Shown here: piece by piece, positions 1 through 64,000 of the stretch
Layout of the letters: every line of letters begins with the position of its first letter
Numbering within the stretch: the stretch's first letter is position 1
IMG/VR virus record: IMGVR_UViG_3300042975_000098
DNA length: 64,000 bases
Direction: 5' to 3' (one strand)
Source of the DNA: a virus
The notes under the pieces: generated by a model
What the model was told of the DNA's origin: nothing
What the model saw: the letters and a program-made list of their open reading frames with translations, nothing else
The model's database searches: none
Program-made: the position numbers and the translations under genes

Positions 1-713
1 ACGTCATGGGGTCGAACGACCATGACGTGTACCAGTTCCCGGACATCGAGGACTGGTCGTTCATCGACAAGCTGAAGATGGAGAAGACGATCGCCGGCAC
101 GTACGTGTCCGCCCGTCCGCTGCAGAACGTGGGCCGCGGCATGTCCTACCTGCGGGCGGCGTCGAACATCCCCATCATCGCCGCCGACGATCTGAGCAGG
201 GCCACCGGCCGCGGCACGTTCCGCACGCTCGCGTTCCTCACCGGCATCGAACGCAGGACGAGCCGTAAGGGAACGCCGTTCTACCGTCTGAACATCGATG
301 GTGATGAGACGTCGACCCCGGCCATGATATTCGGCGGTCAGGTTGATGCTATCGAGCAGTCCGACGCGAACCTCGTCGACGGGTCTCTCTACCTGGTGTC
401 CGGGAAGTACTACAACGGGTACAACGACCGCATGACCTACTCGATCGAATCGGTGACGCCGATGGAGCTCGCACGGGACGGCCGCATGCCGCTATGGGTG
501 CGACTCACCGAGGCCAGCGCCGAAGCCGCCGAGAAGATCATCAAGCGCGAACTCGCCCGCCACCCCGGTGACCTGCCGGTGTTCTTCTCCGTGAAGCTTC
601 ACGATGGCACCATCGACAACCACTATAGCGGCCTGTCGATAAGCGATGACGATGAATCGATCATGGAACTAGAGGACGCCATCGGTAGCAAGCGCATGGG
701 CGTTTGGGAATGA
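1..713 (+). CDS. dnaE: DNA polymerase III alpha subunit, C-terminal part (5' partial)
   Basis: W..xxKLxxEKxxxGxYVSxxPL motif followed by an OB-fold-like segment (RRTSRKG..F..L.I..) and C-terminal 'L.RHPG..PV' domain typical of DnaE; frame is open to the window edge. Confidence 0.85.
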   Translation, partial: VMGSNDHDVYQFPDIEDWSFIDKLKMEKTIAGTYVSARPLQNVGRGMSYLRAASNIPIIAADDLSRATGRGTFRTLAFLTGIERRTSRKGTPFYRLNIDGDETSTPAMIFGGQVDAIEQSDANLVDGSLYLVSGKYYNGYNDRMTYSIESVTPMELARDGRMPLWVRLTEASAEAAEKIIKRELARHPGDLPVFFSVKLHDGTIDNHYSGLSISDDDESIMELEDAIGSKRMGVWE

Positions 714-720
714 GGTTCAC

Positions 721-2214
721 ATGTCTGATGACGATTCACTGAGCGGGCTGTTCGACTTCGCCGACGCCGCGCCCGCCGATGATGGCGGTTCGACGCCGGA
801 GTCATCGGGCGCCATGCCATCGACTGACGGGCCGTCTCCGAGCGACTCGAACTCCGTGCCGGCGTCATCGCCGAGTATCGATGACGTGCCCGCGGACGTT
901 GACGGATCGCCGTCGGCGCCGGCCGCGCCGGCAGTCGATGACACCGTGTTCCCGCTCGGCGACGATCAGCCGCTGGCGTCCCCGTTCACGCCCGCGGACG
1001 AGGCGGAGCAGCCGCTCAGCGATGATAGGCTTGCGGCGCTGCTCGATGACGGGTACGACATGGATTCCGATGATGACCTGTCGGCGCCGGAACCGCAGGA
1101 GGACATGATTCTCGGCGATGACGAGGAACTGCCCGCACCGAGCGTGCCCGACGTGCCGCCCGCGGTCGCGCTCGACGACGTGACCGGCCTGCCCATCCCC
1201 GAACTGCCGGCCATAGGCGTCGACGACGACGCCGCCGGCTCGCCAGGCAGCCCGGACATGCCGGCGCCGCCCATCGATGACGATCTGCCGTCGCCGGTGA
1301 CGACATCGCTACCGACGCCGATGGACATGGGCGAGGATGACGAGCCATCCACCGCTGATGGCGATGACATCGATGAGGATGATACGCAGTTGTTCGATGA
1401 CGACCAGTCAACAGATGTTGACGGCGACGACCCCGACGATGACGATACGCCAGCCGCCGAGCCTGACGGTGATGACGGAACCGAGTCCGGTGAGAGCGAC
1501 GACGATGCGGGTGGTAATCCCGGGAAGATCGACGCGCTGAAATCCAAGTTGGCTTCGTTCTGGCGGCAGGTGAAGACCGAGTTCACTTCCCCGGAGGCGG
1601 CGGAGAGAGCCATGAGGGGAGGCGACGGGTCGGAGCCGACGAACGCCGACACGGGCGAGTCCGATGATGGCGATGTCGATTCCGATGACGAGCCATCCAA
1701 GGAACTGGTGGCGGAACCTGCCGGCGCGAAGAGCAAACCGGGCGCTGGCGGCGCCGGCAAGGGCGGCGGTTGGCTTGCGCCGTGGAGACTGCTCATCGGC
1801 CTGTTCAGAACGGCGGGCAAACTGGTCAGGATAGCCGTGTCGCTCGCCGGCGTGTTCGCCGTGCTGCTCGTGGTATGGCTAGTGCTCAACGTTCCCGTGG
1901 CGATGAACCACACCGAGGCGAACACGATCGCCGCCGACGAGGGTTCGGTCACCGTGGCCGCGGCGGATTACCATGATGGTCGGGTCAACGTCGAGTTGAG
2001 GAACGGCGGCGACATGATAGCGCACGTCCACGCGACCGTGCGACTCTACGCCTGGGCACCGCGGTCTGCCGTCACGCTGCTCGCGCCCCGGCGGACCGCC
2101 GAGTGCGAACTGGGGTCGGCCGATATCGACCCGGGAGCGGATAGGACGTTCACCGTCGAATGCCCGGCCGCCGGTCACTGGGTGCGCCCGCGGGTGGTGG
2201 TTCAATACCAGTGA
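721..2214 (+). CDS. Very acidic (Asp/Pro-rich), probably disordered protein with one C-terminal TM helix and a small extracellular domain
   Basis: Long D/P/E-rich N-terminus; hydrophobic IAVSLAGVFAVLLVVWLVL; high-GC3 codon usage; starts 7 nt after the dnaE stop. Confidence 0.75.
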   Translation: MSDDDSLSGLFDFADAAPADDGGSTPESSGAMPSTDGPSPSDSNSVPASSPSIDDVPADVDGSPSAPAAPAVDDTVFPLGDDQPLASPFTPADEAEQPLSDDRLAALLDDGYDMDSDDDLSAPEPQEDMILGDDEELPAPSVPDVPPAVALDDVTGLPIPELPAIGVDDDAAGSPGSPDMPAPPIDDDLPSPVTTSLPTPMDMGEDDEPSTADGDDIDEDDTQLFDDDQSTDVDGDDPDDDDTPAAEPDGDDGTESGESDDDAGGNPGKIDALKSKLASFWRQVKTEFTSPEAAERAMRGGDGSEPTNADTGESDDGDVDSDDEPSKELVAEPAGAKSKPGAGGAGKGGGWLAPWRLLIGLFRTAGKLVRIAVSLAGVFAVLLVVWLVLNVPVAMNHTEANTIAADEGSVTVAAADYHDGRVNVELRNGGDMIAHVHATVRLYAWAPRSAVTLLAPRRTAECELGSADIDPGADRTFTVECPAAGHWVRPRVVVQYQ

Positions 2215-2233
2215 TCCGTATATTGAACTGTGT

Positions 2234-4018
2234 ATGAGAACTATTCTTGACGTCCCGTACATGGAGTCGATGGCCGCTCGCGCGGCCGGCGCCAGGTACG
2301 ACGCGAAACTGAAGATCACCTATTACGATGGAGCGGCGCCGGCGGCGCTGGCACGCTGGCTCACCGATGACTACTCGTACTCGCGGTGGGTTGAGGATTC
2401 CATGAACGGGGCGGTACGCCCGGTGGCCATGTCGAGCACCGCGTTCACGCCAAAGCCCCATCAGGTCACCGCGGCGCATGCGATCGCCAGCGCGTGGGCC
2501 AAGGGTTCGCCCGGCTTCCTCATCGCCGATTCCACCGGTCTTGGCAAGACGCTCTCGGTCATCGCCGGCGTGTGCGCGATCGCCAGCGTCCGCGGGTGCT
2601 CGAGCGCGCGCCCGTTGAAGACGCTCATCGTCAGCCCGCTCGGCGCTAAGGGCGTGTGGTCGCAGACGTTGAAATCCTACCCGCCGTCATCGTGTCTTCG
2701 CCCGCTGATCATCAACTACCAGCAGTTGAACAAACTGGTGAAGCCGCCGACGGCTGAGATTCGGCAGCGTTCGCGGGCGAATAAGAGCGGCAGGATATCG
2801 ACGCATACGAAGAACATGCTCGTGGCTCGCGACGGCACCATGAGAATACATTTCGACGTCATCGTGTTCGATGAGTCGCATTACCTGAAGAACTACGGTT
2901 CCAGCGCGGTGTCCATGCTAGCGGCCACCATCGGCGGGTTGAACGCCGAGTATGTTCGCGGTAAATCACCGTTCATCGTGTACAGCACGGCCACACCGGC
3001 GTCCACGCCATTCCATTACGCGATCATGGCGCCCACGTTGTCCATGCTGCTGAACCCGCGGCTGAAGCATCCGGTGACGCCGGTGAAATGGCCCGAGTTT
3101 CTGAAACGCGAGGGGTTCCACGTTCACAAGGCGAAAACATGGTCATGGGCGACGGTGCCGTACTGGGGCGCGAAGAGCGATGACCCGAGGGCGGTGGAAC
3201 GCTACCGCGCCGGCAAGACGAAAGCGGAGCGCGAGCGAAGAGAGGACTCGGAGCGTATCGGCAAGGCCTGGTCGAGCGAGGGCGCACCGTACATAGCGCG
3301 TGAGCCCACCGATCTGCGCGGCTGGCCCAAGCAGCCGGTGAACCCGTATTACATCTCGCCGACCGCCGACGATCGCGCGCGGTACGAGGAATCGTGGCTT
3401 GAGTTCCGGGCATGGCTGAAACTCAAGCGGGCTGGGCAGTCGAACCCGCGCGACGGGCTGACGAAACGGCTGCGATTCCGTCAGAAGGCCTCGCTCATCA
3501 AGGCCCCCTACGTGGCCGAGCACGCCATCGAACTCGTGGAATCGGGCATGCAGGTGTTCATCGGCGTCCAGTTCCTCGATACGGTTCGCATCATGGAGCA
3601 GGCGCTCGCCAAGGCGCGGGTGTCGTTCGCCGACTGCACGGGACTCAGTGATGACAAGCAGGCCGAGCGGCTGAGATTCCAGCGGGGCGAGGCGAAGGTC
3701 GTGTTGTGTACGGTCAAGGAGGCCATGTCCTTCCACGCCGGCGAGATACTGCCCGATGGCACCAGGGCATCCTCCGCACCGCGTATGACCATCATCGCCG
3801 ACGTTCGCGAGAACCCGAACGATTGCGTCCAGCAGATGGGCAGGGCCCATAGGGACGGGCAGGAGTCGCCGTGCGAGTTCCCGTTGCTGCTGGGCACTGT
3901 CGACGAGAAGGTCATGGGGTCGTTCATCCGGTCGTGCGCGAACATGAAGACCATGAAGGCCGACTCGGACCCCGAGTATCTCGACCGCATATTCCTTGGA
4001 TCGGGCGGGCATCAATAA
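2234..4018 (+). CDS. SNF2-like superfamily 2 helicase/ATPase
   Basis: Q motif PHQ, Walker A LIADSTGLGKT, Walker B FDESH, motif III TATP, motif VI QQMGRAHR. Confidence 0.85.
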   Translation: MRTILDVPYMESMAARAAGARYDAKLKITYYDGAAPAALARWLTDDYSYSRWVEDSMNGAVRPVAMSSTAFTPKPHQVTAAHAIASAWAKGSPGFLIADSTGLGKTLSVIAGVCAIASVRGCSSARPLKTLIVSPLGAKGVWSQTLKSYPPSSCLRPLIINYQQLNKLVKPPTAEIRQRSRANKSGRISTHTKNMLVARDGTMRIHFDVIVFDESHYLKNYGSSAVSMLAATIGGLNAEYVRGKSPFIVYSTATPASTPFHYAIMAPTLSMLLNPRLKHPVTPVKWPEFLKREGFHVHKAKTWSWATVPYWGAKSDDPRAVERYRAGKTKAERERREDSERIGKAWSSEGAPYIAREPTDLRGWPKQPVNPYYISPTADDRARYEESWLEFRAWLKLKRAGQSNPRDGLTKRLRFRQKASLIKAPYVAEHAIELVESGMQVFIGVQFLDTVRIMEQALAKARVSFADCTGLSDDKQAERLRFQRGEAKVVLCTVKEAMSFHAGEILPDGTRASSAPRMTIIADVRENPNDCVQQMGRAHRDGQESPCEFPLLLGTVDEKVMGSFIRSCANMKTMKADSDPEYLDRIFLGSGGHQ

Positions 4019-4162
4019 GTGATCGCACAAGTTGTTAGATGGTGTTCCAGTGGGCATCCAGCCGGAGTTGGTCGCATGTCGTTGGGTAACTGGTAATCGA
4101 CGTGATATTGGACGGTCGGACATGCTCACGTATGTTCATGTTTGCAAACATAAGGAGTTATT

Positions 4163-4414
4163 ATGAACAGAGTAATGGAAACCATGAAGTCCGAGAGGGG
4201 TGCGGATACCGTCGAGGTCATCATCGGCATCGTCGTGTTCGTGGTCTTCGGTCTCGCGGTGTTCGGCATGGTGACGAAGGCGGCCGGCAACAAGATGGCC
4301 GATACGTCGAACTGCCTGCAGGACTCGGGCAACATCATCACCAACACCGGCAACAATGCTACAAGCAGCAATAAGTGCAAGACTACCCAAAACGGTACTT
4401 ACAAGTACAACTGA
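4163..4414 (+). CDS. Flp/type IV pilin
   Basis: Class III signal peptide KSERG|ADTVE (Glu+5) followed by a hydrophobic helix; strong SD TAAGGAG; hairpin downstream. Confidence 0.8.
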   Translation: MNRVMETMKSERGADTVEVIIGIVVFVVFGLAVFGMVTKAAGNKMADTSNCLQDSGNIITNTGNNATSSNKCKTTQNGTYKYN

Positions 4415-4435
4415 TCTACGGTTGTATCGGTTTCG

Positions 4436-4475
4436 AAGAGTGTGGCGGTCCTCCCGGGAGGACCGCCACACTCTT
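4436..4475. terminator. Perfect 40-bp palindrome, probable terminator after the pilin
   Basis: AAGAGTGTGGCGGTCCTCCC|GGGAGGACCGCCACACTCTT is its own reverse complement. Confidence 0.75.
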
Positions 4476-4508
4476 GTCTTTCCATGACATCAACGGAACG
4501 GTCGAGCG

Positions 4509-4515
4509 CGATATT
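4509..4515 (+). promoter_or_regulatory. YGATATT motif 8 nt upstream of the tadC ATG (putative leaderless promoter)
   Basis: CGATATT-gccatggc-ATG, no SD; same spacing at several other genes. Confidence 0.6.
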
Positions 4516-4523
4516 GCCATGGC

Positions 4524-5423
4524 ATGATGTTAGCTAATCCGCTGTTCGTAGCCATCCTCGTCGGGCTCATGGTCCTGCTCCTCGGGTACATCGCCACGTT
4601 CCGCAAGCACATGGTCGACGCGCAGTTCGACGGTTTCGACGGGTCCAAGGGCTTCATGAAATACCTCGCCGCGCTTGGCAAGAGCGCCGCCGAGGTGATG
4701 CCCGAAGGGGCGACGAGAATGAGCGATCGCTATCGATCGCAACTCGAACTCAGGCTCCGCAAGGCCGGCAACCCGTGGGGCATGTCCCCCGTGGAGTTCC
4801 GACTGCTCCAGATAGGCTGCCTGATAGCGGGAGCCGTGTTCGGCGGCGTAGCCTACTATCTTGTGTACGATGAACTCTCCATGATCCCATGGCCTGTGTT
4901 CATCCTCATATCCTCGGTGGTGGGGTGGATCATACCCGGTCGCGAGCTTAAGAAGCGAATCGCGGACCGTCTCATCTCGTTCAGGCGCGCGCTGCCGGAT
5001 GCGCTGGACTTCATTCAGATTCAGAACACCATCCACGCGAACGTGCTGAACTCGATCATCACCATCACGCCGCGACTGGAGAAAAGCGTGGTCAAGGATG
5101 AGTTCACCATCCTATGTAATGACCTGAAATCAGGCCGCGACCCGAAGCTGGCGCTGGAGGACATGGCGGAACGCGCGCCGTCACCGGAGATGGAATCGTT
5201 CGTCAACGTCATCATCCAATCCATCACCATGAGCACATCCGCGAACGCCGCCCTCGAGGAGCGCTCGAAGACAGCACGCGAGGAGTACATCGGTCTCATC
5301 AACGAGAAGATCGCCTCACTGTCCTCCAGAATCATGCTGTACCTTGGACCGTCGATGATCATGGCGCTGGTTCTCGTGTCCATCGCGCCATCGATGATAT
5401 CGATCATGAGTTCGCTCTCGTGA
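4524..5423 (+). CDS. tadC: Tad pilus platform protein TadC (T2SSF family)
   Basis: N-terminal TM, L.KAG, two TMs, ALPDALD...G...ALE.MA.R... T2SSF domain, C-terminal TM. Confidence 0.8.
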   Translation: MMLANPLFVAILVGLMVLLLGYIATFRKHMVDAQFDGFDGSKGFMKYLAALGKSAAEVMPEGATRMSDRYRSQLELRLRKAGNPWGMSPVEFRLLQIGCLIAGAVFGGVAYYLVYDELSMIPWPVFILISSVVGWIIPGRELKKRIADRLISFRRALPDALDFIQIQNTIHANVLNSIITITPRLEKSVVKDEFTILCNDLKSGRDPKLALEDMAERAPSPEMESFVNVIIQSITMSTSANAALEERSKTAREEYIGLINEKIASLSSRIMLYLGPSMIMALVLVSIAPSMISIMSSLS

Positions 5424-5484
5424 TCGCCGTCGAACGATAACGGACGATATAGTAAGCATACCAATAGGAAACGGAGATAACAAG

Positions 5485-7170
5485 ATGACATTCGACCCAA
5501 CCGAAACAGCCGCGAAGACCCATGCGACCATCGACAGGCTCACGTCGCTGGCGAAGGAATACGAGGGCGCCACGCACGTCAACGTGCTTGCCGGCGATTC
5601 CACCATCGTGCTGCTGACCTCTACCTCCGGCGTGTGGGGATTGTACTCGACCTCGAAGCCGCTCAACGTGAAGAACCGCGCGAGCTTCGCCGTAGATCAT
5701 GACGTGTATCATCTCGGCGCGGAGGTAGGCACGGCCGATCTGGTTGCGAAACATGCCGATGTCGTGACCGACTGGGTTCGACGATACATGATCGACACGC
5801 TTGCGGATATCGTGGACGGCGTGAATCTTGAGAGCATTCAATCCTCATACACGAAGACGGAACTCAGCGATTACGAGCAGGTGTTCGCCGATACCGTAGG
5901 CGATGCCAACGACATCTCGACGCTGGCGGATGATGTGACCGAGGAACTTGGCCGCCGAGCCGATCTTGAGCACCGGCTCGGGTTGGACGCCGTTGACTGG
6001 TCCACGCTGCTGTTCAGCAACACCGCCCTCCAATCCGACACGGATGCCAGCAACTTCATCCTCATGGCATCGGCGTCGACCAACGTGAACCTGAAGAAGT
6101 CGATCGACTACTCATCGGGATTCCTGCTCTCCGACATTCTTGAATCCATATACGCGAACACCGATAAGCATCGCATGCGTCTGGTGAACGGCGATGGCGA
6201 TGAGTTGACATTCACGCCGCTGGAGAATCAGGAGCAGTCAGGCATCGTCACCATCGATGCGGATGTCGCCGATGCGCCGGCGGCCGCGACCGATGATGAA
6301 GACGGGCATGACGAAACCGATGAGCCGACCGCCACGCATGATGAGGAGGCCGATGACATTCTCGGTCTCGGTAGCCATCTGTCGGTGCCGCCGTTGAGCC
6401 TTGACTTTCATGTCGAGGATGCCGGTCATGATGCTGGGGATGAGCATGCCGAGGGGGCGACGAGCGAAGACGACGATCGTGATTCGGTCGAGGACCGCGC
6501 CCGTGAGCGTGGATGATGCGACCGCCACGACGGCTGGTGACGCCGACGAACCAGTGGTCATGCAGGAAGACCAGCATGAGGATGAGCAGCGTCCTGACTG
6601 CGGAAGTTGACGTGGACGTCGATTCCGAGTCCTGATGCCCGCGATGTCGAAGATGACGAACCGAAGCCGGCCGATGACGCTGAGGGCGTCGGTGACGCGG
6701 AGCCGTCGACCGTTGGCGCGACGCCATCGGAACCGACGTATGAGCAGCCGTCCGTGGAATCCGTGGTCGGTGACGTTCCCGACGTGGATTCCCTGCTTGT
6801 CGGAATCGCCCGGACGCGGAAGACCATGGAGGACATTCGCCGCGCGCAGGAGCATGTGCGCAAGGAGGTCGATGCCGCCCAGGCACGGCTCGATGCTCTT
6901 AAGGCGGAGAGGCAGGTGGTTTCCGCGAGGATCGAGAAGCTACCCGCTGCGCAGCCCGACATCGACGGTAAGATCGCATCGGTCGGCGCCCGCCGCGATG
7001 ACATCAAGTCGCAGATCGAGTCGCTGCAGGATGAGGTGCAGCGTCTTGATGACGAGGAGCGTCAACTGGTCGCCGAGAAGACCGCCGAGGTCGATCGCAA
7101 GGTGCTGGAGGAGTCCGCCGGCCGACTGGATACGGTCATTGAACGCCTGACCGATGCTCTGAAGTTCTGA
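5485..7170 (+). pseudogene. Hypothetical protein with acidic linker and C-terminal coiled coil, interrupted by ~3 single-base frameshifts (6490-6630)
   Basis: ORFs 5485..6516 and 6607..7170 are bridged by acidic peptide in frame 2 (DDATATTAGDADEP..) then frame 3 (AEVDVDVDSES). Confidence 0.55.
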
Positions 7171-7191
7171 TCATAACGGGGGCGGTGGATC

Positions 7192-7623
7192 ATGGATGAC
7201 GAGCAGACTTCGGTGAGCACGATACCGGTGTACGTGTTCACCGAGTTCTTCAACCGCGAGGCGCAGATGTACGCGCTCGGCGACATACCGCTGCGCAAGC
7301 CGAAGTCCATCAAGGCCATGATCTACACCATCGTGCTGTTGCTGATCTATAGTGTGCCGATGCTGTTCATCGTGGGCATAGGCACCGTTCTCACCGGTCC
7401 GATCCCGGCGGCGATCGTCTTCGGGCCGCCGTTGGTCGCCGGCCCGTTCGTATCGAAGCCGAACTTCCATAACAAGACGTTCATGAAGCACATGACGGCG
7501 ATCGTGAGGTGGATGGGGCTGGCGGACATGTACTGCGACATGCGGGAGATGCAGTACGCGGAATCATCGTCCGCCGATATCGGCCTGTGGCTGGCCAACG
7601 ATAGCGATATTCACCATGCATGA
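7192..7623 (+). CDS. TcpE/VirB3-like conjugal transfer membrane protein
   Basis: Y.LGDI.L..P motif followed by two TM helices; stop overlaps the VirB4-like ATPase start. Confidence 0.65.
   Translation: MDDEQTSVSTIPVYVFTEFFNREAQMYALGDIPLRKPKSIKAMIYTIVLLLIYSVPMLFIVGIGTVLTGPIPAAIVFGPPLVAGPFVSKPNFHNKTFMKHMTAIVRWMGLADMYCDMREMQYAESSSADIGLWLANDSDIHHA
7605..7611 (+). promoter_or_regulatory. YGATATT motif 8 nt upstream of the VirB4 ATPase ATG
   Basis: CGATATT-caccatgc-ATG. Confidence 0.55.
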
Positions 7624-8792
7624 GAAACAATGAACCTGAGTGGGTGGGGCCGCTTGTAGGTGTGAACCTGCAGGGGTACCCCACCCCTTTCATGTTCGAT
7701 CCGCATTCCAGCATCAACTCGCCGCTGAGCAAATCTCATTCAAGCGGCATCCTCATCACCGGTGGTCCGGGTTCCGGGAAATCGTTCCTTGGCTATACGC
7801 TGGCGATGATATCGGCGATATCCGGCAAGGACACCATCATCGTCGACCCGAAGAACGATGCGCGTAACATAATCAAACTGTCCGATGAACTGGATGGTCT
7901 CGTCCATTCCATCGACATGAGCTCCGGCGGGCAGAACGGGGCGATGGACCCGTTCGTCAGCGACAAGGATCGCGCCGAGCGCGTCGCCCGCGTCTCCAAT
8001 CTCACGAAGATCCTCCTGGGCGATCTCGATTCCGAGGAAAGCACCGGTCTGTACGCGAAGATACAGGACGTGGCGAACATGCCCGACCCGTCCCTCAGCC
8101 TGCTCTGCGACGAACTCGCGAGGAATCAGAACCGCAAGGTATCGAATCTTGGCATACGACTGAAGAAGATCGGCAAGTCGGACCCCAAGGTCGGCAGCGC
8201 CATCTTCCGTTCCAGCCGCGCCCGATCCCGACCGCAGAAGATAGGCAAGGGACTCACCATCATCACCACGCTGGGCATGGATATACCCAACGAGGGAACG
8301 GACGCGAGCATGTACACCGACCAGAACCGTCTCGCCATGGGCATCATGTATCTCATCGCCAACTACCTGTGGGATACGGTATCCGACCCATCCCAGTACG
8401 ATCTGCCCAAGACCATTCTCATGGATGAGGCATGGGCGCTGCTCGCCACGCAGCAGGGCCTTGAAATCGCGAACACCATTCTCCGCAAGTCCAGATCGTT
8501 CAACGCCGTGCTTATCCTCATGACGCAGAACATCAAGGAGATCAACGATTCCGATTTCCAATCGCTCATGTCCACGCGATTCGCGTTCCACGCCGACGAC
8601 CCGGATACGGAGGGTCGGGAACTATGCAAGTCACTGCGAATCGACCCCGGTTACGCGCAGACGTTCCCCGACCTGGCGCAGGGGCAGTGCTTCGTACGCG
8701 ATTACAAGAACCGCGTGTCAGTCATCCAGATCATAGAGCAATCACCGTTATGGACGCGTGCGTTCGACCCGCATTCGGGATCGAGGGTATGA
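7620..8792 (+). CDS. VirB4/TcpF-like conjugation ATPase, C-terminal (ATPase) half only
   Basis: Walker A GGPGSGKS, IVDPKND, Walker B MDEAW, R.SRS.N...TQ, GQCFVRD..NRV; only 390 aa. Confidence 0.85.
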   Translation: MRNNEPEWVGPLVGVNLQGYPTPFMFDPHSSINSPLSKSHSSGILITGGPGSGKSFLGYTLAMISAISGKDTIIVDPKNDARNIIKLSDELDGLVHSIDMSSGGQNGAMDPFVSDKDRAERVARVSNLTKILLGDLDSEESTGLYAKIQDVANMPDPSLSLLCDELARNQNRKVSNLGIRLKKIGKSDPKVGSAIFRSSRARSRPQKIGKGLTIITTLGMDIPNEGTDASMYTDQNRLAMGIMYLIANYLWDTVSDPSQYDLPKTILMDEAWALLATQQGLEIANTILRKSRSFNAVLILMTQNIKEINDSDFQSLMSTRFAFHADDPDTEGRELCKSLRIDPGYAQTFPDLAQGQCFVRDYKNRVSVIQIIEQSPLWTRAFDPHSGSRV

Positions 8793-9556
8793 TGAAGCGA
8801 AAACGCATGATGGTCATCGCCATCGCCACGTTGGCGGTCGTGTTCACCGGGTTCACCGCAGCGGCGAGCATGCACAAGACCAAGGTCGATGCGGCCGGCG
8901 CCAGCGTGGTCCGCATCGATAAGAAGGCGGCGCGGGAGATCAGCGACACGACGCGCGGCTTCATCACCGCAGCCGGCACGTTCGGGGTCGACTACGGAAC
9001 GCTGCCGAACGATGACACCGCGCCGCTGTACGCCGCGTACTCGGCGTACGCGACCGCCGGTTCCCCCATGCCATCGACGTTGACGCCATACGTCACCACG
9101 CGGTTCGCATCGTACGCGAAACTGCTGGCGACCGGTCTGCTTGACCGGTCCTCGCCGCTCGCCGGCCGTGGCGAGGACTCGCTCAGGTCGGATAGCGACG
9201 CTTCGCGCCTCACCGGGTTCGCGGTCGATGGCGCGAGTATACGCATATCCGACCCCGCTGACTCCGTGACCACGTATGACGCGAACGGCGACCCCATGGT
9301 GAAGGTGAACGCATCATGGTCGACCACGGTGTCCACGATCGCCGACGCCCCCGGCGACCCGGGACAGTCAGGCAAGCCACGCGAGCAGGTACAATGGCAT
9401 CATGATGACAAGTCATACCGGTTCGATGACGTGCCGGTGACGCTCGTCCGCACCGGCGGCAAGTGGAGGGTATCCGATGTCGGCGATGGCGGCACGTCAA
9501 CGTTCTACGGCCGGCACGAATGGATGCTGAGCGCGTCGAACACGATCGAGTACTAA
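8789..9556 (+). CDS. Secreted/membrane-anchored hypothetical protein (possible T4SS component)
   Basis: ATG overlaps the upstream TGA; MMKRKRM + hydrophobic signal; C-terminal LV...GKWRV (NTF2-like ending). Confidence 0.65.
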   Translation: MMKRKRMMVIAIATLAVVFTGFTAAASMHKTKVDAAGASVVRIDKKAAREISDTTRGFITAAGTFGVDYGTLPNDDTAPLYAAYSAYATAGSPMPSTLTPYVTTRFASYAKLLATGLLDRSSPLAGRGEDSLRSDSDASRLTGFAVDGASIRISDPADSVTTYDANGDPMVKVNASWSTTVSTIADAPGDPGQSGKPREQVQWHHDDKSYRFDDVPVTLVRTGGKWRVSDVGDGGTSTFYGRHEWMLSASNTIEY

Positions 9557-9560
9557 AAGG

Positions 9561-10157
9561 ATGGACATCATGGACAACGAGAACGATGATCTCACCATGG
9601 AAGACGTCGACGAGACGTCGGGAACGGGTGAGGCCGCGCCGACTGACCCGCGTGATGACGACCGCGGCCACGTCGACAATGGCGAGCGGTCAGTGGACGA
9701 TGACAAGCCGGACCTGAACGATGATGATGAAACCGATGAAGGGGCGATCTATGATTCGGATCGCGAGATAGCCGCGAAGGTCATGGATCACGTCATCGAC
9801 ATCCGAGTGGATGGACTGTATGGCGATGACGGCCAAACCCGCGGCCGGCTGCGGCTCCGCCGCCACCCGCCGACGATGGTGTTCTCAAAGCACCGGAGCG
9901 GTGACGAGAGCGATCGTGACGCGGAGGTCAGGGTGATGATGAATCAGGCGCTGGCGCACCGGCTGTCAATCATCTTCCATGATATGGACATGGCGTTCGA
10001 TGGCATCCGCAAGACGGAGAAACGCCGGTTCACATGGGAATCGTTCAGGAAGTCGGTACGTGACTACTGGACTTACCAGCCGCTCAAGTTCGTGGGCGGC
10101 GTGCTATTGGCGGTCGTGGTGGTCGCGCTGGTCATATTCGGGTTCATCGTATCATAA
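9561..10157 (+). CDS. Hypothetical protein, acidic N-terminus, C-terminal TM
   Basis: ORF in operon, SD-like AAAGG, hydrophobic C-terminus. Confidence 0.65.
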   Translation: MDIMDNENDDLTMEDVDETSGTGEAAPTDPRDDDRGHVDNGERSVDDDKPDLNDDDETDEGAIYDSDREIAAKVMDHVIDIRVDGLYGDDGQTRGRLRLRRHPPTMVFSKHRSGDESDRDAEVRVMMNQALAHRLSIIFHDMDMAFDGIRKTEKRRFTWESFRKSVRDYWTYQPLKFVGGVLLAVVVVALVIFGFIVS

Positions 10158-10167
10158 GGGGCATTTC

Positions 10168-10995
10168 ATGGATGTCAACAGCAACATCGTCTTCGTAGCG
10201 ATGTTCGGCGACGGCCGGTTGGACACTTCGGTGTGGGATTTCTTCCACGTCGAACGTCTGGTCCACCGCGAGGACATCGTTGACGCCGATGCGGCCGTCA
10301 TCAGGATTCGAGAGCGGTTCGAGGAGTCATGTCCGGCGACGACGGAGATGATCGTCGCCCTCGACTCACCGGTGCGAGATGGCGTTCTGCGCGGTGATGA
10401 TTCCGTGCGCATGGCCGACATCGTGGGCGGTCTCATGCCATACTCCGTGCACATCGCGAACGTCGATGACCTGCTGGCGATGGCATCATGGGAAAACATC
10501 GGCATGGGAATGGGATCATGGCCCGACAAATCGTTATGGGCTCATTCATCGCGACTGCTCCATGTCGGGTTGCATCGCCGCGACATCGGCATATCGCTGG
10601 TGGAGGCGGGACGTGCGATCACCGGGCTGTCCTACAGGGAAGACGATATCTACTCGAAGCAGCTTTCGGTCGTTAACTACGGCAAGTCGCCACGATACTA
10701 CCTATGGATACTGCGCGACTTCCTGGAGCACGCGAGCCTGTTATGGTCGCCCGACATGATATCGGTGGTCCCGTTCATGGAACCCGCGGAAGCCGACCTG
10801 GTGCTGGCCGGCGTCTCGTCGGATAAGGTGACTTCGCCGTTGCTTGACTCGGGGTATTACTCGACGATCGTCGAATGGGTGGGCGTCGGAGCAAGCCTCA
10901 CCGAGCAGAAGGACCTCATAGGCGACACCCCGGTATTCATACGCAACGATTCGGCGGTCCAAGATGACGGCATAGTGGAAATGAGGTTGGGTTGA
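10168..10995 (+). CDS. Hypothetical protein
   Basis: ATG at 10168 after AAGGGG; fills the operon gap. Confidence 0.6.
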   Translation: MDVNSNIVFVAMFGDGRLDTSVWDFFHVERLVHREDIVDADAAVIRIRERFEESCPATTEMIVALDSPVRDGVLRGDDSVRMADIVGGLMPYSVHIANVDDLLAMASWENIGMGMGSWPDKSLWAHSSRLLHVGLHRRDIGISLVEAGRAITGLSYREDDIYSKQLSVVNYGKSPRYYLWILRDFLEHASLLWSPDMISVVPFMEPAEADLVLAGVSSDKVTSPLLDSGYYSTIVEWVGVGASLTEQKDLIGDTPVFIRNDSAVQDDGIVEMRLG

Positions 10996-11672
10996 TCGTA
11001 TTCGTACTTATCGTGCTCGCGGCGCTGACCGCGTGCTCTATCCCGTTCCTCCTCGCGTGGGGGAAGATGCCGGTGCGAAAACGCGCCATGCTGGTGGGGG
11101 CCGGCGTTCTGCTCTCGCTCCTGTCCGGTCTGCTGGCATCCACGCTGACGACCGCGACCGGGGACGCGGCGCTCGCGGTCGTGGAACCGATCATGATGTT
11201 CGCATTCTACCTTGGTGCGTTCGCGCCCGTGGACTGGAGGATGCAGCTCATCCCCAGATGGTCATCGGTCGCGCTCATGATCGCGCAGAACGTGTTCGCC
11301 ACGGTCATGCTGGCCAGAGCGCATTCCCATCTCCTATGGTTCTCCCTGATCGTTTCGGCCATGCTCTGGGCGTTGCCGCTCGTGCTCGCCGCGCTGAACA
11401 TGCCCAACATGTTCGGCATGAGCGACGGTCGACTGCTCGCAGCGTTCACGCCGGCGGCGCTGCTGGCGTTCGGGTACGCGGCATGGATACCGTTCGTGGC
11501 CATGGGCGCGGCGCAGTTCGTGTACTCGGTGATCGCGGCGCTGACGGCGGGCGGCAGGGACCTGCGTTCGCCCAGCGCCCGCCGGGACAAGAGCATACGC
11601 CATGCGAGCGCGCCGCTGGCTCCGTTCGCGTCCGCCGCCTTCCTCGCCGCCGCGTTCCTCGTCGTGGTATGA
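10992..11672 (+). CDS. Prepilin peptidase (A24 family, TadV/PilD-like)
   Basis: Polytopic membrane protein with VDWR...IP and FGMSDGRL (GxGD-like) aspartate motifs. Confidence 0.7.
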   Translation: MIVFVLIVLAALTACSIPFLLAWGKMPVRKRAMLVGAGVLLSLLSGLLASTLTTATGDAALAVVEPIMMFAFYLGAFAPVDWRMQLIPRWSSVALMIAQNVFATVMLARAHSHLLWFSLIVSAMLWALPLVLAALNMPNMFGMSDGRLLAAFTPAALLAFGYAAWIPFVAMGAAQFVYSVIAALTAGGRDLRSPSARRDKSIRHASAPLAPFASAAFLAAAFLVVV

Positions 11673-11679
11673 TGACGGT

Positions 11680-12108
11680 ATGACAAGACGAAGCGTTAAC
11701 AGGTTGCGGCGTATCATCAAGGCCATCCGGTCCGGCGGCGACATGACCACGATCAACGCCAGCGAGGCCGAGGTGATCGCCCATGCCGATCGGGTCCGCG
11801 CGCTTGACGTGAAGACCAACGGCAGATTGCTCAACATGCTTGAATCACCGGACGTATCGTGGATGGCGGGCATAGAGATACTGCGCTTCGCCGCGAAATC
11901 CACATGGAACGACGAGGACACCATCGAACTCGCGTTCGCGTCGTTGAAGAGCGATCTCGACTTCAAGCTCGGCGTTCTCGATGAGGTCATGCGGCTGGCG
12001 GACGCCGATGGCGTGCCCCCGACCATAGCCCTGTCCATGATGTTGAAATCGAAGCGATATCACACCAACAAGCCAGCACCGTTCACCATCAACAAGGAGG
12101 GACTATAG
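11680..12108 (+). CDS. Hypothetical protein
   Basis: ORF with high-GC3 codon usage in the operon. Confidence 0.55.
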   Translation: MTRRSVNRLRRIIKAIRSGGDMTTINASEAEVIAHADRVRALDVKTNGRLLNMLESPDVSWMAGIEILRFAAKSTWNDEDTIELAFASLKSDLDFKLGVLDEVMRLADADGVPPTIALSMMLKSKRYHTNKPAPFTINKEGL

Positions 12109-12618
12109 ATGCCGCTTCGCAGACACAGGCAGCAACCGCCCAGCGCCGGGGCCGTCGGACCGGAACCACCACGTCGGGCCACGCCGACCGAGCCGCCGAT
12201 GCCCGTTGGCACCGATCGCGAAGAGCCCGCGGCCGGGTCGTGGACACTGCTGGACTCCTATGATGGGGATGGCTACCCCAAGGGACTCGGGCACGGTCCG
12301 CGCGTGAGAATGGTCAAATCCAATGGCCGCACCAAGATCGTCGAGGGACTGTCCTATGAGGAGATGCCTTCCCGGATGAAGAGCCGCATGGACGCGCGGC
12401 CATGCGATGACGCCGGGCAGCTTCGCATCTGGTTGCGATCGAAGAGTTCCGTCGGCATGCCGTATTATGAACTCGGCTCAAGCCAGCACGCCGACAAACT
12501 CGCCGCCAGTCTGCGCGCCCGCGAGTCCGATCTCGCCGATTCGAACGTGGACCTCTCATATGCCACGCGGCCAGCCCTTGGCGACGTCAAGGATCGCAAG
12601 TTCCCCGGGGAGGAATAG
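12109..12618 (+). CDS. Hypothetical protein
   Basis: SD AAGGAGG; abuts neighbours. Confidence 0.55.
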   Translation: MPLRRHRQQPPSAGAVGPEPPRRATPTEPPMPVGTDREEPAAGSWTLLDSYDGDGYPKGLGHGPRVRMVKSNGRTKIVEGLSYEEMPSRMKSRMDARPCDDAGQLRIWLRSKSSVGMPYYELGSSQHADKLAASLRARESDLADSNVDLSYATRPALGDVKDRKFPGEE

Positions 12619-12619
12619 C

Positions 12620-13480
12620 ATGGCCGACGGCAAACGATGCTACCTCGTCATCGATGGCAACAACATCTCGGTCAGGGCGGCCTCGGTGATTCCCCCTCAA
12701 CGACTCATCGACGACGACCCGAGCACGAAACTCCTATGGGGAATGCTCGGGAAACGCATGAGGATACTTGGCGAGCAGGGGTACGAGGGCATCATCCCCG
12801 TGTTCACGTTCGACGCGGGCTTCACCAACACCGGCGATGATGACGCAGCAGTGAACAGGTACGAGTTCGATGGTCACTACAAGGAGAACCGCCGCGATGA
12901 CGGTACCGACCCGGCGAGGACGGCGCTCGACCGCGCCCGCGCGCGCTGGCGCGACCAGTGGATACGCGAGATCGGCGAACGCGGCATGGTGCTGGCACGT
13001 CACGTGAACACCGAGGCCGATGACATCATGGCGTACATGGCGAATGCGCTCTCCGACGATGCCGACGTGGCTCTGTGGACCATGGATAAGGATCTCATGC
13101 AGTGCGTCGATGACGAGCGCGGCGTGTTCATGATTCGTTACCGGCGCGGGAGCGGCGACGTCAACGTCCGCGCCGCCGACGTGATGGCGGACAAGGGCGT
13201 CCCGCCGACGAAGATACGGCTCCAACTGGCCCTGCAGGGAGATGCCGCCGACAACTACGACCGCATTCCCGGGTACGGTGGCAAGCGTGGACTGGCGATG
13301 CTCACGGACGCGAGCAGCATGGATGATCTGGTGGCCGCGCTGCCCAAGTACGAGGATCAGCTGCGGTTCAACTGGACGCTCGCCGGCGTCGGCGCCGACT
13401 ACATGCCGTCGGCGGCGCGAGCGCAGGTCGATTCATGCGTGGCGGACTGCGTGTGGCGTCAGCCCGAAAGCCATGCGTGA
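12620..13480 (+). CDS. 5'-3' exonuclease / flap endonuclease (PolI N-terminal or T4 RNase H-like)
   Basis: LVIDGNN, YKENR, EADD, DKDLMQ, GDAADNY..IPGYG.K motifs. Confidence 0.9.
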   Translation: MADGKRCYLVIDGNNISVRAASVIPPQRLIDDDPSTKLLWGMLGKRMRILGEQGYEGIIPVFTFDAGFTNTGDDDAAVNRYEFDGHYKENRRDDGTDPARTALDRARARWRDQWIREIGERGMVLARHVNTEADDIMAYMANALSDDADVALWTMDKDLMQCVDDERGVFMIRYRRGSGDVNVRAADVMADKGVPPTKIRLQLALQGDAADNYDRIPGYGGKRGLAMLTDASSMDDLVAALPKYEDQLRFNWTLAGVGADYMPSAARAQVDSCVADCVWRQPESHA

Positions 13481-13592
13481 ACCCGCATGTTTCAGCCGGC
13501 GACCGCTTTCACGGAGGATTCCCACTGGTCCACGCTGGCGCTGCGTGGACTTCAATGAAAATTGATGGAGAACGGTCAAATCGGAATCGCTC

Positions 13593-13728
13593 TACGTCGA
13601 TTGCGCTCACACGGCAAGCGTTTGCTTATCGTATGAGCGTATTTTCTCGATGGCGTCGGAAAAACGGCGTTTTCGATGCCACGGTCACAAAACCATGTTT
13701 TGGCGTTCTACGTTGCTCTCAGCGCGCG
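13593..13728 (+). repeat. ~135-bp dispersed hairpin-rich element, copy 1
   Basis: Aligns with 25347..25482 and 49370..49507. Confidence 0.9.
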
Positions 13729-13784
13729 TCGTTGCCGGACGCTCGCATTGGACTTCGCGCCTGATTCCGTGATATAATGAAGAC

Positions 13785-14204
13785 ATGCTGACATTCAACG
13801 CGCGGGAGCTTCTGCCCCCGGATTCACACACCGATTACTCCACCACGATTCGACGACTCGCGGGACTCGCCATCGACGCCGACGGCGGGGTCCTCCGGTT
13901 CAACAGTCCCGAATCGCTCGCGGAGGAGATCATGAGGCTGATGGTGAAATGGCTGCCGCGGGCCCGCGCGCTGAAGATCATGAGCCGCGTGGATTCCTCG
14001 GCACCGGTCGGCGCGGGGACGCCGGCGGCGTTCGCGCGCGGCGTGAGGACTCGCGTGGAGGACACGATCATCCATTACCACCGTGGCGGTGACGTGTGGG
14101 AGGTCGACGAGGACGTGCGCAAGACCATGGCGCTCATCATACTCTACCTCGCCGTCCGCGCCGACGGCGAATGCGGTCTCGCGCTCGATGCCGAGCGCCG
14201 CTGA
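13785..14204 (+). CDS. Hypothetical protein
   Basis: ATG 6 nt after TATAAT (leaderless-type arrangement). Confidence 0.6.
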   Translation: MLTFNARELLPPDSHTDYSTTIRRLAGLAIDADGGVLRFNSPESLAEEIMRLMVKWLPRARALKIMSRVDSSAPVGAGTPAAFARGVRTRVEDTIIHYHRGGDVWEVDEDVRKTMALIILYLAVRADGECGLALDAERR

Positions 14205-14278
14205 TCGGCGTGCTCGATCGGAGCGTGATATGATGATGTCATACGTCCACCGTGGGCGTCAAGGAATAGGGAGGAACG

Positions 14279-14488
14279 ATGGGTAGCAATCTCATCTCCA
14301 AGTTGGCGAAGGACGCCGGCAAGATCGCCGGCAAGGTAGCCAAGAACGTGACCAAGGAAACGGCGACCGACGTGTGGTCGAGCACGAGGACCGCCGCCAC
14401 GAAGCTCGCGGCCGGCGCCAAGGAGTTCGCCTCCGGCGCCAAGGATGCGTTCAATGACGAGCTTAACGGCAAGGGAGGTGAACAATGA
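14279..14488 (+). CDS. Small Ala/Lys-rich hypothetical protein
   Basis: SD GGAGG; amphipathic repeats. Confidence 0.6.
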   Translation: MGSNLISKLAKDAGKIAGKVAKNVTKETATDVWSSTRTAATKLAAGAKEFASGAKDAFNDELNGKGGEQ

Positions 14489-14637
14489 GTTCGAACTCCG
14501 GTACCGCACTGCGACGTCGCGCGGAGAAGAAGGCCGCGAACAAGAAGATCGATGACGACAAGGATAGGGTCGCACGACTCAATCGCATGATCCAGCATCG
14601 TGGCGAACGTTACGATGACGAGGTTCACGCCGACTGA
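14485..14637 (+). CDS. Small charged hypothetical protein (50 aa)
   Basis: SD GGAGGT, ATGA overlap with the upstream stop; MSSNSGTALRRRAEKK...; followed by a hairpin. Confidence 0.55.
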   Translation: MSSNSGTALRRRAEKKAANKKIDDDKDRVARLNRMIQHRGERYDDEVHAD

Positions 14638-14658
14638 CCGCTGGCTGATCGATAACCG

Positions 14659-14693
14659 GGGGCACCGGGAATCCATGTGGTTCCCGGTGCCCC
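14659..14693. terminator. GC-rich hairpin
   Basis: GGGGCACCGGGAA-N9-TTCCCGGTGCCCC. Confidence 0.6.
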
Positions 14694-14763
14694 TTATCAT
14701 GTCCTCACGCCCGTTGGATCGGTATAATATACTCACGATCCGATAACGATGGAAGGATAATGG

Positions 14764-15918
14764 ATGGCCAAGAAGAAGGAAACGAACGATTCCGAGCTGT
14801 CAGAGAAGGACAGGCTCAACAAGGAGTTCATCGAGCAACTCAACAAAAGCTTCAAGGACCCCGGCATGGCGTTCCTGCTCGGCAGCAACACGCGGCTTGA
14901 CGTGAAGACCGTATCCACGGGATCACTGGCCGTCGACAGCATCGCCGGCGGCGGCCTGCCCTACGGGCGCGTCATCGAGATATACGGTCCCGAGGCGTCG
15001 GGTAAGACGTCGCTGGCGCTGACGGCGGTCGGCAACGTGCAGAAGAGCGGCGGCAACGCGTTCTACATCGACGTGGAGCATGCGCTCGATCCCGTGTACG
15101 CCCGACGCCTTGGCGTGAACACCGCGAAGCTCGGCTTCTCACAGCCATCGTATGCGGAGCAGGCGCTGAACATTCTCAATGAGGTCGTCAAGTCCGGTGT
15201 GTATGACATCGTGGTGCTCGATTCGGTGGCGTCGCTGACGCCGCTGGCGGAGCTCAGCGGCACGCTGGATGACAACTCGGTCGGTCTGCTGGCCCGCAAG
15301 ATGGGGCAGGCGTTGAGAATGATCACTCCGGCCGCCTCGAAGACGAACACCATCGTCGTGTTCATCAACCAGACGCGCGAGAAGGTCGGCGTCATGTTCG
15401 GAAGCCCGGAGACCACGCCCGGTGGCAAGGCGCTGAAGTTCTACGCCAGCCTGCGACTCCGCGTCCAGAAGCTCAAGGTGAAGAAGGATAAGGACGTCGC
15501 CATCGGCACGCTGGTGAAGGTGGAGTGCAAGAAGAACAAGATCGCCCCGCCGTATGGCAAGGCGGAGACGGTGCTCACGTTCGCCCGCGGCATCAACGTG
15601 TCCGCAGAGGTCATCGAGATATGCGTGGCGCACCATATCATCAACAACGCTCGCGGGAGGTTCACGGATGCGGAGACCGGCGAGTCGCTGGCGTTCGGCG
15701 AGCAGAAATTCATCGATCTGCTGGACGATAGGTCGAACGGACTGTATGATAAGTACTACGCGAAGGCCAAGAAGGTTCTGGATGACCGGTCCGCCGAGGA
15801 GGAAGCCGAACCCGATGACATCGACTCAGATGACGGTGATTCGACGGCGCTCGCGGACGGGTCGGCCTTGATGGACCCGGTTCTGGACGCCGCCGACGCA
15901 GCCATCGACGCGGCCTGA
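14764..15918 (+). CDS. recA: Recombinase RecA
   Basis: GRVIEIYGPEASGKT, DVEHALDP.YA..LGV, FINQTREKVGVMFGSPETTPGGKALKFYAS, KNKIAPP. Confidence 0.97.
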   Translation: MAKKKETNDSELSEKDRLNKEFIEQLNKSFKDPGMAFLLGSNTRLDVKTVSTGSLAVDSIAGGGLPYGRVIEIYGPEASGKTSLALTAVGNVQKSGGNAFYIDVEHALDPVYARRLGVNTAKLGFSQPSYAEQALNILNEVVKSGVYDIVVLDSVASLTPLAELSGTLDDNSVGLLARKMGQALRMITPAASKTNTIVVFINQTREKVGVMFGSPETTPGGKALKFYASLRLRVQKLKVKKDKDVAIGTLVKVECKKNKIAPPYGKAETVLTFARGINVSAEVIEICVAHHIINNARGRFTDAETGESLAFGEQKFIDLLDDRSNGLYDKYYAKAKKVLDDRSAEEEAEPDDIDSDDGDSTALADGSALMDPVLDAADAAIDAA

Positions 15919-15979
15919 CCGGAACCAGGTCGGCAACCGGCCCTGACTGGCCATGGGATGAGAGAGTTGAGAGGGAACG

Positions 15980-17737
15980 ATGGTCGAACTGAGCGTGGAT
16001 GATGCGAAGCGCGAGATCAAGGAACGGGTGAGTCTTGTCGACTTCTTCCGCGGCAACGGATTCGAGCTGCGGAAGAAGGGCGGACGATACTGGGCGCTGT
16101 GCCCGTTCCATGACGAGAAGACGCCATCGTTCTCCGTCAACGACGAGACCCGCTCCTACCATTGCTTCGGCTGTGGCAAGAGCGGTGACGTGTTCACCTA
16201 CATGGAGGAGAAGGAGAACCTGTCGTTCATGGAGGCCGTGGATAGTCTCGCCGCCGGCCTTGACATTCAGCTTAAACGAACCCAGCGGGACGAGAACGAA
16301 CCCGATAGGAAGACCCTCCTGCGCATCGTCAAGGCGACCGCCGCATGGTACTGGCAGCGGTACGCCGAACTTCCAGAGGATCACCCGGCGAAGATCGAGG
16401 TGTCCAAGCGCGGCCTGTCCACCGACAACAAGGATCACTATGACCTCCTTGGCTGGGCGCCCGAGAACTCCAAGTCGCTCATCGACCATCTCCATTCGCT
16501 TGGTTTCAAGGATGATGACATGGTGGCATCCGGGGTGATCAGGCGATCGGATGACGGCAGACTGTACTCGCTGCTGCGAGCGCGGCTCACGTTCGTCATC
16601 ACCGACATCCTCAACCGTCCCATCGGGTTCAGCGGGCGTCGCATATTCGGCGACACGAAGGACCGCAAGTACGTGAACTCACCGGACTCGACGCTGTTCC
16701 ACAAGGCCGGCGTGCTGTTCTGCGAGTCGATCGCGAAGAAGCAGGCGGCCAAGGACCACGAGATGTTCGTAGTGGAGGGGCAGTTCGACGTGCTGGCGAT
16801 GCAATCGGTCGGCAAGACGAACACGGTCGCGTCATCGGGCACGGCGTTCACGGAATCGCACGCCGGCCTCATGCGCCGGTTCGTCGGCGAGAAGGGGCGC
16901 GTGGTGTTCTGCTTCGACGCGGATGATGCGGGGCAGGCGGCGGCGATGAAGGCGTTCGTCAACCTACCCAGCCTACAGGGGCAGGCGTACGCGACGATCA
17001 CGAAGGACAAGGACCCCTCGGACATGTACCGTGATGACCCGAAGAGTCTGCTGAACCAGGTGAGCACCATCACGCCACTGTGGAAGCACGTGCTGCTGCA
17101 TGTGGTCGGCCAGCATGACATGACCACCGATCAGGGTCGCAAGGCGTTCATCGTGGACTTCGCCAAACTGTACGAGGCCACCACCGACTCCTACACGGCC
17201 GACTCCATGTTGAAACTCGCCTCCGTGCTGTCCAGCGTGCCCGTGGACGTGCTGTCATCCAAGGGACGGTCGCAGACCGCCGCCGAGCCGACGGCCCCCA
17301 TGATCGATGCGGTCGAGACCGATACCGGGGTGGACGCGCTCGTGGACAATCTGCTGGCGCTGATGCTGGAGAACCCGGATCTGAGGTCGAGACTGCCGGA
17401 GGTCGATCTGCGCGGCGTGCGCGCCCGCAGGTTCGCCCTGTGGATGACGAATCATCAGAACGTCAAGGTGATCCCCGAACTGTTCGCCGGCACGGCGGCG
17501 GAGGCGTACGTGCGCCGGCTGGACGCGCTGGCGCAACGGCTGCACGAGTATGACGAGTTCATGATCCCCGCCGACCCTGCGGAACTCTTCGAGCAGCAGA
17601 AGACCATCATCGCACGCGAGCAGGTGCGTCGACGGACAAGGGACGCGCTCCTGTCGACGGCGGCAACGGCCGACAGCGCCGACCCTGATGTCCTCGCCGC
17701 CGTCGAGGACAAGGTGAGACGTTCCCGTGCGTCATGA
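15980..17737 (+). CDS. dnaG: DNA primase
   Basis: CHC2 zinc finger CPFHDEKTPSF...HCFGCG, KYVNSP, TOPRIM EGQFDV and FDADDAG. Confidence 0.95.
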   Translation: MVELSVDDAKREIKERVSLVDFFRGNGFELRKKGGRYWALCPFHDEKTPSFSVNDETRSYHCFGCGKSGDVFTYMEEKENLSFMEAVDSLAAGLDIQLKRTQRDENEPDRKTLLRIVKATAAWYWQRYAELPEDHPAKIEVSKRGLSTDNKDHYDLLGWAPENSKSLIDHLHSLGFKDDDMVASGVIRRSDDGRLYSLLRARLTFVITDILNRPIGFSGRRIFGDTKDRKYVNSPDSTLFHKAGVLFCESIAKKQAAKDHEMFVVEGQFDVLAMQSVGKTNTVASSGTAFTESHAGLMRRFVGEKGRVVFCFDADDAGQAAAMKAFVNLPSLQGQAYATITKDKDPSDMYRDDPKSLLNQVSTITPLWKHVLLHVVGQHDMTTDQGRKAFIVDFAKLYEATTDSYTADSMLKLASVLSSVPVDVLSSKGRSQTAAEPTAPMIDAVETDTGVDALVDNLLALMLENPDLRSRLPEVDLRGVRARRFALWMTNHQNVKVIPELFAGTAAEAYVRRLDALAQRLHEYDEFMIPADPAELFEQQKTIIAREQVRRRTRDALLSTAATADSADPDVLAAVEDKVRRSRAS

Positions 17738-17741
17738 TATT
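17735..17741 (+). promoter_or_regulatory. YGATATT motif 8 nt upstream of the ATG
   Basis: TGATATT-ctacgagc-ATG, no SD. Confidence 0.6.
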
Positions 17742-17749
17742 CTACGAGC

Positions 17750-19084
17750 ATGGCCAACATGAAGAAAATAGTCCCGCCGCCCATCGCCATCGTCGATAAC
17801 ATCGTGTTCTCGAAGACCGAGGCGTGGGCGTTCTGGAACCTGCCGCTGACGGCCTACGACTTCCTGTCGATGCAGGGGAAGTCGGCCATCCTCGCGCAGG
17901 ATTCCAACGCGCTGATCTCGCTCATGAAGGGGCGTGACGAGCCGGTGGACTGCAAGCTCATCCTCACGAACAGCCCGTTGGACGTGAACCACTGGGAGGA
18001 GAACTACATCGCCCTGTCCTCGACGTGGAACCACCGGTCGGGTTTCGACGAGTTCATCAGGAACCAGATCGACCTCATGAAGCACGAGTACAGCTTCGTG
18101 GATAAGCGGGTGTTCTTCGGCGTGAAGCTCAACAACCGGCTCGCCCTCGATTTCGACGCCATCAACCCGTTCCAGAAAGGGTTCAAGGATGCCATGGAGT
18201 ACACGAAGCGGTTCCTCAACTCGATGCTCGCCGTCCCCAACAACGTCATTCCCGACGAGGAGATAGAACGGGAGCACGCGCTTGAGGAATCGTACAATAC
18301 CATCATCTCGAACAGCGCACTCAATGGCGTTCGCTCGACCACCGAGGAACTCGCCCTGCTCATCAAGCAGACGCTGTACCCCGCCATGCCCGTGCCCAAC
18401 ATCCAGCTTGAAGACGATAGCCGCTGGGGGGCCGGCGACGCGTATGAGGACCTGATAAGCGACATCAGACCACGGGAGAACCCGAAGTACATTCGCATCA
18501 ACCAGACCATCGGCGGACGCCCCTACACCGGCTACCGGGCCACGCTCACGTTCAAGTCGTTCCCGCCGAAGATGCAGCCGCCCATCAGCGAACCATGGAT
18601 ATACTATTCCGTCAACAGCGGCGTGTCCAACCCGTTCGACGTGTTCTCCACGTTCACCATCGTCCCCAACGCCGTCATCCGCAAGGAGATCGAGAAGAAC
18701 AAGAAGATCCGGCAGGATGGCTTCGACAACGCCACGAAAGCGGGAGTCGACCCGTCATCGGAACTCGTCAGCGACCTCGATGAGGCCACGGAGCTTGACG
18801 CGTTCGCCGCGCAGAACCACCAGCCATGGGTGAAATCGACCACGAGAATGGTGCTCACCGCCAGCAGCGTGGAGCAGCTGGAGAAGGACGCCGAGACCAT
18901 GATCCAGAAGTACGGCGACCGCGGCGTCGGCATCAAACTCATATGGACCACGCACGATCAGGTGGACCTGCTGCTGGAATCCATGCCCGGCGCGAACCTC
19001 ATGGAGAAAAGCTTCGTCCAGATGTCCACGATGTCGCTCATCTCGGCATCCGGCTTCAACGTGTACAACGAGATCGGCGACTGA
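17750..19084 (+). CDS. N-terminal half of VirB4/TcpF(ConE)-like protein
   Basis: PIAIVDNIVFSKTEAWAFWNLP...YDFLS resembles the N-terminus of Tn916 Orf16/TcpF-type VirB4; ends at Q..LL.E.MPG...IGD, just before where the ATPase domain would begin; no Walker motifs. Confidence 0.65.
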   Translation: MANMKKIVPPPIAIVDNIVFSKTEAWAFWNLPLTAYDFLSMQGKSAILAQDSNALISLMKGRDEPVDCKLILTNSPLDVNHWEENYIALSSTWNHRSGFDEFIRNQIDLMKHEYSFVDKRVFFGVKLNNRLALDFDAINPFQKGFKDAMEYTKRFLNSMLAVPNNVIPDEEIEREHALEESYNTIISNSALNGVRSTTEELALLIKQTLYPAMPVPNIQLEDDSRWGAGDAYEDLISDIRPRENPKYIRINQTIGGRPYTGYRATLTFKSFPPKMQPPISEPWIYYSVNSGVSNPFDVFSTFTIVPNAVIRKEIEKNKKIRQDGFDNATKAGVDPSSELVSDLDEATELDAFAAQNHQPWVKSTTRMVLTASSVEQLEKDAETMIQKYGDRGVGIKLIWTTHDQVDLLLESMPGANLMEKSFVQMSTMSLISASGFNVYNEIGD

Positions 19085-19085
19085 C

Positions 19086-19646
19086 ATGGGTTGGAAGGGA
19101 AGCCTCGCCGCGCTGCTGACCGGCGCGATCATCGCCGCGGCGTTCATGCTCGGCATGAACGCCGCGGGCGTCGGCGCGTGGACCGTCGTCGGCTCGTCCA
19201 TGGAGGATACGCTCCACTCCGGCGACATCGTGTTCGGGGAGCGCCGTCCCGCCGCCATCGCCGTCAACGACGTCATCGTGTTCACGGACGCCGGCGACTG
19301 GAGCGGTTCCACGAGAAGCCACATCATCAAACGGGTCATCGCGGTCGCCGGCGACCGCGTGCGAATAGACGCGCGCGGCGTCATCACCGTCAACGGGAAA
19401 CGCCAGCATGACGTGCACGGCGAGTACGCGATGTCCTGTCAGGCGGCGCCGATCGACATGACGATACCGGCCGGCCGCGTGTTCGCGCGCGGCGACAACG
19501 CCAGCGTCTCCGATGACAGCCGGTACCAGGCGTGTAACGGGGACGTCGCGAACGCGCTCGTCCCCGTTGCCGACGTGATGCTACGCGCCGGCGGGTTCCG
19601 TCTGCCGATAGGCTCATGGGCGAACGCCATAGAGGAGGCCTTGTGA
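19086..19646 (+). CDS. Signal peptidase I (S26)
   Basis: V.GSSMEDTL..GD, IKRVIA..GD, GDN..VSDDSR. Confidence 0.92.
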   Translation: MGWKGSLAALLTGAIIAAAFMLGMNAAGVGAWTVVGSSMEDTLHSGDIVFGERRPAAIAVNDVIVFTDAGDWSGSTRSHIIKRVIAVAGDRVRIDARGVITVNGKRQHDVHGEYAMSCQAAPIDMTIPAGRVFARGDNASVSDDSRYQACNGDVANALVPVADVMLRAGGFRLPIGSWANAIEEAL

Positions 19647-19648
19647 CC

Positions 19649-20818
19649 ATGTTCCCGAGAATGCTGCTCATAGCCGCCATCGTCTACACGATAGGCGTGC
19701 TCGTCATCGTCAACATCGCGCTCGGCGTGGTCGACCGGGTGGCGGCCGACAGGGCCGCGCAGTCCCGTGATCCCACGCCGCCGAAACGCCGGCGACACGC
19801 GTTCTCCGAGAGCCTGCGGAAAGCGCTCGCCGACGATCGCCTGCTCCCGATCACCAGGAGCGTCGGCGAGACCGATGACCAGGGCAAGCCGGTGATGGAC
19901 GGCAAGGGCAAGCCGAAGAAGACGAAGGAGTACGTGCTTGAGAAGCACGACGCGTACGGCATCCTCATCGACCCCGGGCGCGGCGCCCTCACGTGGCGCA
20001 AGCTCTACGCGGCGCTGCTGGTAGCGTCCGTCATCATCACGGCCGCCGGCGTGATCTCGCCGGCGCTCTACGGGGTGGGGTTCATGGCGTCGCTCGTCAT
20101 GGACTCGCTCATCATCCATAACGGCGGGAAGCTGATCGCGGCGGAATCGAAGGCGTTCGACGACGTGCTGGCGATATCCCGGCTGAAGCTCGGAGCCGAC
20201 GCCACGGACCCGCATGAGATCATCAACATCACCGACTGGGAGTTCGCCGGCGAGGCCGCCAGCATCGCGAACGGCACCGTGAGGGCATCGGAGGACGGTC
20301 AGACCGAGGCCATCGCCAAGGAGGTCGATGCGTATAGTAAGGGGCATAGGCCGCGGATAGCGAGGATACGCGACGTGCCGGCGGCGATGACGATCGCGTT
20401 CCCCATCTCGTTCATGAAGTCAAGCACCGACGCGTTCATCACGCACATCAACCAGAACGTCGGCGGCGGCACCGTGGAATGGGTGGCGCAGAAGCGGACC
20501 AGCCAGCCGGATGGCTCGGTGAGGATAGAGAACGGCTGGGACTTCACGGCGCGCATGGTGACGTTGCGGACGATGCCGCCGCTCCCGGACATGGCGAAGC
20601 TTCCCATGGACATCGGGGACGGGCCATGGAACGCGATACGACTCGGCAAGACCGTCGAGGGCGAGGCCGTGTGGGATCTGAGCGGTCAGGGCGGGTCGGT
20701 GAACGGCCGCCCGCTCCACGGCGGCGGCGTCGGCGTGACCACCCCGATGTCGCTGGTGCCGCTGGCCACGGACACGAAGGTCATCGTCGTGGACAGCCGC
20801 CATGATTCACGTCCATGA
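19649..20818 (+). CDS. N-terminal membrane part of an FtsK/TcpA-type coupling protein, ending in a putative short intein N-fragment
   Basis: TM helices; PPLP..A....IRLG....G.A.WDL...TPMSLV is the lead-in to the FtsK P-loop, but the ORF then reads PLATDTKVIVVD (intein block A-like) and stops. Confidence 0.65.
   Translation: MFPRMLLIAAIVYTIGVLVIVNIALGVVDRVAADRAAQSRDPTPPKRRRHAFSESLRKALADDRLLPITRSVGETDDQGKPVMDGKGKPKKTKEYVLEKHDAYGILIDPGRGALTWRKLYAALLVASVIITAAGVISPALYGVGFMASLVMDSLIIHNGGKLIAAESKAFDDVLAISRLKLGADATDPHEIINITDWEFAGEAASIANGTVRASEDGQTEAIAKEVDAYSKGHRPRIARIRDVPAAMTIAFPISFMKSSTDAFITHINQNVGGGTVEWVAQKRTSQPDGSVRIENGWDFTARMVTLRTMPPLPDMAKLPMDIGDGPWNAIRLGKTVEGEAVWDLSGQGGSVNGRPLHGGGVGVTTPMSLVPLATDTKVIVVDSRHDSRP
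20759..20815 (+). other. Putative split intein N-fragment (19 aa, Pro1, class 3-like)
   Basis: PLATDTKVIVVDSRHDSRP matches xLxxDTxV/I block A. Confidence 0.5.
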
Positions 20819-20822
20819 TATT
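20816..20822 (+). promoter_or_regulatory. YGATATT motif 8 nt upstream of the cpaB-like ATG
   Basis: TGATATT-acccacgc-ATG, no SD. Confidence 0.6.
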
Positions 20823-20830
20823 ACCCACGC

Positions 20831-21937
20831 ATGTTCAAGAAGAAGTCGGTAGACATAGATGCGGCGCCAGCTGCCGCCAAGCAATCAGCATCGCTCAAGG
20901 ACAAGCGGCCGTTGTGGTTCCTGTTCTTCGCGCTGGCTATCATCGCAGCGTTCTCGACATGGCTGATACTCAACACCGTGTCCAAGCAGGACACGTATTA
21001 CGTGCTGTCCCACGCCGTCGCGGCGCAGACGAAGATCACGACCGATGACGTCACCGCGCAGACGCTCAGCGGGCAGAAGCCGCCGAACGCGCTGACCGTA
21101 TCGGACATCCAGCAGGGCAACGTGTACAGCAAGTACCCGCTGAACGCGGGCGATGTCCTCGCCGGGTCGAACGCGGGCACGTTGGACTCGTTGAACGAGG
21201 GCATTCCCGACAACTGGGTCATCACGTCGTTCACGGTCGCGTCCGATGACATGCCGACAAGCCTGCAGCGAAGCGATTACTTCGACATGATCGTGCCGGC
21301 GACCTCGGCGGTGTCCGACGCGAAGACCGAGCAGGTGCAGGCCACGAAGTACCTGTTCCGCAACGTCATGGTTCTGCAGACGTCGGCAACCACCGCAGGA
21401 ACCGCCGACGCCGCCAAGAACGGGCAGGCCGCGAGTTCATCGGGGAGCGACAACTCGGCGAACGTGACGCTCGTGGTAGGCATGTCGCCGAAGAACGCCG
21501 CGATTCTGCAGACCGTCATGAACCAGAACTACAACGTGAAGCTGGTCATCTCCCCGAAGCAGACCACGTATCAGGACCCGACCACGCTGAACGGGCTGTA
21601 TGACTTCGATTACCAGCAGGTGGTGGATGATGCGGTCGACCCGGCCAAGCCGAGCATCGTGGCATCGCAATGCACGAAGAACAACGGTGCGGACGAGAAC
21701 AAGAACTGCACCGATCCGACGTTCACCACGACGAAGCGCGATGCGTTCGGCGTTCCCTACAACGCCAAGGCGTCCGACCTTGACGAGAACGGCGATGTGA
21801 AGAAACTTACCGATTTCGAGAAGGAATGGTGCCAGCAGCTCTACTCCAACGACTACTACAACGGCAGCAAGTGGGAGTCGGCCAAGGCGTACTGCGCCAA
21901 GGGCGGCGTGAAGTCCGGCGAGTCATCGGCCGAGTAG
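20831..21937 (+). CDS. Flp pilus assembly protein CpaB/RcpC-like (SAF domain)
   Basis: N-terminal TM, SAF-like V....I...D....PPNA....YSKYPL.AGDVL, then RcpC-like NV.VL...VT..MSP..A. Confidence 0.7.
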   Translation: MFKKKSVDIDAAPAAAKQSASLKDKRPLWFLFFALAIIAAFSTWLILNTVSKQDTYYVLSHAVAAQTKITTDDVTAQTLSGQKPPNALTVSDIQQGNVYSKYPLNAGDVLAGSNAGTLDSLNEGIPDNWVITSFTVASDDMPTSLQRSDYFDMIVPATSAVSDAKTEQVQATKYLFRNVMVLQTSATTAGTADAAKNGQAASSSGSDNSANVTLVVGMSPKNAAILQTVMNQNYNVKLVISPKQTTYQDPTTLNGLYDFDYQQVVDDAVDPAKPSIVASQCTKNNGADENKNCTDPTFTTTKRDAFGVPYNAKASDLDENGDVKKLTDFEKEWCQQLYSNDYYNGSKWESAKAYCAKGGVKSGESSAE

Positions 21938-21958
21938 TATCGTGTCGTCGCGCTGAAT

Positions 21959-21991
21959 AACGGCGGCCCGTCATGATGGCGGGCCGCCGTT
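21959..21991. terminator. Hairpin terminator
   Basis: AACGGCGGCCCG..CGGGCCGCCGTT inverted repeat after the stop. Confidence 0.7.
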
Positions 21992-22063
21992 CCATGTCGT
22001 GAGCGATATTCTATTGACGCCCGCGGTATACTGTTATGGCACGGCGTTATAAGGAGTGGAAAC

Positions 22064-23599
22064 ATGACATCAGGAAAGGCGAAGGCCCTTTTCATCGGGA
22101 ACCATGACACATGGTCGGCTCTTCAGAAGACCATGCGCCCCGAATGGGATTGGCAGCAGCCGATCGACAATGTATCCGTCTTCGCCTCATGGTTGCGCGG
22201 CGAGGACGTCAAGATGCCGTTCGAGATCAGCGAGGACACGTCGATCATAGTCATCTCGACCGAGTTCTACAAGGCCGGACTCAACCCGAAGCCGCAGTAC
22301 GCCAAGCTCCGTGATGACTTCCTCGCCGCGGTCGCGTACTCGTCCAGTGAGACGATGTGCATGGTTCTTAACTACTGGCCTGAGCTGCAGAAGCGCATCC
22401 AGCAGGATATCGTCATGTGGGGGCAGGACCACCGGTCCGAGGACGTCACCATCGGTAAGTACTACTGGGTGCAGTCCTCACGACCTAACGCCTACATCGA
22501 CAGGGCCATAACCGAGTACCTGTCGGACCCGGAATCGGACCCCACGGCCAAGATGATCGTCGCCGAGAGCGAAGGGCTCCAGCTTCCCTCGGCCACGCCG
22601 GAGACGAAGACGGCCGAGGTCGAACCGGCGCCCGGCGAGTTCTCGGATTACATGACCGAGGACACAGATTCCAAGCCGTTCACGAACTCGTTCGGGCGGA
22701 ACGCGCTGATCGTCGCGAGCACCTCCACCAAGGGCGGGGTCGGCAAGACCACCATGGCGATGCTGACGGGAACGTGGTTCGTCCGGTCGAGCGACCTCGC
22801 CGTGAGGAACGGTTCGCTCAAACAGCCTCTCAAGGTGTGCATCGTAGATCTGGACATGAAGGACACGCAGATAGCGACCATGCTCAACCTCACCGCGCAG
22901 TCCGCTAAGAAGAACGTCATGCGCATCATCGGGTCGCCCGTGTTCACCGATAAGACGGTCGCCGACAACCTCGTGTACGACAAGCGCATGAAGTGCTGGT
23001 TCCTCCTCGGACCCAAGCAGGCGTCCAACGCCGCGGCGATCAAACCGTCCAAGTACGCCCAGATATTCGGCGTGCTCCAGCGCATGTTCGACATCGTCAT
23101 CATGGATACGTCAGCGGCCCCCATGGGGGTGAAGCTGTTCTCCGATGTCGTCTACCCGATGGCGAATGAGATCATGTTCATCACTTCGCTGGACAGGCGT
23201 TCGGTGGTCGGCATGTCCAAGTGGATCATAGCCGAGGGAAGCCCGAAGGAGCATGGAGGCAACGGCATCGCCCTTGATAAGATGAAGATCGTCATCAACG
23301 TCAACAACGGCAGCGATGTGGAGATGAGCGCCGAGGAGATCCAGAACTCCATCAAGTTCCCGCTGGTGACCGTGTACGGCAAGTTCCCCACGAAGATGGC
23401 CGAGGAGGAATGGAAGAAGCCGCAGCTTGTAGGGGTGGTGAAGTACATGGGTTCCACGATCACGAAATGGTCCAACCTCCAGGAGATGCCGATGGCGCTG
23501 AACACGCCGACGCTGGAGCGTTCGATCTCCAACATATGCCGGTCACTCGTCCCGAAGTCACTCGCGGACATTCTGCCGAACATCGAGAAGGTCGAGTAG
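22064..23599 (+). CDS. CpaE/TadZ-like ParA/MinD-family ATPase
   Basis: Deviant Walker A KGGVGKTT, IVDLD, FDIVIMDT; receiver-like N-terminal domain; follows cpaB. Confidence 0.8.
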   Translation: MTSGKAKALFIGNHDTWSALQKTMRPEWDWQQPIDNVSVFASWLRGEDVKMPFEISEDTSIIVISTEFYKAGLNPKPQYAKLRDDFLAAVAYSSSETMCMVLNYWPELQKRIQQDIVMWGQDHRSEDVTIGKYYWVQSSRPNAYIDRAITEYLSDPESDPTAKMIVAESEGLQLPSATPETKTAEVEPAPGEFSDYMTEDTDSKPFTNSFGRNALIVASTSTKGGVGKTTMAMLTGTWFVRSSDLAVRNGSLKQPLKVCIVDLDMKDTQIATMLNLTAQSAKKNVMRIIGSPVFTDKTVADNLVYDKRMKCWFLLGPKQASNAAAIKPSKYAQIFGVLQRMFDIVIMDTSAAPMGVKLFSDVVYPMANEIMFITSLDRRSVVGMSKWIIAEGSPKEHGGNGIALDKMKIVINVNNGSDVEMSAEEIQNSIKFPLVTVYGKFPTKMAEEEWKKPQLVGVVKYMGSTITKWSNLQEMPMALNTPTLERSISNICRSLVPKSLADILPNIEKVE

Positions 23600-23654
23600 C
23601 CGACGACGCGCGCACGAGTGCGTATCGAAGAGCAGCGGGGAGAGGAACTCGTAC

Positions 23655-24440
23655 ATGATTGATCTTATGGACATCGAGAGCACCGATGTCGTCGACGAAC
23701 GGCGCGCCCGGATAGTCCATGACGCCATCGCCAAGGGCAAACGTCATTTCGGTGTGGCCGGCGCATCCCTCACATGGATGAACTCGCCCAAGCAGAAGGA
23801 GATGCTGCCCGAGGGATGGAAGCCCAAGATACTCGAGGAGGCCATGCTCGCCGAGCAGAGGACGTCGGACACGCTGCGTGACTGGATCAAGGACAAGCCA
23901 TCCGCCGTGCTCATCGACAGCACGCACATCCGCGGACTCGGCAAGGAGCGCATCGACAAGGACACCGGTCTCATCGAGGGCGGCGACACCGATCACGTGC
24001 TCATCATCGGCGGGGCTATCTTCATCATCGACACGAAGAACTGGCGCAAGAAGGCGACGTACACGGTCAGTGACAAGGGCGCGGTTCTCAGGAACTCCAA
24101 GACGTTCCCGGGAGGGCGGGTCCATATCGAACGAGCGGTCCACATGTGGCTCGATTACGTCGACCCGATCATCGATGACGTGTCCATCAAAGGCGCCATA
24201 TACATCAACAACGACGATGACGAGACCACCAGGGTGTTCCGCGGCCCGACATGGTACAAGCATCACTGGTTCCTTCTCGAACACTCACGGTTCATCAAGT
24301 GGATGGACGAGAGCTACGCCGCGCTCAGCGACACGGACAGGAACACCATCGACCCGACCATGATCGCCGAAGTGGCGCAGTGCTGCGTGAAGCCATACAA
24401 CCGCCGCGACGGGCTCATCAACACGAAGGCGCTCCGCTGA
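23655..24440 (+). CDS. NERD-domain PD-(D/E)xK nuclease-like protein
   Basis: AEQ.T...GDTDHVLI....FIIDTKNW. Confidence 0.75.
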   Translation: MIDLMDIESTDVVDERRARIVHDAIAKGKRHFGVAGASLTWMNSPKQKEMLPEGWKPKILEEAMLAEQRTSDTLRDWIKDKPSAVLIDSTHIRGLGKERIDKDTGLIEGGDTDHVLIIGGAIFIIDTKNWRKKATYTVSDKGAVLRNSKTFPGGRVHIERAVHMWLDYVDPIIDDVSIKGAIYINNDDDETTRVFRGPTWYKHHWFLLEHSRFIKWMDESYAALSDTDRNTIDPTMIAEVAQCCVKPYNRRDGLINTKALR

Positions 24441-24480
24441 CGTTCGCCGACCAACCCGTCGATCGCGCATATTGATCAGC

Positions 24481-24512
24481 AGGCGACCCCGTTCCATGGA
24501 ACGGGGTCGCCT
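24481..24512. terminator. Perfect 32-bp palindrome
   Basis: AGGCGACCCCGTTCCA|TGGAACGGGGTCGCCT followed by TT. Confidence 0.7.
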
Positions 24513-24603
24513 TTCCATAAGCATCGCCGCCGGCGCGTCGATGCCATGGCCAAGAGTACCATGTGAACCATAAGATCATTCCACACGAGGAAAGCGGGAT
24601 TCC

Positions 24604-25323
24604 ATGTACGACGCGAACGGCCAGCACGCGATGATCACCAAGGCGGAGGCGCGCGCGGTTTTGAAAATCGTCGGCGACACGACAGCGGACAGGATCGCCA
24701 AAGGCAAGACCATAAACCCGACGTTCCACTCGATCATGCCGTTCGCCAGCGACGAACGACGCCCGTCGGATGGCATACCCGACACCACGGAGCCATACGG
24801 GTATGCCTACATCACGAACCGATTCGCCATCGTTCGCTGGCGAATCGATATCGACGCGGCTCGCCGACATCTCGCCGACGGGGAGACCATCAGCGAGCAG
24901 GCGCTCTCCGCCGCGATCAAGGTCATGCGAAGCTCCGAGCGACTCAATCTCAATGATGATGCGCTGTGGTCGGCGGGCGAGGGGTTCGACAGGGAGATAC
25001 CACGCTCCGTCGACCTGAGCTTCGAGCACATCGCCGGGTCGGCGAGCGCGACCGCAGACGACCGTCAACACATGTACGCGCTTCGCTTCCCCGGTGATGA
25101 TGGCTCCGGGCTGAGCAAGCACGCCGACGATGGTCATGACCGGTTCGACGTGAACACGATCATGATGTCGAAAGCAGGCGCCGCCATCGAGCCGCGGGCG
25201 CGCGTCCACGCATCGCTGATCACGATGAAAGGCGGCATGACCGCCATTCGACTCGACCCCTATGAGCGCCATGACGGCGTCGAGGTGGAGGCGTTGCTGC
25301 TTGGCATGACCCCACATCGGTGA
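24604..25323 (+). CDS. Hypothetical protein
   Basis: 239-aa ORF with host-like codon usage. Confidence 0.6.
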   Translation: MYDANGQHAMITKAEARAVLKIVGDTTADRIAKGKTINPTFHSIMPFASDERRPSDGIPDTTEPYGYAYITNRFAIVRWRIDIDAARRHLADGETISEQALSAAIKVMRSSERLNLNDDALWSAGEGFDREIPRSVDLSFEHIAGSASATADDRQHMYALRFPGDDGSGLSKHADDGHDRFDVNTIMMSKAGAAIEPRARVHASLITMKGGMTAIRLDPYERHDGVEVEALLLGMTPHR

Positions 25324-25346
25324 TATCGCCATCGGCAACGGCCGTT

Positions 25347-25482
25347 TACGTCGATTACGCTCATACGATAAGCAAACGCTTGCCGTGTGAGCGTATTTTT
25401 TATGCGACGTCGGGAAAACGCCGTTTTCGATGCCACGGTCACAAAACCGCGTTTCCGTGTTCTACGTGGCTTACAGCACGCG
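25347..25482 (+). repeat. ~135-bp dispersed hairpin-rich element, copy 2 (internal segments inverted)
   Basis: Aligns with copies 1 and 3; 25364..25387 is the reverse complement of 13610..13633. Confidence 0.9.
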
Positions 25483-25493
25483 CCGGCGCCGAA

Positions 25494-25500
25494 CGATATT
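25494..25500 (+). promoter_or_regulatory. YGATATT motif 8 nt upstream of the ATG
   Basis: CGATATT-gaccggtc-ATG, no SD. Confidence 0.6.
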
Positions 25501-25508
25501 GACCGGTC

Positions 25509-25643
25509 ATGACAGACGGCATGGAGACATTCACCCTTGAGGACATCCACGAGATCGACGCCGATGACGATCTCGTGTGCATCAGCGTCGACTCGCCCGG
25601 GCACGAGTTCCTGATAGGCGACACGCTCGTCCCCACGCACAAC
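25509..25643 (+). other. Split intein C-fragment (45 aa, class 3 signature)
   Basis: Block F Cys (VCISVD), block G THN, +1 Ser. Confidence 0.85.
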
Positions 25644-26459
25644 AGCGATGACACCGCCGATCTGAAATCCGAGGCGCAGTCGATCGTCGGCTCGATCGCC
25701 CGACTCGGGCGAGCGGCCGGCGTGTTCCTCACGCTGGCCACGCAGCGCCCTGATGCGAAGATGCTCCCCGGCGAGACCAAGGCCAACCTCGGAGCGCGCA
25801 TCGCCTGCGGGCAGATGAACGCGACCGCCAGCGACATGGTTCTCGGCAGCGGCAGCGCCGTGTCGACGCCTGGGCATCCGAAGGGCCGAGGCATATACAG
25901 CGACTACGGGGCCGAGGAGAAGATGCAGATATACTTCGCCAACGAAACGTGGATCGATCAGTGGCTCAAGGACCACAACATGAACCCGGACGGCTCGCCA
26001 TTGTCATCGGGCCCGGCGTCGCTGCTCCCGGACGAGGAGGACATCGCACGCCTGCGCGGCACGCACCTCGACGAGATGGAGGGCGTCGACAACAGCGAGT
26101 ACAAGGCCGAGTTGAAGAAGAAGGACGCCGAGGTACGCGCCGAGCACGCCCGCAGACTGGCCGAACTGAACGGCGAACCAGTCGACGACGATGACATCGA
26201 TGACGGCATATCGGACGATGACGCCGTTGACGGCGACGTCGAAGACGCCGCGGCGCCGATGCCGAGCGAGCCAGAACTTCCGCCGATGGTCGACGGGATG
26301 AAGCGTCCGAACCTCACGGGCGGCGATGGCAAGAAGACGGAGAACCCGTTGGACGAGTGGGATGACACCATGGGCGAACTCTACGCGCCGGCCGACGCCG
26401 AGGGCGACGACCTCATCACCACGGGCGACGATGAGGATGAGGATGAGGATGACGACTGA
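25509..26459 (+). CDS. Split-intein C-fragment fused to the C-terminal part of an FtsK/TcpA-type ATPase with an acidic tail
   Basis: aa 1-45 end in VCISVDSPGHEFLIGDTLVPTHN|S (intein blocks F/G); then IARLGRAAGVFLTLATQRPDA..LPG..KANL..RI...KGRG (FtsK post-Walker-B). Confidence 0.85.
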   Translation: MTDGMETFTLEDIHEIDADDDLVCISVDSPGHEFLIGDTLVPTHNSDDTADLKSEAQSIVGSIARLGRAAGVFLTLATQRPDAKMLPGETKANLGARIACGQMNATASDMVLGSGSAVSTPGHPKGRGIYSDYGAEEKMQIYFANETWIDQWLKDHNMNPDGSPLSSGPASLLPDEEDIARLRGTHLDEMEGVDNSEYKAELKKKDAEVRAEHARRLAELNGEPVDDDDIDDGISDDDAVDGDVEDAAAPMPSEPELPPMVDGMKRPNLTGGDGKKTENPLDEWDDTMGELYAPADAEGDDLITTGDDEDEDEDDD

Positions 26460-26501
26460 CGTTAGATTCACCTTACACGAGGCCGCAGGGAATCGGAGGA
26501 C

Positions 26502-26702
26502 ATGATGGGAACGATCTGGAAGATCATAGGCACGATAGTGGGACTCGGCGTGCTCATGGCCGTGCTCACCATGTTCGGCATGAACCCGTTCGCCGTGCTC
26601 ATCTGGGTGGGCAAGTGGTTCTACTGGGCCGTCAAATCGGTGGCTGACGCCCTGTTGGGCAGTCAATCTTTCCGCGATGCCATGACCACCCGGCCGATAT
26701 GA
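26502..26702 (+). CDS. Small membrane protein (possible T4SS pilin/VirB2-like)
   Basis: SD GGAGG; hydrophobic 66 aa. Confidence 0.6.
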   Translation: MMGTIWKIIGTIVGLGVLMAVLTMFGMNPFAVLIWVGKWFYWAVKSVADALLGSQSFRDAMTTRPI

Positions 26703-26727
26703 TGACGCGCAACGGTATGATGACGGC

Positions 26728-27120
26728 ATGACGACAAGCAGAGACAACCCATGGCACGACGCGTTCATACTCCTGGAATGGAACGTCACGGATGACGATG
26801 GGCGGCCGAGAACCACGATGATGCCCATCGTGGGGCTCACGCCGCTCATCATGACGAGAATCATCAACACGAACGGCGACGCATGGTCGCGCCTCGCCGG
26901 CTCCGGCGTCCGCATCATGCCGCCGATCGATCTCGGCGCGCTGACGGACGGCGAACGCTGGCGCGATTACCACGAGAACGCCGAGCGCGACAAGGTGTCC
27001 ATGCTGACGTCCGCCGACCTTCGCATGGCCAGCATCGTCGGCGGCATCGATGGCGATCTGCGGACGTTCGGCATGCCACGGCCGGACGACCGCGTGCTAG
27101 CCGACCTCACACGCCGATGA
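26728..27120 (+). CDS. Hypothetical protein
   Basis: 130-aa ORF; TATGAT 6 nt upstream of the ATG. Confidence 0.55.
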   Translation: MTTSRDNPWHDAFILLEWNVTDDDGRPRTTMMPIVGLTPLIMTRIINTNGDAWSRLAGSGVRIMPPIDLGALTDGERWRDYHENAERDKVSMLTSADLRMASIVGGIDGDLRTFGMPRPDDRVLADLTRR

Positions 27121-27212
27121 CGTTCGCCCACGACACGCCGGCGAACCCGCATGACACCGGCGATTTCGGCCCGATCCGGTACGGGCGATAGATACCACAA
27201 GCAGTATTGATA

Positions 27213-27260
27213 ACACTATATACAGGGTCTTCGAACGATTCCGGACGGAACATCTGGTGA
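27213..27260 (+). promoter_or_regulatory. Tandem NrdR-box-like operators
   Basis: ACACTATATACAGGGT (27213) and ACGGAACATCTGGTGA (27245), 32-bp period, match acaCwAtATaTwGwg. Confidence 0.6.
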
Positions 27261-27305
27261 TATTCGACGAGACGCACATATAAGGTCAGGAATGAGAGAA
27301 ACACT

Positions 27306-27389
27306 ATGGGAACGATGGTAGCAAGCAGGGGAAACGAAGTGCTAGCGCACGGCGGCGATGACGTCGCGAAACCGCTTGCAACCCGTTAG
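27306..27389 (+). pseudogene. Remnant nrdD 5' end (27 aa)
   Basis: MGTMVASRGNEVLAHGGDDVAKPL vs NrdD ...NSDDVARPL; DNA GATGACGTCGCGAAACCGCT vs GATGATGTCGCACGCCCGCT. Confidence 0.55.
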
Positions 27390-27426
27390 GAACCGTGACC
27401 TCCAATCATGATCGGGGAATAGCAGA

Positions 27427-29388
27427 ATGGCATCGGTAGCATCATATAAGGCCATGGCCGAGGATAATCTCGCCTATGGTAAGGCGCCGCGGTTCAGCGC
27501 GATGCGCAAGCATGCCCAACCGTTGTCGGAGCGCGCGCCTGGCGTCATCGATGAGTGGATGCTCGTGAACGGGGTCGACCCCAGTCTGGTCGGCTCCATG
27601 GACCACACGAAGGCATGGTGGAAGTGCAGAACATGCGGCGGCGAGTGGCGTGCGGCCGTGTACTCGCGGGCAATGGGATCGGGCTGCCCTTACTGCTCCG
27701 GACGCCGTGTAAGCGCCGGTTTGAATGACCTTGCAACGGTTGACCCCGAACTTGCAGGGCAGTGGGATTACGAGCGGAATGGAAACGTCAAGCCACAGGA
27801 TGTGGGAATCGGCTCGAAACGTATGACGTGGTGGATAGTGGATGGAGTTCATGTAAGGAAGAGCGTGGCGTACATGCACGGACTTAAGAAGAAGCCCGTC
27901 GAGGTGCGCATGATCTCGGAGAGCATAGCAGCCAGCCGACCTGACCTCATGAGCGAATGGGACAGCCGTAACACGGCGAACCCGCAGGTCGTCAGCGTGT
28001 ATTCCAACGCGGCGGCATGGTGGCATTGCGAGAACGGGCACGTATGGAAGGCGCGAATCGCCAACAGAGCCAACGGAAGCGGCTGCCCCTACTGCTCATG
28101 GCGTCGTGCTATCACCGGGGTCAACGATCTTCGCACAAAAAGACCCGACGTCATGGAGTCATGGTCGGATGACAACACCTTGGACCCGGGAAAAGTGACG
28201 CCAGGGTCCAATCGTAAGGCGACATGGGTATGTCCAAAAGGACATGATTATGAGATGACCATCGTAAACAGGTGTGGACATGGCAACCACTGCCCGGTTT
28301 GCAATGGTTCGAAGCTGCTCAAGGGCTATAACGATCTGGCTACGGTAAGGCACGATGCCGCGCGCCTATGGGCTGACGATCTGAATGGAGGAGTTCACCC
28401 ATGTGATGTTCAATCGCAATCACACCGCGTGTTCTGGTGGAGATGTGACAGAGGGCATGAATGGCGGGACATGGTGAATGGACCGCTGGTCTGCCCGGAG
28501 TGCTGGGCCGACAATCGGAGCGCGGGTGAAACCGAACTCTATGATGCGATCGTCAACATGCTTCCGGTCGCCATGAGGGGCGAGGTCATAAGGAACAATC
28601 GCACGGTGCTTGCGGGGCGGGAACTGGATGTGTACATACCATCCATGAGACTGGCCTTCGAATACAACGGTGTGTACTGGCACGATGAGGAGCATCATGA
28701 CCGCCACTATCACGAGGACAAGTGGCGTGACTGTAAACATGTCGGCGTAACGCTGATGCAGATATGGGAGGATGACTGGATGAATCGGCGGGGTATCATC
28801 ATGGACCACATTCAGGTGTTGCTTCATCAAGCGAACGATAACGCTCGCATAGGCGCTCGACAATGCTCCGTCGCTGACGTGTCCGCGCACGATGTCGGTG
28901 CGTTCATGGATCGGTATCACATTCAAGGGCGCGTGGGAGGTTCCATACGCAAAGCGCTCATGCATGATGGCGTTATGGTCGCCGCCATCATATGCAGTAG
29001 ACGGAATGCGAGCACCATGGTCATCGAACGGTACGCGACTCAATCACACACGCTTGTCCAAGGAGGGTTCACGAAACTGCTGACCAGTATTCTCAGGGAG
29101 AACACCAACATCGACACCGTGCTGACATTCTCCGATCACTCCCTGTCCGATGGCCACTTGTACTCAAGGAACGGGTTCACGGACGACGGGATGATTCCGG
29201 CGGACTACTCGTATGTGATTCACGGGAACAGGGCGCATAAGTTCGGGTACAGGTTGTCGAGGTTCAAATCGGATCCCGCATTAAAGTACGTGAGCGGATG
29301 CTCCGAGAAGGAGTTGGCTCGTATGAACGGAATTCACTGGATCTGGGATGCCGGGAAGACCAGATGGCTTCTCAAAGTGAAAAGGTGA
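27427..29388 (+). CDS. Free-standing putative homing endonuclease: zinc-ribbon repeats + PD-(D/E)xK + GNAT/Mom-like C-terminal domain
   Basis: 4 intact and 1 degenerate WWxC..GHxW..CPxC repeats; S.GE, ELDVYIP..LAFEYNG.YWH, IWEDDW; C-terminal HIQG, RYAT, GGF.KL, FSD...G.LY..GF, WDAGK.RW; lower GC. Confidence 0.8.
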   Translation: MASVASYKAMAEDNLAYGKAPRFSAMRKHAQPLSERAPGVIDEWMLVNGVDPSLVGSMDHTKAWWKCRTCGGEWRAAVYSRAMGSGCPYCSGRRVSAGLNDLATVDPELAGQWDYERNGNVKPQDVGIGSKRMTWWIVDGVHVRKSVAYMHGLKKKPVEVRMISESIAASRPDLMSEWDSRNTANPQVVSVYSNAAAWWHCENGHVWKARIANRANGSGCPYCSWRRAITGVNDLRTKRPDVMESWSDDNTLDPGKVTPGSNRKATWVCPKGHDYEMTIVNRCGHGNHCPVCNGSKLLKGYNDLATVRHDAARLWADDLNGGVHPCDVQSQSHRVFWWRCDRGHEWRDMVNGPLVCPECWADNRSAGETELYDAIVNMLPVAMRGEVIRNNRTVLAGRELDVYIPSMRLAFEYNGVYWHDEEHHDRHYHEDKWRDCKHVGVTLMQIWEDDWMNRRGIIMDHIQVLLHQANDNARIGARQCSVADVSAHDVGAFMDRYHIQGRVGGSIRKALMHDGVMVAAIICSRRNASTMVIERYATQSHTLVQGGFTKLLTSILRENTNIDTVLTFSDHSLSDGHLYSRNGFTDDGMIPADYSYVIHGNRAHKFGYRLSRFKSDPALKYVSGCSEKELARMNGIHWIWDAGKTRWLLKVKR

Positions 29389-29496
29389 TTCCACGCCAAA
29401 GTCACGATGGGTTCCACGCATAATGTGGATCACCTATAAAGAGTTTTATCATAAGTAATATGTTGGCGCAACGCCGACGGGTAGGTAGGAGAGAAA

Positions 29497-32007
29497 ATGA
29501 CAGTTTCAACAGTTTCGACAATGGAAGCCACGGCCGCGTCAAGTGAAAACTCAGATGATGTCGCACGCCCGCTGGACGAGGACACGATACTCGTCCGGAA
29601 GCGCGATGGACGCATCGTGGATTTCGATGAGTACAACATCTACCATGCAGTGGTCATGGCCCTACGAGAGACGAACACCGAGGTCACCGACGACATCGCA
29701 GCCGACATCAACGACATCGCCACGCAGGTCAAGAAGGCCATCACGGAACGGTACACGCAGCCGGTCCACATCGAGGACATCCAGACGCTCGTGGAGCAGG
29801 GCATCATCGGCAAGGGCTGGTATGACACCGCGAAGCACTACTCGTCATACCGCACCAGCCGCGATATCAAACGCGCGAAGGCGAAGGATGTCAACCATGC
29901 GGTGGAATCGCTAATAAGGAAGGATGAATCTATTGTAAATGAGAACGCGAACAAAGACGCCAACATTTATTCCACGCAAAGGGATCTACTTTCCGGCGCC
30001 ATCTCCAAGGCCGAGGCGCTCAAACTGCTGCCCGCCGACGTCGCCAACGCCCACATGAAGGGCGACATCCATTATCATGACGCGGACTACTCGCCGTTCA
30101 CCGCCATGAGCAACTGCTCGCTGCCCGATTTCGCCGGCATGCTCGCCAACGGGTTCTCGCTCGGCAACGCGCAGATGGACTCGCCGCACAGCATCGAGAC
30201 CGCCGCCACGCAGATCACGCAGATCATGCAGGACGTCGCCAGCAGCCAGTACGGCGGGCAGACGCTCAACCGGGCCGACGAGGTGCTCGCGCGGTACGCC
30301 ATGCTCAACTACGCGAAGAACCTCGACAGCGCCAGCATGGTCATGCCCGACGGCATGGGCGTCGGCACCGCCGCCGGCATCGTCTCCGGGTTCAAGAAGC
30401 GTGAGAACAGCACCCTTCACATCGCCGACAGGCCGGCGATCGTCGACGAACCCGAGGACGGGCTTACGGGCCTCGCGGCGCAGCGTGACCTGTACGCGAA
30501 GATCCTCACGCGCAAGGACATCTATGACGCCATGCAGACCATGGAGTACCAGATCAACTCGAACAGGACGTCATGCGGGCAGACCCCGTTCGTCACCGTC
30601 GGCTTCGGTCTCGGCACCACATGGGCCGCCCGCGAGGTCACGCGATGCATCTTCCTCATCCGCATCGGCGGTCTCGGCAAGGAGCACCGCACCGCCATCT
30701 TCCCCAAGCTCACCTACACCATCAGGCACGGCGTGAACAGCGAGCCCGGCGACCCGAACTACGATCTCAAGCAACTGGCGCTCGAATGCTCCACCAAGCG
30801 CATGTACCCCGACATCCTCTTCTACGACAACATCGTGAAGGTCACCGGCTCATTCAAGGCCCCAATGGGCTGCCGATCCTTCCTGCAGGGCTGGATCAAC
30901 CCGGAGACAGGCGAGGACGAGGAGGAGGGCCGCATGAACCTCGGCGTCGTCACCGTCAACCTTCCGCGAATCGCGCTGGAATCACACGGGGACGTCAGGA
31001 AGTTCTGGAGGAAGCTCAACCAGCGGCTGACGATCGCCCACCATGCGCTCGCGTTCCGCATCAAGCGGTGCCGGGAGGCGCAGCCGATCAACGCGCCCAC
31101 GCTGTGGCAGTACGGCGCGTTCGGACGGCTGGCGCATGACGGCGATGTGGACTCGCTCATGAGGAACTCGCGGTCCACCGTATCACTCGGCTACATCGGT
31201 CTCTACGAGACCACGGCCGCGTTCTACGGGCGCGATTGGGTCAACGACTGGGGCTGGGATGACGATGCGCACGACTTCGCGATCAGCGTCATCAGGCACA
31301 TGGACGAACTGTGCAAGAAGTGGGAGGACGCCGAGGGCTACCATTACTCCGTGTACGGCACGCCGGCGGAATCGCTCACGGACCGTTTCTCCAAGGCCGA
31401 TCGGGTCAAGTTCGGTAGCGTGCCCGGCATCACCGACCACGACTTCTACACGAACTCGTTCCACCGCCCCGTGTGGCTGAGCGGCAACCCGGGCGCCGGC
31501 GAGCCGTCAGCGTCCGTCCGCGAAGTGATGGCGCGCCCGCGATGGCACGCGGCCGAGGACGGCGGCGCGTTCTCGAAGCTCGACTTCGAGCAGCCGTTCC
31601 TCAAGTACACGGCCGGCGGGCACATCGTGTACGTGGAATACCCGTCGCTCCAACAGAACCCGAAGGCGCTCGAAGCGGTGTGGGACTATGCGTACTCCAT
31701 CGGCATCGATTACCTCGGCTCGAACTCGCCCATCGACCATTGCTTCAAGTGCGGGTACGAGGGTGATTTCAAGCCGACCGAGGATGGCTATGAGTGCCCG
31801 ACGTGCGGGAACCACGACCCGTTGAAATGCGATGTTACTAAGCGCACATGCGGGTACCTAGGTAACCCGGTCCAGCGTCCCATGATTCATGGTCGGCATG
31901 AGGAACTGATTCATCGTCGCAAGGAGATGCAAGGCGAGACCGGTAAGATATCCCTGAAAAACGGCGGTACCAAAGAGTTCTACGATGATCGCGCAGTGAA
32001 TATGTGA
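29497..32007 (+). CDS. nrdD: Anaerobic (class III) ribonucleoside-triphosphate reductase
   Basis: ATP cone VRKRDG, ENANKD, HxxGDIHYHD, NC, MGCRS, TPAESL, YTNSFH, CxxC..CxxC, RTCGYLG glycyl-radical motif. Confidence 0.97.
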   Translation: MTVSTVSTMEATAASSENSDDVARPLDEDTILVRKRDGRIVDFDEYNIYHAVVMALRETNTEVTDDIAADINDIATQVKKAITERYTQPVHIEDIQTLVEQGIIGKGWYDTAKHYSSYRTSRDIKRAKAKDVNHAVESLIRKDESIVNENANKDANIYSTQRDLLSGAISKAEALKLLPADVANAHMKGDIHYHDADYSPFTAMSNCSLPDFAGMLANGFSLGNAQMDSPHSIETAATQITQIMQDVASSQYGGQTLNRADEVLARYAMLNYAKNLDSASMVMPDGMGVGTAAGIVSGFKKRENSTLHIADRPAIVDEPEDGLTGLAAQRDLYAKILTRKDIYDAMQTMEYQINSNRTSCGQTPFVTVGFGLGTTWAAREVTRCIFLIRIGGLGKEHRTAIFPKLTYTIRHGVNSEPGDPNYDLKQLALECSTKRMYPDILFYDNIVKVTGSFKAPMGCRSFLQGWINPETGEDEEEGRMNLGVVTVNLPRIALESHGDVRKFWRKLNQRLTIAHHALAFRIKRCREAQPINAPTLWQYGAFGRLAHDGDVDSLMRNSRSTVSLGYIGLYETTAAFYGRDWVNDWGWDDDAHDFAISVIRHMDELCKKWEDAEGYHYSVYGTPAESLTDRFSKADRVKFGSVPGITDHDFYTNSFHRPVWLSGNPGAGEPSASVREVMARPRWHAAEDGGAFSKLDFEQPFLKYTAGGHIVYVEYPSLQQNPKALEAVWDYAYSIGIDYLGSNSPIDHCFKCGYEGDFKPTEDGYECPTCGNHDPLKCDVTKRTCGYLGNPVQRPMIHGRHEELIHRRKEMQGETGKISLKNGGTKEFYDDRAVNM

Positions 32008-32022
32008 CGCATCGACTCCATG

Positions 32023-32069
32023 GCGCGGGCGGGGAACCATTCACACTGGTTTCCCGCCCGCGCTTTTTT
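32023..32069 (+). terminator. Rho-independent terminator of nrdD
   Basis: GCGCGGGCGGGGAACCA..TGGTTTCCCGCCCGCGC + T6. Confidence 0.85.
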
Positions 32070-32138
32070 GTCTTCCTTCGCATACGCGCTTAGTAACGTC
32101 GTATGTTGTTTTATGGTATCATGGAGACATGAAAATAC

Positions 32139-33917
32139 ATGATGTGCTGGCGAACGCCATCGAACAGGGAATCGGCGAGCGCGCGGCGGCAAGAGCAAAC
32201 GACATCCCTCTACATGAACTCCGACGCGAGGAATCGAGGACTGGCGATCATCTCCGCGGATTCCCGAAAAGCACTGCGACTCATCCCCTATGAGCAGCTT
32301 CTTCATATGCTCACGGTCGATCAGACCCCTATGGCGGGGATATCGGACGAACTGCAGGTATCGCGTTCGATGGTGGGATCGGCCATCAAGTTCTACCGAA
32401 TCGATATAAGCCCGGAGACCAAGGCGGTGATGAGGAGGAAGGCGTATGACATAGCGCGGAGCAAGTATCGCGCCATGTGCGCCGATCCCGTGAGAGGCAA
32501 GAAGATTCGAGAGAAGACCAAGGCCACGAACATGCGCAAGTACGGCGTGGAATCCCCAACCCAATCTCCTGACGTCAAGGCACGGATTAACAAGACGCTG
32601 CGAAGGAAATACGGGAAGGGCGGGAGTCCGTTCGCCAACAAGTCGGTGCGCGACAAGGCGACGAAGACCATGATTGAACGTTACGGCGTTGACATCTCAT
32701 GGAAATCGGAAGAAGTCAAAGCGAAGATACGCCGAACTAACATACAACGCTACGGCGATGCAGTCGCCACGCGTTCGCCTGCGGTGAAGAACAAGTCCAT
32801 GAACACCAACATGGAACGGTACGGCGTGAAATGGAATACCGTGTCGCCTGAGGCTAGGGCGAAAGCCAAGGCATCGTACATGCGCCATTACGGCGTGGAT
32901 AACCCGTCGAAATCACCGGAAGTCCTTAACAAGATCGCCAAATCCATGAACAGGGGCGAATCAGCCAACGAGAAGATGGTCGCCGACCTTCTCGATTCCA
33001 TTGGGGTGGCTTACAGGGTGAACGACCATGGCATGATTGGTCAGGAACTCGATTTCGTCATCCCCTCCGCGAAACTTGCGATAGAAGTATCACCATGTTT
33101 CACTCATCATAGCAATGAATCACAGGTTCTCACCATCAAGCCCAAGAAGAGATCCTACCATAAGCATAAGCATGATATGGTCGAACAGCTTGGTTACGAA
33201 CTCATCACGCTGACGGATTCGCATATGACGAGGGACCGGTGGCGCGACCTGACCGCACCGTTCCTCACGCTGAAGACAACGGGAAGAGCCGAACATGTCA
33301 TGTACGGTCGTAACGTCACGATATCACACGAGACCACGAGAAGCGGAAGACGCGAATGCGGATCGTTCATAGACAAGTATCACTTCAGCGGCAACACGCC
33401 GGCGAGCGATTATTTCTCGGTGCGCGATGCTGGCGGGGCGATGGTCGGCGCGTTCTCCCTACGGAAGCCGAGGAAGTCAACAGGCGGCGTCATCGAACTC
33501 GCCAGACTCGTATGGCGCAATGACGTACAGGTAAGGTACGGTCTGTCAAAAATCGTCCACACGATAGCAAGAACCATACCCGCCAACACTCTGCTATCCT
33601 ACTCGGATAACTCCATGGGCAACGGCTACTCGTACATGAGGGCCGGCTTCGCATATCAGGGCGACACGGAGCCCGGTCTCCACTTCGTGAACCCGCATGA
33701 CCCGATGGACAACTACTCGTGGCAGGTGGCGACGCCATGGGGAGCCAAGAGCGGCATCATAGCAAGACTGATACGCCCCATGGAGATCACGAAGAAAGAA
33801 GCGAAGATCATCGTGGAGAAAGACCTCCCCCATAGAAGCGATGACGGTAAGGGATACTTCGCCTATTATGACACCGGCAGTAAAAGATGGGAATATGATC
33901 TTCGCTCCCTACGGTGA
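32139..33917 (+). CDS. Free-standing putative homing endonuclease: YG-repeat DNA-binding region + PD-(D/E)xK + GNAT/Mom-like domain
   Basis: Six T..(E/R)(R/K)YG repeats; S.NE, ELDFVIP..LAIEV; ELARL, YSD...G.G.SY..AGF, YDTG.KRW; lies between nrdD and nrdG. Confidence 0.75.
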   Translation: MMCWRTPSNRESASARRQEQTTSLYMNSDARNRGLAIISADSRKALRLIPYEQLLHMLTVDQTPMAGISDELQVSRSMVGSAIKFYRIDISPETKAVMRRKAYDIARSKYRAMCADPVRGKKIREKTKATNMRKYGVESPTQSPDVKARINKTLRRKYGKGGSPFANKSVRDKATKTMIERYGVDISWKSEEVKAKIRRTNIQRYGDAVATRSPAVKNKSMNTNMERYGVKWNTVSPEARAKAKASYMRHYGVDNPSKSPEVLNKIAKSMNRGESANEKMVADLLDSIGVAYRVNDHGMIGQELDFVIPSAKLAIEVSPCFTHHSNESQVLTIKPKKRSYHKHKHDMVEQLGYELITLTDSHMTRDRWRDLTAPFLTLKTTGRAEHVMYGRNVTISHETTRSGRRECGSFIDKYHFSGNTPASDYFSVRDAGGAMVGAFSLRKPRKSTGGVIELARLVWRNDVQVRYGLSKIVHTIARTIPANTLLSYSDNSMGNGYSYMRAGFAYQGDTEPGLHFVNPHDPMDNYSWQVATPWGAKSGIIARLIRPMEITKKEAKIIVEKDLPHRSDDGKGYFAYYDTGSKRWEYDLRSLR

Positions 33918-34003
33918 CCGCTGATACCCCCTGACCGCAACCGCCTGTGGACCCGCGCATCCCGTTGATATTAGTGCTTCACCAAACGATTCTGGAGGAC
34001 CAA

Positions 34004-34432
34004 ATGGCTGATGAACTGAAGAACGACACTGTGAAGACCGAGACCGAGACCGTCGCGCCGGACGGGGACGCCGCGGAAACGGCGACGCCGGCCGCTGGCG
34101 ATGCGGGTCTCGCCGAACGGCTGGACACGCTGGAGCGCGAGTCCACGACGAAGACGAGCTGGCTTCGCTCCGTGCTCGTGATGGCGGCCTCCGTCCTGCT
34201 GGTGGTGCCCATTCCCGTCACCTACCTCACCGTGAAGGTGCTGCTGTTCGTGGCGTTGATCTACGGTTCGGTGTTCTCGTTGAAGAACGATTGGGTCGAC
34301 AAGGAGACCGGCAAGCTGTCCCGCGGCGCGTGGACGCTGAGCGTGGTGTCATCGATCACCGTGGTGCTCTGCGTGACGTTCCTGTTCACGAAGGTCGCGT
34401 GGATGCTGCAGGCGCTGGCCCTGCTTCGCTGA
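34004..34432 (+). CDS. Membrane protein
   Basis: SD GGAGG; three hydrophobic segments. Confidence 0.65.
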   Translation: MADELKNDTVKTETETVAPDGDAAETATPAAGDAGLAERLDTLERESTTKTSWLRSVLVMAASVLLVVPIPVTYLTVKVLLFVALIYGSVFSLKNDWVDKETGKLSRGAWTLSVVSSITVVLCVTFLFTKVAWMLQALALLR

Positions 34433-34527
34433 CCCCGGCAAGGTAGGCACGACGGGCGCCCCGTTCGACATGACGTCGGCGGGGCGTTCGCGACCGCGGG
34501 CGGCGGCGGCGACGCGCGCACGCGACG

Positions 34528-35289
34528 ATGAGTGGAATCGATGAGCCATGTGAGGATTGGTTCGGGAATGGGGATGTTGCGGTGAGTGATGGGTTCAGGC
34601 ATGTGTCAAGACGTGACTACGCCGCCGGCGAGAGCGGTCGCGGGCCATCGGTGCCGTACGCCGGCGCGAACAACCCGAGGGCGGGGCAGTGGGACGGGCG
34701 GCGCATGAGCAGGAGCATGGTGGCCGATTACAAGCCGTTCGTGGTCACGGACGGCGAGGGGATGCGATGCTCGATCTATGTGAGTGGGTGCTCGTTCGCC
34801 TGTCTTCACTGCTTCAACGAGTCGATATGGGATTACCGGGCCGGCAGACCATATGATGACGATCTCGAGGAGCGGATCATGCGTGACCTGTCGATACGCC
34901 AGGTCGCCGGGCTCACCCTGCTGGGCGGCGAGCCGTTCCTGAACACGCCGATGCTCCTGCGGCTGTGCCATAGGGTGCGCGAGGAGTTCGGCCATGACAA
35001 GACGATATGGTCGTGGACCGGGTACGCGTTCGAGGAGCTCATGCGCCCCGGTGAGACGCCGGATAAGCGCGCGCTGCTCGATTACGTTGACGTCCTCGTC
35101 GACGGTCGCTTCGTGGACGCGTTGAAGGACCCGTCCCTCCAGTTCCGCGGCTCGGGCAACCAGCGTATCCTCGACATGCCGGCGTCGTTGGCGGCCGGCC
35201 GCCCGGTGCCGTGGTCGCGTCTTCATGACGGTGCGCCGGTGAGATACATGCATGGTGATGACCGGACGGCGGCGGAGGGCGGCGACTGA
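34528..35289 (+). CDS. nrdG: Anaerobic RNR activating radical-SAM enzyme (true start possibly GTG 34603)
   Basis: DGEG.R.S.YVSGC...C..CFN, LLGGEP, WSWTGY, DVLVDGRF, FRGS.NQR. Confidence 0.95.
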   Translation: MSGIDEPCEDWFGNGDVAVSDGFRHVSRRDYAAGESGRGPSVPYAGANNPRAGQWDGRRMSRSMVADYKPFVVTDGEGMRCSIYVSGCSFACLHCFNESIWDYRAGRPYDDDLEERIMRDLSIRQVAGLTLLGGEPFLNTPMLLRLCHRVREEFGHDKTIWSWTGYAFEELMRPGETPDKRALLDYVDVLVDGRFVDALKDPSLQFRGSGNQRILDMPASLAAGRPVPWSRLHDGAPVRYMHGDDRTAAEGGD

Positions 35290-35333
35290 CGTTCGCGGGC
35301 GAATCGTAGGCGAACTCGGCGGCGGCTCCATGA

Positions 35334-35382
35334 GACTCGGCGACCCGCAGGTCATTACGTATGATCTGCGGGCCGCCGAGTC
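35334..35382. terminator. Hairpin between convergent genes
   Basis: GACTCGGCGACCCGCAGGTCAT..ATGATCTGCGGGCCGCCGAGTC. Confidence 0.6.
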
Positions 35383-35472
35383 ATCTCCGATGCTGGACGG
35401 CTACATGTCCGGCCAGACCGTCGGGCGAACGCCAACGGGGGCGGGGCGAGAACCGGGACGAGGGGGCGGGGT

Positions 35473-36912
35473 TCAGAAGCTCCCTCCGAACCCGCCCCCT
35501 GATGAGGACCCGCCGTCGAAGCCGCCCGAGAACGATGAAATGGATGATGACCCGTAATCATAATTGTCCGATGACGAGGAGGCTGACGAGTACGATGGCG
35601 AACTGTGCGGGGTGTTCGCAGCGATGCTGTAGTCCGATTGGTTCGACTGGTACATGAGCCACATCCACATCCACATGCTCGTGTTGTTAAGCGCGACATC
35701 GCCGTTCAGCGATCTCGATTCCGCATTTTCGATGAACCTGTTCTTATCGAAATCGGGGTCGTTCACGACCTTCGGGTGCTTCGCCGCGAACTCGTCATAC
35801 GCCTTGGACACCTTGCTCTTGTTGTCCTCGATGCGATCGAGCGCGTTATCCACGTCCCTGTTGACGGTTCCCATGGCGATGGCGCCGCCAAGCCACCATC
35901 GGCTCGTGTCGCACAGGCCGATGGCCTGCTCGATGTCATCAGAGGATACCGAGCGGCTCTTTGAAAGCTGATCGGGAAGCACGTACTTTATGTAGTATTC
36001 GTGGGCGTTCTTCTCGAAATCATCGTCGCCGGGCTTCGACTCATCGTTGACGAGGCGACGGCATATGTCATCGAGGCCCTCCGAAGGCACCGTCGACTCG
36101 TCCATGCCGATGGCGGACAGCCCGTCCATGATCGATTTCCTCCGCGCTCTTGATATCGCCATGGAGATGCCGTACACCATGGCCGCGATGACAATCGAGC
36201 CGACAGTGGCGGTGCCGAGATACATGAACAGTTTCTCGACGTCCTCGGCGCTCATGGGTGTGCCCTCGCCATCGTCCGATGACGAGGAGTCGGCCTCCGA
36301 CTGCGGGGTCGCGGGCATGGCCGCCCCGGTCTGCGCCGCCGTGATGCGCGCGTCGGTCATGGCCATCATCGTGCGCGCCGCGGCATCCCAGTTAGCGGCC
36401 CTGAGCAGGTCGATGACCTGCGAGCCGGTGATGTAATCGCTGGCGAGCGCCGACCGCAGCCGGCCGGTGACGCCATCGCCGACGCCGATCGCGTACTTGC
36501 GCGCGTTGGGCATGATCAGCAGCATGACGCCGCGGTTGCCGTTCTCCTTGGAGCCCACGCCAAGCTGGTTGAACAGCTGCGTCCTGTAGGTGTTGATGTC
36601 CTCGCCGGCCGGCAGCATGTTCGGGCGCGTCACGATGACCATCGTCACCGGCTGCGAGTACCCGGCGTACTTCACGTTCAGCCCGGCGAGCATGGACTTC
36701 GTGTTCGACGTGAGCACGTGCGACTCGTCGCTTACGTACTTCTCCGGGTCGATGTCCCCGGATGATTGGGAAGGTGCGGGGGATTCGGTCGTGGCCGACG
36801 ATGACGGCGTGGTTGCCGGGGCGGTCTCGTCCGCCATGGCCGGGGTCGAGATGCCGAGGAGCGTCAGCGCGACCGCGATGGCGGCGGTCATTCGTTTCAT
36901 GATGGTGTTCAT
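35473..36912 (-). CDS. TPM-domain membrane protein
   Basis: Signal peptide, V.D...VL, F...GVG....NRGV.LLI, TM, Gly/Ser tail GGFDGGSSSGGGFGGSF. Confidence 0.85.
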   Translation of the reverse strand: MNTIMKRMTAAIAVALTLLGISTPAMADETAPATTPSSSATTESPAPSQSSGDIDPEKYVSDESHVLTSNTKSMLAGLNVKYAGYSQPVTMVIVTRPNMLPAGEDINTYRTQLFNQLGVGSKENGNRGVMLLIMPNARKYAIGVGDGVTGRLRSALASDYITGSQVIDLLRAANWDAAARTMMAMTDARITAAQTGAAMPATPQSEADSSSSDDGEGTPMSAEDVEKLFMYLGTATVGSIVIAAMVYGISMAISRARRKSIMDGLSAIGMDESTVPSEGLDDICRRLVNDESKPGDDDFEKNAHEYYIKYVLPDQLSKSRSVSSDDIEQAIGLCDTSRWWLGGAIAMGTVNRDVDNALDRIEDNKSKVSKAYDEFAAKHPKVVNDPDFDKNRFIENAESRSLNGDVALNNTSMWMWMWLMYQSNQSDYSIAANTPHSSPSYSSASSSSDNYDYGSSSISSFSGGFDGGSSSGGGFGGSF

Positions 36913-37243
36913 GCGTTGATTGTACCGGTCCGCGAGAAAGGGCGACGGAAGCCGACGATAACAACATGATTTCCGTCAGACGCATTTTAACGGGTCATAG
37001 AGAGCCTATCACGTAAAAAATGTATGATGAGTCGTATTCGTCACGTAAGGACGCTGGCGGTGCCTTTACGTGACGCTGGCGGCATTGCGTGCGATCGTGC
37101 TCGTTCATGTCATCGAGAGAAAAGCCGGCATGGTTGCTCACGGACATCGCTGCCGATCACCGTGATTGCGGGATGACACAGCGAACCGTCTCATCACCAT
37201 GACCGGTCATACGATGATGATGAAAAAGCTACGACCCAACCCC

Positions 37244-37434
37244 CTCAAATCGTGTTAAAGGTGGGAGCTATCAGGTATACGGACGACAGTCCGAGCAGCC
37301 AACGCCAACGCCAACACGGGAAACCACGCCCCCGCGATACGGAGAAAGTGGTCCAGCCGCGGTCAGCATGGTCCACGTCAAAAGCCACACCCTACCCGCT
37401 CAAATCGTGTTAAAGGAGGGAGCTATCAGGTATA
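37244..37434 (+). repeat. Two copies of a 36-bp repeat (37244..37279, 37399..37434)
   Basis: CTCAAATCGTGTTAAAGGWGGGAGCTATCAGGTATA. Confidence 0.95.
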
Positions 37435-37577
37435 GCGGCGCTAGCCCGCGAATGACCCGGCCACCCAGCGGCACGACCCACGCGGGCAGCACCACTGTGA
37501 ACGATTTGCGATGATAACCCAGTAGCAGGGCCACACCCATAGCCGCGGGCTATCATGGCAATAGGTACAAGGAGACA

Positions 37578-37841
37578 ATGATGAGAATGATCAGCACCAT
37601 GGTCGATAACATGAACGACAACGCACGCACGTATGAGGCGCTTGAAGCCATGTCAAGGGAACTTCACGAGGTGGAACCCGATGGATTCGCGGGCAGGCTG
37701 ACGGCCGAGGGCATGGAATCCCAGCTTTTCTACTACCGTGAGCACGTTCTCGTGGAGTACTCACGGCTTATACTGAACGGCGACGCCAAGACGTATCGCA
37801 CCATGGATGACGTGGAACGGGCGTTGTCGTTCGAGCGCTGA
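37578..37841 (+). CDS. Hypothetical protein
   Basis: SD AAGGAG. Confidence 0.6.
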   Translation: MMRMISTMVDNMNDNARTYEALEAMSRELHEVEPDGFAGRLTAEGMESQLFYYREHVLVEYSRLILNGDAKTYRTMDDVERALSFER

Positions 37842-37845
37842 CAGT

Positions 37846-38772
37846 TCACGCCACGCGGGACCACGCCTCGCCGAACCTCGACGGCAACGAATCGACGACG
37901 ACCCCGCGCCCGTCCATGCGCACGTAATCGCCGGGCTCGACATCACCCCACACGGCGGTCTGCGTGTCCACGGCGTTCTTCACGGCGTCCAGCAGCGCCA
38001 CCGGACGGCCCGACCCCGAATCCACGGCCCTCACGAACAGCACGCGATCGCTGTCGGCCATGAACCGGGCGAACCGCCGGGCGCGATGAACATCCACCGC
38101 GTACGCCAGCGCCGACTGGCCGATGACGATCGGCACCGCAATGAGTCCAATGCCGGCGTACCCGGTGGACAACCATGACGCGACGAGCACGGCAATCACA
38201 CCAAGCGCGGTGCCGGCCAGCCGTCCACGCCATGAGGCGAGCACCCACCACACCAGCCACACGCCGAGGGCGATCGCCGACAGGGATAAGCCCGCGGCGA
38301 CGGCGACGCCGGGAATCATGCCGATGATGCCGGCGGGGATCGGCGAACGCGAGCGCGCGGCGAACGGCACGCCGATCATGCCGAACGCCAGCAGGACCGC
38401 CAATGCGGTCAATCGCCGACGATCGTAACCGATGACGGCGGTCGGGGGTTCGACGTCATCGATGCTCGCGGCGGCGGCATCACCGGCGGCATCATCCGGG
38501 ACCGGGCCATCGTCATCGGCTTCGGCATGATGATCGTCGGTCGAATCGTTGTGCCCGGCGCTACCGTCAAGCGAGCGATCGTACTCGGCGCGGGCGGACG
38601 GGTCGCTCAACGTGGACTTGATCTGGTTGAGGTACTTCGCCAGCGCCTCGCCGGCCTTCCCGTTCACATCGGGGTGGGCGCGTCTCATGGCCCGCAGGTA
38701 CGCATGGTCGATGGCGTCCTCATCCGCGTCGCGTTCGACGCCCAGCATCTCGTAGTAGTTGAGTTCCGGCAT
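37846..38772 (-). CDS. J-domain (DnaJ-like) membrane protein
   Basis: NYYEMLGV..A....I..AY.....HPD...L.DP..RA.YD; central TMs. Confidence 0.88.
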   Translation of the reverse strand: MPELNYYEMLGVERDADEDAIDHAYLRAMRRAHPDVNGKAGEALAKYLNQIKSTLSDPSARAEYDRSLDGSAGHNDSTDDHHAEADDDGPVPDDAAGDAAAASIDDVEPPTAVIGYDRRRLTALAVLLAFGMIGVPFAARSRSPIPAGIIGMIPGVAVAAGLSLSAIALGVWLVWWVLASWRGRLAGTALGVIAVLVASWLSTGYAGIGLIAVPIVIGQSALAYAVDVHRARRFARFMADSDRVLFVRAVDSGSGRPVALLDAVKNAVDTQTAVWGDVEPGDYVRMDGRGVVVDSLPSRFGEAWSRVA

Positions 38773-38781
38773 GACGCCTCC

Positions 38782-38937
38782 CTAGAGAATGATGACGACC
38801 GCTATGGCTATGGACAGGATAAGCAGGGCCGCCGTGGCGCCGATGAACCACAAGCCGAACAGGAGCTGGAACGCGAACCAGAGCACGGCGCCGAGGGCGA
38901 TCGCCCCGAGCATCAGCAGGATGAACAGCAAGAACAT
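38782..38937 (-). CDS. Small hydrophobic protein (51 aa)
   Basis: MFLLFILLMLGAIALGAVLW...; fills the operon gap. Confidence 0.5.
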   Translation of the reverse strand: MFLLFILLMLGAIALGAVLWFAFQLLFGLWFIGATAALLILSIAIAVVIIL

Positions 38938-38952
38938 GGTGAACGCCCGTCC

Positions 38953-39303
38953 CTATATGGTGGCCGGCCGTGTGCCGGTCGTTATCGAATGCCCCACGGC
39001 GGAATCGTACACGGTGACTCCGCCAGGCGACCTCAGCGTGATCACGTACCGTCCGCGATGCCGCGCGATCTCCGCCCGGTTCAGGCCGTCGGCCTTGAAG
39101 CACGTTCCGCCGTCCGCGGTCGTCACCGCCCCGTGGCATACGGAACGCCCCGCGCGCATGTCGTCGTTGGCCGCGACCACCAGCGTGTGCATGAACGAAT
39201 CGGCGTTCTCGTTCAACGCCGCCGCCTTGGCGCCGATGCCGAGCGCGGTGCCGTACGCGAGCATGATGGCGATGATGGCGTAGGCGACGATTGCTTTCCT
39301 CAT
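38953..39303 (-). CDS. Small secreted/pilin-like protein
   Basis: N-terminal hydrophobic helix, Cys pair; preceded by CGATATT-N8-ATG. Confidence 0.55.
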   Translation of the reverse strand: MRKAIVAYAIIAIMLAYGTALGIGAKAAALNENADSFMHTLVVAANDDMRAGRSVCHGAVTTADGGTCFKADGLNRAEIARHRGRYVITLRSPGGVTVYDSAVGHSITTGTRPATI

Positions 39304-39311
39304 ATTACGTC

Positions 39312-39318
39312 AATATCG
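39312..39318 (-). promoter_or_regulatory. YGATATT motif 8 nt upstream of the ATG (minus strand)
   Basis: CGATATT-gacgtaat-ATG. Confidence 0.55.
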
Positions 39319-39474
39319 ATGAGCGTGATGAAATCTTCGACTGTCATCACCCGAAAAGCCGTCGCCATATGGAGTCGTCATCGGTCATGCGGCTTCTTGA
39401 AGGTTGCATGCAAAGGCAACGTCCGCGCGCGACGACCTTGATCTTCGCGCGCGGACGTTCTCGACTTGTTTACC

Positions 39475-40266
39475 TTATAGCCCCTGCGATTCAAGATGAT
39501 CGCGAAGGCTCCGCTCGTCATTCGTCATTGGCATCATGCCGCGTTTGTCAAGCTCCCTGACGGGATCGCCCGCGGTCCGAACGATCCCATCGCGAACTAC
39601 CGCGGCCAATGCGGCCCTATCCGCTACATGTATCGTGCGGTCGCCGATGCCGGCGCGAACATCCTGCTCGATGTAATCGTTTCCGGACCCCATCGGACCG
39701 TCCGGGTCGAAACCCATCGCATCGAGAACCAGATCGTTGTCGCCGTCGTCATTCAGCCCGCGCTCGTACACTGCTCCATCAGTGAGATCATGGAACCTGT
39801 TAAGCACATGATCGGCCTCGTCGCTCACATCCGGGTCGCCTAGGATTTCGCGTAGTATCGCAGCGCGCGTTCGTTGCTCCTCTGTAATCGGGTTGTTCGG
39901 GTCAAGCATCTCGGCCTTGATGTCCCTTCCCGGTTCGACGTACAACGCGCCATCGAGGATATCCCTCACGGCGCTTTCGCGCATGCGCCGATTCGCCAGT
40001 TCGGAATCGCCGCCGCCGTACATCTCGCGCATCACGTCCGCCTCCACGCCGTTCTGATCGATCCGCGCCGATTTGGTCAGCGAGGAACCCGTCGACGGTG
40101 ATGTCGCCGCTGCCGCGCGCTCGTTGATCTCCATGGCCTGCTCATCCGTCAGATCCTCGTGCCGCCCATGCGTGCATCCGTATCGTCCCACATTCCCAGG
40201 CTTGGCTCGACACCGGGTCACCGAACCATCAGCATTCATGCCATACCGTTGCTTCACTGCCATCAT
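39475..40266 (-). CDS. Hypothetical protein with N-terminal Cys/His motif
   Basis: YGMNADG..TRC.AK...GRYGC.H..H; SD-like GGAGAG. Confidence 0.6.
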   Translation of the reverse strand: MMAVKQRYGMNADGSVTRCRAKPGNVGRYGCTHGRHEDLTDEQAMEINERAAAATSPSTGSSLTKSARIDQNGVEADVMREMYGGGDSELANRRMRESAVRDILDGALYVEPGRDIKAEMLDPNNPITEEQRTRAAILREILGDPDVSDEADHVLNRFHDLTDGAVYERGLNDDGDNDLVLDAMGFDPDGPMGSGNDYIEQDVRAGIGDRTIHVADRAALAAVVRDGIVRTAGDPVRELDKRGMMPMTNDERSLRDHLESQGL

Positions 40267-40342
40267 CTCTCTCCATTCGATTCTGGCATCATATACGAAT
40301 CCACTCTGCATCTAACGCAACTGTCAACACGGCAAGTCGCAT

Positions 40343-40849
40343 CTACCTGCCTGATGGTTCAACTATCTTCCAAGTGGAATCATTGGAACCCTGCTGTGTA
40401 AACAATCTGAGTTTGTAATCATTCCCGATGACAATGCGTACATTCACGGATGCACCGGTTTTCTCCTTCACTGCCGGGAATTCCAGTGTAGTCTGCTGTT
40501 GTGCATTGCTGATGGCATCCTTGACTTCATCGCTCTTGCATTTAACACCACCAACGGAGTAAGAACAATCTTTCGCGTCTTTATCCTTCGATATAACCAT
40601 TGAATATTTCGAGAATTCGTTCATGTTATAAGTATTTACCTCATTCGTCTGGGTGGTTTGTCTAACGATGAAAGATATTGATGTTCCCACCAATACCACG
40701 CTGATGATCACCAGCGCCGTGAGCGCAGACACCTTATCTTTTTCCTGTGCAACGAAAACCGATGCTATCATCACTGCAACTAGAAAAATCAATGGTAGTA
40801 CGATACCCATGCTATAATCGACTACTGGATGCAACTGTATACTATTCAT
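40343..40849 (-). CDS. Low-GC membrane protein
   Basis: Two TMs; clearly AT-richer than the backbone. Confidence 0.6.
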   Translation of the reverse strand: MNSIQLHPVVDYSMGIVLPLIFLVAVMIASVFVAQEKDKVSALTALVIISVVLVGTSISFIVRQTTQTNEVNTYNMNEFSKYSMVISKDKDAKDCSYSVGGVKCKSDEVKDAISNAQQQTTLEFPAVKEKTGASVNVRIVIGNDYKLRLFTQQGSNDSTWKIVEPSGR

Positions 40850-40851
40850 TA

Positions 40852-41464
40852 TTATTCTTCCTTACTGTCCAATTGATTGATAATCTCCGTGGTGATGTCA
40901 TCAGGATTCCTGCCATCAGTGTTGACAACCACATCGAAGCCATGATGACCGTAGATCCTAGCGCAGAACGATATGATGATGCTCGTGAGATCCTGAAGCA
41001 GATCATCCTTGTCATCGACCGCCGGGTTCACGCAGACCAGCTCCGTTCCGTTCTTATCGGCTAGAAGCTCGAGATACCTGTACCCGAATCGTGTGAGTTC
41101 TGCCCTTATGCTCGAATACGATACGGGCAACGGGCTTACTGCTTGTGAGGATGGCCTCCAGCTTCGGCCTGCGATCGTTCAAGCCCGATCCGACCTCCTT
41201 CACGATCCGGTCAACGTTCCATCCGCGCGCGTTACTGTAATTCACGAGACGCTTCGCTTGCGTCTCAAGATCCGTCTTCCGTTGAGAGGCGCCGCTCACC
41301 CGAGCATAGACGATGGTCTCCCCGTCATGATCCTGCTCATCATCGGGGACGATGATGGTTCCTGATGGTAGCTGGTATGCTCCGGGAATCTGCCCGGCAT
41401 GAAACCACCGGTTCGCGGTCTTCCACGTCACGCCCATCTTCCTAGCGTAACCACTCAGCCTCAT
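40852..41464 (-). pseudogene. IS607-family TnpA serine recombinase, frameshifted and truncated; no tnpB
   Basis: HTH, YARVS, EVGSGLN..R, frameshift near 41100 to LTRFG..., DL..II.SF.ARIYG, then unrelated tail. Confidence 0.85.
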
Positions 41465-41592
41465 AACCACCTCCTCTGTACTAATTATACCATTAAGTAT
41501 AAGACATCGGTGTCTATTTATAACACGCCAGTCGCCGAACCCCGCCGGCGATATTACATGATCCATAGCAGCATGAAATAAGGGAGAACGCA

Positions 41593-43314
41593 ATGCCCAT
41601 ATTCGGCAGGGGTGGTAAGCACGCGGCGCGCGGCAACGAGGATGAGGAACCGCGAACGGGGACGGTGGATCTTTCGGATGAGCTCGATAAAACCGGTGAG
41701 GAGACCGTCAAACCGGTCACGCTGAGCGAGGAGGAGAAGCGCAAGGCAAGAAGCCTGAGCACGGAGGAGATCGCGGCGAACCTCGGTTTGCAGTACATCC
41801 CCAAACTTGACGAGTACTCGACGGACGATGACGCGCTGGCGTTCGTCACCCCGGAGCTATGCCGGAGGTACACGGCGGCGCCGGTCACCGTCGACAGGGA
41901 CGCGGGAACCCTCGCCATCGTCATGTCCGACCCGCGCGACGTCAGCGCGATCGCCGACTTCGAACAAGTGTCCGGCATGCGGGTCATCACCATGGCGGCC
42001 GACGCCGATGACATCTCGTCGCTCATCAACAGGAAGTTCAGGAACGACAGCGACATCGCCCAGCTGACGGAGGAGCTCAGCGAGGCCGCGAATGCGGGCG
42101 ACGCCGACGCCGGCAACCCCGCGTTCGTGGAGGACCAGTCATCCCCCATCATCCAGTTCGTGAACAAGATCATCGACCAGGCCATCAACGACCGCGCATC
42201 CGACATCCACGTGGAGCCCAGGGAGAAGGAGCTGGCGATCCGCTATCGCGTGGACGGCGTGCTCCACGAGGTCCAGACCATACCGAAGACCATGATGAAC
42301 CGAGTGCTGTCGCGCATCAAGATCATGGCGAACCTGAACATCGCCGAGCGCCGGCGCCCGCAGGACGGTCGCATCCGCGTGCGTCACGGCGACACCATGG
42401 TCGACCTCCGAGTCGCCGTGCTGCCGACCATATACGGCGAGAAGATCACCATGCGAATCCTCAACGCACCGGTCGGCGCGCTGACGCTCACCGACCTGAA
42501 CATGCTGCCCGACAATCTCAAGGCGTTCACGAAGGGGTTCAGACGCCCGTTCGGCATGGTGCTCGTCACCGGCCCCACCGGTTCGGGAAAGTCCACCACG
42601 CTGTACACGACGCTGAACGCGGTAGCCAACGAGAACGTGAACGTCATCACCGTCGAGGACCCCGTGGAGTACAGGATCGACGGCATCAACCAGGTGCAGA
42701 TCACGAAGAGCAAGACCGGCGACGAGGACATCCTGTCATTCGCCGACGCGCTGCGGTCGATCCTGCGATCCGACCCGGACATCATCCTCGTCGGCGAGAT
42801 CCGTGACTCGGAGACCGCGAAGATCGCCATCGAGGCCGCGCTCACCGGCCACCTCGTCCTGTCCACGCTCCACACGAACGACGCGCCGAGCGCGGCCACA
42901 CGGCTCATCGAGATGGGAGTCGAGCCGTTCCTCGTCGCCCAGTCGCTCGCGTGCGTCGTCGCCCAGCGACTCGTCCGACGATTATGCCGCAACTGCAAAC
43001 GCGAGCACACGCTCACCGAGGAGGAGTTCAAGGCGTTGCAGCTCCCCGGTGACTACGAGCCGGTGCGGATATACGAACCGGTAGGCTGCGAGGATTGCGG
43101 TGGAACCGGGTATCGCGGCCGGCTCGCCATTCACGAGGTCATGCTCATGGACGGCGAACTGGAGAAGCTGACCGCCAACGACGCCACCACCGATGATATT
43201 GCCAAGGCAGCCGCGCGAAACGGCATGGTTCGGCTCCGCCGGGATTGCTGGGCGAAGGTGCTGTCCGGCGACACGTCCGTGGCGGAGGTGCTGCACGCAA
43301 CCACGGCGGACTGA
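41593..43314 (+). CDS. pilB: Type IVa pilus extension ATPase
   Basis: ASDIHVEP, RRPQDGR, GPTGSGKSTT, TVEDPVE, LR.DPD.I.VGEIRD, TGHLVLSTLHTND, CxxC..CxxC. Confidence 0.95.
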   Translation: MPIFGRGGKHAARGNEDEEPRTGTVDLSDELDKTGEETVKPVTLSEEEKRKARSLSTEEIAANLGLQYIPKLDEYSTDDDALAFVTPELCRRYTAAPVTVDRDAGTLAIVMSDPRDVSAIADFEQVSGMRVITMAADADDISSLINRKFRNDSDIAQLTEELSEAANAGDADAGNPAFVEDQSSPIIQFVNKIIDQAINDRASDIHVEPREKELAIRYRVDGVLHEVQTIPKTMMNRVLSRIKIMANLNIAERRRPQDGRIRVRHGDTMVDLRVAVLPTIYGEKITMRILNAPVGALTLTDLNMLPDNLKAFTKGFRRPFGMVLVTGPTGSGKSTTLYTTLNAVANENVNVITVEDPVEYRIDGINQVQITKSKTGDEDILSFADALRSILRSDPDIILVGEIRDSETAKIAIEAALTGHLVLSTLHTNDAPSAATRLIEMGVEPFLVAQSLACVVAQRLVRRLCRNCKREHTLTEEEFKALQLPGDYEPVRIYEPVGCEDCGGTGYRGRLAIHEVMLMDGELEKLTANDATTDDIAKAAARNGMVRLRRDCWAKVLSGDTSVAEVLHATTAD

Positions 43315-43335
43315 CAATGGACGATTGGAGACACG

Positions 43336-44784
43336 ATGGCGGATGACATCGATTTGAACGCATTCTGGAACCAGGCCGTCAGCATGGACGAGAAGGCGGG
43401 GCCGGCCGGAGCCAAGCCCGCAAGGACGCGCCGGACCGAACCCGCGGCGCCGCGGACACCAGAGACTCCCATCATGCCGGTGAAGCCGTCTGTCGCGGGC
43501 GACTCCCCGGTCGTCGACCTCGACGTCGCCATGGGCCGCAAGCCCGACGTGAATGCCGCCAGGGCCAACGCCGCCGCCGCGCCGCCAGTACCGCGCATCG
43601 GATTGGACGAGCTTGAGAGCGCGTCCGACGAGTCCGCCGCCATCGCCCGCGGCAAGGATGACAGGTACGTGGGCATCAGACGCGCCATCGAGACGTACAC
43701 GCCCGGCATCGAACCGGAGTTCGTCGCCGCGATACTGGAGCTCATGCGGACGAAGGCGAGCGACATCCACTTCGCCTGCAAGTCGAGGCCGCGCGTCCGC
43801 GTCGACGGCCGTCTCCACGACGTGCCCGGCACCACGCCATGGGATGATTCGAGGATGACCAACATCCTCACCGCGCTCGCCGACCGCAAGCAGCACAACG
43901 AGTTCGACAAGAACCATGAGCTCGACCTCGCGTACAGCGTCGGCGACCCCGTGGAACCCATGGCCCGTTTCCGCGTGAACGTGTACCATGACAACAACGG
44001 CATCGCCTTCGCGTTCCGCCGCATACCCACCACCATCAAGACCGTCAAACAGCTTGGCCTGCCCGAAAGCCTTATCAAGCTCGCGCAGGCGCCCCGCGGC
44101 CTCGTGCTCGTGTGCGGCCCCACCGGTTCCGGCAAGTCCACCACGCTCGCGGCCATCATCGACCACGCCAACGAGACGCGCGACGATCACATCATCACCG
44201 TCGAGGACCCCATCGAGTTCATCTACCGCCACAAGCGCTGCCTCGTCAACCAACGCGAGGTCGGACGCGACACGCCATCGTTCGCCGAGGCTCTGAAACG
44301 CGCGCTGCGCGAGGACCCGGACATCATCGAGGTCGGCGAGATGAGGGACTACGAGACGATATCCATCGCCATCACCGCCGCCGAGACCGGTCACCTCGTC
44401 TTCGGCACGCTCCACACGCAGGACGCAGCGCAGACGATCGACCGCATCGTCAACGTGTTCCCTGCGGCCGAACAGGAGCAGGTGTCCATGATGCTGTCCA
44501 TGGCGCTCCGCGCCGTCATCGTGCAGACGCTCGTCCCCAAGATCGGCGGCGGCCGCGCCGCGGCGACCGAGGTCATGTACAACACGTCCGCCATCGCCAA
44601 CTGCATACGATCGCACAAGACCGCCAGCATCGCCAACTTCCTGCAGGGCGGGGTCGCCCAGGGCATGCACACCATGGACCAGTCGCTCGCCGACCTGGTG
44701 AAGACCGGCAAGGTAACCAGCCGCGACGCCCTCACCCACAGCCAGAACTCGAAGACGCTGGAAACGCTCATCGCCGGCGTGTGA
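43336..44784 (+). CDS. pilT: Type IV pilus retraction ATPase
   Basis: GPTGSGKSTT, QREVG.DT.SF..AL..ALREDPD, AAETGHLVFGTLHT, AIANCIR (AIRNLIRE-like), GM.TMDQ.L. Confidence 0.93.
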   Translation: MADDIDLNAFWNQAVSMDEKAGPAGAKPARTRRTEPAAPRTPETPIMPVKPSVAGDSPVVDLDVAMGRKPDVNAARANAAAAPPVPRIGLDELESASDESAAIARGKDDRYVGIRRAIETYTPGIEPEFVAAILELMRTKASDIHFACKSRPRVRVDGRLHDVPGTTPWDDSRMTNILTALADRKQHNEFDKNHELDLAYSVGDPVEPMARFRVNVYHDNNGIAFAFRRIPTTIKTVKQLGLPESLIKLAQAPRGLVLVCGPTGSGKSTTLAAIIDHANETRDDHIITVEDPIEFIYRHKRCLVNQREVGRDTPSFAEALKRALREDPDIIEVGEMRDYETISIAITAAETGHLVFGTLHTQDAAQTIDRIVNVFPAAEQEQVSMMLSMALRAVIVQTLVPKIGGGRAAATEVMYNTSAIANCIRSHKTASIANFLQGGVAQGMHTMDQSLADLVKTGKVTSRDALTHSQNSKTLETLIAGV

Positions 44785-44839
44785 CCAACACGCCGCCCAT
44801 GATATTGCGACACGCAGAGGAACAAGCGTAAGGAGCATC

Positions 44840-46120
44840 ATGGCAGAGAACGACGACACCGAGAAGGACTCGACCTACTCATACCAGGCCGTGGACAAGA
44901 GCACCGAGCGCCACGGCTCCGCGCAGGTCGTCAAAGGCGTCATCGAGGCGAAGAGCCAAAGCCACGCCATCGCGAAGCTCCAAGCCAAGGGCCTCATCCC
45001 CATCAAGGTCGTCAAGGGCACTGGCGCCGTCGGGCTCGACCGGGACATCAGCATACCCGGCATGAAGAAGCGCCCCAAGCTCACGGATCTCGCCGTCATG
45101 AGCCGGCAACTGTCCACCATGGTCGACGCGGGACTCCCGCTCATCAAGGCGCTCGGCATCGTGGAGACGCAGATGAGCAACAAGATGCTCAAGGACGCCA
45201 TCAAGGACGTGCGCATGGACGTCGAGGCCGGGCAGTCGCTCGCCGACGGCCTATCCAAACACGAGGACGTGTTCCCGCTGCTCATGATCTACATGGTCAA
45301 GGCCGGTCAGGAGGGCGGGTTCCTCGAACGCGCCCTCCTCAGCGTCGCCGACAACTTCGAAGCCGACGTGAAGCTCCGACGGCAGATCAAATCGGCCATG
45401 GCCTACCCCATCGTCGTCCTCGTCGTCGCCCTCATCGCCGTCAGCGCCATGCTCATCTTCATCGTGCCGACGTTCGCCAGCATGTTCGCCAGCATGGGCG
45501 GTTCGCTCCCGCCGCTCACCCAGTTCATGGTCAACCTCAGCCACCACATGCCCGCCATCCTCGGCGTCAGTGCCGTCGCCGTCATCGCCTTCACCATATG
45601 GTGGAGACGCAACAAGAACAAGGACAAGGTGCGCGAGGTCGCCGACAAGATCAAGGTCAAGCTCCCCGTGTTCGGCGAACTCAACAAGAAGATCGCCGTC
45701 ACCAGGTATGCCCGCAACCTGTCGACGATGATGGAGAGCGCCGTCCCCATCATCCATGCGCTCAACATCGTCGGCGAGACATCGGGGAACTGGCTCGTAG
45801 AACAGGCGAGTCACCGTGTCGCCAACGGCCTGCGCGAGGGCGGCGACCTCGGCAAGACCATGGCGACCGAACCGATCTTCCCCGTCATGCTCACGCAGAT
45901 GGTGGCGGCCGGTGACGATTCCGGTGCCACGGACGTCATGCTTGCCAAGGCGGCCGACTTCTACGACAGCGAGGTGAAAGCGACGACGGCCGCGCTCACC
46001 GCGCTGCTCGAACCGCTCATGATCGTGTTCCTAGGTGGAATTATCGGAACATTGGTAGTAGCACTTTACCTTCCGACTTTTTCCATCTTCTCACAGATAC
46101 AACAATCAAACAACATGTAA
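44840..46120 (+). CDS. pilC: Type IV pilus platform protein
   Basis: RQL.TM..AG.PL, two T2SSF repeats, AMAYP, EPLMIV..G...ALYLP.F. Confidence 0.93.
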   Translation: MAENDDTEKDSTYSYQAVDKSTERHGSAQVVKGVIEAKSQSHAIAKLQAKGLIPIKVVKGTGAVGLDRDISIPGMKKRPKLTDLAVMSRQLSTMVDAGLPLIKALGIVETQMSNKMLKDAIKDVRMDVEAGQSLADGLSKHEDVFPLLMIYMVKAGQEGGFLERALLSVADNFEADVKLRRQIKSAMAYPIVVLVVALIAVSAMLIFIVPTFASMFASMGGSLPPLTQFMVNLSHHMPAILGVSAVAVIAFTIWWRRNKNKDKVREVADKIKVKLPVFGELNKKIAVTRYARNLSTMMESAVPIIHALNIVGETSGNWLVEQASHRVANGLREGGDLGKTMATEPIFPVMLTQMVAAGDDSGATDVMLAKAADFYDSEVKATTAALTALLEPLMIVFLGGIIGTLVVALYLPTFSIFSQIQQSNNM

Positions 46121-46287
46121 ATACCAAAACGTTAAATCGTTGGAATACCAACGATTGCGAGACTTTCTTTTTATATAGAAATACCAGAACATTGGATACG
46201 GGTGTATAGTAGATAACTACGCAAAAATAATAACGTCGTTTACCTATGTTTACTGTTTTTTATAACAAGCAGTGGTATAATACAGTC

Positions 46288-48468
46288 ATGGCGAAAAGAA
46301 GAAAACCGATATTGGCAACCGACTATCCACTCATCGCCGCCGAATGGGACACGGGCGCCAATAAAAACGTTGACCCGGGAGCGAGTCCTCAGAGCATTTC
46401 AGCGAACTCCCCAGTGCATTACTGGTGGCGTTGTTCTCATGGTCATCCGTCATGGCTGGCAACGCCGGCGTATCGCACACGATTCCCGCAGTACGGTTGC
46501 CCGTACTGCGGGGGACGCAAGGCGATTCCCGGCGAGACCGATCTAGCAACGCTGTTCCCGGAACTGGCGAAGGAATATGCCGCCGACCTTAATGACGCGC
46601 CCGTGAACACCATCAAGCCCGAGGATAAGCATAACTACTGGTGGAGATGCTCACTAGGTCATACATGGCAGGCGGCGCCTAACACGCGGACGAAGAAGCA
46701 CACTCGCTGCAGATACTGCGCCAACCGATATGCTTGGCCCGGTTTCAACGACTTGGCTAGCAAGTTCCCAGACATAGCGGCGGAGTTCGATGTGGAGAAG
46801 AACGACACCACAGCCGATCATGTCGTGTACAACTCGCATCATGTCATGTGGTGGAAATGCGACAAAGGACACTCGTGGTGCGACGATGTTCGAGCGCGAA
46901 CCGAGCGCCATACTCGTTGCCCGCAATGTCACGGCGTATACAAGGGTTACGGTAACCGATTGATACCGGGAGTGAACGATCTTCTCTCGGCCCACCCCGA
47001 ACTTCGCGAATACTGGAACGAGCCGACCTATGATAATACCCTGCCAAACTCGAACAAAAAATACCAATGGAAATGCCCGAAAGGACACACTTGGCTGGCT
47101 TCGCCGAACTCTCTTATGAGCAGCACCAAGGATTATTGTCCATACTGCTCGAACTCAAGGGTGTGGTCAGGCTTCAATGACCTACAGACATTGTTCCCGG
47201 ACATCGCCAAGGAATGGGATGCCGATAAGAACAAGAGACCAGCATCACAGGCCTTGCCCTTCTCCAATAAACGGGTCTGGTGGAAATGCGCCGCGCATGG
47301 CCACTCATGGTCATCACCGATGAACTTGAGGACGACAGCGAAGAACGCTACCGGTTGTCCGTATTGCTCGAATCATCGCATCTTGGTCGGTTTCAACGAT
47401 CTCGCCACCACGAACCCGGAACTTGCGAAGGAATGGAACACCGATCGTAATGGAGGCCTTACCCCGAAGGATGTCGTCGCCGGCACCGATAGGAAAGTGT
47501 GGTGGCGTTGCGCGAAGGGACATGAATGGAAGGCGGGAGTGTATTCCAGATCCAATCGTAAAATGCCCACCGGCTGCCCCGAGTGCGCCGCCGCCGAAAC
47601 GTCGAGCCGCGGCGAGATCGAGGTGCGCGATTACATCACGTCATTGCTGCCGACCGGCACCGAGGTGCTGGCGAACGACCGTACCGCCATCGCGCCGAAG
47701 GAACTCGACGCGTACGTGCCATCGTTGGCGATCGCCGTCGAATACGACGGGATATACTGGCATACCACGATTGCCGGTCGCGGGCGCGATTATCATCACG
47801 ATAAGTGGGAACAATGCCGCAAACAGGGCATCCGCCTCATACAGATATGGGAGGACGAGTGGCGCGATCGCCGGCCGATCGTCGAGGACATGCTGAAATA
47901 CGTTCTCCACGCTGGCGACCCGATCCGTATCGGCGCGCGGACATGTGCGATCGATGCTGACGTACCCCGGGCCGATGCCGATGCGTTCATGAACGCGAAC
48001 CACATTCAGGGCCGCGCCAACGCGTCGCTTCGCTTCGGCCTGCGATCCGCGGACGGATCGTTGGCGGCGGTCATGCTCGTGGCACGACGTGAGGATGGTT
48101 CATACCTGCTGACTCGGTATGCGACCACGCTTGGAACCAGCGTCGTCGGCGGGTTCACCAGATTGCTTTCCCACATGCGAGATCGCATCGGTGAGCACGG
48201 CAGAATCATCACGTTTAGCGACCATCGCGTATCAGATGGCGGACTGTACAAGTCCAACGGTTTCAAGCAGGACCTCATGCTGCCGCCCGATTATTATTAT
48301 GTGAACGGCGTGAACCGTGAGCATAAGTTCAACTACCGCAAGGCGAGGTTCAAGAGCAATCCGAATTTGCGTTACGAGGAGGGCCTCACGGAGACGCAAC
48401 TGGCTAGGATCAACGGCCTTGAGCGCGTGTACGATTCCGGCAAGACCCGGTGGCTGTTGGACTGGTGA
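46288..48468 (+). CDS. Free-standing putative homing endonuclease: six zinc-ribbon repeats + PD-(D/E)xK + GNAT/Mom-like domain
   Basis: WWxC..GHxW..CxxC x6; S.GE, ELDAYVP..IAVEYDG.YWH, IWEDEW; paralog of 27427..29388. Confidence 0.8.
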   Translation: MAKRRKPILATDYPLIAAEWDTGANKNVDPGASPQSISANSPVHYWWRCSHGHPSWLATPAYRTRFPQYGCPYCGGRKAIPGETDLATLFPELAKEYAADLNDAPVNTIKPEDKHNYWWRCSLGHTWQAAPNTRTKKHTRCRYCANRYAWPGFNDLASKFPDIAAEFDVEKNDTTADHVVYNSHHVMWWKCDKGHSWCDDVRARTERHTRCPQCHGVYKGYGNRLIPGVNDLLSAHPELREYWNEPTYDNTLPNSNKKYQWKCPKGHTWLASPNSLMSSTKDYCPYCSNSRVWSGFNDLQTLFPDIAKEWDADKNKRPASQALPFSNKRVWWKCAAHGHSWSSPMNLRTTAKNATGCPYCSNHRILVGFNDLATTNPELAKEWNTDRNGGLTPKDVVAGTDRKVWWRCAKGHEWKAGVYSRSNRKMPTGCPECAAAETSSRGEIEVRDYITSLLPTGTEVLANDRTAIAPKELDAYVPSLAIAVEYDGIYWHTTIAGRGRDYHHDKWEQCRKQGIRLIQIWEDEWRDRRPIVEDMLKYVLHAGDPIRIGARTCAIDADVPRADADAFMNANHIQGRANASLRFGLRSADGSLAAVMLVARREDGSYLLTRYATTLGTSVVGGFTRLLSHMRDRIGEHGRIITFSDHRVSDGGLYKSNGFKQDLMLPPDYYYVNGVNREHKFNYRKARFKSNPNLRYEEGLTETQLARINGLERVYDSGKTRWLLDW

Positions 48469-48483
48469 CGAACGTCGGCGGCG

Positions 48484-48666
48484 GCGACCATCGGTAACCC
48501 CGATGGCATGAGGTCTCTCATAGCGATTCCCCCAGCCATCGGCCAGCAGTCGTAGACTGGTATCCTCCAGATCGTAGACGCTGGCGAAGTACATGTCGAG
48601 ATCCCGTGCCGGTTTCCCAGCACGGCGTTCTTCGCGAACACGCCCGCGATCATGTCGCCGACATGG
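48484..48666 (-). pseudogene. Degenerate fragment of the nucleotidyltransferase gene at 63338
   Basis: Reverse complement aligns with 63406..63587 (ATGTCGGCGACATGATCGC...GATCTCGACATGTA...). Confidence 0.8.
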
Positions 48667-48798
48667 ATTGGCCCGCGAATACGACCATCGGCCCTGATGC
48701 CGCTTCGCTAATGAAGTGGGAGGGCCGTAGGGCCGATCCGCTGTTGAACGATGCTGGATGAACTAGTTAGATATTCTTTGAGAGAATGGAGGATATCT

Positions 48799-49125
48799 AT
48801 GTCTAAAATAGTTCATGTTGTAGTTGGTGCGTTCGCTTTCGTTGGCATTGTGGCCACGGCGTTGTCATTTGGGTCGTTGGTGTATGCCGATAGGAAGCTC
48901 CATGAGGCATCTCGTGGTTATAAGTATGGTCCTGCCCGTCATATTGCCTACTATTCTGATATCATGCATAGGACCAGTCGTGATATCGATAGTGCTGCTG
49001 TCGAGATGTATCGTAAATCGACATTTGATGATCAGTTCAAGTATGACCAGATGGTGGATGCGCGCGATTCGGCATCTGATGCCACTCTTCCGCCTCGTAC
49101 GGATACGGGAGGAAGAGTGGCGTGA
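48799..49125 (+). CDS. Low-GC hypothetical protein with N-terminal TM
   Basis: SD GGAGG. Confidence 0.5.
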   Translation: MSKIVHVVVGAFAFVGIVATALSFGSLVYADRKLHEASRGYKYGPARHIAYYSDIMHRTSRDIDSAAVEMYRKSTFDDQFKYDQMVDARDSASDATLPPRTDTGGRVA

Positions 49126-49296
49126 TCACCGGCCAATCGTGAATATAAGTTCAACTACCGCAAGGCGAGGTTCAAGAGCAATCCGGAGCTGCGTTACGAA
49201 GAGGGCCTCACGGAGACGCAACTGGCTAGGATCAACGGGCTCGATCGCGCGTACGATTCCGACAAGACCCGGTGGCTGTTGGACTGGTGACGAACG
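49091..49296 (+). pseudogene. Internally deleted copy of the 3' end of the 46288..48468 endonuclease
   Basis: 49091..49140 matches 47833..47882; 49141..49296 matches 48319..48474. Confidence 0.85.
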
Positions 49297-49369
49297 CGGG
49301 CGTTCGCCGACGGTGCGAGCGCCCGGTACCCATCGCGGACGGCCGCTGGCATGAACATCAATGAGCGTC

Positions 49370-49507
49370 CACGTCGATTACGCTCACACGGCAAGCGTTC
49401 GCTTATCGTATGAGCGTATTTTCCTGGCGTCGCGAGAAAAACGGCGTTTTCGATGCCACGGTCGCAAAACCGTGATCCCCGGTTCTCCGTGGCTTACAGC
49501 GCACGCG
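49370..49507 (+). repeat. ~135-bp dispersed hairpin-rich element, copy 3
   Basis: Aligns with copies 1 and 2. Confidence 0.9.
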
Positions 49508-49529
49508 CCCGACTGCGGCACGGCAGCGA

Positions 49530-50066
49530 TCAATGACGCTCGAACGTCACCGCCAGCGACAAGTGGAGTACCCTCAGCACCGCGAACAGCGCGTCCACGT
49601 CACCGTGGTCGAACCCGGGGTCCTCCCATTCCTTCAGGCGTATGGGTCTGACGCCGGCCGCCTCGGCGACGTCGCGAACGCTGGCGTCCCCGCGCGCCTT
49701 GACGAGCACGTCCGCCAGCGCGGCGCGGTCACGTAGCTTGCGAACGCTCTCGTCGGCCTTGATGCGCGAGTGCCCGATGTGGATGTGACCGCACGTCTCG
49801 CAGACGTACCACGCCGACGCGGGGTCGCGGCGGATGACGTCCGGTATCTCGCCGACGGAACGATAGCGGCGTTTGAAGTGCCACGCGCCATCATGCATGG
49901 ACCGGCAGCCGCGCGGCGCTCGTGTCACGTCGGTCGGCGGGTCGGCGATGCCCGCGCAGTGCGGCGTGTCGTACAGTCCGAAGTATACGGGTGCGCCGTT
50001 GGCGCCGAGCGATCGCCCGCATCGTTTACAGCGTTGCCGGTCCGGGAACAGTTTCTCTCGTGCCAT
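49530..50066 (-). CDS. Cys/His-rich protein with C-terminal XRE-like HTH
   Basis: CxxC, YxCxxCGHxHxGH; SVRDVAEAAGV....LKEWE. Confidence 0.6.
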   Translation of the reverse strand: MAREKLFPDRQRCKRCGRSLGANGAPVYFGLYDTPHCAGIADPPTDVTRAPRGCRSMHDGAWHFKRRYRSVGEIPDVIRRDPASAWYVCETCGHIHIGHSRIKADESVRKLRDRAALADVLVKARGDASVRDVAEAAGVRPIRLKEWEDPGFDHGDVDALFAVLRVLHLSLAVTFERH

Positions 50067-50578
50067 GACCTGTCATCATCCTCTCCGTTGACGTCCGCAT
50101 CGCGTTTCTTCGCGTCCGATCGGCAATATCGTTCGCTCCGGCTCCGGCAAGCGAAGTTTCCCGTGTGATAATGGTCACATTTCGTCGACGATCGCGCACG
50201 GTCATGACCGCTCCGAGCCCGCGGTTTGGCTGTAACTGCTTGTCGTTCGGCCGCCTTGCCGGTCGTGCGCGTGGACGGCGGATCGTCAATATTATCATGA
50301 CCGCTTAAAAATCAGCACGGGCATTCGCGGATGCGTTGCCGGGTACAATGGATTAACGGACCGGTCGGCTCAGCTGGCCGGTCAAACGGGGAGAGGAAAG
50401 GGAAAGCAATCATGTCGCATGTACCGGAACTGAAATGGGAACCAGTGAGCAGCGTGGAGGCCATCGATTGGAACCACATCGAGCGATATCCTCGAAACCG
50501 CGGATCTTCTGCATAAGCCGGTCAAAAACGTATTCGAGGACCTAATAACAGAACGACTCAGAGAGGAGGTGCTGCGCC

Positions 50579-51247
50579 ATGAGTGAGCAGATCGCAACCG
50601 GGCTCCTCGAGCGTGACGCAACCGAAGGACTGACTATGTCCAGGACGCTTTCCGAAACAGGGAGCGCGACATCCGATCTGACGAAAGAGATCGGATACAA
50701 CCGTGACGTAGCCCGTATCCTCAAATCAGATTTCGACGATCTCCACCACCAATCATTGAACGTTGACTGGCGAAGAAAGACAATGGAACGGGGTAAAACC
50801 GACGTTCCCGGCCTGCTCGAAGAGCTATCCGATTTGGGATTCGCATGGACCGCCATAGCGAAACTGATCGGCGTGAGCGCACCCGCCATCCACAAATGGC
50901 GGAGAGGAGGCTCCGCGACAGGAGCCAGTAGAGGCAAACTGGCGGGCCTGCTGGCGGCGTGCGACATCATCCACGGATCCATCGGCGTCGACAACGTCGC
51001 GTCCTGGTTCGAGATGCCAGTGCTGCCGCACGTCCCCGTTACACCCATCGACATGTATGCGGCGGACAGAACGGACTTGGTCTTCGACTTCGCCAAGGCA
51101 GAGGACGATCCCGAAGCGCTCATGGACCAGTTCAATCCCGAATGGCGCGAACGGTACCGCACCGATTTCACTCCGGTGAAGATGTCGGACGGCAACTGGT
51201 CCTTACAGATGTCGGACGGCAACTGGTCCTTACAGATGAAGGACTGA
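50579..51247 (+). CDS. HTH-containing protein (antitoxin-like)
   Basis: W..IA.L.GVS.PAI.KWR.G HTH; SD GAGGAGG; 27-bp tandem duplication at the 3' end. Confidence 0.6.
   Translation: MSEQIATGLLERDATEGLTMSRTLSETGSATSDLTKEIGYNRDVARILKSDFDDLHHQSLNVDWRRKTMERGKTDVPGLLEELSDLGFAWTAIAKLIGVSAPAIHKWRRGGSATGASRGKLAGLLAACDIIHGSIGVDNVASWFEMPVLPHVPVTPIDMYAADRTDLVFDFAKAEDDPEALMDQFNPEWRERYRTDFTPVKMSDGNWSLQMSDGNWSLQMKD
51181..51238 (+). repeat. 27-bp tandem duplication
   Basis: GATGTCGGACGGCAACTGGTCCTTACA x2 (MSDGNWSLQ x2). Confidence 0.95.
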
Positions 51248-51250
51248 GCG

Positions 51251-51553
51251 ATGCCCGGACAACTGGAATGCCCGATGAGCGGGACAAACATTGACGCGGA
51301 CCTCCTGTACTATTCCCGCGGCGAAGACAACTCCTCCTACAGGCCCGTCCTGACGGGTGACGTGTATGAGAACCTTCTCCTTCCCGGCTCAACCGGGACG
51401 GAGAGAAACCGCACCGTCATCATTCTCCAGCACCCATGCTCGATGCGAACCAACGGAGTGGATCTCGTCTGGCACATACTCGCCGCGGAGGTGACCAAGC
51501 ACAAGCCGCTGACGCCACAGGAATGGGCCGGCGGAAATTTCCGCCTCATGTCG
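51251..51553 (+). pseudogene. Truncated partner gene (toxin-like?) of the HTH protein
   Basis: RPVLTGDVY...ILQHPCSMR, abruptly joined to endonuclease-type sequence near 51555. Confidence 0.4.
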
Positions 51554-51554
51554 T

Positions 51555-52088
51555 CGGGTATTCGCACGGAAAACGACCGTGAGCGCCGTCGACGTTCGGA
51601 CGGCACGGGCGTTCCTTGAATGCCATCACATCCAGGGCGGTGCTTCTGGTTCGGCGTATTATGGTCTTCATGACTGGAGAGGGGAGATGGTCGCAGCAGC
51701 CGTATTCAGGAGACGCTCCGATGATGAGATGGAGCTTACCAGATATGCGACCTCGTGCTCAGTGATCGGTGGCATGGGTAAGATTCTTCATCGTTTTCAC
51801 GATGATAATCCAGATGTTCGTCGTGTCATCACGTTCGCCGATCATATGGTATCGGATGGTGGCATGTATGATCGACTTGGTTTCGTGGTTGATGGTGAGT
51901 TGAAGCCTGATTACATGTACGTCGTCGACGGGTCACGCGTTCATAAGTTCAATTACAGGTCGAAGAGGTTCAGGGATGACCCTGACCTGCTGTACGAGGA
52001 CGGTATGAGCGAGTCTGGTCTTGCCCTCATGAACGGTCTGGACAGGGTGTATGATGCTGGGAAGACGAGATATGTGCTGACATTGTGA
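51555..52088 (+). pseudogene. Isolated GNAT/Mom-like C-terminal domain of the endonuclease family (no nuclease or DNA-binding part)
   Basis: RVFARKTTV..., HHIQG, ELTRYAT, FADH..SDG.MY...GF, HKFNYR, VYDAGK.RY. Confidence 0.75.
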
Positions 52089-52319
52089 ACATGGCGACGA
52101 CTCATGGTGATGGCAGGCGTAAACGGGGAATACAGGTGAATGATCATGCGAAAAGGCGACGGACTTGGCGTTCTATGGTACCGCACGGACAGGAGGACTG
52201 CAAAGTTCCATGCAAGACCGTTCGCTACCACCACGGTGGCGGATTCCCGTGAGATCGTGGTCATGACGGGCAATGATGCCATATTGTCAACGAGCGCCAG
52301 CATTGCTTCCATATGCGGG

Positions 52320-52498
52320 CTCGATTCGAAATTGAGATGCAGCATAGCGTTTTCGGGCACGCCGTCGTTGAGTAGCTGACGTCTGATGAGTTCCAGCAGC
52401 GTGGATTTGCCAGAGCGTCGCTCGCCGATGAGCACTTTGATGATGTTTTTCCCGATGAATGGGCGTATGCGATTCATGTACAGTGGTCTGTCGATCAT
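52320..52498 (-). pseudogene. N-terminal fragment of an AAA_14/DUF4143-type ATPase
   Basis: MIDRPLY......IKVLIGERRSGKSTLL.....LNFES, then loses similarity. Confidence 0.7.
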
Positions 52499-52718
52499 TG
52501 AGGCCTCCGAGTGGGGTGACAATGTACTCATTTGTTCTAAAATCAATTATACCTGATTCTCTATGAAATATTTGTTAAAAATCGAGTATATCTGATTTCA
52601 GTCAAGAAAATCGATGGAAATCAGATATAGTCGATTTCTATATATGGGTGCCGCAATCCTGCCGTATAAAAGGTTACGGAATTTCGTTGTTTTGCGTAGC
52701 TTTTTGTACGGTGACGCA

Positions 52719-54044
52719 CTAAGTTGCAATACCTATAACAGTACCACTTCCTAGCGCGCCCACAGGAGCACCCAGCCCCATAAGCTGCGGACCATCCGGT
52801 CCGCTACACTTACCCCCGCGATTACCGTAATGACTCGCGGGGTGCGTTCTCGTGATGTGTGCGATGTTGATTGCTGCGTTATAATCCCTGTCCATGGCGA
52901 GGTCGCATGCGGGGCAGTGGATTGTTCTCTTGCTCGTGTCATGCGTGGTTCTGGCGCCGCATCGTGAGCATGATTGCGAGGTGTTCTTTGGGTTTACCTG
53001 TTTCGTGGTCACGCCGATCCTGGCGGTGGCGTGCGCGATTGCTTCCTGCTGCGCGGAATGGTTCCATTTTGAACCGTACGTGCTGCCAGTGACCCATTTC
53101 AGGTTCTCCATGCGGAGTGTGCTGACGGTGGTGTCCTGTAATCGTTTCGCGATCTCCGACCCGGTGAGCAGGGCTACCTGGTGACCGAGTATGCGCGCCT
53201 TGTTACCCTTGCGTTCCCTCTCGGTGATGAGCGTGGTCGCGTCTTTGCCAAGCGCGGCGTAAGCGCGTATCTTACGGGTCAGGCATTTCTTCTCCGCAAT
53301 TATTCTCTCGCGCTTGCGGTTCAATCGTGTGAGTTTGGGGCTTGCCTCGCCTTGATTGATGATGGCACCGTGCTTGTTCAGTGCCACCATGACGAATGGC
53401 TTCACCCTACCAAGGTCAACACCAGCCGAGCACTGGCTCGGTTCCCTCGTCTCGCTTGCCTCCATGATCGCGAACGTGTACGCAGGAACCCCGTGAACCA
53501 TGTTCACACGCGGCAATGACCATTTCAGTATTGACCGTTTAAGTATGTACCCTGGTACCCGGAACGTGATGAGCACGTCCTTGTCCCAGCATTTGAACCG
53601 TAGGGTCAGGCGGTCATCATGCAGTCCCGTTATGCTCGCCATCTGACTGTTCACGGCTCCAAGGTTCATGGTCAGCGGGAATGATGGCTCGTTCCTCATC
53701 GGGTTCGTGCTGCGAACGTATGATGCGGTCTCGCTCACGAGCTTATGGAGTATGAGCTCGTTGATCCTGCTCTTAGCCTTGATGTCATGCGGCAATCCCA
53801 TGGATGCTGACTTGTAACCGCGTTGCCTTGCGAAGGAGTTCGCGGAGCCGAGCCGTTTCGCGGTCGCTATCTCTCGTATGAGCTTGCTGGCATCATGCTG
53901 GTACATGATGATGGTCTGTTCTTGCACGTACTCGAGCAGGCTCGTGACGGACTTATCATGTTCCGTGATGCTGACATGCCTACCGTTCGTATCGGTGATG
54001 CTTACCGGGCGCAGTGCTGGGAGTGAGCTAATGAGTCTTGCCAT
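52719..54044 (-). CDS. tnpB: TnpB RNA-guided endonuclease
   Basis: RuvC-I GVDLG, RuvC-II ENL, TSQ.CxxC..CxxC, RuvC-III DRDYNAAINI. Confidence 0.9.
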   Translation of the reverse strand: MARLISSLPALRPVSITDTNGRHVSITEHDKSVTSLLEYVQEQTIIMYQHDASKLIREIATAKRLGSANSFARQRGYKSASMGLPHDIKAKSRINELILHKLVSETASYVRSTNPMRNEPSFPLTMNLGAVNSQMASITGLHDDRLTLRFKCWDKDVLITFRVPGYILKRSILKWSLPRVNMVHGVPAYTFAIMEASETREPSQCSAGVDLGRVKPFVMVALNKHGAIINQGEASPKLTRLNRKRERIIAEKKCLTRKIRAYAALGKDATTLITERERKGNKARILGHQVALLTGSEIAKRLQDTTVSTLRMENLKWVTGSTYGSKWNHSAQQEAIAHATARIGVTTKQVNPKNTSQSCSRCGARTTHDTSKRTIHCPACDLAMDRDYNAAINIAHITRTHPASHYGNRGGKCSGPDGPQLMGLGAPVGALGSGTVIGIAT

Positions 54045-54636
54045 TGATTCGCTCCTGCGCCTCGGTGAGTAGTTTCTTCTGTTGTTCGTGTCCGCGGATG
54101 CGGTAGAATCTTCCTGAGAAGCTTGCTATGAGGTTCATGAAATCGTTCATGAGTTCCTCTTGTAATGGCTTGTCATCGTTCTCGTGGAGTACTTGTATGG
54201 TTACTCCGTACTCATTGAGCAGTTCCTGGAGGTACGTGTAACCGAATCTTGTGAGTCGGTCCTTGTTCGTGATGCAGATGGTGCTGATCGTGCGTTTTCT
54301 CGCGTTATTGATCAGTGACTGCAAGCCGCGCCTGTTCTCGTTCAAGCCGCTACTCGTATCCTTGAACACTCGCGCGGGCTTACCATACGCAATCTCAAGC
54401 TGCCTGACCTGCGATTCCATGAGCGCCTTATCACCACTCGAGGATCTCACGTAGAACACCATGTCACCATAATCCCTGACGCCAAGATAATCATCAACAT
54501 CCTCTTGTAGGAAATACCTATGACCACTCTTACGACGATAACACTTAAGCACGCCAGTATTCGAATACCAACGAACAGTCGCCGCACTCACATGCAACAA
54601 CCCCGCAACATCCGCAACAGTCAAATAATTCCTCAC
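54028..54636 (-). CDS. tnpA: IS607 serine recombinase TnpA
   Basis: MerR-like HTH, YVRSSS, SSGLNE.R, KDRLTRFG, EL..D...LI.SFSGR.Y. Confidence 0.92.
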   Translation of the reverse strand: MRNYLTVADVAGLLHVSAATVRWYSNTGVLKCYRRKSGHRYFLQEDVDDYLGVRDYGDMVFYVRSSSGDKALMESQVRQLEIAYGKPARVFKDTSSGLNENRRGLQSLINNARKRTISTICITNKDRLTRFGYTYLQELLNEYGVTIQVLHENDDKPLQEELMNDFMNLIASFSGRFYRIRGHEQQKKLLTEAQERINGKTH

Positions 54637-55159
54637 GCGATAATAATATCACCATTCCAAGAACTACAATAATACACGCGACCATAGACAACGCTAAAGC
54701 TGAGTTAGCGGGCGAAAGGCTACTCCGCAGTGAAGAGCGTACCTGGGAAATTGCGGCTGGCGACCATGCGGCGGTCGGCGAGGAGCTGGGCGCATGAGAA
54801 ATCGGCAAGAGAGGCCAAGCGTTGCGGCTCGGTCACGAAGAGCGCGGTCGCCAGACCGTCGGCGAGGGCAGTGGGGTACAAGATGCTGGGGAAGGCGGCG
54901 GCAGGGGAGGAAGCGCTGGCGTGGCGCTGGGCGGCTGCATTGGGCGAGCGCGGATCACTTCGTCACCACTTTATATACGTCATGCGTTTCACTTGCCGTA
55001 GCCATTATTCTCAGGCTGGTCGTGCCATTCTCCTTTTACGCACAGTTCCTTATAGTTATGCCGGTCACAAGCTTCTTACTCGTTTCATAGTGGCTTCGAG
55101 ATCACCGTGGCCGAGAGAGGCCAGCGTATCGTTGACGGGAGCGCCCGGTAGTATGCGGT

Positions 55160-55997
55160 TCACGGCATCGGCCACCGACGCTGGGACTGACGGTCGGTTC
55201 GGATACTATCGTCGGCGTGACCATTCTGGTGGTGACGAGTGGCGATTCGAACCACGATTCCGCCGTTTTGTCGATTGCGTCGATCCATTGCTCCCGGGTG
55301 ACTGCGGTGGGTGTTCCCGCATGCTCGCGGGCAAGGTTCCCCTTCTGTTACCGCCCATCCCTTCGGGGCCAGCCTGACGTGGATGTCTATCTTGTTGTAG
55401 AGCCCGCTTGGGTCCAGCTTCATCTGCTCGCCCACCTCGTTGAGCAGATGGCGGCACCGTACCGACAACTCCTTCGATAATGGCGCTCCCCAATGACCGA
55501 ACACCTCCGCCCCGGTGTCATCGATAATAGAGCCGGAAACCACGGTGGAAAGACACAGTGCGCCGAGCATGACCGCGCCCACGTCGGCAAAAATGAAGCA
55601 TAACGAAAGCAACATGCTGTTTTCAAACGCTGCGTGGAAGAGGAACGGTGAACCAATCGTGGTCATCGTTGCCATGATGAGGGGTAGAGCCCTCGATAGC
55701 CGTAGTTTCCTGGTGATGCGGTAGAACGGGCCGATGCCGAGGGGCAAAGCGATATCCTCCAGCTTGTAACCCCCGGTGATGTAGAAGAGACGCCCGGACT
55801 TATCGGATTCATCCCGTTCGCAGTGCCATGCCGTATCGTCCGGGATGACCGGCTCCGAGTTCGATGGCCTTCGCGGTCACCTCGGCCTGTGTGGTCAGCA
55901 CGCCACCGCTGACCACGTGTATCACCTCGCCGCCATTCACCTTATACGCGCCATACGTCCACTTGCCGTAGCCGTCTGCCTTCTCATCCTTGCCCAT
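55160..55997 (-). pseudogene. Hypothetical membrane protein, frameshifted near 55855
   Basis: ORF 55809..55997 (SD AAGGAG) continues in the frame of 55160..55747 via EPVIPDDTAWHCERDES. Confidence 0.4.
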
Positions 55998-56141
55998 ACC
56001 ATTCTCCTTGATGTCCTATAGACGTTCCTTGCATCTTCTGGCAGCAAGTATACCCGTGATCGTGAATCATCAGCCGCGCGCGATGAAAGCGCGGTGCGCG
56101 GCATCGTACCATGGCCCCTCATGTCACCGGCGATCGGCGGC

Positions 56142-56875
56142 TCACGCTGACGGCGTGAACTTCGCCGACGCCGTGAACGAGCCGGGCGCGATCTCCGTGA
56201 ACCCCGCGTCATGGACGATGACGGGATCATCCGCGCGCGGCGAGCCCATGGCCGCCGACAACCGGTAGCCGGCGGCCGCCCACTGTGCGTGCGAACTCGT
56301 CATCGAGCGCGCCGACCGCGATCTGCACGGAGTGGAGGTACTGCGCGATGCTCTTGCCCGCCGTCATGTCGAGCCCGTCGTTCACGATCGTCGTCAGCGT
56401 GCCCGCCATCGGGCCGCCGACCGTCGCCGCCGCGTGGTACCCGTGGAGTTGCAGCGAGTGGAATGACGTGGAACCACGGCGCGTCATGCTGCTCGGCCTC
56501 CGTGAGCGGCGCGATGACGAGCGCCGTCGCGGATCGCCGGCTAATGACGGCGAACGGGCACCCGTGGTCGGCCAGCGCGGCGCGTGCGCGCTCGAACTTG
56601 GCCGCCCGCGCATGCTTCACGACCTTGCGTATCCTGCTGTCGGACCAGTCGACGAGCAGGTCGTGGTAGCGATCGCCGGCGCCCGCCAGCGTTCCGAGCA
56701 GGTCGAGCATCGCCGTGCCCGCGGCGTCGAACGAGTCGCCGAGCGTGTGCTCGTCGTACCCGTCCGGCAGCGTGTCGTTCATGATGACGGTCATGCTTAT
56801 CGGGCGTGAATCGTCGGGCGCGTCCGCATCGTATGCCGATGCGCGCATGATCTCCCTGTACCCGTCCAGTGTCAT
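56142..56875 (-). pseudogene. Actinobacterial Pth2-like peptidyl-tRNA hydrolase, two frameshifts
   Basis: W...RIRKVV..AR / LQL.G...N..L.MT.GK..AQ..H / V.DAGFTEI.PG spread over three frames. Confidence 0.7.
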
Positions 56876-57215
56876 TGATGTTCCTTTTCATGGTTCGTGT
56901 CGCCACCGATGCCGTTCGGCGGCGGTCGTTCACGTGGAGCGCAGGCGCTTGCCCACGTCTCGGAGCTGATCGTCGGTCAGCGCCGGCAGCGTGTCGCCGA
57001 TCGTGGTCGACTCTACGACTTGGTGGATGTCGTGGGCGATCGCGGCCGGTGATATGTCCGGTTCGGATGTCGTCATCGTTATCGGCTTCACGTAACGGTA
57101 GTCGTAAAACTCGGGTTTCCACCATCATTCCTGATGTCATCGTCATCATTCTTGCTTGCCATTAGATTCCTCCATCCATGTCTTCATGAAGATATTCATG
57201 GATGGCTCTAACGAC

Positions 57216-57779
57216 TCACATGAACCAGAACAGGCTGCGGAGCCACTGTGGTGGCCAGTCATCAAGCAAGCATACGACGCTATAGTCATCATATGACGCA
57301 TCGTAGTATCTCAGCGTGCCTAGACTCGTGCGCTCGAAGAACGCTGGAACGTCCCTGAAGAGCAAGACCGTCTCGTCGCCATCAGTGGTGATCCTAGATG
57401 GACTCAGATCTATTTCGCCCTTTGCATTCGTGTCCATATTCCAACGTTGCTCATTGAGCATCGGCGTCTTGGTCTTAACCGTGATCTTCACGTTCCTAGA
57501 TCCACGATTGATACCGTCTGAGAATTGAAGATCAGTAACGTGGATGTTCTTGCCGTTATGGAAATCCTCGCCAGCGTCAACATCGATAGACCCCATTGCT
57601 ATGGAACTTTCAAGAGATGATTCACTATTCAATCCGCCACCTGAAAAGAACGCGCCAAGAACAATGAAGCCTAGAGCAACGAAAATCACCATTCCTAACA
57701 GAGCACCAGCCACTCCTACGGGTTGCTGCGAGTTAGATGAGTAACTGTTCATGTCATCAATAGGCATCTGCGTTATCAT
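57216..57779 (-). CDS. Low-GC membrane-anchored hypothetical protein
   Basis: Single TM; AT-richer. Confidence 0.55.
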   Translation of the reverse strand: MITQMPIDDMNSYSSNSQQPVGVAGALLGMVIFVALGFIVLGAFFSGGGLNSESSLESSIAMGSIDVDAGEDFHNGKNIHVTDLQFSDGINRGSRNVKITVKTKTPMLNEQRWNMDTNAKGEIDLSPSRITTDGDETVLLFRDVPAFFERTSLGTLRYYDASYDDYSVVCLLDDWPPQWLRSLFWFM

Positions 57780-58017
57780 ATGATTTATGGTATCACAGAT
57801 TTCATTTACTCGTCATCATTGCGGCCAGCTTCTGCAAGCAGATCCATGTTATCATCCCATGCGTCTTCAGCGCCGCCCGTCCACGGACCATCCATTCGGG
57901 GATCGTTTGACATGGATGCCTATTTTGTTGAGTATCGATCGGCATGGCATTGACAATCTCGCCCTTTATGTTATAGTCCACTTGCCGAAACCGTCTCCGT
58001 CCTCATCATCGATCATC

Positions 58018-58494
58018 CTAATGCTGCCGTTCCAAATGCCCCATGGCATCATACTTGTACAGTATGAGATTGCCGCCGTTCAGAGTACTGGCATCCCTTG
58101 AGGTGATCACGCCGCGATGCTTCCGACCGCCGGCGTCCTTGAAGGCGATCGAGCAGCGGTTGTCCGCGCATGATTCCGTCCGCACATGGCTGACGTGATA
58201 CTCGGATGCCAGCGCGGATTTCACATCGGCGTCGACAAGATCGGACCCGCTGGCTCCCGTCCGTCCATCGATGCCATGCGAGCCCAGCATGCCGCCGGCG
58301 CCGGCGGCGATGAGGATCAGCGGCATGACTATTCTCCGCATGATCGACGCACCGCGACCGGGAATCGCAGCCGACTCTGGTGGCCGACCCGTTACCGCGG
58401 GGTCGTGTCCGCCCGGCTCCGGGCCGCCGGCGCCCGCGATCGCCGGCGTCCCCGCCACGACCGGTTCATCGGCGGGCTGATTCTCCACCGTCAT
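58018..58494 (-). CDS. Membrane-anchored hypothetical protein
   Basis: ATG overlapping the upstream TGA; TM; Cys pair. Confidence 0.55.
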   Translation of the reverse strand: MTVENQPADEPVVAGTPAIAGAGGPEPGGHDPAVTGRPPESAAIPGRGASIMRRIVMPLILIAAGAGGMLGSHGIDGRTGASGSDLVDADVKSALASEYHVSHVRTESCADNRCSIAFKDAGGRKHRGVITSRDASTLNGGNLILYKYDAMGHLERQH

Positions 58495-59099
58495 CGCTGG
58501 TCGCCGTACCATTCGCGCGTGGCGGCCGCCAGCATCTTCGGATCGTCATCGGCGACGAGGCGGACATGGCCCCAGCCGTCGATCCACGCGAGCAGATCGG
58601 TGGACCCGTCGAACAGGCGTAGCGCGCCATCATGGTGTAGCGCGAGGGCGAACGCGAGCATCCCCATGACCACGAACTGCTGTTTCGTGGACGAGTCGCT
58701 CATGGTCGAACCGTAGAAGACGTCATACTCGTTCGCCATGTCGGAGTAATCGAGCGCGAACGGCTCGGCCAGCAGGTCGATGGCCGAATCGTCATCGGGA
58801 CCCCTCCATGTGACGGCCGGTATGAGCGGCGCGTCGTCGACGATCATCGCGTCGGCCAGCTCGTCGTAGATCATGTCCAATCGGTCGCCGACGTCATGGA
58901 CATGCCCGTTGGCGGGCGCCGGGCGTCGGTTGATGGATGCCATCGCCGCCGACAGCACGGTGGCATCATGATTCGTCAGCGCATAGGCGGAGCCATGCGA
59001 TTCGGCGTACTCGAACCACGGTAGCTCCCCGAACCTCAGCATGCTGCCGAGCCTATGGGCGTGGTCCGCCGCGATCTCCTTGAGGACCTCCTGTATCAT
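58491..59099 (-). CDS. Hypothetical protein
   Basis: MIQEVLKEIAAD..., ATGA overlap with the upstream gene. Confidence 0.55.
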   Translation of the reverse strand: MIQEVLKEIAADHAHRLGSMLRFGELPWFEYAESHGSAYALTNHDATVLSAAMASINRRPAPANGHVHDVGDRLDMIYDELADAMIVDDAPLIPAVTWRGPDDDSAIDLLAEPFALDYSDMANEYDVFYGSTMSDSSTKQQFVVMGMLAFALALHHDGALRLFDGSTDLLAWIDGWGHVRLVADDDPKMLAAATREWYGDQR

Positions 59100-59356
59100 C
59101 GTACGCCGCCCTTTCTCGCCGCGCGTCCCCGCTCTCGTGCCCGCGATCGGGCGGTATCCTTCTTCCGCGCTCCGCCGTCGACGATGGCGCTGGTGATTCT
59201 TCGGGAGATGCCGTTCTCGATGCGATGCGCCGTGACGTTGACGATTTTGCCCGCCGCCCAAGTGAGGCCAGTCGTGACGAGCGCGTCGCCCGCTCTGCCG
59301 ATGAGGCCTTTCTTCCTTGCCATGCTCTGCTCCTGCTCTTTCGTTGATTCACTCAT
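59096..59356 (-). CDS. Small basic hypothetical protein
   Basis: TGGTATAAT extended -10 upstream. Confidence 0.5.
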   Translation of the reverse strand: MSESTKEQEQSMARKKGLIGRAGDALVTTGLTWAAGKIVNVTAHRIENGISRRITSAIVDGGARKKDTARSRARERGRAARKGGVR

Positions 59357-59453
59357 GGCACTTGATGTGCTTGCCAATCATTATACCATACCGGTCGGCC
59401 CGGGAGCAATGGGCGAGGTCGTCCTGCTAACCCCGGTGGGTGATCCTCGCCGC

Positions 59454-59849
59454 TATACCTGATAGCTCCCTCCTTTAACACGATTTGAGGGTGTCGGTCG
59501 TAGTTCTTGCCACCGTGGAGCGGGAGGGTGGTGTTGGCCGGTAGTGCTGGTGGCATCGGTGTGCGTAGTCCCATCCTGTGGTGCCGTGGAGGTTGGTGTT
59601 GGTTAATCCTGCTTCGCCTGTGGCTTCGCTATACCTGATAGCTCCCACCTTTAACACGATTCTGAGTGGTAGGCCTGTAGCATTTCATATTGATCACACT
59701 TAGTGGAGGTCGGGGCTGTGCTGCTCTTCCGCTTTCCTACTGGGGCGTTGTCGGCGGCTGGGTTGGACCATTGCTCTGAAGTGTGCCCGATCAACTTCGC
59801 GGGCTATCGCCGCTATACCTGATAGCTCCCTCCTTTAACACGATTTGAG
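59454..59849 (-). repeat. Three copies of the 36-bp repeat, inverted relative to the 37.2-37.4 kb copies (59454..59489, 59630..59666, 59814..59849)
   Basis: TATACCTGATAGCTCCCWCCTTTAACACGATTTGAG. Confidence 0.95.
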
Positions 59850-59958
59850 GGGGTCAATCCGTAGAACCGTTCCGGTTCATCGTGGCATGTTCCGAACCGT
59901 CCCGGCATCGGTATAATGCCCGCGTACTGAAATCGGATACGCAAAGGACACGACGATA

Positions 59959-60804
59959 ATGCCGGACGTTTATACATGCTCCAAGATATGCGAGAACACC
60001 ATGGTCAACCGTGATTACCATGGCGCTGCGGCGTCCATCGCCGACATTCCCGACAACCATCGGCTGCTCATGTTCCGTGGCCATGACGCGGCGTCCATCG
60101 AACATGCCCTGCGCATCTACCGCGATTACCTGATCGACGCCATGGCCCGGCGATGCGACTGCCCGCGCGAGGAGATCACGCTCATGTCGGCCGCCGATGA
60201 CAATAGGGTCGGAGCCGATGTCATCGGCGATCACGGCGGAAGACTCGTGGACATCGAACTCAAGTTCGGCAGCGAGACGAACAGCAACATCGGCATGGCG
60301 ACGGCGAGCGGCATCGCCGGCGACGTCACGGGTATTCTCGCCGGCAGGTTCTCAGCGTCGTCGCGGCGCGAACGACTGAACGACCTGCTCACGGGAGCCA
60401 CGACCCTCCGTGACATTCAGGCGGGCAACATCGAATGCTTCCTGACGGTCGCCGGCGAGTGTACGCCGAGACCGCTCGACCACGACGAACAGTCTAACCT
60501 CGAGCGATTGCTATCACGGTCCGGGAGTTCGTCGGCACAGGCGGCGGTCGGTCGCGAGTACATGAAAGTGACGCTCCTGTCGCCCACGCGAATATTCCAG
60601 AGCGAGGCGCACTACCACGAGGAGTCGTGGATGCGATCCATCGAGGTCACCGCGAACAGGCTGAACGTGCTCCTGGACGGCGAGCACAATCATGTCCGCA
60701 TGACCTTCAACAACAAGAACAACCTTCATTACCCCGGTGGGAAGGTGCCCGCACGGTACTATGTGGGTTCGCCGTCGTTCAACGTGTTCGTCAAGCAGGC
60801 GTAG
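59959..60804 (+). CDS. Putative type II restriction endonuclease
   Basis: GADVI......DIELKFG PD-(D/E)xK-like motif; directly upstream of the MTase; TATAAT promoter. Confidence 0.55.
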   Translation: MPDVYTCSKICENTMVNRDYHGAAASIADIPDNHRLLMFRGHDAASIEHALRIYRDYLIDAMARRCDCPREEITLMSAADDNRVGADVIGDHGGRLVDIELKFGSETNSNIGMATASGIAGDVTGILAGRFSASSRRERLNDLLTGATTLRDIQAGNIECFLTVAGECTPRPLDHDEQSNLERLLSRSGSSSAQAAVGREYMKVTLLSPTRIFQSEAHYHEESWMRSIEVTANRLNVLLDGEHNHVRMTFNNKNNLHYPGGKVPARYYVGSPSFNVFVKQA

Positions 60805-60816
60805 GGGAACCACGCC

Positions 60817-61782
60817 ATGACCATCAAGAACGATCAGTACTTCACGAAACCGGCGATCGTGGACGAATGCTGGCGGGTGCTCGACGCCACGCTGGCCGAC
60901 CTCGGCGTGGACCGCGAGACCTGCAGGTTCGTGGAACCCAGCGTCGGCTCCGGAAACTTCATCCTGCGCTCACGAATACCCGTGGAACGCTGGTCATACT
61001 ATGACATCGACCCGTCGAACATCGCCGATGCGCTGGCGCCCGGTCTGATCGTCCATGATTATCTTGATTCCGTGGTCCCGGCAGCCGGCCCCGTGATCAC
61101 GGTCGGCAACCCGCCGTTCGGCCACAGGTCGGCGACCGCCGTCGATTTCGTGAACCACGCCTTCGACTCATCCGCCATCGTGGCGTTCATTCTCCCCATC
61201 CAGTTCGACAAGTACCTCACGCAGCAACGGCTCCGCACCCGCATCGACATCATCCGCATCCACCACCTGCCATCCGCCGCGTTCGTCACGCCGAGCGGCG
61301 TCGACGTGAACCATCTCCGGACCGGGTTCTACGTGTTCGCGGATCATGCGTCGAACACGCTTCCCGATCTGCGCATACGGCGACGACCGCCGACGACTCA
61401 CCCCGACTTCCTCATGTGGCAGTACAACGCGACGCCGCAGGCGAAACGGTACTTCGACCGTTCGCGCTACCCATGGGATTTCGCGGTCCTGCGACAGGGG
61501 TACGGCGATTACTCGCGGCTCATCGATGACGAGCACGAACTCGACGATCATCGTCAGTACATGTTCGTCCGCGGGCTGAGCGCCATCGCCTCCGAGCGGC
61601 TGCGAACCATGGACTACAACGCGCTGGCGCATCTGAACACGTCCATACCGGGGTTCGGCAAGGCCGATCTCGTGAGGGCGTATGCGCGTCGCTGGCCGCC
61701 AATGGCCGATACGCGCACGGCGTTGTTCCCCGATTCGCCGCGCACAGGTGAGTTGATGCCCGCGAACAGCGAATCGGTATAA
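60817..61782 (+). CDS. N6-adenine DNA methyltransferase (gamma-type motif order)
   Basis: DQYFT, motif I FVEPSVGSGNF, YDID, motif IV GNPPFG, AFILP. Confidence 0.88.
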   Translation: MTIKNDQYFTKPAIVDECWRVLDATLADLGVDRETCRFVEPSVGSGNFILRSRIPVERWSYYDIDPSNIADALAPGLIVHDYLDSVVPAAGPVITVGNPPFGHRSATAVDFVNHAFDSSAIVAFILPIQFDKYLTQQRLRTRIDIIRIHHLPSAAFVTPSGVDVNHLRTGFYVFADHASNTLPDLRIRRRPPTTHPDFLMWQYNATPQAKRYFDRSRYPWDFAVLRQGYGDYSRLIDDEHELDDHRQYMFVRGLSAIASERLRTMDYNALAHLNTSIPGFGKADLVRAYARRWPPMADTRTALFPDSPRTGELMPANSESV

Positions 61783-61810
61783 TCATATTGCTCATCGAAA
61801 GGACAGAACA

Positions 61811-62338
61811 ATGAAACCAAACGAGAGAACAAGGGCATGGATCAATGCCCGCAGGGCGTGGCTGAGCGCCCGCATAGACCCGCCGCATATCATCGCGCTG
61901 GTCGTCTCCATCGTCCCCACGCTGCTCGTCAGCGTGTACATGGCGCGCCACGCGCTGCGCTCGGCGTTCAAGTGGATAGCGGAAACCATATCGAGAACGC
62001 AGGTGTGGGCCACGGTCGGCACGCTGGCGTTCGGCGCCATGGCGCTGTTCATGGTCTACAGCATCTACGCGTTCCTGAAGTTCACCATGACGAGGCTGCG
62101 CACCATCGTCTACGCGGCGGTGGATGTCGTGTTCCCGTTCCTTGGACTGGTCCTCGGTTCCACGGGCGCGTTCGCCAGCGTCGCCGACACGTTCTCGTTG
62201 TCGGCTAACTGGCCGTTCGCGATCCTCGTCATCGTCTTCCTGGTGCCCGCGGTCATCGCGACACTCGGCAATCATATGGTGCCTGACCGGCAGACGGTCA
62301 CCGTGAATACCACGCCGATCGCACCGGCGCAGGCATAA
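61811..62338 (+). CDS. Membrane protein
   Basis: Multiple TMs; SD AAGGA. Confidence 0.6.
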   Translation: MKPNERTRAWINARRAWLSARIDPPHIIALVVSIVPTLLVSVYMARHALRSAFKWIAETISRTQVWATVGTLAFGAMALFMVYSIYAFLKFTMTRLRTIVYAAVDVVFPFLGLVLGSTGAFASVADTFSLSANWPFAILVIVFLVPAVIATLGNHMVPDRQTVTVNTTPIAPAQA

Positions 62339-62503
62339 CCGTCAATCGTCGGCGCCGATCGACGCCGACGAGAGGTAAACGGTAGATCGGCCCTGCCGCC
62401 CGCCCACCTTATTGGCAAAGCAGCATCAGGGCCGATCGTCGTATTCGCGGGCCAACGTCTCCCGGTGGTATGCTGAAGGGGAGAAGGAAGATCATCAGCA
62501 TCA

Positions 62504-63256
62504 ATGAAGGAGAGCGGTATGAGCCGGTATGTTTATGCGAACGCCATCTACTCGGACTCGACTGAGTGCGCCGGTCCTCTTGTCATCTGCGGCTGGTACC
62601 GCGATTACGCTTCGGCGGCCGAGCACGCGCAGGGCAGGGAATCGTACGGGCTGGATGCCTATGTCGTCGCCTACCCGGTCGCCGCCGACGCAACTCCGTC
62701 ATCAAAAGACGCGCCCGCAGCCGAGGTCATCGACCCGTTGAATTACTACTATGATTCATATGAGGGCCGCGCGTTCCGCGCCCTCGCCGGCGATGCGGCC
62801 GTCCGCGAACAATTGGCCCTGCTGAAGAAAACGGACGTGCCGCTCTACGAGCATACGATCAAGGAGATCATCCGCAGAGCCGTCGCCAAGCGGATGTCGG
62901 GTCGTGCCGTCACGGAACCCGGCTGCCGGGTGTTCGCCGTCGTCTCCGTGCGCAGCGGTCGGCGATCGTCGCGCACGGAGATTGGCGACGTCGTGTCGTT
63001 GCACGAGGATGAATCATCCGCGCGTAATGCCGCTCAACGTTTCGCGGAGCGCGACCATTCGTTGTCTGCTGCGGTCAGGCGAGTGCGGTTCGCCGGCGAA
63101 TCGTCAACGGCCGGGGAACCGGACGGCAACGGCGAGCAAGTCGCTGTTTACCGTTACGACAAGGCGTTCGATGCCGTCGTCAGCGGAGACCCCGCCAAGG
63201 CGCTGAGCGACAGCATTCTCGATTCCATCGGTGAGCGCGCCGGCGTTTCTCGTTGA
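62504..63256 (+). CDS. Hypothetical protein
   Basis: 250-aa ORF; start may be 62519 (SD AAGGAG). Confidence 0.6.
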   Translation: MKESGMSRYVYANAIYSDSTECAGPLVICGWYRDYASAAEHAQGRESYGLDAYVVAYPVAADATPSSKDAPAAEVIDPLNYYYDSYEGRAFRALAGDAAVREQLALLKKTDVPLYEHTIKEIIRRAVAKRMSGRAVTEPGCRVFAVVSVRSGRRSSRTEIGDVVSLHEDESSARNAAQRFAERDHSLSAAVRRVRFAGESSTAGEPDGNGEQVAVYRYDKAFDAVVSGDPAKALSDSILDSIGERAGVSR

Positions 63257-63337
63257 CATGTGTTGACGGTTGATGGTATCGTGGTGCTTGACGCTACGCA
63301 TACGGCGTGGAAACACCTACAAGGAGTTGATTGACCA

Positions 63338-64000
63338 ATGACCGAGTTCATACGTGAGTCGGGTTCCGATTTCCCGATGATGCATAGGTACGACAAGATG
63401 CTGTTCCATGTCGGCGACATGATCGCTGGCGGGTTCGCGAAGAACGCCGTGCTGGGAAACCGGCCACGGGATCTCGACATGTATTTCACCAGCGTCAATG
63501 ATCTTGAGGATACCCGTCAGCGCTTGATGGCGGATGGTTGGGAAGAGCGGTACAAGAGCGCTCACGCCATCGGAGTCACCGATGGTCATACATCGGTCGA
63601 TCTGGTGAAGATGGGGTACGGTTCCGCCGAGAGGATTCTCTCCACGTTCGATTTCACCATCTGCAAGTTCGCTTGGGTCCGGGTCGCCGAGGATGCGGAG
63701 CAAGAGCCGGACGCCGGTCAAGCCGATGAGAACGAGGGCGGCACTGGCGATTACCCGTGCTCAGCCGTGTTCGCGTCCACGTTCTTCGAGCACCTCGCGA
63801 TGAAACGCCTCGTCATCGACGACCGGCTTCCGCTGCCGCTGTCCACGTTCCAACGGATGTTCAAGTACACGAGGTACGGCTTCAACCTTTGCCGCGCGTC
63901 CAAAGTGAAGCTCCTCGCGGCGATCACGAACACCATAATCGAATTGCCGGGCGAGTCGGGCATTGACGAGGCGCTGTCCAACATCCTGTACGAGGGCATT
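63338..64000 (+). CDS. Phage/plasmid-type nucleotidyltransferase (CCA/poly(A) polymerase head-like), 3' partial
   Basis: SD AAGGAG; MTEFIRES...IAGGFAKN......RDLDMYF...FDFTICK...R..KY..YGF; runs off the window (absent from the ORF track). Confidence 0.75.
   Translation, partial: MTEFIRESGSDFPMMHRYDKMLFHVGDMIAGGFAKNAVLGNRPRDLDMYFTSVNDLEDTRQRLMADGWEERYKSAHAIGVTDGHTSVDLVKMGYGSAERILSTFDFTICKFAWVRVAEDAEQEPDAGQADENEGGTGDYPCSAVFASTFFEHLAMKRLVIDDRLPLPLSTFQRMFKYTRYGFNLCRASKVKLLAAITNTIIELPGESGIDEALSNILYEGI

Follow-up and report, generated by a model that had tools for sequence, protein, structure and literature searches.

Results

Gene content of the window and distribution of the module

The window analysed here, that is, the whole 64-kb stretch of DNA, is part of an uncultured giant conjugative plasmid-like element. 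It encodes a Gram-positive-type conjugation set (TcpE, VirB4-like halves and FtsK-like pieces), a DnaG primase and a ParA/MinD-like ATPase, and its only transposon is of the IS607 type, with a serine recombinase and TnpB. Among these genes lie three intergenic copies of a non-coding module of ~135-160 bp, all on the plus strand (Table 1), each of which opens with a strong hairpin and a T-run. When the flipped core described below is left out, the copies share 80-83% pairwise identity over 107 columns, and the 19-mer CGTTTTCGATGCCACGGTC is invariant in all three, where 0.02 matches would be expected by chance. The initial annotation had reported three same-strand intergenic copies; all of them were recovered at the positions in Table 1, and a covariance-model scan of the 64 kb with filters off returned exactly these three full copies (161-166 bits; next match, 20 bits). 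The copy count and strand bias therefore hold within the window. The co-orientation is that of only three copies, and most genes nearby also lie on the plus strand.

Each copy is located downstream of a co-oriented plus-strand ORF or ORF remnant. Copy 1 begins 113 nt past the stop codon of a 5'-3' exonuclease gene (12407-13480) and ends 55 nt short of the leaderless start at 13785, with the DnaG primase gene 2.2 kb away. Copy 2 begins 24 nt past the stop codon of an ORF at 24604-25323 and is followed by the ATG (25509) of an FtsK-like C-terminal piece; farther upstream, at 1.7 kb, is the ParA/MinD-like ATPase gene. Copy 3 begins 80 nt past the stop codon of a remnant that duplicates the 3' end of a DUF4379 gene; on its right, a well-supported minus-strand gene (49530-50066) converges on it, with its stop (49530) 23 nt from the end of the module. 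Copies 1 and 2 thus precede plus-strand genes, some of them conjugation-related, whereas copy 3 has no co-oriented gene downstream. At copies 1 and 3, another hairpin already sits between the upstream stop codon and the element, and other units in the window end in unique hairpins, such as the canonical GC-stem and T6 terminator after nrdD (32023-32063). No establishment-type functions were recognised among the genes flanking the copies, none of these genes was identified as encoding a DNA-binding protein, and no Y1/HUH transposase or RAYT was found in the 64-kb window. A conserved peptide was ruled out, as the frame in which the conserved block is read from an ATG is not the same in copy 1 as in copy 2; copy 3 has no ATG-initiated frame across this block.

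The left flanks directly before GTCGATT read TAC, TAC and CAC in copies 1, 2 and 3, and the copy flanks show neither the terminal inverted repeats nor the consistent target-site duplications of a MITE. Random orientation with target-site duplications, or the lack of a conserved fold, had been named in the initial annotation as arguments against a folded signal; the copies are instead uniformly oriented and share the fold of hairpin 1. On the right, similarity probably extends ~20-25 nt past the end given in Table 1, into a GATATT-like box, and in copy 1 weaker similarity reaches ~13755. The variable columns are clustered along the module (runs test, P ~0.0005, on an ungapped alignment to which small indels may contribute); this is compatible with constrained blocks, although part of the clustering may stem from such indels.

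Table 1. Coordinates of the module copies and of features within or next to them
Feature	Position	Strand	Remarks
Module, copy 1	13593..13730	+	Covariance model, alignment, gene calls
Module, copy 2	25347..25485	+	Covariance model, alignment
Module, copy 3	49370..49507	+	Covariance model, alignment, gene calls
Hairpin 1, copy 1	13602..13641	+	40-nt imperfect palindrome, 24-nt core in 'A' orientation; then TTTTCT
Hairpin 1, copy 2	25356..25395	+	24-nt core exactly reverse-complemented relative to copies 1 and 3; then TTTTTTAT
Hairpin 1, copy 3	49379..49418	+	Core oriented as in copy 1; then TTTTCC
Two 13-bp AAAAC-N3-GTTTT palindromes, copy 1	13661-13673 and 13689-13701	+	28 nt apart
First AAAAC-N3-GTTTT palindrome, copy 2	25415..25427	+	Central base C instead of G
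GATATT leaderless-promoter-like box, copy 2	25495..25500	+	8 nt before ATG 25509

An exact inversion within hairpin 1

The stem of hairpin 1 comprises ~18-19 pairs in 40 nt, with internal mismatches, and in copy 1 it is closed by 8-bp outer arms, the left of which, TGCGCTCA, contributes one G-U pair. When compared in reverse orientation, copy 1 (13604-13641) matches copy 2 (25393-25356) at 38 of 38 positions and copy 3 matches copy 2 at 39 of 40, the core of copy 3 carrying one loop substitution (GTTTG to GTTCG); the flipped 24-mer first noticed in copy 2 is thereby confirmed. Because this 24-mer is itself an imperfect palindrome, the informative positions are the asymmetric ones: all 10 differ between copies 1 and 2, each as an inversion predicts, and the copy 2 core is therefore a true inversion and not a set of independent substitutions. 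A short segment between inverted-repeat arms is exactly reversed while its flanks keep their direct orientation, which is the arrangement of hairpin-mediated small inversions.

The structure is preserved despite the flip, in agreement with the initial annotation: the RNA energy of hairpin 1 is -20.0 (plus strand) and -22.6 (minus strand) kcal/mol in copy 1 and -24.5 kcal/mol (plus strand) in copy 2, the two strands exchanging roles as mirror images. Across the copies the values are -20 to -24.5 kcal/mol, and a run of T4-T6 follows on the plus strand in all three, with a TATTTT (TANNNT-like) hexamer conserved right behind the stem. Both template switching and a recombinase had been put forward as the cause of the inversion. 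A segment of 24 bp between 8-bp arms is too short for recombinase synapsis, which makes a recombinase implausible and rules out a site-specific invertase, so that realistically only template switching is left. The flipped core would accordingly be seen as the usual footprint of hairpin-driven copying errors rather than as a programmed switch.

Palindromes and promoter-like box behind hairpin 1

The two AAAAC-N3-GTTTT palindromes of copy 1 flank the invariant block TCGATGCCACGGTCAC. Five of the six matches to this motif in the window are inside the element (0.35 expected by chance), and outside the module a single match, with one mismatch, occurs. The second palindrome is kept in copies 1 and 2, at the same 28-nt spacing, and is lost in copy 3. 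A second flipped hairpin had also been described in copy 2. The sequence difference is real, but between AAAACGGCGTTTT and AAAACGCCGTTTT it amounts to one G-to-C change, at the central base of a palindrome of odd length (13 bp); this is indistinguishable from an ordinary transversion and is weak evidence for inversion.

In copy 2, a CTTACA -35-like hexamer lies within the repeat, 18 nt upstream of GATATT. The counterparts of this box are degenerate in copy 1 (GCTCGCATT) and copy 3 (GATCAA), both of which align to it with small indels, as short gapped matches, so that it is intact in copy 2 only. A hairpin followed by GATATT is also found at 4436-4515, and GATATT promoters elsewhere in the window stand without the module. 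The distance from the module to the next start codon is 55 nt for copy 1 and 24 nt for copy 2, with no such codon for copy 3; this variable spacing, together with the GATATT promoters that lack the module, ruled out a promoter-upstream element acting at a fixed distance.

Secondary structure beyond hairpin 1

Hairpin 1 is the sole robust structure of the module. Hairpins 2 and 3, at -1 to -9 kcal/mol as DNA, are weak, the fold z-scores of the module are unremarkable (-1.2 to -2.7), and the module contains neither a continuous duplex of at least 29 bp nor the long imperfect duplex with -35 and -10 boxes that characterizes Frpo-type signals. Covariation, proposed in the initial annotation as a check on the fold, gave among the three copies no pair with a compensatory change in the plus-strand consensus fold and two in the minus-strand fold, both in a weak outer stem. 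The favoured strand also conflicts within the module: the 5' part folds better on the plus strand and hairpin 3 on the minus strand, where all of its pairs are kept through two one-sided changes (A-U to G-U and C-G to U-G) that break pairing on the plus strand. Assignment of a strand by G-U versus C-A pairs was dropped because parts of the module give opposing answers. The window contains no Rfam match at the gathering score, and permissive thresholds produced chance-level matches only; with no Rfam match and no compensatory change on the plus strand, the structured ncRNA that had been offered as an option finds no support.

Searches outside the window

Exact scans for the 19-mer returned no viral contigs, 10 genome contigs and 14 metagenome contigs; in all 24 the similarity is confined to the 19-mer itself, and these matches were dismissed as chance, as were 67 matches to the hairpin arms in viral contigs, whose flanks show no similarity. 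Megablast and blastn searches of plasmid and phage collections gave no match to the module; proteins 92-99% identical to the FtsK-like piece do exist. The module is absent from all four distant relatives in IMG/VR (35-47% amino-acid identity), and a complete 419.7-kb relative (G001) carries other dispersed repeat families, none of which resembles it.

Discussion

The reading that we favour, with a confidence somewhat short of even, is that the module may be a lineage-specific composite terminator/promoter boundary cassette, the quasi-palindrome of which flips by template switching during replication. The 40-nt hairpin and its T-run would stop transcription arriving from the upstream plus-strand unit, ~90 nt of conserved sequence with the two AAAAC-N3-GTTTT palindromes would follow, and the ancestral form would end in the CTTACA -35-like hexamer and a GATATT -10 box from which the next leaderless gene is started. 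Duplication or recombination, and not transposition, could have carried such a cassette to several unit junctions. The flipped core would then be a neutral by-product: hairpin 1 is a quasi-palindrome closed by perfect 8-bp arms, and template switching from one arm to the other during replication would invert the 24-nt interior and leave the stem intact.

What is read directly from the copies is their anatomy and the inversion; that the module terminates and starts transcription, and how it spread, we infer. Hairpin 1 has the form of an intrinsic terminator, with a stable stem-loop and a T-run downstream of a co-oriented gene, and a consensus terminator scan flagged the copy of it in copy 2 as terminator-like. 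A structure-neutral flip is expected if only the stem matters. It also counts for the cassette that the replicon ends other units with hairpins and that the repeat in copy 2 runs straight into GATATT-N8-ATG. On the other side, a terminator needs no ~90 further conserved bases, including an invariant 19-mer, GATATT is intact in one of the three copies, and the window offers only three copies. Because the genes upstream of copies 1 and 3 have hairpins of their own, the module is not simply 'the' terminator there.

The same features can be read as a single-strand DNA signal on the transferred strand, either a DnaG priming site (G4-type ssi or sso-like) or a Frpo-like hairpin promoter, the repetition of which every 12-30 kb would let a very long single strand become duplex. 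We consider this unlikely, and slightly less likely again the fuller version in which such a strand-specific signal would start complementary-strand synthesis via DnaG or host RNA polymerase, the flips being scars of hairpin extrusion. A module of ~135 nt with three possible hairpins superficially recalls the G4 origin, and the conjugation set and the nearby primase gene would suit such a signal, as would the single orientation of every copy in the window; copy 3 stays on the plus strand even though the well-supported gene closest to it is a minus-strand one. Furthermore, the pairing of hairpin 3 is preserved on the minus strand, which is the template strand of the flanking genes, and the EGeRS1 regions of pLS20, which are repeated and structured and block read-through, are suspected ssDNA elements (PMC8708921). 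However, the covariation results, the inconsistency of the favoured strand and the weakness of hairpins 2 and 3 as DNA all argue against this explanation. For a Frpo-like promoter, -35 and -10 boxes spaced 16-18 bp apart would not fit into the short hairpin 1, and the flip shifts any -10-like hexamer to the other arm, which a positioned promoter should not tolerate. The flanking genes lack establishment-type functions, and the copies span 36 kb, far past any plausible leading region. Of what the initial annotation inferred, fold-preserving inversion by template switching thus stands, whereas ssi, Frpo or ncRNA function gained no support from the tests made here. The role could also be played at the RNA level, hairpin 1 being an RNase III-type processing or 3'-end-stabilising site or the module encoding a small structured RNA. 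Phage T7 has repeated intergenic RNase III sites, and a long stem with internal mismatches, repeated between co-oriented genes and followed by a conserved TATTTT, is what such a site might look like; the failure of Rfam to match even at permissive thresholds, the compensatory pairs (none on the plus strand, two on the minus), the unremarkable z-scores and the lack of a terminator at the 3' end of the putative small RNA nevertheless make this improbable.

Two further explanations concern DNA as a parasite or as a protein target. The module may be a selfish dispersed repeat, a non-autonomous hairpin element of REPIN, PATE or MITE-like type that is tolerated in intergenic DNA and owes its dispersal to gene conversion or to a transposase encoded at another site of the replicon. 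An identity of 80-83% in otherwise unrelated intergenic contexts would be expected of it, copies 1 and 3 stand behind hairpins that could already terminate the upstream gene, as if inserted there, and the left flanks are nearly the same. Strand-biased orientation without target-site duplications, as seen here, fits IS200/IS605-type single-strand transposition. We still give this explanation only a small chance, since the window has no Y1/HUH transposase or RAYT, its sole transposon being of the IS607 type, the module lacks terminal inverted repeats, a defined right end or a convincing right-end hairpin, and only three copies occur in 64 kb. A slimmer chance falls to a double-strand DNA protein-binding array, in which a regulator or partition protein of the element, with a small regulon, would recognise the two AAAAC-N3-GTTTT sites, the 40-bp palindrome or both as operators or as centromere-like sites. 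Two similar 13-bp palindromes 28 nt apart in copies 1 and 2, the invariant 19-mer between them and the ParA/MinD-like ATPase gene upstream of copy 2 are consistent with it, and plasmid p576, with EGeRS2 as its repeated upstream regulatory regions, provides a precedent (PMC6294495). Nevertheless, copy 3 lacks the second palindrome, the distance to the start codon varies, no DNA-binding protein was identified beside any copy, and the motif is absent outside the module save for the one match with a mismatch.

If the boundary-cassette reading is true, the element would be one more large mobile replicon that separates gene units with small repeated terminator/promoter cassettes, and also a clean bacterial example of hairpin-driven micro-inversion; it would aid the annotation of unit boundaries on this giant-element family and leave concepts unchanged. 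If the copies were instead multiple priming or ssDNA-promoter sites, they would be relevant to the survival of a giant element during conjugative transfer in single-stranded form.

Comparison with known systems

REP and REPIN sequences, mobilised by RAYT, are imperfect palindromes in intergenic DNA, often behind genes and sometimes with flipped interiors. Unlike them, the module is of low copy number, has no RAYT or Y1 transposase in the window, and its conserved unit is mostly non-palindromic and outside the hairpin. The single-strand initiation signals Frpo and ssi, known from F-like and other enterobacterial plasmids (PMC9849209 for Frpo in vivo), are strand-specific hairpins on conjugative DNA, sometimes in several co-oriented copies, and the module likewise carries hairpins and occurs in co-oriented copies; however, Frpo needs a long imperfect duplex with -35 and -10 boxes, whereas hairpin 1 has ~18-19 pairs and a flippable interior. 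EGeRS1 of the Bacillus plasmid pLS20 is 420-750 bp long with fold energies of -150 to -220 kcal/mol, its copies lie directly before the RBS of establishment operons within ~20% of the plasmid, and it blocks read-through from upstream and is suspected of functioning in the form of ssDNA or RNA (Val-Calvo et al. 2021, PMC8708921). It shares with the module a repeated, co-oriented, structure-rich intergenic sequence, in its case on a Gram-positive conjugative plasmid, but the module is only ~135 bp long, one copy has no downstream co-oriented gene, and no establishment functions are recognisable among the neighbours.

In chloroplast non-coding DNA, small inversions of 4-50 bp at hairpins are documented (PMC12371153, citing Kelchner and Wendel 1996); there, as here, a short segment (24 nt in the module) between inverted-repeat arms is exactly inverted in situ with the stem preserved. 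The comparison differs in that we set paralogous copies on a bacterial mobile element side by side, rather than orthologous loci of related species, and that the inverted segment is most of the stem and not the loop alone. For the arrangement as a whole, the promoter-early stem-loops (PeSLs) of T4-type phages, which are composite terminator/promoter motifs (Arbiol et al. 2010, PMC2839356; Comeau et al. 2014, PMC4122927), offer a parallel. The module has no sequence relation to them and is longer, with ~90 nt of extra conserved sequence, and the promoter part that PeSLs combine with a stem-loop terminator is intact in one of its three copies. Like PeSLs, the copies recur in one orientation as small intergenic modules of a large mobile replicon, placed at the junctions of gene units.

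Results

The window codes for Gram-positive-type conjugation genes (TcpE, VirB4-like halves and FtsK-like pieces), for RecA, DnaG primase and a 5'-3' exonuclease, for PilB, PilT and PilC, and for NrdD, which has low-GC nuclease-like genes on both sides; real genes were recognised by third-position GC. A direct sequence check showed the initial annotation to be accurate in placing three plus-strand copies of the module, an intergenic repeat of ~135-160 bp, among these genes. The copies can be aligned with MAFFT over about 135-150 columns, are 80-83% identical in pairwise comparison (flipped core excluded) and share an invariant 19-mer, CGTTTTCGATGCCACGGTC, with three occurrences in the window versus 0.02 expected. 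When a covariance model built from the three copies was run with filters off on both strands of the window, full-length matches (161-166 bits) were confined to these copies; the next best scored 20 bits, and the window's other hairpins were among the weak matches.

Coordinates of the module copies, which form one family (repeat-finder extents; distances from right ends are counted from 13730, 25485 and 49507), and of other features of the window
Feature	Coordinates	Strand	Remarks
Copy 1	13593-13741	+	113 nt past exonuclease stop; 55 nt ahead of leaderless start
Copy 2	25347-25495	+	24 nt past a stop; 24 nt ahead of FtsK-like C-terminal piece
Copy 3	49370-49518	+	downstream of duplicated gene remnant; right end 23 nt from stop of convergent minus-strand gene
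Hairpins at other unit ends	4436-4475, 21959-21991, 24481-24512, 32023-32063, 39418-39459		unique, GC-rich; the first is a perfect 40-bp palindrome
IS607-type unit	52576-54636	-	serine recombinase with HTH domain, 54028-54636; TnpB, 52719-54044; 24-nt inverted repeat past TnpB end, 52576-52640
Low-GC (about 0.54) genes	27427-29388, 32139-33917, 46246-48468		DUF4379 or DUF7487-Vsr domains
168-nt duplication	48313-48480, 49135-49302		92% identity; 3' end of DUF4379 zinc-finger (nuclease-like) gene
~49-nt motif	59447-59495, 59623-59671, 59807-59855	+	
~49-nt motif	37234-37293, 37389-37448	-	

The three low-GC genes, which bracket nrdD and come after pilC, have the appearance of free-standing homing-endonuclease-type genes, and the 0.9 kb from the DUF4379 zinc-finger gene to copy 3 has a weak coding signal and is apparently degenerate. 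The second dispersed repeat (five copies of the ~49-nt motif) carries two small hairpins, GCTAT..ATAGC and CCCTC..GAGGG, and its copies lie within non-coding DNA, in two long stretches at about 36913-37577 and 59262-59958; a small RNA or a regulatory repeat are possible identities for it.

The module is non-coding, because its ATG-initiated frames differ among the copies. Its sole strong structure is the first hairpin (-20 to -24.5 kcal/mol as RNA, -11 to -13 as DNA), a 40-nt imperfect palindrome in which 8-bp outer arms (TACGCTCA / TGAGCGTA) enclose a 24-nt core, and a T4-T6 run lies directly 3' of it in all three copies. The other stems are weak, fold z-scores of the whole element range from -1.2 to -2.7, and none of the 42 pairs in the plus-strand consensus fold of the three copies shows compensatory change. 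Nor is the favoured strand consistent: for the 5' part the plus strand gives the more stable fold, and hairpin 3, a weaker downstream stem, keeps complete pairing on the minus strand only, via two one-sided changes. Copies 1 and 2 contain two AAAAC-N3-GTTTT palindromes, 28 nt apart. No Rfam family matched the module in a search of the window.

The proposal that the core of the first hairpin is reverse-complemented in copy 2 was confirmed. By BLAST, 13604-13641 in copy 1 is the reverse complement of 25356-25393 in copy 2 at 38 of 38 positions, and copy 3 matches copy 2 in reverse at 39 of 40. Seven of the 12 symmetric position pairs of the core are Watson-Crick; at every one of the remaining ten positions, copies 1 and 2 differ in exactly the way that inversion predicts, and the flanks on both sides align in direct orientation, which together establish a true in-situ inversion in copy 2. 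The second flip that had been noted amounts to one G-to-C change at the centre of a 13-bp palindrome, AAAACGGCGTTTT, and is weak evidence of inversion. Both changes are found in copy 2 alone, so one lineage suffices to account for them.

The window has eight sites at which GATATT (or GATATA) is followed after 8 nt by a start codon. Several lie within upstream coding sequence, and the promoter motif therefore has no need of the module. The unique unit-end hairpins include a textbook stem plus T6 terminator after nrdD, and a hairpin-then-GATATT arrangement is also present outside the module, at 4436-4515. Copy 2 leads directly into CTTACA-18 nt-GATATT-8 nt-ATG, and the sequence past copies 1 and 3 can be aligned, with small indels, to this box. 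The gene following copy 1 has TG-n-TATAAT / GATATA-8 nt-ATG (13771-13787), a putative near-consensus extended -10 placed for a leaderless transcript.

Exact 19-mer scans of viral, genome and metagenome contigs and a hairpin-arm scan of viral contigs gave chance matches only, and searches of plasmid and phage collections found nothing similar to the module; for the FtsK-like piece, public assemblies include proteins with 92-99% identity. The module is absent from all four distant relatives found in IMG/VR. One of these, IMGVR_UViG_3300044557_000292 (419,707 bp, complete, with direct terminal repeats), keeps the exo-recA-dnaG synteny. Its dispersed repeats, 70-135 bp long, fall into at least five families, each of 7-14 copies; one of these is a structured family of ~135 nt whose 11 copies occur on both strands, and no family shows sequence relationship to the module.

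Discussion

The simplest explanation of the core flip is that replication switched template between the perfect arms that bound it, template switching being one of the two origins suggested in the initial annotation. A recombinase, the other origin offered there, would need a longer segment than the 24 bp inverted here. Mechanistically, the flip is ordinary: hairpin-associated small inversions of 4-50 bp are known in plastid non-coding DNA (PMC12371153), and the 24-nt inversion falls within that range.

The most likely function of the module would be transcript-boundary control, and we tentatively propose, at somewhat short of even confidence, that it serves as a composite terminator/promoter cassette at unit boundaries, specific to its lineage. 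That copies 1 and 3 align into the copy-2 box suggests an ancestral unit of terminator, spacer and promoter, the promoter end of which would then have decayed in two copies. The genes upstream of copy 1 and of copy 3 are already followed by hairpins ahead of the module, which is therefore an added element and not simply their native terminator. Action on single-stranded DNA, as an ssi or Frpo-like site, which the initial annotation raised, has a minority chance: all copies lie on one strand, a primase gene is near by, and the pLS20 repeats suspected of activity on single-stranded DNA also block read-through (PMC8708921), but none of the present tests supports such a role, and the module is without the long duplex bearing -35 and -10 boxes that characterizes Frpo. 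The three copies have no terminal inverted repeats at their ends and no consistent target-site duplications flanking them; a selfish repeat has lower probability than a boundary cassette, as has an RNA-processing or a protein-binding element.

As a boundary cassette, the module would be functionally like the promoter-early stem-loops (PeSLs) of T4-type phages, which are terminator/promoter motifs (PMC2839356, PMC4122927); in sequence it forms a new family, within a kind already described.

Follow-up and report, generated by a model that had tools for sequence, protein, structure and literature searches.

RESULTS

Two ATPase pieces in the window, each fused to an intein fragment

The DNA analyzed here, a stretch of 64 kb (the window), encodes two pieces of an FtsK/TcpA-like ATPase, both on the plus strand. 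The first open reading frame (ORF), at positions 19649 to 20818, is preceded by the S26 peptidase gene and by an AGGAGG ribosome-binding site; its start at 19649 is also used by the JGI gene calls on near-identical contigs. The 370-amino-acid (aa) N-extein of this piece 1 (19649 to 20758) comprises an N-terminal membrane segment and a pre-P-loop domain, ends with ..TTPMSLV (the strand that leads into Walker A), and matches the full-length homologues P0250 and P0247, both of which contain PF01580, over their N-terminal 330 aa. The C-terminal end of the protein reads ..TTPMSLV followed by PLATDTKVIVVDSRHDSRP and the stop codon. These last 19 aa (20759 to 20815) represent block A, with Pro1, and would be the N-terminal half (IntN) of an intein that we call a0. 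In alignments with homologues, the block-A register is P1 L2 x x D5 T6 x V8, with PL invariant. Full-length homologues have this PL..(D/S)T.(V/I) stretch at the start of a contiguous intein and read PMSLI, intein (ending THN), CGSTGGGKS. The contiguous forms thus support an earlier note on this DNA, which had described the ORF as a membrane and pre-P-loop part ending in a 19-aa block-A stub. Conservation of the stub holds for its first 11 aa, the core, but not for the rest of the tail, which is variable and ends ..VIVVERH in the strain behind contig L006.

The second ORF, at 25509 to 26459, opens with the C-terminal half (IntC) of another intein, b. Residues 1 to 45 (25509 to 25643), which end in ..LVCISVDSPGHEFLIGDTLVPTHN directly before Ser46 (the +1 residue), contain a block-F Cys24 and the block-G residues T43-H44-N45. 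This half shares ~50% identity with the C-terminal region of contiguous inteins that occupy this site in homologues, and C24, H44, and N45 are nearly invariant in an alignment of C-piece homologues. The C-extein of this piece 4 (271 aa; 25644 to 26456) is the post-Walker-B part of the ATPase (GSIARLGRAAG, ATQRPD), followed by an acidic tail. The same description had been given from the sequence in the earlier note, which had also suggested profile scans of both ORFs as a check. The outcome of the scans was mixed: a Pfam search with the N piece alone and the C piece alone returned no match in either, whereas C-piece residues 49 to 159 matched phrog_1358 (FtsK/SpoIIIE-like; 1.1e-23), and the C piece had partial NCBIfam matches to FtsK, EccC, and TraB. 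Of the 120 C-piece matches among top cluster representatives, 98 are stand-alone IntC-extein proteins (+1 residue Thr in 72 and Ser in 26).

A GATATT-N8 motif, likely a leaderless promoter, directly precedes the C-piece ATG (25495 to 25508). The motif also stands before the cpaB-like gene, the middle piece (contig L036), the piece-2 candidate (contig L043), and pieces 2 to 4 of the relative L001, all described below. Short contigs from an RNA-library run cover parts of the region, including 25705 to 25894; these may reflect DNA carry-over and were not counted as expression.

The middle piece lies ~160 kb away

The earlier note had reported no Walker A/B piece in the window, and a tblastn search of the whole 64 kb with five middle-part queries likewise found no Walker A-B piece. 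It had predicted instead a third gene elsewhere, built as a long IntC, the Walker A to B segment, and a long IntN. Such a gene exists. Contig Ga0527070_018 (346 kb) is 99.967% identical to window positions 9649 to 30818, and ~160 kb upstream of the window region (121,308 to 122,276 of the contig) it encodes P0253, a 322-aa protein consisting of an 87-aa IntC of an intein a1, the ATPase segment TGGGKS...DEAGELL..GGGK, and a 128-aa IntN of intein b. P0253 matches PF01580 at 34.9 bits (cutoff, 24) and the intein C-terminal model TIGR01443 above its cutoff; the contiguous homologue P0250 matches PF01580 at 2.8e-15. Between them, P0253 and the C piece cover Walker A, Walker B, and the arginine-finger region downstream of them. 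Pieces 1, 3 (P0253), and 4 therefore lie in one genome. The syntenic relative L001 carries a protein of the same build, P0121, and an IntN of b stands at the end of 94 of the 118 middle-piece matches among top cluster representatives. Another candidate for the middle piece of this lineage, P0124, was rejected on its GC content (45 to 46%).

The N...C arrangement recurs, at 96 to 99.97% identity, in independent assemblies from other samples. We therefore reject misassembly as the source of the split.

A fourth gene in relatives and a candidate in the window lineage

Taken together, the a0 stub and the P0253 IntC lack ~55 intein residues (the block A-to-B segment) and the CG(G/S) of the P-loop. 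Relatives encode a fourth gene that supplies both, consisting of an IntC without block A, the residues CGG, and an IntN. Because of this, four pieces and three splicing events are likely. The earlier note had proposed three pieces and two events; its middle gene was found, but the pairing of the 19-aa IntN with the IntC of that gene probably does not hold.

A profile built on the intein segment between blocks A and B located this piece 2 in L001, on the minus strand. The same profile, run against all six frames of the window, found no further intein piece there. The piece-2 family comprises 16 clusters with an invariant block-B His and Trp, block-F Cys, THN, CGG, and PL, and G001, a complete record of 419,707 bp, contains all four pieces.

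For the window lineage, the candidate is P0340/P0289, a protein of 213 aa of which the a1 IntN part makes up 57 aa. Like the window lineage, it has a GC content of 61 to 63% and the GATATT-N8-ATG motif; its contig carries the dispersed ~130-bp element of the lineage (see below), and it co-occurs with the other pieces in the same five samples. P0340 may belong to the replicon of the window. P0288, at 45 to 46% GC, was rejected as piece 2 of this lineage. A complex prediction of the piece-1 tail and P0253 residues 1 to 125 with P0340 as partner gave a median score of 0.34, and one control came within 0.19 of it; these values speak neither for nor against the complex.

Class-3 hallmarks of the intein halves

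Judged by their residues, all of the intein halves carry the hallmarks of class 3, which the earlier note had named as a non-nucleophile (Pro/Ala) at position 1, a block-F Cys, and a block-G Thr. The WCT triplet of this class consists of Trp at position 12 of block B, Cys at position 4 of block F (the branch-point nucleophile), and Thr at position 5 of block G. Position 1 is Pro371 of piece 1 in a0, an invariant Pro in a1, and a nearly invariant Ala (Ala195 of P0253) in b. The block-F Cys is nearly invariant in the C piece (C24) and invariant in P0253 (C64) and P0340 (C130). Block B has the H..W pattern, as HLW in P0253 (W13 in at least 90% of sequences), as an invariant HVW in piece 2, and as H263/W265 in the IntN of b. 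Block G reads THN in b and a0 and (S/T)HN in a1, and the predicted splice junctions are HN/S46 in the window (b), HN/C (a0), and HN/T (a1). These catalytic residues and Walker A/B are invariant across lineages that are only 35 to 60% identical, and the split architecture is common to hundreds of clusters.

The HINT fold was tested on homologues to which the window halves align rather than on the halves alone. Profiles of a0 and b matched the class-3 DnaB inteins 6BS8, 6RIX, and 6RIY (7e-11 to 1e-8), and a model of a contiguous intein b homologue (pLDDT, 94) had these same inteins as its best fold matches. The halves of b, although separate, tile onto contiguous inteins in the alignment, and those of a0 tile the whole intein. 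In an hhalign comparison with the a0 intein profile, the a1 IntN covered columns 1 to 65 (E value, 4e-14) and its IntC columns 66 to 157 (9e-11). As regards the window genome itself, the pair for b is present on one genome, and the partners for a0 and a1 are those of the candidate P0340 only.

Gene neighborhood and the element

Between pieces 1 and 4, all on the plus strand, lie genes for a CpaB/RcpC-like protein (20831 to 21937), a ParA/TadZ-like protein (22064 to 23599), and a protein with a NERD nuclease domain (23655 to 24440), each assigned by Pfam, and an unknown 239-aa protein (24604 to 25323). The order of these four genes is kept in L006, L007, L038, and L039. A copy of a dispersed intergenic element of ~130 bp (25347 to 25481) sits just upstream of the C-piece promoter, with further copies at 13588 to 13737, at 49359 to 49511, and on the contigs with the middle piece and the piece-2 candidate; read depth spikes at this element.

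The ATPase may act as the coupling protein of a conjugative type IV secretion system. The window encodes TcpF/VirB4-like halves and Tad/pilus genes, with TcpF/VirB4-like, T2SSE/F, CpaB-like, and S26 peptidase genes as neighbors, and in sequence the spliced-type ATPase core is closest, among PDB entries, to 6O1W-6O1Z, "DNA translocase coupling protein" (5e-14). Relatives are filed as viruses in IMG/VR; G001 carries a VirB4-like gene, and searches of it for Terminase_6N and the HK97 capsid gave no match. The element occurs in sludge and gut metagenomes. Near-identity DNA searches of plasmid and phage collections and a scan of IMG/VR for close relatives with the C piece found nothing, a scan of GTDB genomes matched only three small MAG contigs, and a scan of metagenome contigs with P0128 returned only an unrelated weak match.

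DISCUSSION

A proposed four-piece ATPase assembled by trans-splicing

We propose that the ATPase is encoded by four separate genes and is trans-spliced by three split class-3 inteins into a membrane-anchored coupling ATPase of the FtsK/TcpA type, and that the window belongs to a plasmid-like conjugative element of ~346 kb. We put the probability of this explanation at roughly 0.78. Piece 1 would contribute the N-extein and the 11- to 19-aa IntN of a0; piece 2 the IntC of a0, the three-residue extein CGG, and the 57-aa IntN of a1; piece 3 the 87-aa IntC of a1, the segment TGGGKS..Walker B..GGGK, and the 128-aa IntN of b; and piece 4 the 45-aa IntC of b and the C-extein. In each reaction, the N-extein would first pass to the block-F Cys as a thioester; attack by the +1 Cys, Thr, or Ser would follow, and the terminal Asn would then cyclize. 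Three such reactions would yield a protein of ~751 aa that reads ..PMSLV-CGG-TGGGKS.. and ..GGGK-SDDTADLK... The chemistry and the pairing specificity are inferred from sequence. The full scheme, in which four chains are joined by three mutually specific split class-3 inteins, with an IntN of 11 residues, a split site immediately ahead of block B, and a CGG carrier that completes the P-loop, we regard as moderately probable.

An assembly from three pieces only would have the 19-aa IntN dock on the 87-aa IntC of P0253 as a hybrid mini-intein of ~100 residues, with ..PMSLV-TGGGKS.. as the product. It draws on the similarity of a0 and a1 in block A (PL..DT), on the examined parts of the 346-kb contig, where no piece-2 gene was seen, and on the position of the candidate on a separate 24.7-kb contig in the same sample. 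However, the pair would fall short by the ~55 residues that separate blocks A and B in every contiguous homologue, and the P-loop would lose its first Gly, in contrast to the CGSTGGGKS of the contiguous forms. The hybrid would also be smaller than gp41-1 (88 + 37 aa), to our knowledge the smallest natural split intein. Both L001 and the complete G001, with the same stub and the same IntC, still carry piece 2, and there is a piece-2 cluster that matches this lineage and is of similar size. We consider a three-piece assembly unlikely.

It is less likely still that the pieces are decaying remnants of a gene broken by endonuclease insertions or rearrangements, with no functional ATPase. The N piece has a variable tail and a pN/pS of 0.56, a value that comes from only 35 changes and points to relaxed constraint, and mobile genes abound in the region (DUF4379, Vsr-like endonuclease, NERD, and TnpB), all of which would suit decay. 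In the C piece, by contrast, pN/pS is 0.06 (relative to L006), and the indels in other strains are all in frame; the invariance of the intein catalytic residues and of Walker A/B between distant lineages, the promoter motif kept before each of pieces 2 to 4 in two lineages, and the hundreds of clusters with the same architecture likewise argue against fossil fragments. Finally, the intein halves could serve as noncovalent docking modules only, giving a multichain motor with no peptide bond formed, as tight binding of the halves precedes chemistry in characterized split inteins. We give this the lowest probability of all: every half keeps, with little or no variation, the block-F Cys, the terminal His-Asn, and the +1 Cys/Thr/Ser, for which docking by itself offers no role, and a CGG extein of three residues would be pointless unless ligation placed it in the P-loop.

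Relation to known systems

The only published naturally split class-3 intein is AceL NrdHF, and no split form was present among 1701 class-3 inteins in that study (PMC7891396). AceL NrdHF resembles intein b in its Ala1, an internal block-F Cys as first nucleophile, a Ser at +1 (THN/S in b), and a canonical split (98 + 48 aa versus 128 + 45 aa) in a phage-like fractured gene, yet its host protein is a ribonucleotide reductase rather than an FtsK/TcpA-like ATPase (PMC7891396). The system described here further differs in that the WCT triplet is fully kept, three inteins occur in one protein, the sequence clusters number in the hundreds, and the pieces lie up to 160 kb apart, whereas the AceL NrdHF halves flank one endonuclease gene. 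In the fold search with the contiguous intein b model, 6ZGQ ranked only 49th, behind the class-3 DnaB inteins of Mycobacterium smegmatis and M. chimaera (6BS8, 6RIX, and 6RIY). The latter, the best profile and fold matches, share the class-3 hallmarks but are contiguous, reside in a helicase, and have ~20% identity to the inteins here. AceL-TerL and GOS-TerL combine a short IntN (25 and 37 aa) with a long IntC, as does a0 (11 to 19 aa), but they are class 1 inteins (Cys1/Ser1) of terminase genes, while a0 would be class 3 with a shorter conserved core (PMC11766414). One of the three split positions was not found described in the split-intein literature that we examined.

The ATPase core is like that of TcpA-type, FtsK-like type IV coupling proteins (6O1W-6O1Z), but the known ones are single chains, and the N-terminal 370 aa of the window protein belong to no recognizable family. 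Joining of fragments by orthogonal split inteins has been engineered as tandem trans-splicing and three-piece inteins (PMC12707363; bioRxiv 10.1101/2023.01.30.526203); those are laboratory designs, whereas the present system would have arisen in nature, with a carrier extein of three residues. As far as our literature search shows, it would be the first natural protein that trans-splicing assembles from three or more parts, with such a carrier.

Split inteins serve as core tools in protein ligation, labeling, and large-gene delivery, and we know of only a few natural atypical ones. Hundreds of natural, diverged split pairs of class 3 make up the family; they fall at three sites, one with an ultrashort IntN. 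If the four-piece assembly is true, the family would be a large natural library of orthogonal class-3 split inteins, and the motor would exist only when four scattered genes are coexpressed, a built-in AND gate. This raises the question as to whether coexpression of the fragments gates conjugation. Selfish fracture by homing endonucleases as the origin would explain the arrangement as well as the posttranslational switch on conjugation that the earlier note suggested. The family also illustrates the reach of selfish gene fracture in giant mobile elements. As in the fractured genes of Dassa et al. (2009; PMC2677866), an enzyme gene on a mobile element is broken by split inteins, with endonuclease-like genes nearby, but those genes consist of two halves around one endonuclease gene, whereas here four pieces are scattered and, in relatives, lie on both strands. 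The window itself contains a Vsr-related gene at 32139 to 33917.

The window carries the two outer pieces of a fragmented ATPase gene

The C piece, a table-11 ORF at 25509-26459 (+ strand), opens as the earlier note had read it, with a free 45-residue C-terminal intein half (IntC). Intein blocks F and G lie within residues 1 to 45 (..LVCISVDSP..LVPTHN|S), after which comes the FtsK motif region GSIARLGRAAG..ATQRPD. The N piece, also a table-11 ORF (19616/19649-20818, + strand), ends in ..TTPMSLV followed by PLATDTKVIVVDSRHDSRP and a stop codon. Neither piece was recognized in a Pfam search; residues 49 to 159 of the C piece match FtsK/SpoIIIE-like proteins in PHROGs (1.1e-23). As the note had also stated, the window holds no Walker A/B piece: when five homologs that include the Walker A-B core were searched against the 64 kb by tblastn, the C piece was the sole match.

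The note had named misassembly as an outcome that would overturn its reading. This is excluded, because the identical N/C arrangement recurs at 96 to 99.97% identity in independent assemblies from ENA (L006 and L007) and JGI/Logan (L038 to L040). The C piece is under purifying selection (pN/pS of 0.06), with the indels of other strains in frame. Constraint on the N-terminal intein half (IntN) of the window is limited to its first 11 residues, and the sister-strain counterpart terminates in ..VIVVERH*.

A half-intein directly after Walker B is widespread

The intein site of the C piece (site b) lies directly after Walker B, where intein-less homologs read ..AAAK|TDEAK... A C-piece homolog search returned 281 cluster representatives, and the best 120 were classed by architecture. 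Stand-alone proteins opening with a b-type IntC account for 98 of these 120, with Thr (72) or Ser (26) at the +1 position. A few homologs (P0071, P0109, and P0119) have at this site a contiguous intein of ~160 aa beginning ALxGST, which the separate IntN and IntC tile with zero overlap (alignment A3). The profile of A3 matches the class-3 DnaB inteins 6BS8 (1.3e-9) and 6RIX/6RIY (about 1e-8), and the same class-3 inteins are the best fold matches of a model of contiguous intein b (pLDDT of 94). Judged by sequence comparison, the half-intein at site b is genuine and widespread.

The predicted middle gene is present in the window lineage

A third gene, built as a long IntC, Walker A to B, and a long IntN, had been predicted to lie elsewhere, and such a gene was found. 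L001, a 111-kb contig of a relative, shares the order S26 peptidase, N piece, C piece, and nrdD, and between its N and C pieces is a 313-aa gene (P0121). Its IntC runs from block B (VIKCDGNHLWTV) through to ..SHN, its extein reads TGGGKS..IMIDEAGELL..APAK, and its IntN begins ALVGSTII and has the block B AEHWW. A search with P0121 gave 280 representatives, 94 of the best 118 terminating in the IntN of intein b.

Contigs of 346,143 and 347,100 bp carry members of both the 90% cluster of P0128 and the cluster of the window N piece. JGI contig Ga0527070_018 includes a stretch 99.967% identical to window positions 9649-30818, and sequence look-up placed a 322-aa middle gene (P0253) on it at 121,308-122,276. 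P0253 comprises an IntC (residues 1 to 87), an extein (T88..K194; PF01580, 34.9 bits), and an IntN (residues 195 to 322); its residues 61 to 88 exceed the cutoff of the NCBIfam intein C-terminal model. This confirms that the middle gene and window-type N and C pieces reside in one genome.

A fourth gene probably joins the N piece to the middle gene

In the full-length homologs P0250 and P0247, ..PMSLI is followed by a contiguous intein that runs from PLSVSTMIWV to IPTHN|CGSTGGGKS (alignment A2), and the window intein therefore begins at Pro371. Aligned to these proteins (alignment A4), the window-type stub spans block A alone and the IntC of the middle gene begins at block B, so that the two jointly lack ~55 intein residues and the P-loop residues CG(G/S). 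Three pieces are therefore probably insufficient. When six-frame translations were scanned with a profile of this gap, one minus-strand gene in L001 matched (2.6e-22). It encodes an intein complete except for block A, terminating in SVPTHN, then CGG, and then a second intein start (PLSLDT..) that stops right before block B. Across the 16 clusters of this piece-2 family, the block-B His/Trp, block-F Cys, THN, CGG, and PL are invariant. The earlier note was right about the middle gene; its count of three or more pieces with two splicing events is probably to be raised to four pieces and three events. The relatives L001 and G001 carry this fourth, CGG-bearing gene.

In profile-profile alignments, the IntN of piece 2 corresponds to columns 1 to 65 of the contiguous-intein profile (E value of 3.8e-14) and the IntC of the middle gene to columns 66 to 157 (9.4e-11); as aligned, the two complement each other to form a second intein (a1). 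The profile of the first (a0, between pieces 1 and 2) also matches class-3 DnaB inteins (7e-11). P0246 and P0248, in which a contiguous a0 is followed by CGS and then the IntN of a1, represent an intermediate state. All four pieces are encoded by G001, a complete, terminally repeated record of 419,707 bp, at 208.9 kb (piece 1, + strand), 104.8 kb (piece 2, - strand), 100.9 kb (piece 3, - strand), and 91.7 kb (piece 4, - strand).

For the window lineage, the piece-2 candidate is the P0289/P0340 cluster (213 aa, 25 members), with the build ..GVPTHN|CGG|PLTLD... Its contigs have 61 to 63% GC, similar to the window; GATATT stands exactly 8 nt ahead of its start codon, and its contig holds one copy of the lineage's dispersed ~130-bp element. 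It comes from samples 3300051660, 3300045596, 3300046047, SRR16378847, and SRR16378897, which also contain the other pieces. In 3300051660, the candidate is on a 24.7-kb contig separate from the 346-kb contig, and its physical linkage to the window replicon is therefore likely at most.

The gene architecture and the complementary intein halves are established. In the aligned sequences the class-3 catalytic residues are invariant, and the modeled fold of the contiguous intein relatives is of the class-3 type. Three trans-splicing reactions would yield a chain of ~751 aa with the P-loop ..PMSLV-CGG-TGGGKS...

AceL NrdHF is the only described natural split class-3 intein, its authors having found no split form among 1701 class-3 inteins (PMC7891396), and it is still the sole one cited in a 2025 review, which gives AceL-TerL and GOS-TerL as natural short-IntN cases (PMC11766414). 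Each of the published fractured genes consists of two pieces (PMC2677866). Our full-text literature search returned nothing relevant on split inteins with FtsK or on natural multipiece assembly.

In a second group of relatives (P0207, P0224, and about 56 more clusters; L013 and L016 to L020), the Walker A intein lies 3 residues later; the IntC of ~40 aa ends (S/T)HN|S, this Ser being that of GKS. Site b is split too in some members and unsplit in others.

The ATPase and the element that encodes it

The best solved match of the spliced-type core is the "DNA translocase coupling protein" (6O1W-6O1Z, 5e-14), with FtsK ranking lower; a coupling-protein role is our best guess. The window also encodes T2SSE/T2SSF pilus genes, CpaB-like and ParA/TadZ-like proteins, an S26 peptidase, RecA, DnaG, NrdD, and NrdG. 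Its TcpF/VirB4-like ATPase is encoded by two genes (7620-8792 and 17750-19084) in reversed order: the C-terminal half (model positions 468 to 794 of 813) comes first, and the N-terminal half (6 to 428) follows ~9 kb downstream; no intein parts are present in either half.

IMG/VR classes the relatives as viral contigs of 290 to 470 kb. G001 has a VirB4-like gene and no match to Terminase_6N or the HK97 capsid, and a giant conjugative plasmid-like element is a better description than a virus. The element occurs in metagenomes of bioreactor sludge, fermentation, and bird and pig gut from many studies.

Sequence features around the split genes

GATATT precedes the ATG by exactly 8 nt, without a Shine-Dalgarno sequence, in the cpaB-like gene and pieces 2, 3, and 4 (window 20817-20822 and 25495-25500; also L036, L043, and L001), an arrangement common to two lineages of 45% and 61% GC. 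Piece 1 differs in having an AGGAGG site and is located after the S26 peptidase gene. Copies of the ~130-bp intergenic element, ~80% identical to each other, lie at window 13588-13737, 25347-25481 (immediately 5' of the probable C-piece promoter), and 49359-49511, L036:19473-19602, and L044:13759-13898; the element gives strong depth spikes in four of four runs. Arrays of ~50-nt repeats with a period of about 155 to 180 nt are found at window 37224-37452 and 59447-59864 and at L033:1583-3257; on another lineage contig such repeats, up to 100% identical, lie immediately 3' of the middle-piece gene.

Between the C-piece operon and nrdD is a DUF4379 gene (27427-29388; 653 aa, five treble-clef zinc-finger repeats) that is missing from the otherwise collinear L006 and L007 and therefore acts like a mobile insert. 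Another DUF4379 gene (740 aa) is at 46246-48468, and similar genes flank the split sites of the relatives L001 and L013. Between nrdD and nrdG, a free-standing gene (32139-33917, 592 aa) combines DUF7487 with a Vsr-like endonuclease, the family that Dassa et al. in 2009 tied to fractured genes; L007 has in this slot a 225-aa protein (weak DUF559 match) and a 140-aa protein instead. A TnpB/Cas12f-like gene with a TNB domain is at 52719-54044 (- strand), and its relatives adjoin the middle piece in L036 and lie near the piece-2 candidate in L044.
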